Of a stretch of DNA of 64,000 nucleotides, positions 1-64,000 are shown one piece after another; the first letter of the stretch is position 1; the number at the start of each line of letters is the position of its first letter. The position numbers and the translations under genes are program-made. Source of the DNA: Glycera tridactyla (taxonomy: Eukaryota). The stretch lies in the NCBI GenBank assembly GCA_965644265.1, contig OZ286473.1, forward strand, positions 81,592,001 to 81,656,000, read 5' to 3'. The notes beneath the pieces are model-generated. The model worked only from the letters and a program-made list of their open reading frames with translations, did no database searches and had not been told where the DNA came from.

Positions 1-304
1 CAAATAATTTCCATTTAAATCGTATCATCTACCACCTACTCAATGCTATTTTGTGGAAGAGAGATTGTTCTGATCTATATCATTTGAATACAAGCAAGAA
101 AAAGATCAGCTGGAAATTGATAATCATTGGAATCAGTCAAATTTCACACAGGGTGGAATACCACCCCTTGGCATTTTGTCACTGATGTAAGATTTTAGTC
201 TGCACCAGACAAGGGAGGCGCGAAACTCTAGGTTGAGATTGAGATTGAGATTGAAAAATCTTTATTAAGCTCCGGCCAGGTATATCAATAAGACTATGTC
301 TTAC

Positions 305-458
305 CCTTAGGAGGTTGAAAGTTACCATTTCGATATTGGCCTCTTCGAGTTCTACTGTACTCGGGGAAATACACAAGACGGTCTCTTTGTCTACCTGGTG
401 CCTGGATTTCTTTGCCACGCGATTTTCATACATAAATTTGGGCAGCCACTTGACATAC
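305..458 (-). CDS. Candidate internal exon of a downstream, unidentified gene
   Basis: Acceptor gaaatttcgcag and donor AGG|gtaaga bound a 154-nt stretch open in only one frame: YVKWLPKFMYENRVAKKSRHQVDKETVLCISPSTVELEEANIEMVTFNLLR. Family not recognised. Confidence 0.4.
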
Positions 459-1925
459 CTGCGAAATTTCATTATTAAAACCTAGAGCAATTCTTCGTGT
501 TTAGCCAAATCATGGCACACTTCAATGGTTCTGAATAATGCATACACTAGTAAGGCGTGTATCATTATGTATGTCAATGTGATACAGTTTGGTATGAATA
601 CAATATCGAGAGATCTTGAAAAGAAGAGCCGTGATCCACTGTGCACTGAAGTAACAATATATAATATAAACTCATCCATTACTACAAGGTAATTGTATTT
701 CAACATGAGAGGGTTACATACCGCTTTCAGCTTAGTGATAACCCTATTTAATCTCATACCTCTGTATAACTATTGGACATCCCACACGATGATATCACTT
801 ATATCACTTCATACCACTGATATTACTTTAAATACGCCACCTCTGTTGTTTTAAGGTTTCAAAAGATATGTGACAGTTATATACCATGGACTATATTGCA
901 CTACAAATCATATACCTCTGGTAACAATCACCTACCCGCCAAGCTATCAACAAATTGAATCATGTGTGAACTTAGATGGGAAGCTTCTGGTGTTGAAAGC
1001 CTGAATTAACACCCTGGTAATCCATGTTAATCTTGCGGATTTGTGCGGAATGACATGCCAGCTCTATTCACGCAGTATATTTTAAATGACACATCGTCCA
1101 TGTGGACCTCTATTCGCTTTTCTTGATTATATCAACTGTATTTATTTATACAAATACATGATGGTGGTGGTGAGTGGATCCATCTCGTACATATGTATTT
1201 CGATCGATGACTTTTTATGCGACGAGAAGCTCAGGAGGGAACTAGATGTGTGTTTTAGTAGATCCACTAATGTAGCATAAGTGGATATATTTCGAATATC
1301 GAATCAGAAAATTCTGTAAAAATGTCAGGTCAGCACTATTGTTGTATGATTTGAAATCAAACCTTAATATTGACTTGCAGGACTTCATTACCGAATAATC
1401 CTCCCAGTCCAGCCTATATTTTGATATCTGAAGATCTGATATGCATTTGATTCATATAAGAGCCACACTAGGTCAATTCTATGTCTAATCGACTGTATTA
1501 GATGAGCCTTCTAAGTTTGTTTTTGGGTTGGCTCTGCTTCTGTCTAATTCTTTCCCTATGATACATACTTGATTACAAATCTCCATTCATTCCATTGTTA
1601 AAACTGGCCGAGATTCATTTGTATTTTCCAAAAAGGAGCAGCATAGCTGAGGTTTTACAGTTAATACCAGCTTTCTGTCGCAACCATCATTGGTTCATCT
1701 CACATTGATGGTCAATTTATTGTCAATCGGGAGAAATCTGCGTAGGGTGTGACATCAAAGACAAGGTTTCTTTCTAAGAAAGCTATGAATAACATAGATA
1801 TGAGAGACATCATCCATTCCAGGTTGTCAGTGATGGCAGCAATAACATCCTGAAACGACCCCAAGTTGTCATGGCAACAGTGACCTTCATTTCAATACAG
1901 CACACCACCCTTCCAACATATCGCG

Positions 1926-2290
1926 GTCGGTTGGATGGCTTTTTCCTTTATGTCCCATGAACACCATATCGGCTTCACTGAGACGCCCATGCAATGGGCA
2001 TGGGCGGGATCATTCAAGCCTCCTATTTCTGGCTCCCAACAAAGGTGACAATCCATGCGTTTTGAACCTTGATGAAATCCCGGGTGCATTCCAGATTCAA
2101 GAATGAAATCACAAACTTAACATGGGCATAGTTGAAGATGAAAAAATCATGCCTCAATTAAAAACAATATATGTGGGCAATCTTCACCATATCACACCAT
2201 ATCGTACATCAGTCGATGATGAGGATTGATTGATTGATTGGTTGATGTTTTATACCATTTCAATCCGTTCTGGGTTATATGAGACGTCAC
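1926..2290 (-). repeat. Two SINE-tail-like motifs
   Basis: GGCTTCACTGAGACGCCCAT at 1971-1990 and (GATT)n...GGTTATATGAGACGTCAC at about 2224-2290. Confidence 0.5.
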
Positions 2291-3172
2291 TGAAAGTGGC
2301 ATTTCATTTCCTAAATATTCATAACGTTTATTACCATTATTCATCATTGCTTGGTTATCCAATAAACCAAACTTTTCATTGGCTGTTGTGAAAATATCGG
2401 CTTCAGGTCGTCTCGGAAAGTTATCTAGCATACCACAGCATATGAAAATCAACAAAAATGTTTCACATTGTCATTCATGTATTTGCTATATGAAAAAAGC
2501 AAAGCTGATACATATATAGGTCACCATGCCTGGGGATTCCACTAGGGTTCAGACCTACCCCTTGTACGTGGCATCACCCACTTCATGCTGAGAAACCAGC
2601 ATCAAGGAATATATCTGAATTAAAATGAAATCCCCCACAGGCGAGAATGACTGATAGGCAAGTTAACAAATAATTCCATACACACATCATTCATATAGCA
2701 CATGACATCATCAAAGGGTGAGTTTAGTGACGTAACAAAACCCATTTTGCCCTCACAAATAAGTACTGATACAACTTTTTATATACAGTATTTCCTAAGT
2801 CATCCAGAATTTTATTACATTTCGTACAACATCGACGTAGAAAATGTTGGCCAAATAACCAGAAACGAGAAGACGACCCACCAACCACCCCTTCCCCACG
2901 CAATTTTTCAATATTTCTTAACCAAGTCTATTGCTCTACCATCGAATAGACTTAGGTGATAATTTTTATTCTGACGTGACCTTTGGGGAGGAATCAAATC
3001 AATGTTGACTCTACCTCATTCACCCAGCATCAGAACACTCTGAATGGCAACTGATGAGGTACATAAGGCTGAAACTCGTATTGGCTGGAACATGTTGCAT
3101 ATCTCAGTATCTGGCCTGGCAGTTGTACTCCAAATCTGCTGAAATGTCAAAATGCGTTTAGTTGTTTCAGGA

Positions 3173-3188
3173 GCCACTAGATGGCATC
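3173..3188 (+). promoter_or_regulatory. CTCF-like site
   Basis: CCACTAGATGGCAT matches 13/14 of the CTCF core CCASYAGRKGGCRS. It lies in a CpG-rich patch with two TGACGTCA palindromes (3239, 3343). Confidence 0.35.
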
Positions 3189-6100
3189 ACACATTTGTTG
3201 TGACGCCACTGCCTAGCGACAGAATGCAACATCATTTGTGACGTCATGGCGTCCGTTCAATAAGAGTCTTGTCTTGTGGGAGAGGGGACGTGTTTGCCTC
3301 GTCCTCCTGATATCTATATATACTACGAGAATGCATCGATTGTGACGTCATGAACTACGAATGAAGCACTAGGAAATGAGCGTTTGACATGTCATTTTCT
3401 TGTATGATACCGTCTCTTCTGCATATATGTTGGTTTATCTTTGTACTATACTGAAAAAATACAGTCAAAGGACTTTCCTTGCCAAAGAGTATGAATCAAG
3501 TTATAAATCAATTCAGTCAAGATCGCTTAATTGTGACTTCAATTCCTATAGTAGAGTCTTCCTTCTGGGTTTTTTAATTGGTTATTTCCTCTACATGTCC
3601 CATCTCCGAAGACCAGATACACTCGGGTTATTGAATATAATTTTTTTAATATATCAAAATCACATGCACTCAAAGTGTCATTTTGTATAAATAGCGTCAG
3701 AAATGTCAAAATAAATGCGCAGATATTATCAAATTCATGTGATTCTGAAGTCAAATATAATGGTTTTCCTTTTGTTATGAGAAGGGGAAGCGGTGATTCG
3801 AAGGTGCGTTGCGTCCGTTTTCTGGTTAGTTGTTCATCTGTTCAATAAATGAGGTGCAGCACAAGACAATAAATCCCAGCCTATGTTTACTTTTCCAGAC
3901 CTCTCTGACATAAGACAACTGGTCCTAGACACGAAGATAAGGAATAGAGGTTGAAACAGGAGACACAGGTAGGCGGGTATGTAATGAAAATGGGACAAAA
4001 CTGGAAATACTGCTATCACGCTGAGCGTATATTAGCAAATATCCATTTTTGTGCTTTTTCATTATTTTCCCGAAGCTACCATTCCAAATTCCACCTCTAC
4101 TTCCAACCACATCCAGTAACCTCTTACTTATCCGAGAAAATACAGCTTAAAATAACATATTTCCACTCAAGCATGGACAGCCTAACAGACATTACTAAGT
4201 AGACTGTTGCTAAATACAGATCACTTCAAAAAGCAACGAGTACTCCTTAGTGCGTACAAATTTAGCACAAATATACAAGAAATTGTTAAAAACGGAAAAT
4301 GTGCGATTTCTGCCCAGAGAAAGAGGTCAAGAAAAGTAAGGTATGGCATGAATCCCTGCATCATGAATGTGAATAGGCGTATTAGTACAAATCTCTATAC
4401 AGATATCAGCAGTGTCAGTACATGGGGTGGTCACGTGATGGAAGCGGTGCACATCGCCACCTCTCGTTCTTATCTCTGCAGGTAGATGGCGCACAGGTGC
4501 TTCAGTCAGTATTGCTCGAGTAGAGGGCAGCACCGCCAACACATTCAATCAATTCTCAATCTTCAACCTCACCCTTATTGATTTACCTCTCGAATTTGCC
4601 GCATATCACAACAGACCGATATATGTTTGGAAAAATCTCCTCATAAATCAACTTTCATTACAATCCCAAGGAATGAACACATTTGCTATGTATGCCTAAA
4701 CCGATTACAAGGCAGGACAAAATGACTTTAGAAAGACATTCCTATCTTATAACCTTGACACTTTATATGATGCCAGAACTATCATCAATATATAGGAAAT
4801 TAGTCTACAAGAATGAAACCAATCGACTAGCAATCTTATCTATCGATATCATCCCTCTTATCTGTTACCAACGCAATATATCTGTTACTAATCTGTATAC
4901 CATAGCCTATCTTTCCTCGTGATTGTGTCATAATTCTGCTGGGGTGCGTTATGATGCCTCCAAATATAAACAGCATGCTGTGATGAGCATTAAACTATCA
5001 AACAGACTGAATCCATATGGTGGATAAGCAAAACTCATCCTTTTTCCGTAATCTGCAGATTACCAATCGCAGACTGATCACACCAAGGCAGGTGTTTGTA
5101 TCAGCCACTTGTCCATGCATGCATGTATATCAATCTATAATCCATTGATTCGCATGTTACCCGATTAAATGCATTGTGTCCTCGGGCCCTTCGCACAATG
5201 AGGGAAAAAAACTCTGGATGCAAATATGATTTCTGATTCTTCGTTGGATATTGGACGACTGGAATATATCAAGTTTTGGACTGGCACTGAGTGACCAGTC
5301 AAGATGAAAAATAATTGTGAATTTCAATGAGAAAATAGTCATGAATTAATTGGCGGCCGTGCCCTCCACACATGTTTGTAAAATATGTGCATCCACAGTC
5401 AGAGTAAAATGTCAGTCAAATCAACAAGTCAATCCACCCAGCAAACACCTGACGTCATGACGTTATGACGTCATCAGCTATGATCTCACCTTGACGTCAT
5501 TTTTACATTATACACTCTCAACCATGAAGCCCCCCATTCTGAGTTGAATCTCTATCTATACATGGTATAGAAGACAACATCTGTACCGAACAATCTTTAA
5601 CCACCTCTCCTGATTCTTTTTCATTGTATTATGAAAAACAGCATCACATGACGTTTAATTGACGTCATTTTGACGTCAGGTGGTTGCTAGGTGGTGCATA
5701 GCATCATAAGGACATTATTCACATCATTTTATACCACAGATCCAATGCCCAGTAGATATTCAACCATATGATATAAGCTGAAATATCTCACTTTTTTCTA
5801 ATACATGTACGTTGTATCTTTCAAAACGTCCACATCATCAAGACGTTGATCTGTGGTATAAAAGCACAAACGTATGAACGTTGAATAAAATCATCGTATT
5901 CCACTCCATGTGATCCGCAATTGGGGAAAGTAACGTATGGAATATTGTAATTTTATCCTATGGTCACACGATCTTGCTTCACGATATAAGTGTATAAACA
6001 ACAGGTGTTGGAATCACGAAGTTGCGATCTATGATGGCAACAATTGTGTGACGTCATCATTATCTGCGTTCACTTACGTCAGACGTTTGCATACCCATTC

Positions 6101-6210
6101 AGATAGAAAGTCCAACAACCAGTTGAAACAAGCTGCACATCCTGTTAGCATATAACCATTGCATGGGACAATGTCTGCATTCACGAAATGGCTAGCATAC
6201 GTGTATTGCA

Positions 6211-6232
6211 TGTGTGTGTATGTGTGTGTGAG

Positions 6233-6263
<31 letters not shown>
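6211..6263. repeat. (TG)n microsatellite
   Basis: Direct reading. Confidence 0.95.
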
Positions 6264-8113
6264 CCGTGGAGTTGTGTTCATGTGTGTATGGGCATTTCCT
6301 CTGTACATGCATTTCCAGAGGTCACATACAGAAAAATGCACACATATCTCAGAAGCGAAGTATGTTTTGATTTGTATATGGATGGGGTTCAATCTGAAAC
6401 TCATACCACTTGCAATAACACCTTTTTTGCAGATTAGGCCTTTCCAATGCATTTGCACAGATTCTGCTGTTTCACTCCATGAATGAGGTAGCATGATTGA
6501 ATCCGTGCGTCATTTTAAGGTTTTCTTCAAGGGGAAGGTCTATTCCCCTGTATATCCAATACACACGATATCGACTCACGTTCTGTGACGTCATCAAGGC
6601 GTCATAGAGGTCATGACCCGATGTCATGTGGGTCTACATCCCCCGCAAAAAAAGGTTAATGCGGCGATATGGCCAAACTGTCAAGAGAAGAAAAAAGGAA
6701 AATAGTAACGGAAACATTCAGTGATAGAAAGATGATGTTAAACGAGATGAAATTACCTCTCTAACTTCCGGGAGATGATCTTAAAACACGTCGACATCGG
6801 CCGCTTCACGACTTAACGATTCGTCTCCCAATTGCAGTATCTCCACAGATGACTTTATTTCTTCTATCACACGACTTCTCTCCTGACGCCCTTGCTAACG
6901 AGGACGGAAGGGTTAATGACCTTGGAATGCCCTCCGCAAGATGGAAGCAGCTTCTTTCGCAGATGTGACCTAGCCAAATATGTTGGCTTCAACTCGCAAT
7001 CCATCCCCAATTTGGTGTGTTCTTATGTATGTGTGTGTGTGTGCGTTTATGTGTTGGTGCATGTGGATGTGTGCTTTCATGATGAACATTGAGTGATGTG
7101 TGCGTGCACATTCGCAAGTCGATAAAGTAGCACATCATAATGACAATATGGTCATCAGAATCACGATTCTAGCTAAAACACCGGATAGAACGGAAGATAC
7201 CAAACTACAGGGAACGTCATAAATCTATAAAATACCACCTAAATATATACATGTTACCATACGGTTCCATGCAATCCACTTGAACAAGCACCACACCCGA
7301 GTATGACACTTATTTTCGGTGAATTCCATGTATTTGGTGGGTTCGGTAACGTTCACTGTCTTCAGTAAAGTACGTTCCACACAATGTTTTAGCGCTGACC
7401 ATTAATCTCAGTCGTGTTGCGAGCTGTATGATAAGGGAGTCTATAAAAAGGGACACTACCCTCCCTAAGTTCAAGGAACCACATACTGTTACTGTACCAG
7501 TTTGAATCCCAAAAACGCTGGGATCTCCAGAACCTGACATTTAAAATTGTTTATCATTGACTAGATGATTTCACAATGGTTGATGCGCCCGTCCGATTAG
7601 CAGCATGAGGAATACTTTGCACTCCTGTGATCAGAGGTTAGTCACCAGACACAGAAAAGCACCCTATCTATCGGCTCATGAGCTTACACTCCACTTCATG
7701 CAAGATTTTTGCCTACACAGTTCTGTAGTATACAAAAATTGAGTGAAATGTGTAAAGCTGAGAGATGACTGGAAGGTGCTGACATTACACCGAGGGGGAG
7801 AGAGGTGACATAACATGAAACCGATGGAGAGATAATGGGTAAATGAGAGGAGAGGCGCCTGAATCGACTGTACTGACACAGTTCGAGGCCGACTTTCATG
7901 TTTGTGACGTCACAGGATATGTTCGGCAGCGTCCGTCGCATTTCATCAGCATAGATATCGGTTTCTCTGACGTCATACATACGTCATGAATGTTGGGAGC
8001 ATGGACCATAGGAGATACGGAGACACAGATCAGCAGGCAATGAGAGGATCCAGCAAACTAGTTTTAGTGAGGGTGACGTAAAGCACGTGAATCGTGACGT
8101 CATAACGTGCCCA

Positions 8114-8302
8114 TTATCCATTTCCAGGAGCTGATGGCAAGGAATAATATATCCACCAGCCGACTTTAAAGATGAGGAAACTTATAGGAAATCCTTTACG
8201 GGAGAATTTGTCTACTTTCTCAGCTCGATGGATCGCCATAGGATCGACAGCCTTCGGTGGTTTTTTGCTCTTCGCTCCTCCCGTGTTCTCTACAACGTTC
8301 AG
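8114..8302 (-). CDS. Alternative terminal exon H (distal loop + M4 + C-tail), most distal
   Basis: Acceptor tctcactttcgttgcag, phase 0. LNVVENTGGAKSKKPPKAVDPMAIHRAEKVDKFSRKGFPISFLIFKVGWWIYYSLPSAPGNG*. Confidence 0.9.
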   Translation of the reverse strand: MNVVENTGGAKSKKPPKAVDPMAIHRAEKVDKFSRKGFPISFLIFKVGWWIYYSLPSAPGNG

Positions 8303-10754
8303 CTGCAACGAAAGTGAGACGGCAGTGAGTGGGTGTCAGGGAGAGCACTGCACAAATTGTGTTCTTTTTTGGCTGGGAGAGCACTGCATCACAATGCGCC
8401 TGCGTTTGGATGAATTCTGTGGGAGAGATAGAGCAAGCGCAGATAACGCTAAAGCGACCGTTTGTTTTGTGGTGTTTAGTGAGCTGGCGTCGTCCGTGCC
8501 TTCTCCTCTTGAACTCCCGTGCTGGGCTCCTAGCGAGATTGGTAGAGTGGTTGATAATTGCGGCAATCGCGCAGCAGAAACAGGTTTCAAACCTCTCAGA
8601 ATTCCGTGAAAATATGTCTAAAATTTGGATGAAGTTGAGCCTGAATTAATGGGAATGCCTCTATGTTGGTTCATCTTCCCTTAGATAGTATCTTTCATTT
8701 TGAGTAATTTGAGAAAGAACAGTTTTTTTGGTTGTTTTGCATTGTTGGGATTATCTATCAAAAGTACAAATTGGCTTGACTTTCATAGCCACTGTATACT
8801 TGTGTAGATAAATCAACAAATCTCTGAGCGCATGAATTCGTTTCTTTAAATTACAGCACTGGACTTCTCTGGGACATGACATCCCAAATTATTGTAAGCA
8901 TGGCAAATAATGCCAGTAATGCTTAGATAATCATAAAAGAGAATTAAAAAATTCCACATCTTCACGGAATTTAGAATGGAGTGGAAAATACACACCGACC
9001 TCCAGAAAGCATATAGAGACAGATGTGGAAGAAATTGAATGTATAATTGCAAAACACCAAATGTAACAATAAATATGGACAAGGTTAGTATATATTGGTT
9101 CATCATGCAAGTTATAATACTTGGAATAAAATATGGTGCAAAGTATGAAAGGTGTTGTCTGCTACAGGGGTGCACTACCATTCTAGGAAAAGCAAATATA
9201 TACTACAAGTTTAGGGCATACTTCTCTCCCAAGTTGGGGATTTCTCCTTACTGTGAAATATCGATACCTTTGACTAAAGGGATCTGGAGCCTAATGAGTC
9301 CCTTATCAACATCTCGCAATACCACTGATATAATTTGTTATAGAGGACCACGAGTGTCAATGTATATTGACAGGAATTGTAGATAAAACATGCAAGGTCT
9401 TGATAAGACAAAAGAGACAATTACCAACATACCCTGTAAACAAACAGACATTTGAATTGCTGTAGAGGTGATCCTAATAAATTCCTACATTGCCAAACAG
9501 TATAGACTCAACAATTTGTAGATTCGTGGCTAGTCCCTTTTAACTACTCTTTGATCCATATGGAAGCATATGATACATATGGTGCATTTTCCTATAGTTC
9601 ATGTGAACATTGAGTCAGGTATTCTTAGACAGATAAAGACAAAAAGCCCATGATGAGGTGATCAATTAATGGAATGGAGTTCATGCTAAAACTGCCAAAT
9701 ATGAAGAGACAATCAAAAGTCCGATGTCTGATAATTTCATGAAAATAATTTCATGAAATAATATCAGAGGAATCCCCAATCTGAGTATCCGTACAGGAGA
9801 TTCAGGATAGGTAACCCAGGTAAATAAAGGTACCATCGGATACATCCCACGTGTACTCTCAATGACCAGATACATTTGAGACGACACGGGGAGGACTTCT
9901 TGTCTTTATGTCACACCTGGATCAGAAAACATTTACATCGCAGGAATTCAAGGCGTTTCTCACGTGAATGCATGTGGCAGGCATGTTTCAAGCGGCATTG
10001 ACTGGTCATCACACATGATGTGAGATTAAATTTAAGGACCAGTCAATACGAAGCCTTATCACCCATATGGTGTACTGCACATAATATCTCATGCCTGTAT
10101 ATATCACATGGATAGCTACAAGAGTTGAATAAAGGTGCATACATTCCATATAGAAATGACATCTTATTCAGGTTTTGTTATAGAAAGCCGTGATCACAAC
10201 AAATTTGTTCAGTCATAAATGTCCATAATAATGCTTCGGTACTTATACAGGTGCATATTGGGTCAGAGAGACGATTAACAGTACTCAATCAATAACTGTT
10301 CTCAAGACACAAACACACACTCTCCAATACACAATCATTCGTGCACACTCATTAGTAGTAAATGTGATATGCTGATATGATTCGCCCTCTTCCAACTGGT
10401 GGTAGAGGTATTGTGTTGAGGTACCTGAGTGCATTCTATATTCATCATCACCCTATTTGCGCTCTAGAATCTTCATTTCCATGGAGCAAAACTTGTCCAC
10501 AAAGACCACCGATCGTCATTTGATTGTCATTCATGATAAGATGGTTAGGTATTTCAGCAAATAATATATATATATCTCCTTTTCCAGTATACTATTTATC
10601 ATTAATGTTTTGGAAAATGGTTCTTATACACTGGTGGTCTTTATAGCAGGTTTGAGTGCATATTCTAGATTGGATTGTATATATTCCCCATGGAAATGCA
10701 ACAGGCACATGCTTAATGAAATCGCTGAGGAAGCCGCGCGATCTCGCTAGATAA

Positions 10755-12215
10755 ATCAGAGCGCAAAGCAGTATACTCGTTTCTCAGGATGAATTATCAC
10801 AGATCACAAGCTTTCGCCCTCGGATGAATGTTCAGACCAACATGGCCCTAGATTTTGCATCCTCTTAGGCAACTGTTGAGCCCCCAAGCACCGATCTAAC
10901 AATGCCCCTACAATCAATAGTCATCCACGTTACATCCCATGAATGTCTGTATTTCACTGGTTGAAGCCAGCTTGGATTCCATAGCACCCACTCTGCTGCT
11001 TCAACCTATCATACCATCTTCAAATACAAACGGGTTAATGAAACATATTCTCGTAAATCAACAGAGTGAATTCCGTATCATTTCTTGCCGAGCGACAATG
11101 GGAATATATTGATTGAGTGTTTCCAATTAACTGCGATTGCGTCTCCTTTTGAAGACTGGTTTTGCTATAAAACTGGCAATTGGAAGGCAGGCCTATGTGC
11201 TGCTTATTGGGATGACTTTCTTGTCGTTGATGAGTGGTCAACAGAGCGACATCTACCGATCTTGATCCACCACGACGGAAATACACGAATGACACCGGAA
11301 ACCCCCGAGAATGTGAGAATCGACTTGAGCCCTCCCCGCGACACGATTATGTCTCAAAGTCCCGCTCAGTAACAAAATGTGAAAATCACAATCACATTCT
11401 ACTTCTCTCGTCATCATAGAAATGTGGAATGAATCAAAGACGGTAATATTTTGATTGGTGTACTATTGGAGCCCAAAGTTCCGAAATGAAGGCCCTTTGC
11501 TTTGATTATTTCGAGAAAAAAACGGGTTCGAACCAAACGGAGAATAACAACTTCTCCTTTCATTGTATCATCACCTGAAGTGTAATGAATTACCAGTCGT
11601 GGTGAATTCCAACTGCTACCGATATTATTCAATTTCCTTACTGAAACCAATCTTCAAAGCATCCCTGTAACCCACATATGTGATATCTTCAGGAAGTATG
11701 TCCGGTCATTCAATCGCGCTGCCTTTGAACAAAGTCAAGATATACTCGAACTTGTCTATGATGACTTTTCACGATTTCAGGAAATGGACTCTATAGACAG
11801 GTAAATGCTGTTGGCAGGTGGATATCATGTAGAAGCGGTCTCCATAGCAGGTTCGACTGTATCTAAGGATATGCATCGCGTCATGTATGGCAAGACACCT
11901 GCCCAATAATAAGTTGATATTCAAGGCAATATCACAATACCTAGAATATCGATATCTTTATTATTGAACAAATGTCTTGCCATGGAAGAAACAAATAAGA
12001 GGAACGCCATTATTCGCGCGAAACAATATACAAGTCTGGCACAAAATGATTCAAGTCCCACAAAATGGAGAAAAGGCGAAATAAAACTTAGCATATTAGA
12101 TTTATTTCTCATTGAATACGTACAAGTGGGGGTGTACAAAAAGGGTATAAAGAATCTGTGGGGAACAATGACAATGAACAACAGACCAGCCTATACACCT
12201 TGTGTCTCGATATAA
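10755..12215 (+). pseudogene. Stop-depleted decayed reading frame (pseudogene or transposon relic, family unknown)
   Basis: One + frame joins track ORFs 11085-11372 and 11964-12215 and an untracked segment RGEFQLLPILFNFLTETNLQSIPVTHICDIFRKYVRSFNRAAFEQSQDILELVYDDFSRFQEMDSIDR. I count 11 internal stops in about 486 codons. Confidence 0.35.
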
Positions 12216-12722
12216 AATGTCTCGAAATCAAACTCGGTAATCTGAATTCGATTTATGTGCCCCCAGATGAATACTCAAAAAGAAGCACATTTGAATAAGA
12301 GGAGCACTTCTGTGAACAGCGACTATTTCACCTCCTATAACATCAGCTGACAACAGACAACAGGCGTCATAACTCGAATACATTTAAGGATCTGTTCTCT
12401 GTTAGAACAGAGCCACACGTACTAACGGCATTCAAAAATATCCAAAAACTGTACTAGAAACAGAACATTTCACCCTTCTCTAAGGACGAGATATAATTTA
12501 TACAATAACACTGTCTCATATATTGGAACTCCCAAACCGAATCAGGATATGCAAGGGTGGGAACACAAGCAACATGAATTCAGAATGTCAAACATAGCTT
12601 GGATCATGGGCAAAGTAGAGCCAATCGTACATTTTGCATGATATGTATAAGGCAGATGGGGTGTAATGAAGAAAAATGTGGAAATAATTTCCTCATTTTT
12701 TTATCTTGGGAAGGTGGAACTG

Positions 12723-12774
12723 GAGAGAGAGAGCGAGAGAGAGAGAGAGAGAGTGAGAGAGAGAGAGTGAGAGA
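12723..12774. repeat. (GA)n microsatellite next to an assembly gap
   Basis: Direct reading. Confidence 0.95.
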
Positions 12775-15700
12775 TACNNNNNNNNNNNNNNNNNNNNNNN
12801 NNNNNNNNNNNNNNNNNNNNNNNNNNNNNNNNNNNNNNNNNNNNNNNNNNNNNNNNNNNNNNNNNNNNNNNNNNNNNNNNNNNNNNNNNNNNNNNNNNNN
12901 NNNNNNNNNNNNNNNNNNNNNNNNNNNNNNNNNNNNNATATAGCGTAGGATTCAGAGTCGGAGAAGGAGAGAGATACGAGCCCAGAAAGAAACAGAGACA
13001 GACATCATCCGAGACATTTCGAAAACATCGTATATGGCACAGAAATGATATCGAAGCAAACTATATATGGGGGAGTTTTATCACCATGGAGTGCTGGAGC
13101 AGAAACAGGTTGTCATCGCTGCCCATGTGTGAATGTGTGCAGAGAATGTGCTCATATGTGTGAATTAAGTGAGATGATTCTCAGCACATTATAAGTAGAA
13201 AGATGGATAATAGATACATAGAGACATAGATGGTTAGAGACATAAATAGATATAGACATAGAAAGACAGATAGATGGTTAAAGATGTAGACAAAGAAGGT
13301 CATCTAGAGTGATAGAGATGGAGAGATTGGCTGATAGAGGGATAGNNNNNNNNNNNNNNNNNNNNNNNNNNNNNNNNNNNNNNNNNNNNNNNNNNNNNNN
13401 NNNNNNNNNNNNNNNNNNNNNNNNNNNNNNNNNNNNNNNNNNNNNNNNNNNNNNNNNNNNNNNNNNNNNNNNNNNNNNNNNNNNNNNNNNNNNNNNNNNN
13501 NNNNNNNNNNNNNNNNNNNNNNNNNNNNNNNNNNNNNNNNNNNNNNNNNNNNNNNNNNNNNNNNNNNNNNNNNNNNNNNNNNNNNNNNNNNNNNNNNNNN
13601 NNNNNNNNNNNNNNNNNNNNNNNNNNNNNNNNNNNNNNNNNNNNNNNNNNNNNNNNNNNNNNNNNNNNNNNNNNNNNNNNNNNNNNNNNNNNNNNNNNNN
13701 NNNNNNNNNNNNNNNNNNAAGAGACAGAGAGCCATGTCCACCCCACTATTGTATCATTGTTTTTCGTCATGTTAGTTATGTCATGTCTATTAAACATAAA
13801 CCAATGCATGCTAGTTGGTGACTGTATCTGTTTTTCTGATCATACACCTGAAGCTGTTAGCTTCTTCCAGATATACACTTTCTGGCCTTGGGTGTAATTA
13901 GATGTAACATTCTGAGATTGAAGAAATACCATATTCATTTTTCAAGAACATATTCACTGATTTATGTTTGCTATGTTGCACTTTCAATTACATTACATTG
14001 TTATTCTATTCCCTCACACTGTCACTTGTTTGCTAAAAATATGTATGTCATGCCTTAACATGTCTATTCGAACAAACAAGATATTTTATTTGGAATGTAA
14101 TGGGAATTGATTCGGTCACTGGCGTTTAATTATTCTCAATTGGATTCTTGTTGGTACAGTTTGTAAGATAAGTACAGTATATTTCATCGATCACCTCCTG
14201 TAACAGTAGTAAACAACTGACACTTTTTAATGAGAAACTTTAACAAAATAATCAATTGTTTTTTAAATGATTCAACAAGATACTAATCAAACATTTTATC
14301 TCGAAATTGTTGGCGCTAATTGTGAAAATGTCGTGAAAGTGGAATATAACTGAGCTCACCAGTCTCCCTCCATCAAGATCATTCTGTTATGAAACCGAAT
14401 GTGAATTTTCATCTATTATTTTCATGTTTCGAATCATTTTATAAAGTATTGCTCTGGATAACATGGATAATCAATGACGACTTTGCGTGGCTTTGAACAT
14501 TTAGAAGCCATGGTGGAGGCAAGTTTGGAGAAGAATTCTATTTTGGAGGTCATATCTCGTTGGAAGGTTTATGAATAAGAAATAGGTTTCTCCAAAGAAT
14601 TGTTCACTAATTCTTCTCTCAAATCACCCACTCCTCTGATATCATCACAATTCCTGTGGGAGATTCCAACCAGTCCAGTTATTGAGCGAATGTATAGACC
14701 GTTAGCCATACCCAAATAACGGTAGAATTCTGTTAAACTAGCCTTACATTCTACGAATTGATGAGCGATGGAGTAAAACATAAGTTAAAATTACTGTACT
14801 GTACGATGCGGTGAGAAACACCATGATTTACTCCGTACAAGGAGGACATAAACAAGTTTATAATACAGCTAAATTAACAACGATTTCTCAGACTCAACCA
14901 TAACACCTTTACTCTGAAGGATTCATGATGATCTATTCATGCATGTCTGTTTACATATATACAATTTTTGATTGTTATTACAACTGTTGTGTCTCAGTCA
15001 GTCAGGTAATCAGCCTCCCTGTATGTATGTATTTGTGAGTTCCTTTTGTGTTTGTGTGTGCATGCGCGTGTGTGTACGTGTGCATGTGAACGTGTGTGTG
15101 CCTTTGGGTGTGGGTATGTCCCAACCGCATAGATTCTAACGCATTGCAGAATCTTTTTCAGTGTAGAGAAGTATATATTCTAGTATGTACATGCGATTGT
15201 GTGTCTTTTTGTATATCTTAATATGTAGTTGTGTATGTGTTCTCTGGCATGTGGGTATACTCAAACATGGATTTTGCTGAGATATGTCTTGATAGTTCCC
15301 TCATACAAACAGGAAGAAGCATCGAGAATGATCTTCCGACCATACTATGAATACAAGACAGTGTTGTACGAAGTTTCATGTGTGTCACAAACCATTTAAC
15401 ATTATTCAACACTGCACATTGCTAGGCATACCACGAATCGATAAGGCATTAAGTGACTGAATATCATCAATCTCAACAACTACACCATCTCCATCAATGC
15501 AAATAAATAGGCTGAGCACGACCAAACCGATTTTGTGATGCACCGATCAATTACAATGGAATTCATGACGAGAGTATCGAAAACCTCCATGGAAAAACAT
15601 ACAACAATAATAACATATCTGTGATAGACATGGCTGCGTTTGGCCTGCGTGCACGCATGAAGAATGTACTGAGATGCTGGTGTATTCTTTAGCAATTGGG

Positions 15701-18700
15701 TGGTATTTCCCCTAATGCTTGAAGTGAAACGGGAGGCGTATTTAGAGAGTGGTGGAATCAGGTATGGTGGCGGTAACTGGTGATGCAACAGGCGCGGGTT
15801 GTTGAAAATTAGACGCCGTTCCGCATGGTAATGTGTGACGATATTTCGCCACGTACCCGATACCACCAATCTCGTTCTACCTCCTGCACCGTTCAAGCAA
15901 TCGGTGAAATACAATCAGTCGACTGAAATTCTTGAAAATTCTTGAAAATACACAAACCAATATGTGTCGACAATTGAGGCATCCACTTCAATCAATTTCA
16001 AGCTTTGTGTTGATCGTATGATCCAGGCCTGGAGACAGACATAGTATATACAAAATAGACCCAAAGCTGAGGTGCTTGAAATCATCCAGCTAATTTTGAT
16101 TTTGTTTGTGGCTTTCGTTGAAATTGATCCTCTTATAATGAAACCTACATCGAGTTTGTGTGATATTTTGATTCAGTAAGGGTCGCATTTCAATTATTAT
16201 CACCACCTCCTAGTCTATACAGTGATATCTAATGACAAAAGCTCCTAACAACCAACAGCAGTTCATTGTTTAAATCTCCTCTCCCCCACAAATAGTAGTT
16301 CACATCATTGGATGAATGATTGGATGGATGAATGAGAACAAGCTAGATGATTAGATGAGAATTGTAGCCGATACTATTCCACGGAACTAGACGGAAACGC
16401 GGAATGCGGGCAAAACAAGTAAATCGACACAGAGCGAACCGCGCAAGACATGTCTGTTTCATGGCAAATACCCCCACTGTTATTGTCCAACTCCTCATTG
16501 TTGTGCCATCTACCAGTCCCCAACCTAAGTCACTTCCCTTCAAAGTTCCGTGAAATAGTAAAGGCTATGTGTACATAAAAACACAAATCCCAGCCAATGC
16601 TCGCCCACTTGAGAATTTAGATAACATTATATTTCATCATTACCTGACCTCGACGAGATTGTAACAGAATATTCACTCTTTTTCATCTCAAAATAATCAG
16701 GTCACCCCTGTATTTGAATGACTGAGATGGACCCGATGCAGTCAACGTTTGTTCACATACCCACTGTGATGAGGTCTTCACATATAAAAGTTAGATAATT
16801 GATAACTGGAGGCCATAATTGTGAGGGTCAGGTAGATTTGTCCTAGTTCACTGCGGGCAAATTATGAGTGCGGTGCCCCATTTTTGAGTGACAAAGAGGC
16901 AATTGGCTTCTCCCCAAATTAAACACCTTCCTCCATTCTGTATTCATTATCTGAAACGATTGTCCCCTTTTCTACCGTATCAGATAATAAAACACATTTC
17001 ACAACTCATGAGTAATCATTACCACCTCTACCTACTTATATATCATATCAAGTCACCCCAACTTGAAGGTCACTACAACACTGACCTTGAACCAAGGTTG
17101 GTTACATCAAAAATACATAACAATAACCGACAGTGAAGTCCACGTAAGCACGTTTGTGGTATCTGTAGACAGTAATATAAACGCATAGAAACGCTGCCAC
17201 TCGATAGGCGACTGCAGCAGCATTCTTGTATGGAATATGTATAGGCGAACACCGAAGCACATGGACTCATAGGGATAGCATCATTGATAACTTACATCAA
17301 ATTACATTACAAGTAATATATAAATCATCTTTTTCTGCAGGTTTGCTGAGATGTCTTATCGCCACAGTTGACCCATCACACTGCTCCAAATTCATGATTA
17401 CAGTCAAAATCTCCTTACATTCGAATTTGGTCGAATCTCTGTGGGATATCGAAGAGGTTTTCTCAAGCCATGAATAGACACTGACCAAGGGTATCATTGA
17501 AATATAAAAGTCATGTAACCTAATGCCCATGATTATAGTTCTTGCTATTTTTCTTATAGAAAATGCAACTTTGAAAATTCAAAATGACCCAAAGGTGGTG
17601 AGCATGTAGAAATGATGATTGAGCAACAAAACTTGCTTGCATATCAATGGTGAGAATGTTCAACTATGAGTTTCAGATACACTAACACTAACAAGTGTGA
17701 CTTATACAGACTTCACAGTGTTTTGCTGTTGGTTGATGTAGGAGGTGATATTCGAATGCTTTCTATAATTAAGATTGTAAGTTTTGATCGATGACGGACA
17801 TGGAGCAGTGTCCTAGGTGTGACAAAGACAATTATGTGAAAGATGGCTCAAACCCAGTACAGAAGATATGTAAATCCTCATGTCATCCTTGGAATTAGTG
17901 TATGCATGTATTCATATAACAAACATTGCCTCATAAATGCAGTATGAACCCTGGTCCAAAAAGTCCAACGACAACAAAAATACTATTGCTGAAGCGATCA
18001 AGCAAACAATCCTGATCACACCCAGTTAGAGAGGTGCATTCCTCATAATTCAATTTTGAATTGAGATTGGGAAATCAAGCTTGAATCAATTTTGGCTGTG
18101 AAATGTATATCAGTCATGTATTTCAGGTGATTTATATATGAATTCTTGCTCCATATTTAATGCACTTCACTGTTATACAGGTGACCATTTTTTTAATCGA
18201 GGCATGCAGATTATCACTCGAACTGCACTTCATTCTGTGCCACTAAAGTCTATACTTGAATGGATGAATCAGATATCATACAGAGACCAATGATGGTAGA
18301 TAATATATACCCTCCAGCATAACCCAAACTATGAATTTTTAAAGAAAGTAAAGTGATGATCATATACACTATCTAAAATGAGCCACATGAATACACCACA
18401 TGAGGCAAATAATGTTTTCAAAATCATATTCTGCACTGAATAAGTTTGAGCCATCTTTTCAACAATAACTAGGTAGTAGGAAAGGACAGATATATATGTA
18501 CGAATCACTTCTCATATGTCCTATCCCATGTATTCCATAGACACTCACAGCACATAATGTATTTCAGACAATATTATTCACCACTGGCTTGTCTTTGAAA
18601 TAAACACACTCCTCTCTTCTCAAAATTTCCTGCTTTCAAATTTCTAGAACCATGATATATATGGGTGGAGATCATCCTATAGTATGTGATCACCCAACAA

Positions 18701-21700
18701 TTTTATATCTCGGCAGTGAGTTCTAATCATCCACAAAGTGATAAGTGGCTAGGATGTGATTCTATCATATGAAATAGAATTTCATCCCAATTTGAGCTCA
18801 CTGAATCCCTTTCTGGAAAGTTTGGAAATAGCCTCATGTAATCGAAGTACAAATTCACAGGTGGAATACCGATGTTATCGAACAAGCAAGTGATGACTAA
18901 TACGAAATCCCAATCATCTCAACAATCTGGACTTCAATTCAGCAGTGTATAGAATGAGAGATAGATGATGGATAACGTGATGATTGGATGAGAAAGCGCA
19001 ACAAATCACATATACAAACAAACACGTGCACACATCCACAGTCGATTCAGAACCTGACAGAAGACTGCACTTGTCATCCCACACCATTTCTGATATTACG
19101 GGTGAACTCACTCGTGCCAATTAGTAGGCTCATAATCACTTGTCGGCAAGACTAGGAACAGGTTGCAATTGTAAATGATACACATGGTGGCAGATTAGAT
19201 GACTCATAGTTTGAACAATGCTAGTTGATCAGATGATAATCCCATTTTGGTACTCAATCAATTTGTCTATACATCCTGTGAATATCAAAGGAATTCACCA
19301 GCAATGGAGCAAAGCAGATGTAAGTTTGATGTTTCCTGAAAGTGTAGATGTTGGTAGAAATCAAGAAGCGCTGGCATATCACCTTGTCGCATCCCAGTAC
19401 ACCACTTACTATCGCATCCTGTTTGAGAGCACCTTATCTGATGACGGTTCTTACGCCTAGCTGTTGGCAATACTTATAAAATATACATGGCCTCATTTTG
19501 GCAAAAATCTCATGCTGGATGAGATACATCAATTTGAGTCATTGTGGCTAAAACTTTGCCATTAGAGCTGTGGCCTATCAATAAACGGTTGAGTCTTGAC
19601 CGAAAGCCCACATCAAACATTTTGTGATATGATCATTCACATGAATAACAATCCTCCACTGTCATTCCAACGATACAAAATACTTTCTGAGTGAGTTGAT
19701 ATATCCAACTGTCAGATCTATCAATTATGTGCATGGACTGATTGAAAACCTCAAAGATTTCATGCCATGACCAATGTGTCCATTCAAACAAATTGATCAT
19801 CATAACAGCAGTCTATGAGTAGAATCTCTCCTCAGGGCTGGGCCATCCTGATTTTCCTGACACAAATCTCTGAATCTGGCACAAATGTGACATAAAACAA
19901 GACACCACTTCCAATAAAACAAGTTGTGTGTTGTCGCAACATACACCCTTTACGTTCCACAATGAATATTAAGTGTTGCTCTCCAGTGTTTCTATTTACA
20001 CGCGAAAAATTGTCATCTCCCTTCGGTCGCCTTTCCGACTTTCATGGAAGCTACTGGAATACATGTCTTTACTGGGACAAGGCAGGTATATTTCGGGGCA
20101 AGATTTGCGCTGAGAACTGTGTGTTCTATTCAGTACTCATTGAGGGATACGGTTTTCGAGGATGAAAACCATGTGTGTTTTTGACGAGAAGCAGAAAATG
20201 GGATAATTACCATGGAAAGAATAACTACATGTCTAGGAGTACCACAAGGCTCACACAGTCACCGAATTTACAATATCTTGTGATTATACTTGAACATACA
20301 CCTGGAATGTACAGTGACTGCTCTGAAGGGGTACTGATCGGGAGGGTTCCTCTATCTTGGGCAAGAAACGGAGTAAAACTATTCATGTGAGAATATATGA
20401 GAATTTTGATTTGATTCTTGCAGTGACCTAGGACAGAAACTTCTTCAAACATTACGCTCAAGGAGAATATGGATGATTCCTTGATTTTCACCGGCATGTA
20501 ATGTCTTTTATGTGCAATTTTTTTTGAAATGAAATTGAAAGAGCTACCATCTTGGGTAGAATGGTTATTTCAAAGTCAGCTGAAATTCAATGTTTTGTGT
20601 TATTTGGATTTCGAGTCACTGCCAAAAGTAGCAGTGACCAAGAAGTTGGTCTTCAAGATCAAACTCCAAGAAATGGAATGCAAATGGATGAAAACCCTGA
20701 TGCGAAAGGCGACCTGATACCTCTTTCGATTGTATAAATTCGATAGAGGAGTATATAAGCATAATTCCATGCCTATAATTAGGTGACCCCCCTCCCAGGA
20801 AGCTTCCTGTCAAATGATAATCATAAAGTCTTTCATGTACAGACCTGACGCGCATGCATCCCGATATCCCACTGCAATCTGTAATTTGGTTCGAGATGAA
20901 CTCATCGACCTGCTTTGTCAACGTATGCGGCGATTAGAAATGAGATCTCGGCGAGGTTTGATTGTATATTTCACCTCCACCACGTGTGTCGATTCGACGC
21001 GGTGTTTATTGCGCTGGCGGCGGCCGTATCGCTATGGATTCACGTGCTCACCAGGGAGACGGTAGATTAGACGAGCAAACGTTACAAATTGGCGGCCAAT
21101 CTTCATCTAACGTACGTACACACTAGCAAACCGTGTTCGACTATCGGTGTAAGCTCTGTAGAAGCGAGGATCGAATGGATAAGGTGAGATATAATTGCGA
21201 TAGCGTGATAGACCTATCGGGCATGTCCAGATTTGATAGTTTGTGCACCTCGGGTCAGGCATGTTAATTTCAGTGACCCCATTTTTCGGCGGGGTGAACC
21301 AGTCGCCTGACAACCGCCGCGCGCAACTGATCCCTGACAATACACAGAGAATCACGTTGACAAACAAACACAAACAAACCGGTGAAAACAGTAGGTCTCA
21401 GCAGCAATGGATGACAGTTGACCACACACAAAATACTACTCACAAACACACTTGGCGTCGACGGCGATCAGGATTGTATACCACAGATGTGTTACTTACA
21501 GTGGATGATAAGGTTCTTACCGATTACTTATCTCCAACACCCTGGGAAAGTATCTTCACTACGAGCAGAATTCGTGGTATTGAAGTAAGAAACCATGCCA
21601 GTGAAATATGCAGAATGCACCCTACTTACCTCAGGATTTCAATCGGCTTTCTTGCTTGTGGAATTCCACACAATTGATTGGTTGGTTGCTCAACGTTTTG

Positions 21701-23825
21701 CAAACACCAATCATTCAATTGTATGGATTTTCTCAAGAATGAAAGCCAAGTGAAACGCATCCAAATTTGATATATGATGTATATTACATTGGCATGGATT
21801 TTTACTGGAATACAAGACAAGCAGCAGTAGTAGAGCCAGCCTCGCTTTGTGGACTGTTGCCCAGGTATAATTTTCTTACTGATTCCCACCAGAGGAGATC
21901 CTCACAGTTTCAAATTTCATCCCACCATTCCCTCTTCCCCAAATTGAAGCACATTGAATTAGTCCCCCACCCTGAGCCCACCCACTGGATCCATTGTGCA
22001 GGCCATAAATGGAAACAGATGGTTTCTGCACATTGCTAAATTAGAAACTATTGCATTCAATGCTGTCCCCCAGTTTCACTATCATTCAAGTGTAATCAGT
22101 TTGGGATTGGTGTCCTCGATTGCTTTGGTACAGCTTCAGCAACTGTGGCTATCAACTCCAATTTGAATTCACTTGAACATGATGCGAAATCGGCCAATTC
22201 TAGCTTCACTGAGTTTGTTCCAGCAGCTGTGATTATCTGCAAAAACGACATAACCGCGAGCACCTATTCCTGATTAGACTACAGAAATACTCTGAGGATA
22301 CCGGCTTACTCCTACTGGGAATGCTGCTACAAAGTGCATGCCTCATATCTTCGAAAACCCGCCAAATGTCATTTACTGTGACAGATCCCATCAGGTGAAC
22401 ACCAGCAAGATTCCTAGAAATCCCAGCATCACATTATTCAATCTCATGAGTGTAGTTTTTCCTGATGTTTCAATAATGCTGATTCAGGGATGACTATTAG
22501 TATATTGGGCACGCGGGACATTGAAATGGATGTTTCACCCTCTTAATCATAGCCATGGATTTTTGTACGCAATAAAAATGTTGATCGTGGGCCAGTACTT
22601 GGCTTACAACATGTTTTTGTTGTTCAAAACTGGCTCAATGCCACATGCAGGCCGTGGACCAAAAATACAACATCGTTGCCAAATCAGATCATGTGAAAAC
22701 CGTCATGTTGCGTGATGGAGAAGAAGGATACCACTTTCACTGACCCATCGCTGATTTAACTATTATCTGATTATTCAGGCAGGGTATCCATATTTCACGA
22801 TCTGTGATGATGGAAGGAAAAATATATAGAGTGCATATATAACCCTATTTTATCTGTTATATGATAGCTGGAGGAAAGAATGATGAAACAAGCGACACAC
22901 TAAGTGACTCCAAATGTGCCCTGATATCAGTAATAATCATTTTNNNNNNNNNNNNNNNNNNNNNNNNNNNNNNNNNNNNNNNNNNNNNNNNNNNNNNNNN
23001 NNNNNNNNNNNNNNNNNNNNNNNNNNNNNNNNNNNNNNNNNNNNNNNNNNNNNNNNNNNNNNNNNNNNNNNNNNNNNNNNNNNNNNNNNNNNNNNNNNNN
23101 NNNNNNNNNNNNGCGATGATTGAAATGATTCGATTACCATTATTATAATCAGAATTAAGTTTAATTAGTTTTGATATCATCATTATCATCATCATCATGA
23201 TTATCATTATTATCATCAATTATCATCATTAGTATTATTAACATTATTTTTGAGCTATGATTTAACAATTTCGAGGACATGTGATGATGGGATTTCGGAG
23301 AAAGCAACTTGTCACTTCTGGCATATGGCGCAAATGCGACTCTGATATATGTTTGTAGCGCCGTCGATTGTGAGATCATAGCAAAACTCTACCAACAATA
23401 TATATTCGCCCGGTATGGCATCTTGGAATAGGATGATCATCTGGAAGCCCACAGCAGCAGCAATGTGTTTCCATAGCTACGTCAGTATTCAGCGATCACG
23501 TGGAATCGTCATGTCAATATACCATATGATGTCACCCAGTCAGTGACGTCACCGTCATCACGAGTGACGCTGTTGCGTCACTGTGATATATGTGTTCAGT
23601 TTGCATTATCAGAAACATCATCAAAATATATCCATCAATGTGAACGTAGTGAAAGCCTCTTGTGATGTTTTCTTTGTAAGAAAATATCCACGGCCTGTGT
23701 GGCGTTAGAAAATATGTCGTGGCAATGATCCAGTGTCAAGAGAGCAAATTCTCAACCACTTTGTGGTGCAACTTAGCACGCGCATTCTGTTGCATCCATT
23801 TTGCAAACGTCAGCAGCACTTGCAG

Positions 23826-24017
23826 TTATCCTTCCCCAGGCGCCGAGGGGAGTGTGTAGAAAACCCAATAGACAACCTTGAAGATGAGAAAGGCAAGTGG
23901 GAATCCCTTGCGGGCGAATTTGTCTACAATTTCAGCTTTATGCTTTCCCTGCGGGTCGACAATCTTTGGTGGTTTCTTACTGCGATGAGCTGATGCCCCA
24001 TTGTCTACAACGTTTAA
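23826..24017 (-). CDS. Alternative terminal exon G (distal loop + M4 + C-tail)
   Basis: Acceptor caattctattgcag, phase 0. LNVVDNGASAHRSKKPPKIVDPQGKHKAEIVDKFARKGFPLAFLIFKVVYWVFYTLPSAPGEG*. Confidence 0.92.
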   Translation of the reverse strand, partial: LNVVDNGASAHRSKKPPKIVDPQGKHKAEIVDKFARKGFPLAFLIFKVVYWVFYTLPSAPGEG

Positions 24018-26397
24018 CTGCAATAGAATTGATGCCAATTGGTGATTACAAGCAGGTAGTCTCCCAATGTCACCACAACATCGCAATGACTTTTTTGGGC
24101 ATCCCAGCACTACCAAATGCAGTGACGCAATTAAAGTTCACCAAGGTCACGCATGTTACATACACAAGGAGAAAGAGGCGTCGAGTTATCAATAAAGACC
24201 AGAGTGAAATCGGTGTTAGTGTTACATGCCAGAGTGATGTAGAAACAACAGGTGAGCCATGATACATGAAGATATATATATATGCCTGTTGTCATAGCAA
24301 TTGCATCACATCATATCAATATTCAAGCATATTTCCCGTGTACAATCTCGCATACGCGCTCGCTGTCACCTGATGTGAGCGCCGATGAATTTATGCAGCG
24401 CCATCTCTCGTCGAAGCAGCAAACTATCCAGTAGAAAGGCGTAGAGCGACATCTAGAAGAGAGCGCCATGCGCAGATCAGATGGTTACTACCTACTACAG
24501 GACACGCATGCGCACTGTTGTCTTCGCTCATCTTGCGGGCGTCTTCCTTGCAGGGGCGGCAATCCTTGGTGAGCAGGAAACTTGAAGATGTTAACTGGTG
24601 TTACCATGGTCATTCAAGAGACCATGTCGAAAGGACACACTGTGGTGAAGTCACTACTCTAGCATGCTCTCATTTAGCCTATATTGACATACACTACAGC
24701 GCAGTAGCAGGTGCTAAGATGACACACAATCCAACTGATCACGTGATCAATATACCCCATATGTAGTCAGGTAATTGATATCAACGATACAAACACACCA
24801 CGCTCATGGTTATGACTCAAATAAAGTGACAATCTTCCAATTTACTTAACTGAATGCATACTAATACACTATTGGGTGAGTTGAGGTGTGGTTCTTGACC
24901 ATTTTAAGCCCCGTTAGTAGGCACTGCCTGACACGATATATGTGTGACCAAAACTGCAGTGTTAGGTAAATCTTGAGCAAAGCATTCAGTATGCAGTTTC
25001 AGTAATGTACCAGACACACAGTAAAATAGAATCTCTGCCGTTTAACACTTTCTGTCGAAAAAGTTGAGTTTATGAGAAGGTAGGAATTGATTGGCGACTT
25101 ATTCTGTCACTATGAAGAGATTCATACCCTTCCTGGGTTGATGGCTTCAAACAAAACAATGGCAATTGTACATGTAAGCTTTGTACCGAAGACAGATTTA
25201 AGATGTGTCAAATCCAATTATGTTTGTGGAGAGGTATCCCTGCGCTTTATCCCCATGCTGCAGATACAAGTGTAAATCATCACAGAAACCCTGAATATCA
25301 TTTTTACCATAATTTACTCAAAATCTTTCTTCTTTCCGTTTTAGTAATTAATAAGAAGTGGCTCTCGATCAATCAAATGAACTATGTCTTGGAGTCTTAT
25401 GCCACTACATTAAATCAAAATCTGTGGTGGTGCGGAATTATTTCCAAGCAATTTTTTTTGAAAATAATATTTGATTAAAAATTTCACTGTTTCTGTGATA
25501 TATATCACCTCTGAATACATCTGATAGAGTGCAGGGAAACATACTGATCTAATGAAATGTAGTTGGGAAAGCAATATTCCATGAAGCTAATGAAATAGGT
25601 TGTTTGATCTTGTTTGACCTGCTTTGATGTAATTCAGAATACATATTGTATGCAAGCAAATCAATGCATCAATACTGTTAGACACATATTTTTCATCTTT
25701 CAGTTGTATTTTTGCCATGAATTGATCATATCAGATAGCCCAAAAGCACCAGCAATCCCAATTTCAAGCCACGCCCATGCCTACCGATTACTATCTATCC
25801 CCACCAGATTGTGTAAGGATCTTTAACGTATCACCCATATACCTGTCTCATTCTAACAGTCACAAATCAGACAGGAGCTGTGTCAGAGATCAGCTTGATT
25901 TGGCATTGTGCGATAGACACTCAGTTTGTTTTACTTTTGACGCCTGTACCCAGCAAAGGTTCTCATTTATTCATGAAGATTGAGTGTGACCTCTGACTCA
26001 TACAATGGATGCTCAGGTGAGTGAGAAAGATATCTCCGCAGCGCGCAGTCGTCATTGTCCATATTGTACTCCCTTCGCAATGTCCAGTGGTTATTGGATC
26101 TCCAGCCTGAATCTTGTTGGAGATTCGCGCAATGTCAGTGTCAGTTCATTCAAAAGGTTTATCTCTGTACAGATTTATAAAATATTCCACTCCCAAGTAG
26201 CAACAGGCACGGTGACAGACATATGTATATATATATATTGACGCCACGCTACACTTCACAATGGACATTTAGAGGCTGTTATGAGTGTCCGTCCAGTCAA
26301 GCCTGTATAAATGTATGCTTATGAACACATCGGTCATCTCTCATCTTGTACCAGTTACAAATATATGTCTATTCCCCTAAGTTGTACAACAACCAGG

Positions 26398-26574
26398 TCA
26401 GTGATCACCACTTGGAACTGTATAGTATATCCAATAGACCACTTTAAAGATAAGGAAAGCAAGTGGAAAAGCCTTCCGGGAAAATTTATCAACTTGCTCT
26501 GCTTTATGCTTCCCAGCCGGATCGACCACTTTGGGTGCTTCTCTATTCCGTGTAGTGGCATTGTTTAAGTTCAT
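26398..26574 (-). CDS. Alternative terminal exon F (distal loop + M4 + C-tail)
   Basis: Acceptor ctctactttgttgcag, phase 0. MNLNNATTRNREAPKVVDPAGKHKAEQVDKFSRKAFPLAFLIFKVVYWIYYTVPSGDH*. Confidence 0.92.
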   Translation of the reverse strand: MNLNNATTRNREAPKVVDPAGKHKAEQVDKFSRKAFPLAFLIFKVVYWIYYTVPSGDH

Positions 26575-39400: not shown

Positions 39401-42400
39401 ATTACGATAGGTGATATCAATTATATCTGGTGTCGTGAAATATAAACAAGGCATCACAATGATGAAATATCATCACTGAAGACAACCCAAATGACCAATC
39501 CTATGGCACATATTCAAATTATATATTATCGGAGGGGCATTTGGATTGTATAATGGTCTCTCGACATAACAATATCATGAAGCGTCTCCTCTATTTCAGT
39601 GAATCCACTTCATCCCTAGGCTTTTGACTCCCACCATGAACATATCAATGCTGATTTGACAGACTTGATGTGCTTATAATAAAACAAATGAAAGCAAAAT
39701 GAAAGCAATACTACTACGGAAATGGTGCTGTGTTGAGAGGCGGTGACCTCAATGTGTCATGAAATATTATATGTTATATGTGTGTTGTCATGATGATTGT
39801 CACGATGAAGATGGTGACTATGATGATGGAAATGATGAGGATGAGGATGATGACGACGACGAAGATGATGGCGAAGACGATGACTNNNNNNNNNNNNNNN
39901 NNNNNNNNNNNNNNNNNNNNNNNNNNNNNNNNNNNNNNNNNNNNNNNNNNNNNNNNNNNNNNNNNNNNNNNNNNNNNNNNNNNNNNNNNNNNNNNNNNNN
40001 NNNNNNNNNNNNNNNNNGAAGAAGAGAGGACGGGCGATAAAAAGAAGTTAAAAGAGTAAGAGGAGGAATAGGAAAGGGGCTGGCGGAGAAGGAGGGGGGG
40101 GGGGGGGGGAAGAGGGGTCAAAGAGGAAGGGCTCGAAGATAAAGATATATTGGTTGAGGAGTGGAAAGAGGTCAGGAAGAAGAGTAGACAAGAATGGCAG
40201 CTTAAGGGGAGCGAGAGGGGGGAAAGGAGGAGTAGGGACATGACGAGAAGAAAACGTAAAAGGAGATGGTGATGGAGATAACAATGACCAAGGCGTAGAC
40301 AATGAAATGTTGCTGTTTCCCTGATACATGTATATGTGTAATGGGGCAGTGTCAGTTGCAGTGGGAGTGGTAGTGGTAGTGGTCGTGGTATTGGCAATGG
40401 CAGTGACAACAGCAATAATGGTGCATTCAGTACAGGCAGCTGCAAAGGTGCATTTCATTAACCGTACTAATTTACAGAATGATGACATAAATTAACAAAG
40501 AAACACAATTCAGCATATCTATAATATACAAATAATATATACACAATGGCACTCTTTAGGGTTGGCATCGTTATTAAATCATCATCAGTTGTCAAATGTT
40601 CATCGATCATGTATAAAAATATCATACATTGAATTCCATAATTCAATATATATCCACTGATAAGCACCAAAAACATATCAAGATAGTCTACATCTGGTGT
40701 TTTTCAAGGAAGTTTGATCTCACTTTCCGAGAAAACTGATAAGGGAAATGAATATAATAAATTTTGGATGGAATCACACTTTTCATACATGAATCAGTGA
40801 CATATCAGACACATAGATGATTCATATGGGTGTGAAGGATTTCATTTATATTCTGATGTCGTTTTTATGTCTGCTATTCGTTGTTGCATATGCATTAAAA
40901 TTTACAACTTCTATAACAAAATAGTATCGAAATGCATGAGCAGATCATGATTTGTATCCAACAGATGATTTAATAGGTGATATGATGTAAAATATGTCAT
41001 CTAGTATGAATATGTACACAAAAATATACAACACACATTTATATCAAACCGTTTGCAACAGATACCAAGCTCAAAAAAGGTCTACACTATAAACACATCA
41101 TGTACCATACTAACATATCAATTATATACAGATTGGTGTCATCATACTGCTACACTTACAGTAATAACACAGACACAGCTACATTTAGTTCGTAAAAACC
41201 CATATAATAATGCATAAAATGCCCCCTTTCTTGTAAGCTGGTGATCCAATTATAGATAATATCCCATAAGATGAAAACAAACTCCCTGGTTATCATCTTG
41301 AAGCAACTGCAAATTTGTGATTCGTGGTATCCCACAGTCCAAGGGTCTTCTCACTATGATTTGTGATGGGATGGATCAGTATGTCATTGTCTAATGTCCG
41401 TTGGTTAGTGTTGGTATCGTGATAGATATGAGAAAATAGACCCCTGATACTACACATATGATATCAACGTTCTAAGCAACCAGATTCAACAGATAAGGTT
41501 CGAGCAAGACGTGAGACTGAACACATTTTTGCTATGGGAACCTCGCCGAACCATCGTCATGATATGAATACTCTGAATTCTAGACACTCTATTGACCTCT
41601 TATATTGAGTGTAGCAAGCCCACAAGTGAGCTATACTCCAACATGTGTGACAGGTACCATGTCTGATCTATCCGCCATATGATTCAGACCAATTGCCAGT
41701 TTGGATGCTATAGTAGGAGTCTTGATGTGATAAAATCGTAGAATGATTTCATAAAAATACGATTTGTATGACAGCAATAGGAATTGGCAGAATTTCTCTG
41801 ATTTCCCTAGTTTGCCAAGTTCCACTTGTACTTCGTAACTTACCCTTTGACCTCATCTTTAAAGACAAAATCAAAATGGATGGATGGGAAAACTAAAGAT
41901 GGAAAATTACTGAAGGTATCATTGCAGGTGTAAGAGGAATATGGCAAATAGCAAGAGAAGGAGTGGCAGAGTTATGGAAGAGAGTTGTCCACAGACATTC
42001 CAAACTTCGCCTCCATTCACACAAGGATGTTTTTCATCCAGAAAGGCCACCTGCAGAAATGGGATAAAATTGACCATCGATGTCTTGATGCATAAATATG
42101 ATCAAGCGGAAGCATGCAAGTAGAAGCATCAAAATTGGTTTCTCCCCTGGTGATACTCTAGAAACTTGATGATCCCCCAATCATGTATGTTGTAGGTCCA
42201 TCTCACAAAACAGGACGTAGGCTATTGCCCTAGGCCAGTGGCGGGGAGGGGGGTTTGGTGGCGGCTTTCACAAGCATACCTGAGCAATAGGTATTATATT
42301 TTCCCACTATTCAAAAGGTGAATTGGGCTGCAAGGCTGTTGGACGAATGTGGGGAGGGGAGGGGCTCATCCTCTGACAATGACAGATCAACCAGGCTCAG

Positions 42401-42928
42401 CGTAGTTGGTGACATAAACATCAGCAGAATTTCAGCACCACTGCAGCACCGCTGTCATGTGTTTATCTTTACAATCATGGATTTCATCGTTGGTAGAAAT
42501 GAGTGTATTTGCGATTTGAAACAACACGTCCGACACTTTGTGCAAATGATCATTTCTAAGCTGAGCAAAATATATTGCATACACATTTTTCGAGTTAATC
42601 ATATCCTAGTTGATAGTTACCGCTCATAAAATACTGCTATAGAAGAGCTGCAACTCGACAGTTTCCCTCAAACTTCTCTCAACTGGTGTGTATTATCCAC
42701 AGTTTGATACACGGAACACTTATAAATAAGAAAAAGCAAGCAAATTGGACAATAAATCACTGAATTTTGCAGCTTACCCTAACAAAATCCATCTAAGTTG
42801 CATATTTCTGTGATTTCCTGCCATATTTTACTTTGAATTTTCTGGATTTTTTGAGCCAGCAGTCAGCAAAAAGCTCCTCTTCGGAAGCTGATGTTATTTG
42901 GTTTTTTTTACCTTATCTAACTTCCTGC

Positions 42929-43120
42929 CTACTCTTCTGATTGACTAGCATGTGTGTCAAAGGAGGGCGAGACAGTGTAGTAGAGCCAGTAGGAAACATT
43001 AAAAAAAAGAAAAGATAGAGGGAAGATTTTGCGAGACGCCTTATCGACATTGGTCGCCTGTTTCTTGCCAGCCGCAATAGTTTTCGGCGCTTTTGGGAGC
43101 TTGACATGATCAGGATCGTG
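42929..43120 (-). CDS. Alternative terminal exon C (distal loop + M4 + C-tail)
   Basis: Acceptor cctatttgtgttttacag, phase 0. HDPDHVKLPKAPKTIAAGKKQATNVDKASRKIFPLSFLFFNVSYWLYYTVSPSFDTHASQSEE*. Confidence 0.9.
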   Translation of the reverse strand, partial: HDPDHVKLPKAPKTIAAGKKQATNVDKASRKIFPLSFLFFNVSYWLYYTVSPSFDTHASQSEE

Positions 43121-43438
43121 CTGTAAAACACAAATAGGATAGGTACTTGGTAACACAGGTAGAACGGTATACACCCTGCCAAGGGTAGAGTGATTTACAC
43201 CCTATAAACTCACGTAGAAGGGGTTACATCCCCCTAATCTTAATTCTAATGATTATCTTTGTATCTATTACCTTGTTAACTGCATTAGAATGATATGCAA
43301 GTCTTAAACTGAGTATATGTCTAATTCTAAAAAACCCTAACCTGAACAATTCCCATGCCAACATCACAAAATTATTTTAGATAGTAGATACGCCCTGGAG
43401 GTACTCCCGTCAGCCTCTCCCTGATAATGGGAGCAGGG

Positions 43439-43624
43439 TTATACCTCCTGAGCCTCATTCTCATTCGAGGATATTGTGTAATACAACCAATACACCACAT
43501 TGAAGAAGAGGAAGCTCAGAGGAAAAGCTTTGCGAGAAGATTTGTCGATGTTGGTTGCTTTTCTCTTGCCAGCAGGATCGACTGTTTTGGGTGCTCTTGG
43601 AAGCTGCACATGATCGGGATCTTG
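43439..43624 (-). CDS. Alternative terminal exon B (distal loop + M4 + C-tail)
   Basis: Acceptor ccttattgtgtttacag, phase 0. QDPDHVQLPRAPKTVDPAGKRKATNIDKSSRKAFPLSFLFFNVVYWLYYTISSNENEAQEV*. Confidence 0.92.
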   Translation of the reverse strand, partial: QDPDHVQLPRAPKTVDPAGKRKATNIDKSSRKAFPLSFLFFNVVYWLYYTISSNENEAQEV

Positions 43625-45011
43625 CTGTAAACACAATAAGGAATTCGGTATTACCCCTCAAAAGAAAGCTATATATTCATAGTATCATCAAAGTAATGTT
43701 GTAGACACAATATGCAATTGAGCATCGCCCATTAGAAGAGAGATATAAGCTCATAAAGCATCATACAAATTTGGATATTTTATGAGACTAGGATACTATT
43801 GGTGCAGATGAAGAATATGGTGCGTCAATGCAACTACCAATTCTGCCAAGTTTGGTCTGATTTGTTCCAAATTTCAGATCATTCAAGATTTTTTCAATAT
43901 ATAAAGGTGACTCATTGAGAGCAATGCCTTTCCACATTTGGACTCGACAGCTTATTGTCTCCTTTAGCGATCATAATGATGTCTCCTTCCTTCATTAAAT
44001 ATCATTAAATATAAAAAGAATGGATAGAGGCGATTCATCTGTACTCTTGTTTTCATTACTCTTAAGTCAGGTCACTGAAGTATAATATGAAAATCTATGA
44101 CAATTTTGAAATTCCTGAATGACCCTTTTTGACAATAAAACGGGTAATCTCAACCAAGAATATAACATGAACTATCTTAACAAACTTAATACGGGGAAAC
44201 TATTTTCAAGGAGTAATTAACTTACTAAGTACAAATCATGGTATATGGATTTGCATGAATAGTTGATCCTTCAACTGGCAAAGTCCAGGGTGATGCAGGC
44301 ATAGGGTAATCTAAGTTATCTTCTCCACTGCTCAAACTATATATTAGGATAAACACATCCTCCTCACGTCATGCAGTGTTAGTGAACTAATTTATATGTA
44401 TATATGTCAACTGGATATGACGGCTTCTAGGTGACTATGGTGTATCTAATCCTCTCCTACTCTCAGCATACTTAGTATTCATGGTTGCAGGCCACACTGT
44501 TAGTTCAACAAATACCTCTCTATGACCACTGCAAACATTCCAGGCACATTTGATATAGTTTGTTTAGTTTGATTGAAAGCCCATGCAATGAACATGAGTG
44601 GGATCATTTGAGACTTCTCCTCTTTGATCCCCAACAGAAGGGGAACATCGGAGAAAATTCCAGACACCTAATTTCCCATCTATAAATCACCTTTGATGGA
44701 GAAAGAGATTTCCATTGAGTCTGTCAAAAGCTAGTTCTTTTCAATTATGATTATATCATCCTCAAATCAACTCAAATACTTGATTGATGAGTGGATATTC
44801 AAAGTTTCAGAGAAGCCAAAGCAATCGAAATGAGTGGATGTATTCAACATGCTTCCTTCTAGGTCCCCATTGGAAGGAGAAACATAAATTGACACAAATG
44901 GGATATTGGGAATGTAAGAAAATTGCCTGTCTCTGAATAGCCATATTGAAATATTTGTGGATTGAATCGGAGTTGATGTGCTCACCTCAGAGGGATGAAG
45001 CCAGGCCCTAA

Positions 45012-45047
45012 CATCATCATCAGCATCAGCATCAGCATCAGCATCAG

Positions 45048-45079
<32 letters not shown>
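45012..45079. repeat. Compound (AGCATC)n/(ATC)n microsatellite
   Basis: Direct reading. Confidence 0.95.
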
Positions 45080-47748
45080 CCACATGCATTTCGATCATGC
45101 TTGTGCATCAGTCGGGTAGTTGCAGAGGAATAGCAAGCGCGACAAATCTTCCCCGCTCAAAAAAACTCTCAAAACAAACTCGTTCGAACAAAGCCGGGGC
45201 ACACGGCAATACGTGTGCCAGCCTCAGCGTATTCCCCTCCTCTGACAAGCATGATCTCTGGCAACACATGGATGGATATCACTCCAAGATGACGAAAATG
45301 GCTATATATGTATCAGTTGTTATATTTCACCAGGTAGGGAAAAGGATGGGAAGGGATTGTTATGAATCCTAGGGTCTGGTGTAGTCACGACGCAAAATTT
45401 ACCACAAAAACACTTGGCTCTACATGTCTTTATAGAAAGATTATCATCTTGACAAAAATGAAAAATCAGATACCGATGGATAATTTTCTCACCGATTTGT
45501 AAACTGTCTAATCCAAGATGATTGATTTCAGAGAAATTTTCATAGCCGATGAATCAACATCGGGATTTCATTTGACATAGTTCATGCAATCTTCAGTCTG
45601 CGTCACCCTGGATTTCACTCATATTTTGATGTTCGTGACCAGGGCTAATACAATGTTCACATATCAGACAAGGTCGAACAGACCAACTTGGAAGAACTGT
45701 GTGCAGTTGTCTTATTGCTCATTGTATACATTGTTTACTTACGAGAAGAAATAAAGTTTAATGAATTGAATTGAATTGAATTGAACTGTCAGCAACATGA
45801 CTCATTCCTCTGAGAAGGTGAGAATATCAGATTGGTGTTGAATGCTGGATGAAGGAACCCGAGTGTAGGCCCAGAAATCATGCTGGTCAGCGGAGGGGAC
45901 TGGGTATAGCTATAGCAAGGCTATACTCGTTAGTAGAAGCGGTCAGCAGGGGTTTACATGAGTATATACGTATATCATCTTCCCTCCAGCAGTTATAGCA
46001 GTGTTTACTATAGCAGTCAGTATCTAGATATCTCCCAACTGTTACCATGTATCAGACAGAATGACCCTGTACGCGGTAAATGGGTGTCACACTACCGTCA
46101 ACCATTTGCGTTTGTTCGGGTTTAATGGCAGATACCAGCCCAAATCTCCTTTAACGTTTGGACTGTCTAATTCACAGTAGAAAGAAGATCAGAGAGAAAC
46201 AAAAGAGCAGAATTCAGGTGAGACAAAAATAAAACTACACTCTTTCACCTCATACATAAAAAATGACGATACACACCTATCCGATGTACTCATAAAGATA
46301 AGCATATACTCCAATATGATGCACCCCATACATCCCAGAATGATCGCCACACATACACAGTCATGCAGACGCTCTCTTGTACATAGCTGAGTCTACACAT
46401 CGTCATGTACAAAGGCTTTCTCTCACATCACCTAGCGCTTGTCACAGGATTCCCCCCGTCACATGAGGCAAATCTCCCCCTCCCCTCCGACTCAATTCTC
46501 ATCTTCAAGCGGCATAGCCCCAGTGCCATCCCCTTGTATCATTTCACCTTTGATAAGCTTTCATACTCTTGTCTGAATAGGTGGAAGGAGTTTACTACAC
46601 TTAACTGAATTCACAGGCAGAGAGGGCCAGGATAGTCCTCAGTACCCCAAACACAGCATAGTCAATTCAGTGTAAATAGTACTGACAAGATTGCGATAGT
46701 TTGCAATTTGGATGCCTATATTTGCAAACCCAAGGACAGACTCAGATGATCCTGGCTACATTTCGAGCCTAATCATCATCTGGAATGAACCTCCACAGTT
46801 GTATTGATGAAGTAAATGGCTGGAAGTTTCGGGTTAAAATATCATCCTTTAGCAATCTCACATGAAACAGATATCTGGCCTATCAACTATTCCTCAGATT
46901 TGCTAAAAATGTATATTTGTATACAGTATTGATATGACGTAGAATTTGTTCAACTCACATGATAGAACCACATATCAGCTTACTAATCTGATTTCCGAAA
47001 TACTGTCATGTGAATCATTTTTTCTAGATTATCGAATCATCACCTGTTTTTATGAGCTTGTGCGACCTGTTCATTTTTTAACTGTGGTGCAATGGGTGCT
47101 AGTACTCTACAGAATGGGGACTTCAAAAACCGACCAAAGATATAATTAAAAGGATGACAACACATTCCTGTTACCAATGACTGGCCTGAATTTCTCCCAA
47201 CCCTCAAACAGCTTTATCAATGAAAATACTTCAAATGTTTGCACAAGGATCCATGAATGTAAAAAAAGCGTCTGATCGCATCAGGATGTGCAAGGTCAAG
47301 GTCATCCACACAATATTGATTGTTCATGGGATATGTTCAGTGGGGAACAAACCCAGGCAGCCCATTTAGGAATGTGAAATATGAAATGAACACAAGAAAT
47401 AGACATCCAGAAACAATAATGAAATATACATCTATGCTGCGCACCTACAACTGAAGAAGGATGGCGTCACTTGAGGCTAGATGCTGCGCGCGCACACCAC
47501 TGGCGTGAGATGTCACGTGACGTCACGTACAAGCCTCACAGCCTGGTCCTGTCAGCGCCTGATTCTATGCGCATGCGCTTGCTCCATCACAGGGGTGGGA
47601 TGATTATGAACACAGGTTTAAGGCACAGAAGGGTTAGTAGGCATCCACATCGGTATAGAAGAAATCCCAAAGGTTTTCTCTTCAGTAAGTGAGAGTTGTT
47701 TATGTGTGCGTCAGTCAGAGTGTTGTTGTCGCTAGACGCTAGGTGTCG

Positions 47749-47940
47749 CTACATTCCGTCAGGGCCCGATGTAGGCACAGTGTACATGATCCAGTAGACG
47801 ATGAGGAAGACCAGGAATATTAAGGGGAATATTTTGCGCGCTGCACTATCAACCTGCGCAGCTTTGAGCTTGCCTGCAGGATCGACCACCCGCGGCGCTT
47901 CCGGGCATGCGCGCCCCCTACCATTAGGCACTATATTAAT
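47749..47940 (-). CDS. Alternative terminal exon A (distal M3-M4 loop + M4 + C-tail)
   Basis: Acceptor tcttgcttgcag, phase 0. INIVPNGRGRACPEAPRVVDPAGKLKAAQVDSAARKIFPLIFLVFLIVYWIMYTVPTSGPDGM*. Confidence 0.92.
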   Translation of the reverse strand: MNIVPNGRGRACPEAPRVVDPAGKLKAAQVDSAARKIFPLIFLVFLIVYWIMYTVPTSGPDGM

Positions 47941-50900
47941 CTGCAAGCAAGACATGCAGGGCTACATCAGTCGCCATCTAGCGTTACACGCACATAACTA
48001 CCACCGCCTTTAGAATACAACATGATATCCTCGGAGATTCCACCCAATTACTTCACCATCCTCTCCTGATGGTTGCCAGATGGCATCCAAACAAGATGAG
48101 AATTCAGAAGAGCACTCACATACTTTGCTTGTCCACTAACCCATGGGCCTCAGTTGGCCTATTGAGACGCGCATACAGTGGGCAATTATGGAATCATTAA
48201 GCATATGCCCATTGCGAGGTAAATTTCTGTGGATATGTATACAGACTCGGAAAGGTATGGCCCCTTATAATAATCACGAGTTGTAATCAGGGGTCAAATG
48301 ACCTATAACACTAGATAATCAACTCGCTCATTCATAATCACCCTCATAAATGTGCACAAATTACCTCTGCGATGGTAACCTGTTCAAATTAAATCTATTT
48401 TGCAGCATAAGGACAACTCATTAGGTAATAGGTGTTTATACCTGAATGATACATCTAAGGGTAGTTTCGGTGAATGAACTCGAATGTTGTTGTTCGGGCA
48501 GGATTCTGGTGATAGCCACATATGAATGCTTCCGAATTGAGAGGATCAGGAGTCAGAACCATCGGATAATATATCACAGGATTTGGACCTCTTCGCATGA
48601 AATTTCTGATTAGCGTATTCAAACTGGTTGAATGTCGCCCCATGGTGCTAGATATTTGAAAATGGGCGTTGATTTAAGAAAACTAGTATTCATTTCAAGG
48701 GAAGTAAAACCTTTCTCGGATATCATGTTGGATTTTGACGGAGGCGAGATACATTGAAACGTGTGGTGGGAAACCACCTCCGACAGGAGACCACTTTTTC
48801 GCGGCACAATTTTTTTTGACACAGGCGAAATTTGCCCAAGGTGGATGACCACCGCTTTCGAAATACGGCTTAAAGAAGATACTGAGAATGGTCTCGCACC
48901 ACAGGTTTCACTGTAGTTGAAACTGAGCTCATTGCTTGCTTTCATTCATTATTTGTGCGATATCTTTTCTACGATATAATACCGGCATTAGATTCTAAAT
49001 TCAATACAATATGTACATATCCAGCAAAACGACTCAGAATGAAATGGTCGTAATATTATAATATCACAACAATATTTTTCATATATATCATTTGACAATG
49101 AGGAGACTCCAAACTTTCTTTGCATATGGTAAGAGTCATTACATTTCTGAAATTCTTCTGCCAGTCGTAATCAGCCAACAAGGCATGCCAATACACAGTT
49201 GTGAATATATTTCTGCCACATTAATTGTGGAAAACCTTCCATATTAATCCAAGAAAACAGGGTTGCCGCTGAAAGTTGGAAGATTTCGAGTTTGGTGGTC
49301 GACTACAATATGATATGTTCATCTCTGGCATGAATATGTATCAGGAAAAAACGTGACTGGGTCTGGCTTTCCACGAAGCGGCAGATGATATCAAATTAGG
49401 GTGGTTCAACAGTCTGACTAGGAGTGCATGAAAGCAATACAGACATATCTAAAAAGAGATATCATCTTTCCAATTTCCTTCTACAACAAAGCGAATGAGC
49501 TCAGAGGTTATTGCTAATGCGTGCACATGTCCAAAATTTTACATGATCAGAGATTTCACCTTCTGTCCCTTTCTCCCAAAACTTCGATATCAGAAGTAAA
49601 AAGGCGGAGACGCAAAGAAGCCACAATAATATTTGATTGTGTTGAAGCAGGATTTCGACGAAAGAGAACTGCCGTAAAACGTGGAAAAGGGCCACAATGT
49701 TCAAGTGGAAATCTCTCAATATTAGTTTTGGGATGGCGATTGGGTAGAACATAATCTTGGGCAGAAAAACCTTACGCTCGAAAGGCAACAAGATTCACCC
49801 CCGAAACTATTGCTAAACAATACTATGTAGCACATTTCACTTGAAACAGGGACATGCAAAACGCACACAAGACTAATATATAGTGATTGGAATTCTTCAT
49901 TTGAAATCTGTATCTGAAGCTCAGGAAGAGCCTCAAAATACAGAACAAAAATGAAATTCCAACGATATATTTATCACGGGACAGAAAGTGAACGTCTCTA
50001 TGGTAGCTCTAGGATATATTCCACCATACTAACACCGGTTAAATGAATAAAATATAGGTCTGCACATAGCGATTGGGTTTCAGCATGCACTATTCAAGAC
50101 AATGGGGAGTTTTGAGACATTTATGAGAAAATGAAGTACTTCCTCTGGAAGTACGATGTCGGCGTAATGAAGACCTAATGAAACAAACGTGACATCTAGC
50201 GATGAACTGGAATTGATCAAAGGCGACATCTAGTGTAATTTTCAGCAAAAATTGCATACGCTAGATGTCACTGGTTTGTACGAAACCAAAAAATAATAGA
50301 TGTCATGTTTTACATGAATACCCATCTATCAAAACATTGAGAATTGAATATGAGGCAGAGATCTTGCTTCTATGTTGATCGATGGGCAAGTATTTCTGAA
50401 TTGGGACACGTGGTGATGGTAATATTATTTCAAATTCATTGAGAAATTTTCACAGAAGCTCTAGGACGGGACGGGAAGGAATAGTGGCATGAATGGAATG
50501 ATCTCAAGTACAATTTCCAAAACTTATTTGCAATTTCAACCCATGCAGAGTTAACAGCCTAGATCAAATCTAGCACACAGCCGGGCTGTCTCACTGTTAA
50601 TATTTATTATGACGTCACAGCCAGTTGCTATGAGTTGCTGAGGACAGTTACAATAGGGTCATGCAGAGGGCATCAGATCTCCATAGCAACGACATAATTA
50701 TCATGGCTGCTCTTAGTATATGAATTATGGAAGGATTTAAGTGACACAAGTGAGCTACGTGCTCAATATAGCTCGTCTCGAGACGGGGATTTGTTCACAT
50801 ATCACACAAATCTTCCTCCAGATTAATGGAATGACATTACCTCTTCAGAACTACAAGATATTCTTTAATGGAGGGTGAATTGATCTTGGTTGTGTTGGTA

Positions 50901-51249
50901 ATACCCGATGAACAATTCCAACGAATGTATCTATGCACAACAATCAATTTCACTTTTTTCATGCCCTTTTTTGCGATTCTATTTCACGTGACTGTAAGTC
51001 GGGAATGGCCTTCCAATTGAAAAAAACCCAGTCTAAATCATTGTCACACCAGTTGTTATGTACACATAACTGATAAATATAAAGGTACTGATCATATGAG
51101 AAGCAATGGTAATTACTTTCGACACTGATTCAGCCCCTGGATGTGATCAGACAAACGCATCCACATGCGCTTGTTACTTGTGACGTTGATGAAAGTATAT
51201 GACGCAACCATTGATGATAACGTGATAACGTGACTTAACCTAAAGTTCA

Positions 51250-51463
51250 GATACGTAGTGCTCAACATGCCCTCGGGAATTTCGAGAATCAAGGGAGAAA
51301 TTAAAAGTGAAATCCTCTGTAGGAATAGTTTACCTTAATGCCAATTAGCAATCCCATTGAGACCAAACTTAGAATTAAGATACGTAGCATTCAATATGCC
51401 CTCAGGGATTTCGAGAATCAAGGGACACATCGAAAGTGAAATCCTCTGTAGGAATAGTTCACC
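51250..51463. repeat. Local direct duplication, period 129 bp
   Basis: GATACGTAG...TTCGAGAATCAAGGGA...AAAGTGAAATCCTCTGTAGGAATAGTT repeated from 51250 and 51379. Confidence 0.85.
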
Positions 51464-52610
51464 CCAATTTCAATACCATGCAGTTGACGGAAGACGACAT
51501 AATCACCGTTATCTAACCCATATGGGGTGTAATATTGTGACAGTACTACACAGATATAGGATATATGCTGTGAGCATATTCCATCACATGCAAACATGCA
51601 TTTCACCAGTTAGATCTGGACTACTGCAGGTGCCCCGAGATCAATGGGGGTAGGGGGTAGTGAGGGGTGGATCGCGGGATATATCCTAAAGCGGAAGTAG
51701 TATTACGTCATCAAGGAAGTGACGTCACATGAATAGTAAACAGAAGCAGCGCAATCATCATTATCATCGATCATGAGAATCTTATGAGTATAGGTCCACC
51801 CTGCTGATCCTGTCTACAAGGTAACAGCTCTTGCATGGATTAGTGGCATCCAGAGATCAGAGGTCAGATAAGTCAGACAGGAGGGGATGCATGAAAGAGG
51901 TCAGATATACAGGGTGCGCGCAGTGTATTGGGTAGGTGGACATGCATTCTGTCTGAGTTGCATTGGATCATCTCTATCCACTGATACTACATGGAAAATT
52001 AGAATCATTTTCGCAACTTATTTGGAAACTCAAAATCGTGAAACTTCGAGTATTTCCTACGATTTCGGCTCAATACTTAATTCCGGAGGAATTTCTCCGA
52101 AGGGTCTGTTCTCATATTATCAACATTATCATTTCNNNNNNNNNNNNNNNNNNNNNNNNNNNNNNNNNNNNNNNNNNNNNNNNNNNNNNNNNNNNNNNNN
52201 NNNNNNNNNNNNNNNNNNNNNNNNNNNNNNNNNNNNNNNNNNNNNNNNNNNNNNNNNNNNNNNNNNNNNNNNNNNNNNNNNNNNNNCAATCGATCGATCG
52301 ATCAATCAATCAATCAATCAATCGATGAAACGTTCATACAATCAAATGCCTATAATGCCAATGACCAAGCATACTCAAGGAGCAATTTAAGAAAGGGTAT
52401 CAGGAATAATTTCCACTGCAACTCAGTAAAATGAGTCCTTATATAGGTAGACAATAGAGCAATGGCGCTATAGAAATACGCAAAAGTTGCTGCAACCTGA
52501 AAGATGAAAATCGAATGAGACAGCAAAGAATGCGCAGTGATACAGAGCGGAAATAGAAGAGCAGTTCGCCAGGCGCACAACAGAGCATCATGGGTTGAGA
52601 GACCGACTCC

Positions 52611-52746
52611 AAAACTCATGAGATTACGCAAAAACTCATGAGAGTATTCAAAAACTCGTGAGAGTATTAAAAAACTCATGAGTGTATTCTAGAACTCATG
52701 AGAGTATTAAAAAACTCATGAGTGTATTCAAAAACTCATGAGAGTG
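52611..52746. repeat. 20-bp minisatellite, about 7 copies
   Basis: Unit AAAACTCATGAGAGTATTCA with point variants. No spacers. Confidence 0.9.
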
Positions 52747-52794
52747 TGTCGATCAGCATTGAGGAGAGTGCCAGTCCGAATTCCATAAAGTTGG

Positions 52795-53394
52795 CTGCTT
52801 CTTTGCTTTTTTAACACATCTAGGCTAAATTGAGACGCCCATGAGATCGTCTTGGATGTGTTTTCTTCCAATTGCTTCTGCTCGACATTCCATGCCTGGG
52901 CGTCTCTATATAGCCCATCTGGTCTTAAAGAGACGCCAAACAATCAAACAATCATTTCAATATTGAAACAGAACTCGATAAATGATATTTGAAAGAAATA
53001 CGATCGAATCAGTATCCTTTCATCTGGTCTGTTAATGAGTCATCAGCACCATCTGGGCTAGATTGAGACGTCCACCAATTATCATGAGTGGCTTCATTTG
53101 AGACTTCCCTGGCGGATGATTCTGACTCACCACACAGACCCACATCTTGTGCCAGGTCTCAGACGCTACACAATTAATTTCTTCGACGTTTGCACGTTCT
53201 GTAGAATATGTCTAAATCCCCTTGTAATTTCCAGGAGAGAAAATGATCGCTCTAGAAAGAACAGATAGAACTGCAGAGACTGTTCACTTGGGCAGTGAAT
53301 GATTCCGTCGTTCTTTCATTGTGTTCCACCTGTCCTGTGAACAGTTGGTTGTTCCACGTCTCGTCAGCTCTATCTGGGCTATATTGAGTCGCCC
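52795..53394. repeat. Cluster of four SINE-tail-like motifs, one inverted
   Basis: GGCTAAATTGAGACGCCC (52823), inverted GGGCGTCTCTATATAGCCC (52898-52916), GGCTAGATTGAGACGTCC (53056), GGCTATATTGAGTCGCCC (53377). Confidence 0.6.
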
Positions 53395-53839
53395 GAACAA
53401 TGGGAACGGGTGAAACTACCCGGGAGGCTTTTTTCAGTATCATTGAAAGAAGAATAAATGATATGATAATACTCTCAATGCTCATTGAGTGACAAGGTAC
53501 ATGTTGCCAACCAGTTTGAGCTCTGCGATAGTTTCAGAAATGTTCATGGAATCCGGAGTGACACCGACACAGAAATGGGCAATGGTCTATATGTAGAGTG
53601 GCAAGACTTTCTAGTGGTTATATCTGTTCAGGACAAAATGAAAGATGGAATAGAGGACCTGAAAATTGTTGATAGCTTGAGTGCATGCATGTAGTAGTGA
53701 CATGTGGTTTGTATTTGAGTGACAAAACCCTGTGATATCCACTATTGGATACACCCACCCAACTAGTCCAAAGCCATGCGTATCCGCCTATACATAGCGC
53801 AACGGGAGCATATCTAATTTCGCGCGATCCTACTCCGAA

Positions 53840-53872
53840 GTTGTTGTTGTTGTTGTTGTTGTTGTCGTTGTT
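53840..53872. repeat. (GTT)n microsatellite
   Basis: Direct reading. Confidence 0.9.
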
Positions 53873-54732
53873 CTACTTGACGCGAGCAATGTATAAACTT
53901 CCTATGAGAGACCGCTTGCAATAAAGTCATCTTTTTCGATGATGTATCTCAACTCAGATACGGACCCCTTGTTTACAGCTATTCGAAATTTCATTGTGGA
54001 TTTTGTTGATCAGTTAGACCAGCTGAGAACATGGGATTAAGGGACTAGATTAGCTGGAAGATGCACTGGATGGATTAGAGAGATTAGTAGGGTGAGAGAA
54101 TAACACTCATCCCGTTATGTATCTTATCATAGAGGTGTGTGCAGCAGCATCTTCAGGTTGCCATGGAGATGAAAGTTGTGCTTCAATTTGGGTCAACTGA
54201 AATAGATCATGGATGTAGATGTGATACTATATGGAAATTAGGTGAGTGAGGCGATCGAAATGAAGAAGAAGCAGAGATAGAAAGGGGGATGTACAAATGG
54301 ATGGATGGAAAGATGAGTGGATGGATTTATGGATGAATTAATGGACAGACATACAGACAGACAGAAAGAAACATAGATAGATGGACAGNNNNNNNNNNNN
54401 NNNNNNNNNNNNNNNNNNNNNNNNNNNNNNNNNNNNNNNNNNNNNNNNNNNNNNNNNNNNNNNNNNNNNNNNNNNNNNNNNNNNNNNNNNNNNNNNNNNN
54501 NNNNNNNNNNNNNNNNNNNNNNNNNNNNNNNNNNNNNNNNNNNNNNNNNNNNNNNNNNNNNNNNNNNNNNNNNNNNNNNNNNNNNNNNNNNNNNNNNNNN
54601 NNNNNNNNNNNNNNNNNNNNNNGCTAGATGGATAGTTGAATGGATAGTTGAATAGATAGGGAGATAGACGGAGAGACGAAAAGATAGAGAGATAGATAGA
54701 GAGAGAAAACAAGAGAGATAGATAGAGAGAGA

Positions 54733-54740
<8 letters not shown>

Positions 54741-54771
<31 letters not shown>
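54741..54771. repeat. (AG)n microsatellite within a degenerate GATA/GAGA tract
   Basis: Direct reading. Confidence 0.9.
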
Positions 54772-54777
<6 letters not shown>

Positions 54778-55616
54778 AATGATGAATGGTGGGGTGGGGC
54801 AGGTGGGATAATGTGATTTGTAAGATTTCTGTATTTAGCATTTGATTTCTTGAATCGGCAGTGTTCATCAATCAGTTTTATTCAGTGGTAGGATGGCGAT
54901 AACAATCATTAGGAATGTCTCAATTATTTCGATGCATCAGTCATTTCCATGGCAACCTGAGAGTATGACAGCTGCAAACATGGTTAGTTTGAGGCATGCG
55001 CCATAACAGTGTGACGTATTCGATGACGTCATACTCCAACTTACAGATCGACATCCAGAGCAACATTGTGTGAGGAGATTCCCTTCCTCCGCGTATCCCT
55101 AAAAATCACATACAATCATTTTCAACAAGTCACGCGAATTTCATGGCATATGATACCTGTATTCACTCAGGATAGAATAACACAGGTGTTAGTGAGAAAT
55201 CGAGTGGTTAGTGATTGAAATCGAGTGAGTGAAATCGGAAGAAGAGAGTGTAAAGACACAGGCCTCTTGAGATGCCATGGATCAGGTATATGCGCTCCCC
55301 CTGGTGGTGATTATATGAATCACTCTGAAAAGACGACTCATCAATGTGCTCATACATATATTTTCAGTGTTGTACACACCCTGGAAGTAAGCTGTCCTAA
55401 TCCTGCTATAGTAGTGAGGGACGTTGGTGGATTATGTGTATAAGGAGGGGTAATAGGCATCACATATCTTGAAAGGGATGATGAAACCAATTGAACTTGA
55501 GGTTGTACAAGGGAATACCACATATAAACAATTGGGTGGGCTAACTTAACGTCAGTAAATATCCAGTGTTTTGGGAGATGATATTTTAAGAGAATCTTAT
55601 CCCTATCTCATTTCAG

Positions 55617-55829
55617 TCAAATATCGGGACAAAGACGAAGATGTACCAGGTTGCTATGGATTTTCCAGAAAACCCTAGCAACCTGACACATAGACTTCCA
55701 GTTCCTTGTTATCAATACTTTGCTGAAAGTCATCGGATTGGTATGATAACTTATCGCGGTAAAATACAGGAAGTCATCCAGATAATGGTCGATATTTGCT
55801 TTTAATCCTACTACAATGGCCGCTTCCAC
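55617..55829 (-). mobile_element. Possible reverse-transcriptase relic (DIRS/Ngaro-like HYLDDFL)
   Basis: The short ORF contains IDHYLDDFLYF, resembling the RT YxDD catalytic motif in the HYLDDF context of tyrosine-recombinase retrotransposons. Other RT motifs were not found. Confidence 0.3.
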
Positions 55830-57230
55830 GCTGCGCCCAACGCGTCAGATTTTGGATATATATATAAGCGAATCGAACCAAAACATCCATACTCTCTCAA
55901 GATTATGTCAGATCTCTCCAGATCTAGGACATTATATCAATGATCGGACGTACCACTATGTTTATATCGATGCATTTCAGTGTCTAATGTTCAAAAGTTC
56001 CAGACGGTATCATCGAAAGTTGGTGGTATGATAACTATTCGTTATATGGAGAGGTTGTATGAAATGGTATACCTGCCAATAGAAGACATTGCTTCAAGCG
56101 TGGTAATGAATATTTTTTCTCTGCCATTGCTTTGGCCACCACCTCGGCGACGAGGGTATTCGGATTTGACGAATAGCACCATTATCTAGCACATATTCAA
56201 TCCATTTCGAGAGTAGAAATTGATCCACAAATCTATCATAATTGACCCTAGGTTGTTTGTACCAACGGACAACTACAAGGAATTATGAAAATAGCACTAC
56301 GTGTCATTGGTGACTACAAGCATCTATATATATCCAGGACGGATATTCACCATGATGATGGAATCAGGGTCCTAGGTCCCTTACCATTGCGACTGAGGTG
56401 TTGGCTTCCATGGCATTATTGCAAGATGACATATACGGTGATATTGCAGTCATAATGTAATGACACACGCTGAAAATGGTAAATAACTAACTATTTTTCA
56501 AATTATGTACTCACTGTTTGATCTCATGGATGGTGTGGGTTTAATTCTACTCAAGACAAAGCACACGCAAATCAATGTGAATGACCTTAGATTCTCCATT
56601 CATTGTCTTACATCCCTTGTCAAAAGGTCACCCATTTTGATTCTCTGTGGGCTTGGACTTCAGTAAAAAAAACCTGCAGAGCTTGTCAAGCATCGTAGTG
56701 TAGTCTGAAGGACGAATAAGTTTTGTTGATAGTTGACCTGCAAATTTGAATCTACGCGCCAAAAATGCTAATGTGTAGTAACGCGCTTGAAATATTGTGT
56801 AAACATGTGAAAAATGTATTTATGCCGTACGAGAAATTAATGTGACTGCGAAAAATGTACTTGAAACGATGGTCTCTTTGAAAGAATGGAAAAGAATGAG
56901 AAATAAAATTTGCGGATGTAAAGATAGATTTTTCAAACACATGGATTGCATCGAGAAAATAGGGAAAGAAATTCACAACACCGAAAGTAATTGTCTACGA
57001 GGGCCGGGATGCTAAAAGATCTGATTTTGATAGAATGGAAGCAATAGCTAGTGCCGCGGAGAGATTGGAAGTACTAGAGGACTCCCACAAGTTGTCCACT
57101 GGCGCTGAAAGAGCAGAAATAGAGCAAGCGCCATCTAGAAGTAAACGGTGCAGCGTATAGAGAGTGATTAGCGGCTCTAGGTGGAGCTAGCAGTATGAAT
57201 AAGTATCGCCAGGTGGCGTGACATGTGTAC

Positions 57231-57628
57231 CTGATCCATCTGGTTCTCAGGATCGCCGATGTCTTTTCTGAGCGGCGGTGGGCGACGTACCGGCTTGATC
57301 GTTCGCACCTCCTTACGTGATATCACGTTGACAACTGCGAACTCTAGCAGAGACGCGAACACGAACACCAGGCACATGGACATCCACACATCCATGGCCT
57401 TAATGTAGGAAACACGGGGGAGTGAAGACCGTGCGCCGGTGCTCTGTGTGGTCATAGCTAGCACTGTCAGCAGGCCAAGTGAAACCCTCGCAGGGATCGC
57501 GTCGATGTTAATCCAGAAGGCCACCCACGACAAGATGACAATGAGGATACTTGGTATGTAGACCTGGATTAGAAAGAAACCGATGTCTCGCCGCAGCATA
57601 AAGCGAATCTCCAGGCACGGGAAAGCAC
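57231..57628 (-). CDS. Same channel gene, exon encoding end of loop C, M1, M2, M3 and the proximal M3-M4 loop
   Basis: Acceptor gtttgtttgcag, donor CAG|gtacac, 398 nt, phase 1 to phase 0. Reads [132 protein letters not shown]. The PAR motif before M2 is the established anion-selectivity signature. Confidence 0.97.
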
Positions 57629-58288
57629 CTGCAAACAAACATACGCCATAGGATTAGTTGGCTGTTTCTGGGGTGACGTCACATAAGCGCCATCTTTGCT
57701 ATTTTGTGACGCACATATAATGAGCAAGGGTGCGGGATGACCTCATCACTCTAGTTGTAGACATGACTGTTCGATTTCACTCGTCATTTCCCGTCGTAAT
57801 TCACTTCTAGCCCAGAAGATATCAGACAGATAAACAGATAGCCTGATAGACGATATAGAGAAACCTAGAGCCATCAGTCCCAACAAAAATTATGGTCAAA
57901 TCCAATCTGGTCAGCAGTGAGTTCCGAGTGAATCCCAGACGATGTGGTCAAGCAGCTATCTTGGGAATTCCTGGATAGTGATGGTGTGTTCGCTGGGGTC
58001 ATTCAGAACTCGCTCTTCTGTGCCCCCGGAATTCGAAAATTCACGAAACTCACAGTCACTCAAGGTGTCCTTTCTGGTAGGATGGGATAATGTAACATTT
58101 GTATCAACCCAGATGATTATGTATGCCGTGTGTCCATGGTCAATGATAGCTAGATGTTCTGTCCCCTGCCGGCACCACTTACACAAAACCTGAACACAAG
58201 ATGATGGGAGCTCGAAAGGTCGTCAAGTGGAAGTAGCTGACAGACACACCTCTATCTAATCAACTTAGTTTTGAGAAGATCGACTCAC

Positions 58289-58420
58289 CTGCAGTATAAT
58301 TCTGCGAGCAGTCATAGAGGATGATATCTTGTAGTGTAAACTGGGGTAGTTGGACACCCTTATCCACGTCCACGGGGGCGTCTAACCACGCAAAATACAT
58401 TGTGTCCATGGTATAACCAA
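58289..58420 (-). CDS. Cys-loop ligand-gated chloride channel subunit (GlyR/GluCl-like), extracellular-domain exon (loop B to loop C)
   Basis: Acceptor ccaatttcag, donor G|gtgagt, phase 1 to phase 1, 132 nt. Reads (F)GYTMDTMYFAWLDAPVDVDKGVQLPQFTLQDIILYDCSQNYTA(G), aligning to the GlyR alpha FGYTMNDLIFEW...LPQF...YCTKHYNTG segment. Not in the ORF track. Confidence 0.95.
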
Positions 58421-59665
58421 CTGAAATTGGATAGGCAGACAGCGATCAGAGCCACTTTACTTGTGATTACAGACCTCATCGTTGGCGATACCTGACCTCT
58501 ATGACCTTGTCTCGTGCAGCACACATGTATACAATGTAATGTTCATATCACAATTAAATCGATTAGTACATATATCCAATAAGCTGGGTTACCGAATACT
58601 GGAAAAACGGATTGGTAGGTTGATTGTTCTACGTCCAATTATCACCATCTGGACTATATTCAAATCCTCATGCAATTGACATGGTTGGGATCACTCAGGA
58701 CTTCCACTTCAGGGTCACCGACGGGAGGTGAAAGTTCATGAAATTGTCATACATTAAAGGGGATACATTAAATGTTATGTGTATTGCCGCAAATAATATG
58801 AATTCATGTTAGTATCATACATTTTTTTCGAAGAGAAAATATACATGGTGTGCTGCAGGGACACTCATCAGACATTGACAAGATACAAAGACAGAACATG
58901 GTTGATGTCATACAGGGCAAGGTGTCGCCTTACTAAAACATATAAGTCTATGCAGGCTGAGAGAAAGAGAGCCAATGACTCCACTCACCCTCACCCCTTC
59001 TTCTAAAGACAACATGAACCAGAGGTATTACAGGCACCCCGTACATGAAACATTCCAAGATTAGCATGCATTGCTGGTTGTCAGCAGACGCTCATCAGGC
59101 AATTTTTCATGATGGCCAAGATGTTGCGCCACCTCTGGTGTGGGGCGCCTCCAAGTGACAGTGGGAGAGTACCATTAGTACGATTCACCACCGCCGTGTG
59201 ACATGACGGAATAGTTCCCCGAGGGGGTCTTGTCACCGGGCGAAGGTCTCTTATCTTTATCTTTATTGTCACCCAGGGACAGTACATGCATCGTTCTTAA
59301 TTGTATGTAAATCGTAGAAGAATGCTGAAGAGGACAAACAGGAATATGAACTTGCAATATGCATATCCGTGGTAATTTGTGAATAAATTATAATGCCCTC
59401 AAGCATGGTGATTGGTCGTATACAGGGTGATAATACATTCAATCATAACAAAGAAAAAAGGGCCCAGTATATTTCCACTTTCTTCATCAACTGAGGTCGG
59501 TGCATGACCTAATAGTGAGGTATTTCTCTTACTTCAAAACAAATCTGTCATTCAAAGGAGATGACATATCTCAATCTAGATGTAGGCGCTTTGGCCTTCT
59601 TTGGTCGAACTTTATTGTTAATTCAATATTCGAATAGAAAAAGAACTTAATTGCATCGCTTGCAG

Positions 59666-59666
<1 letters not shown>

Positions 59667-59721
<55 letters not shown>
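59667..59721. repeat. (TA)n microsatellite
   Basis: Direct reading. Confidence 0.95.
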
Positions 59722-59725
<4 letters not shown>

Positions 59726-62700
59726 GTTGCCACGGATGGCAGACATCTTATATGTATAACAGTTACCTACTGCTTCAATATCATTCATAGTAACATGTTT
59801 GGATTATTCAGGGAAGTCTCTAGGGTGAAGTCTTCTGTACTGCCCACATCGACAGATAATACTTACAATTGGCCTGGTGTGAATCGTTATACAGAAAATG
59901 AAAAACATAATCGGGGAGGGGGCAGGGGTAGCAGTGAGCAGCTGATTTGTTTACCAAGTCATCAACTGTCTGTTTGAGTAACTTCAAGACCGCTGATGGC
60001 AAGCCTATTAGAAAGAATTATCCTCTTTATCTATGAAAAACTCATTCCAAGAGGGTAGAAGTAACGATGCTTTCTGGATCATATCTTGATCCCCTTGAGC
60101 CATACTTTCAAGTAGAAGATCAGGCACCATTTCACGTTCGAGCAGTTACTCATAATGAAAGGAAAGTGCATCTAATCTAAAGTGAAAGAAAGGAGCACAA
60201 TCACTAACAACTTGGTATGTGCCAAATCCCACTTTGGAGAATATCTTATCCATCATCAATTGAATATCAAGTCAACTGCAAAGTCACAATGGGCGTTGTA
60301 ATTCCCAAATGTAACAATATATCAAATAGCCAACAAACGAGTTTCAATATAAGATCTCTTTCCCAGTGGTATGGATAACCGTGTCAACTAAAGAGAATTA
60401 ATAGCGATTCTTTACATTTGAATTGAGGTAGAGTATATCAAATCATATCAGAATTGTCCTTAATCTTCACAGACCTCCTGAATATGAAGGAAGAGTACAG
60501 TTCTAGTAAGCCACCAGTAAATAAAACTTGGTATATATGGGGCCAACCTGGAATATAATAGAAATGAGATGCTTCGTCTTGCGAAGGATAGTCCATCAGC
60601 ACTTTTGATATATGATGGAGTTACTGGTCATGCTCCCAATTAGGAATTGACCACAGTTGAATTTGTGATCAGATATTGCATCTCACAATAATATGTACTA
60701 CAATGATCCATATCTAGTTCAGTAATACAGTTAGTGCCTTGTATCCAACTCCCCCAACGTCTTTTTTCTTTTTTCTGTCAATGATTTATGTGTACATGGA
60801 ACTCAGCATGGCACGTTCGATTCTTAAGACACAGCAAACAGGACTATTTCTCTACATGGATATCAAAATATCTTTCATAGCTCATGCATTACGTTGCTCC
60901 ATGGAATGGCATCTTGGTTGAATTATGGCCATTTAAACATGGAATGATAACATCATCAATTTTGTTGAAGATGTATGTGTATGTACACGTAATGTATGTG
61001 TGTAATACACAAAATGCATATGATTTGATTATGTATGTGTGTGTGTGTGTGGTGTGTGTGTATGCATATGTGTATCTTGTTGTGTATATGGATAGTTTCA
61101 TGGGCAAGTGAGGGTATTTTAGGAACTATCAACATGGGAAATGGTACTGTACTGCCCGATTACAAAAACAAATGAGGAAGAAATGATGATGGGCCAAAAT
61201 AGATTGTGCCATGAATATTGCTCATGCTAAATTTGCCAGGCAAAGGTGAGTGATATAAATACATTTCGAAATAGAGGACGCATTGATTTGAAAATAAGGA
61301 TGGTATGATGGTATATTGGTATGAAAGAATTTCGTCTGCTGGTCAAAGAACATTATCCACTCGGCTAGCATATCATTTATAGTCTTCTGTAATTCAGATA
61401 TACTTCAGTATTATCGAGTTTAGGTGGCGAACTTGCGCAATTTGCACTGGCTCAAATAGTCCAAGCTCAATGATAGGCTTACCCTTGGCTGCGATCTTTA
61501 CCACCTTCATTGATCTTTTAATTGTATTGGTCAGTATATTCCCCATTTAGAGTAAGAAATACTCGGGTGGAGCCAATACCTTTGTAAATCGATCATGGGT
61601 AAACTAGCATCAGTGTTTGATTGAGTGAAATCAGTCTAGGGTTCAGTGGTAATTTATCAAGATATGATCCTGCTTTTCTCCCAAATTAGAATTGGAAGAA
61701 ATACAAGTTCGCCACTTGTATCTTGTATTTGATAGGCACTCCAATTTCATGATCCATGTTTGGGTAGTTCGATATCTACACAAGTTTACATGTCACATTT
61801 GCCATTATGTAGCATGTGGATGGTTCTACATCTCAACAAATCATGACACATAACAAACAAAACAACCAAACTAGAGGATCTGCCTGTAGAATTTGATCAC
61901 CTCAGCACTTAGAACTTGTGCTCATTTGAGATGACATTTTATCTTTCCAAACTGGCTTTCAGAAAGTGTGTATGTAATCTGACATCACACTGTATATGCA
62001 GTGGGATTTCTAGTTCACAAAATTCTTTAACCGGCAGTATTTTGTCGAGGGCTTTAAGGGAGAACCTACAAGCAGATCTCTCAGTTGCAGTACAGTGAGT
62101 ACACTGTCCAAGTGATCTTTCCAGCTTGCAACAACCAATTTCATCATTCGTAATTGGTGCATGGGATATCTCATATTGTGAACAAATTATACACAATACA
62201 GGAGGGATTGAGAGTACGAGGGAGTGATTTCTCACTATGTTAGACACACGGTGAATGGGTGACCAAACTTCAGATGGTAGGATGTTTCAAATTATACTAT
62301 ACAGATATCCTGAAGAAGTATTTTCACAATCTCATTTGTTTATTGAAAAGCCCATGCCATATTTCATCAATAGTATGCAAGCTGGAGTTATGCCAACAAA
62401 AAAACATAGAATTTGCTGTTTATTTGGATGTGATTACTGGTGGAAATCTACTTGCATTGTTATCATTTCTCTAGCAATCACATCTCTTCACATATTCTAT
62501 GCATTTTCATTGGGCAGGATTTATCACCACAATAAACAGTATGTTGGCTAAAATGAGATCTGACAGTGTATATAGAAATGATCAAAGTTCAAACAGATGA
62601 CGTCATCAGAATCATTCACATAAAAGTAGGAACGATGACATCATCATATTGTACTCAAACCATCAAAGTGTACTCTGTCGCGCTGTCAAGGTCATCAACA

Positions 62701-64000
62701 GAAAGTGTGAATGCAGGATGTTTGTCCAGTTGCTGGACTGTATGTATATGAAGAGTAGATTGGCCGAGCTACATGGCCTGCAAACTCATGTGTCTATTTG
62801 CCAATTACATATATATGCTGATATATGCATTTGCACATATCAGAGTTGCTCTGCTTGGAAGGTACCTACTTTCTCTCTGGACTGAATCTCAGCATAAGTG
62901 AATATTCCGATCAAAAACATTGAAACCTCGTGAAATCTCACCTCGTCAAAGTTACCGTTAGCTGAGGCTGACAACTTCTTTTAGTGTATACTGCTTCATC
63001 CAATCCAACTAATCATTTTTCATGTGAAGACCTATGATTTGTGACAGTCTAATTTTATCCAATCCTTATATAATCCGAAAAAAAATTAGCTCACAGAACA
63101 TTGAACTCCCCCCCCCCCCAACAACAACATCTTTCAAGACTACGCCATATTGTATTTCACATATACATCGCTATGAATTTTCTCAATACTTGCTTGGAAA
63201 GATGACTGATAAGTCTGGTATTATGCTATTATTTGTTGCGCCAGAATTATCCTGCATTATATTCTATTTGAGTGAAATTGTTACTTTCAAATTCAAATCA
63301 TCCTTTTCAGAGTGTATTCAATAATATTTTGAGTCGATTGACAATGATTTCAGTCATGAAATTCCTTATACATAGTTATAGAGCACTAGGAATCCTGACT
63401 AAAAAATTAAGCCTGGAAGTGAATATCTCTACTTGGAAGATGAGTCCTGAGAGGGAATCGGTGGTTGTAACCTGCATCTTACATTATCAATCAAAAGAGG
63501 ATTGGAAGAATACCACAAAAATTACCCTTCTTGTCATTCCATTGTAAAGATAATGGTATGAATCAAAATGCCTCATTTCTCCACTATACAAAATACATGG
63601 ACTTTTCGATTCGAACTCTGAAAGGAGTGATCATTCATCAAAATCAATGTTTGCTTTATCATGATCAGGCCATACACATACAATTTGTTGGATTATTGGG
63701 TGCCTCGGTGTTTATAATCATTTTTGCGGTAGGCACGTTTTTTTCCCATGTATCTGATGAAAACCTTCAAATCTTGTATTGGTTTCGAATGTGAAATGCT
63801 TGGTCCTTATTCTTGTTGGTGTCTAATCCCCAATACTTAAAAGTAAAAAAGGCTATCCATGAGAGATAAATGAAGTATATATATTTCATGTATATGCAAT
63901 CCGCATTTGAGTTTCCTCACAATATCAAGAGGAATGTTATATATGATATATGAAAATGTCTCTAATAAGAAAACTGTATGACTGTGCATTCAAAGATTAT

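Follow-up and report, generated by a model that had tools for sequence, protein, structure and literature searches.

A Glycine Receptor-Like Subunit Gene of Glycera tridactyla with Eight Putative Alternative Terminal Exons Encoding M4

Introduction

The pLGIC genes unc-49 and avr-14 of C. elegans carry tandem alternative C-terminal cassettes (PMC8841521). The unc-49 products UNC-49A/B/C combine a common N-terminal part with one of several tandem C-terminal cassettes, and the subunits can co-assemble (PMC8841521). Nematode avr-14 (gbr-2), the product of which is an anion-selective pLGIC, likewise places alternative C-termini on a common ligand-binding domain in GluCl alpha3A/3B (PMC8841521). 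These two genes appear to be the closest precedents for the locus described here, although whole channel domains are swapped in them and not M4 alone. Three unc-49 cassettes were reportedly described by Bamber et al. in 1999, and each of them includes the four transmembrane helices together with a portion of the ligand-binding domain. Unlike unc-49, the present gene would swap only the distal loop, M4, and the tail, with M1–M3 and the pore shared, and it has eight cassettes; these hold M4 only and stand downstream of a single M1–M3 exon, in place of one complete M1–M4 unit per cassette. The avr-14 gene differs in having two variants, with differences that extend over the entire channel and intracellular domain.

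Mutually exclusive exons are also described for insect GluCl (exon 3a/b/c), RDL (exons 3 and 6), and nAChR alpha6 (exons 3 and 8) (PMC13512814, PMC2064938). As at the present locus, tandem duplicated homologous exons of equal phase diversify one subunit gene. The insect exons, however, are internal, contribute to the ligand-binding domain or TM2, and come in sets of 2–3; none is a terminal M4 array. The variants of insect GluCl exon 9 change the M3–M4 loop, not M4. In Drosophila lola and mod(mdg4), a common 5′ part is followed by one of many 3′ terminal exons arranged in tandem, every one of them with a stop. The swapped modules of these nuclear proteins bind DNA and are of the zinc-finger or FLYWCH type, and mod(mdg4) relies on trans-splicing. 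At the present locus, in contrast, the exchanged element would belong to an ion channel and would be a transmembrane helix.

Of the pLGIC helices, M4 lies farthest out and is exposed to lipid. Together with the tail, it affects gating, modulation by lipids and steroids, folding, and expression at the cell surface. In vertebrates, GLRA genes are known with one M4 exon each, and the splice variants known for them involve small cassettes in the loop or the ECD. No described case of alternative M4/TM4 exons in a pLGIC was found in full-text literature searches, in agreement with the initial annotation of this locus, which knew of no described pLGIC with an eight-way M4 cassette.

Results

Upstream Exons of the Subunit Gene

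The window analyzed is a stretch of 64,000 nucleotides from contig OZ286473.1 of the G. tridactyla assembly GCA_965644265.1. All of the features claimed in the initial annotation are present at the positions given there, on the minus strand. The pre-M1 exon, which encodes the loop C region, extends over 58284..58424 (−) and was identified by translation of the open reading frame and by tblastn, in which P0010 gave E values as low as 4e-18. It is the last exon of the ECD and the only one in the window, the remainder of the ECD lying beyond base 64000.

The single M1–M2–M3 exon is located at 57231..57632 (−). It matches positions 1–89 of the Pfam model PF02932, Neur_chan_memb, with E = 6.5e-35 and the GlyR alpha1/2/3 structures with E ~ 2e-47. 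The last codon of this exon is CAG and is followed by gtacac, which gives the donor CAG|gtacac, in phase 0 as had been proposed. A PAR motif, read directly from the exon, precedes M2; Pro-Ala-Arg at the cytoplasmic end of M2 is the anion-selectivity signature. The Cys of the pre-M1 exon and the Cys that opens the M1–M3 exon form the GlyR/GluCl-type C-x11-C motif. Among solved structures, GlyR alpha1/2/3 are the top matches both for the M1–M3 exon and for a profile of the M4 exons described below, and vertebrate GlyR alpha shares the PAR and C-x11-C motifs with the present gene. The locus is best explained as a single large gene on the minus strand, of which the window holds the 3′ half and which would encode an anion-selective, GlyR-like pLGIC subunit.

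Eight M4-Encoding Exons

Eight exons encoding M4 (A to H, all on the minus strand) are distributed over 49 kb downstream of the M1–M3 exon. Exon A (47749..47940) comprises 63 codons and a stop and has Leu at a variable position in the helix core (FLVFLIVYW). Exons B (43439..43624), C (42929..43120), and D (33523..33678) have Asn at this position, and exon C starts 318 nt past the stop of exon B. Exons E (30006..30179; FLIFKVVYW), F (26398..26574), G (23826..24017), and H (8114..8302) are of the Lys type; exon H is the most distal, 15.5 kb past G with three N gaps between. Exon D is the shortest and gives the best Pfam match (E = 1.4e-06) and the best GlyR match. All eight were detected with PF02932, with the M4 profile, and by tblastn.

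All eight exons match positions ~190–233 of the 233 positions of PF02932 (the last ~40 positions). Each has a length divisible by 3, lies directly behind TT(G/A)CAG, and ends in its own stop codon, so that the eight phase-0 segments with an intact frame and the M4 signature are as initially described. The hexamer TT[GA]CAG occurs 30 times on the minus strand in the 49 kb, and 8 of the 30 occurrences coincide precisely with an M4 exon start in the correct frame, far above chance. The profile built from the eight copies returns exactly eight matches in the window, with E values from 1e-28 to 1e-34, and the next open reading frame has E = 1.6. The same profile matches GlyR alpha1 with E ~ 1e-12 and aligns to residues 415–449.

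No decayed M4 copy was found by the profile search in the sequenced part of the window. Nine pLGIC homologs, of which seven are roughly full-length and two are partial ORF calls, served as tblastn queries against the sequenced part; they recovered the pre-M1 exon, the M1–M3 exon, and the eight M4 exons, and no other clear pLGIC coding piece was obtained; the claim that no second M1–M3 or ECD exon lies among the M4 copies is therefore upheld. The leftover tblastn matches with E < 1 are weak, the best having E = 0.065 at 6920–7024. A match at 11528–11626 (E = 0.17) looks like chance; it contains stops in one translated frame, which may not be the matched frame.

Individual exons show some peculiarities. 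Only exon F opens with ATG. The polypyrimidine tract is weak at exon D (Y = 0.54) and also at G (0.58). The conserved Asp-Pro is absent from exon C, and unusual MAIH and GWW residues are present in exon H.

Divergence and Selection

In all 28 pairwise comparisons of the M4 exons, pS is 0.60–1.03, at or near saturation, versus a pN of 0.17–0.43. The copies are 47–68% identical at the nucleotide level and 37–77% identical at the protein level, and no direct DNA repeats linking the M4 units were found in the array. Saturated silent sites, low pN, and the absence of DNA repeats together argue that the copies are old and that selection has preserved all of them intact. Recent duplication and an assembly artefact are excluded because the silent sites are saturated and no repeat is present at the DNA level.

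Conservation along M4 peaks at 100 degrees per residue, with an AP index of 3.4 (shuffle p = 0.00025). This is the periodicity of an alpha-helix with one face fixed and the other face variable, and it is expected if the eight helices all dock on one shared M1/M3 surface. The contrast of pS and pN, the absence of decay, the one conserved face, and the selected tandem pairs in relatives (see below) strongly indicate, at the level of sequence, that each M4 exon is functional. For a functional exon that encodes M4 only, splicing to the shared upstream exons would be the only simple route.

Splice Signals and 3′ Ends

Protein databases were searched using a HMMER representative search together with M1–M3 and M4 profile searches. 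No spliced M3|M4 junction is present among the 394 proteins examined, and the close matches are without exception ORFs called on genomic sequence, in which the reading continues past the donor or splice sites. The RefSeq isoforms of an abalone homolog (up to X9) were considered as a precedent and rejected; one M4 is common to all of them, and the different M3–M4 loop marks the gene as a paralog.

A canonical poly(A) hexamer is located 383–1255 nt past exons D, E, F, G, and H. Neither AATAAA nor ATTAAA appears within 1.5 kb past A, B, or C, and none is found between B and C. The initial annotation had read the array as an eight-way set of terminal exons with eight poly(A) sites. Its core of one M1–M3 exon and eight splice-compatible M4 exons stands, while the eight poly(A) sites are unsupported because A, B, and C are without a canonical hexamer within 1.5 kb. 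Given this result and the 318 nt spacing of B and C, some exons probably share 3′ ends. Over the whole array, 31 poly(A) hexamers are in the sense orientation versus 52 in the antisense orientation, a difference for which the T > A skew of the sense strand largely accounts and that makes for weak evidence.

Dscam-type docking and selector pairing was examined in an ungapped comparison of the 600 nt past the donor with the 400 nt before each acceptor, gapped structures being outside the reach of this test. The longest WC/GU runs are 11–13 nt; runs in the shuffled controls average 11–13 and reach 14–18 nt. No 8-mer is common to at least four of the regions upstream of the M4 exons. A Dscam-like docking/selector signal is not supported by these comparisons.

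M4 Pairs in Relatives

A tandem pair of M4 exons follows M1–M3 at about six loci in other assemblies, the pair at L003 duplicating that at L002. At L002/L003, L006, L007, and L009, the pair lies behind a single M1–M3 exon with the ...DQ|GT donor also seen here; at L008 and L011, it lies behind two M1–M3-like open reading frames. The M4 exons of the relatives have the same CAG acceptor and phase, and gap-free long-read contigs are among these assemblies. The two M4 exons of L006 and L007 are 99.5% and 98.4% identical and differ by 1 nonsynonymous and 3 synonymous changes; the flanking introns are 83–93% identical. By this contrast of exons and introns, tandem M4 pairs of relatives are under purifying selection.

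A search for a syntenic array in related genomes had been suggested. Tandem M4 pairs are present, and arrays larger than pairs were not seen within the reachable 10 kb. No suitable called gene lies beyond the M4 pairs, the candidate at L004 being a low-complexity ORF with a GTG start. M4 is entirely missing from several database models of the relatives.

In a tree of the M4 peptides, several of the window exons cluster not among themselves but with M4 exons from other species. Exon A is placed near L004/P0159, exons B and C with P0166/P0167, exon D with P0154, and exon F with P0151/P0158 of other species; the tree is based on ~60 residues, its deep nodes have low support, and those peptides from outside the window that lie on short contigs are possibly from paralogous genes.

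Discussion

The organization of this locus makes it probable that alternative 3′ terminal exons give rise to as many as eight GlyR-like subunits, all of which would share the ligand-binding domain and the pore. The spliceosome would join the phase-0 donor of the M1–M3 exon to one of the eight phase-0 acceptors. Each terminal exon would then provide the last ~25 residues of the M3–M4 loop, M4, a short extracellular tail, and the stop codon. With one donor and eight terminal exons, the predicted subunits number up to eight and would be alike in the ligand-binding domain and M1–M3 but distinct in M4. The face of M4 that would pack on M1 and M3 is invariant across the copies, and the lipid-facing side, the semi-buried Leu/Asn/Lys position, and the post-M4 tail vary. 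The isoforms may differ in how they respond to lipids, gate, assemble, or are trafficked. Where exons are closely spaced, as B and C are, it is probably the 3′ splice site that is chosen while the downstream 3′ end is shared, and the widely spaced M4 exons may own separate poly(A) sites. Pentamers might combine different M4 isoforms.

A more far-reaching proposal holds that all eight M4 exons are used in a cell-type-specific manner, that M4 is a swappable module for lipid sensing and the tuning of gating, that the pentamers are combinatorial, that an inhibitory neurotransmitter receptor is thereby diversified in a Dscam-like way, and that the duplication is ancient in the clade. This proposal is tentative, and we regard it as having somewhat less than an even chance of being correct in full.

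The alternative that survives best is that today's splicing reaches just some of the M4 exons, such as A and one or two more, with the rest recently silenced and as yet undecayed; we consider it unlikely. It would fit with relatives in which only pairs were seen within reach, with the weak polypyrimidine tracts of exons D and G, with the loss of Asp-Pro from exon C, and with the odd residues of exon H. However, all eight copies are intact and none is decayed despite the saturation of silent sites, and eight of eight keep both the acceptor TT(G/A)CAG and the helical face that does not vary. Several recent silencings, none of which left a lesion, would have to coincide.

Several tandem pLGIC genes, the downstream members of which have their 5′ exons in N gaps or absent from the assembly, could also be considered. 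The window contains eight N runs, none of which touches an exon: two between M3 and A, one between C and D, two between D and E, and three between G and H. The nearest of these (22944–23112) and exon G are some 710 nt apart, and nothing claimed here relies on reading across a gap. Gap sizes are estimates only, which leaves some room for concealed exons. The estimates are 132–373 nt, however, and the 5′ part of the gene occupies more than 6 kb in the window and apparently tens of kb beyond it. The A–B, B–C, E–F, and F–G intervals are free of N runs, as initially claimed, and the gap-free A–B–C and E–F–G stretches each hold three M4 exons with no M1–M3 or ECD piece between them. The gap-free contigs of the relatives repeat the layout of one M1–M3 exon and two M4 exons. 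Separate genes are thus very improbable.

Other uses of the M4 exons, such as internal promoters that yield M4-only microproteins, or trans-splicing, have nothing direct in their favor. The conserved phase-0 acceptors match the phase-0 donor, exon F is alone in opening with ATG, and the conserved helix face implies packing on M1/M3, all of which leaves such uses with hardly any likelihood. An artefact, in which haplotigs or collapsed or expanded repeats of a draft assembly with eight N gaps in the window gave spurious M4 copies, had been raised in the initial annotation as a mis-assembled array and is effectively refuted by the divergence between copies, since artefactual ones would be near-identical, by the absence of direct DNA repeats between the units, and by the tandem M4 exons in independent assemblies of relatives.

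The reading in which one M1–M3 exon is spliced alternatively to eight terminal exons has practical consequences for annotation. M4 exons that lie 5–50 kb downstream are easily overlooked, and several models of relatives are without M4. If this reading is true, eight natural M4 variants on an identical background of M1–M3 and ligand-binding domain would constitute a ready-made evolutionary mutagenesis series, which would reveal the function of M4 and which face of the helix matters. It would also mean that animals are able to diversify inhibitory receptors by the swap of a single transmembrane helix and not by whole-gene duplication.

Organization of the M4 Exon Array

A six-frame motif scan of the window recovered eight segments resembling M4, each on the minus strand and each where the initial annotation had placed it (exons A–H, starting at 47940, 43624, 43120, 33678, 30179, 26574, 24017, and 8302, respectively). 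Each is directly preceded by an acceptor (TTGCAG in six exons and TTACAG in two), has a length divisible by three, and is terminated by its own stop codon, in agreement with the phase-0 acceptor, intact frame, and individual stop first ascribed to it. Pyrimidines make up a fraction of 0.54–0.79 of the 24 nt preceding each acceptor AG, relative to a background of 0.50. All eight exons match the last ~40 positions of PF02932. An HMM constructed from the eight copies had exactly eight matches among all ORFs of the window, with E values of 1e-28 to 1e-34; the next-best ORF appears at E = 1.6, and no decayed M4 copies were found in this search. A 145-aa ATG ORF on the plus strand (8172–8609) is antisense across exon H and is most likely a chance occurrence.

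The ORF for M1, M2, and M3 of a pentameric ligand-gated ion channel (pLGIC) was identified by translation at 57177–57638 on the minus strand. The M1–M3 exon (57231–57632, minus strand) matches positions 1–89 of Pfam Neur_chan_memb with E = 6.5e-35, and it ends in a whole CAG codon at a phase-0 donor (57231|57230), with gtacac as the next bases. M2 is preceded by a Pro-Ala-Arg motif, which is a mark of the anion-selective pLGIC members. The best solved-structure matches for both M1–M3 and the M4 profile are GlyR alpha1/2/3 (E ~2e-47 and ~1e-12, respectively), with the M4 profile aligned to GlyR alpha1 415–449; the ligand-binding domain lies beyond the window. The relatives that bear a name belong to Spiralia and are called "glycine receptor alpha-like"; they come from Helobdella, Paralvinella, Haliotis, Gigantopelta, and Macrostomum. 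In the protein collections, the closest M1–M3 match is 93% identical and comes from a genome other than that of the window, and the close database matches are genomic-DNA ORF calls running through the identical ...DQ|GT donor.

A pre-M1/loop C exon was located by tblastn at 58284–58424 on the minus strand. It is separated from the M1–M3 exon by an intron of ~650 nt (57633–58283), unlike locus L005 of another assembly, where the two exons form one unbroken genomic ORF (9935–10669). This difference indicates gain or loss of the intron among close relatives.

Eight N runs are present in the window. None touches an exon, and the closest is ~710 nt from exon G. The N-run map bears out the absence of gaps from the A–B, B–C, E–F, and F–G intervals. 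The gaps bear only on the claim that nothing else lies in between, which is valid for sequenced DNA. Within that DNA, a tblastn search using nine pLGIC homologs, of which seven are about full-length and two are partial ORF calls, recovered the pre-M1 exon, the M1–M3 exon, the eight M4 exons, and, beyond these, only weak matches; no second M1–M3 or extracellular exon was found among the M4 exons, as originally proposed. The other matches with E < 1 are all weak. The best (E = 0.065) is at 6920–7024, below exon H; another (E = 0.17, 11528–11626) has stop codons in one translated frame, which may not be that of the match. Nearly all of the long intronic ORFs just bridge N runs. The long intron between the M1–M3 exon and exon A contains a tandem array at 52591–52770, adjoining the N gap at 52136–52286, with about 7–9 copies of a 20-nt unit and a consensus close to AAAACTCATGAGAGTATTCA. 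The array of one M1–M3 exon and eight splice-compatible M4 terminal exons is confirmed for the sequenced DNA.

Age and Selection of the M4 Copies

Pairwise Nei–Gojobori estimates were obtained for all 28 pairs of M4 exons. The values of pS (0.60–1.03) are at or near saturation in every pair, and those of pN are 0.17–0.43. Nucleotide and protein identities are 47–68% and 37–77%, respectively, and no direct DNA repeats linking the array units were found. The saturation, the low identity, and the lack of repeats indicate that the duplications are ancient. Frame, acceptor, and motif are retained in all eight copies, and with such divergence a haplotig or assembly artefact is ruled out. The age and integrity of the copies also argue against their being relics.

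Along the M4 helix, the conservation spectrum peaks sharply at 100 degrees per residue, with an AP index of 3.4, which was reached by 5 of 20,000 shuffles. The invariant face consists of F39, P40, F43, L44, F46, Y50/W51, and Y54, and the opposite face is variable. Docking of all eight helices on a common M1/M3 surface would be expected to keep one face fixed. One near-face position is Leu in A, Asn in B–D, and Lys in E–H.

M4 Exons in Related Species

One M1–M3 exon followed by two tandem M4 exons was found at L002 and its duplicate L003 (GCA_022702875.1 and GCA_022702835.1) and at L006, L007, and L009, the last on a gap-free 353-kb contig. In these five loci the M4 pair lies 5–7 kb past the M1–M3 exon, with its members 200–420 nt apart. 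A single M4 lies within reachable DNA at L004 and L005, and none was found within 10 kb at L010. In the relatives, every M4 exon starts in phase 0 immediately past a CAG acceptor ("...LQ|INIVENG...").

Between the closely related taxa of L006 and L007, identity is 99.5% for one M4 exon and 98.4% for the other, and the 369 nt of the two exons differ by one nonsynonymous and three synonymous changes; the flanking introns are 83–93% identical. Both members of the pair are under strong recent constraint. The 417-nt spacer within the pair (L006:17110–17526) is 92.7% identical, relative to 83–87% for the other flanking intron. It contains AATAAA at +253 and so may be a 3′ UTR or splicing regulatory region.

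A maximum-likelihood tree was built from M4 peptides; it spans only ~60 residues and includes short-contig peptides that could be paralogs. In this tree, B and C group with database peptides P0166/P0167, D with P0154, and F with P0151/P0158, and A is near L004/P0159. This grouping suggests that several M4 exon types predate the split of the compared species.

At L008 (9893–13615) and L011 (9968–11577; gap-free 913-kb contig), from more distant relatives, two tandem M1–M3-like ORFs precede two tandem M4 exons, which suggests mutually exclusive M1–M3 exons in these species. Several database gene models (P0001, P0008, and further multi-stretch matches) have two or three M1–M3 copies in series, where alternative exons were probably annotated as consecutive. 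Annotation also stops short of an M4 in P0036 (Macrostomum lignano) and P0032 (Helobdella robusta), two close members of the family, which fits far-downstream M4 exons missed by gene predictors.

Splicing and 3′ Ends

Alternative 3′ terminal exon choice is the best-supported reading of the gene sequence. The phase-0 donor at 57231|57230 would be spliced to one of the eight phase-0 M4 acceptors, and it is quite likely that the common M1–M3 exon is alternatively spliced in this way to several of the M4 exons or to all of them. Among the 394 proteins compared, none shows M3 joined to M4 by such a splice.

A canonical poly(A) hexamer is found 383–1255 nt past the stops of D–H. None occurs within 1.5 kb after A, B, or C, in the 318 nt between B and C, or between the members of the L002 pair. 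Close pairs such as B/C would therefore probably share a 3′ end, with a choice between two 3′ splice sites. Anatomy and evolution give good support to the proposal of one gene with a putatively swappable M4; its eight separate poly(A) sites are unsupported, as is a Dscam-like docking/selector mechanism in a simple complementarity test. From general pLGIC knowledge, the isoforms may differ in lipid sensitivity, gating, and assembly, and may form combinatorial pentamers.

Comparison with Known Systems

The nearest pLGIC precedents are C. elegans unc-49, whose three tandem C-termini are alternatives spliced to a shared N-terminus, and avr-14, with two alternative C-terminal channel domains (PMC8841521). 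The entire channel domain is exchanged in both, whereas the cassettes described here are M4-only. In insect GluCl, RDL, and nAChR alpha6, the ECD or TM2 is encoded in part by sets of 2–3 internal exons that are mutually exclusive, and the GluCl exon 9 variants change the M3–M4 loop (PMC13512814, PMC2064938, PMC12960926); these are internal sets, in contrast to a terminal M4 array. The abalone RefSeq isoforms were rejected as a precedent because they derive from a paralog with a single M4 common to all isoforms. No M4-only alternative exon array is described in the full-text literature searched, and absence there is not proof. What is new here is the probable use of tandem alternative terminal exons, a known device, to vary just one transmembrane helix in a neurotransmitter receptor.
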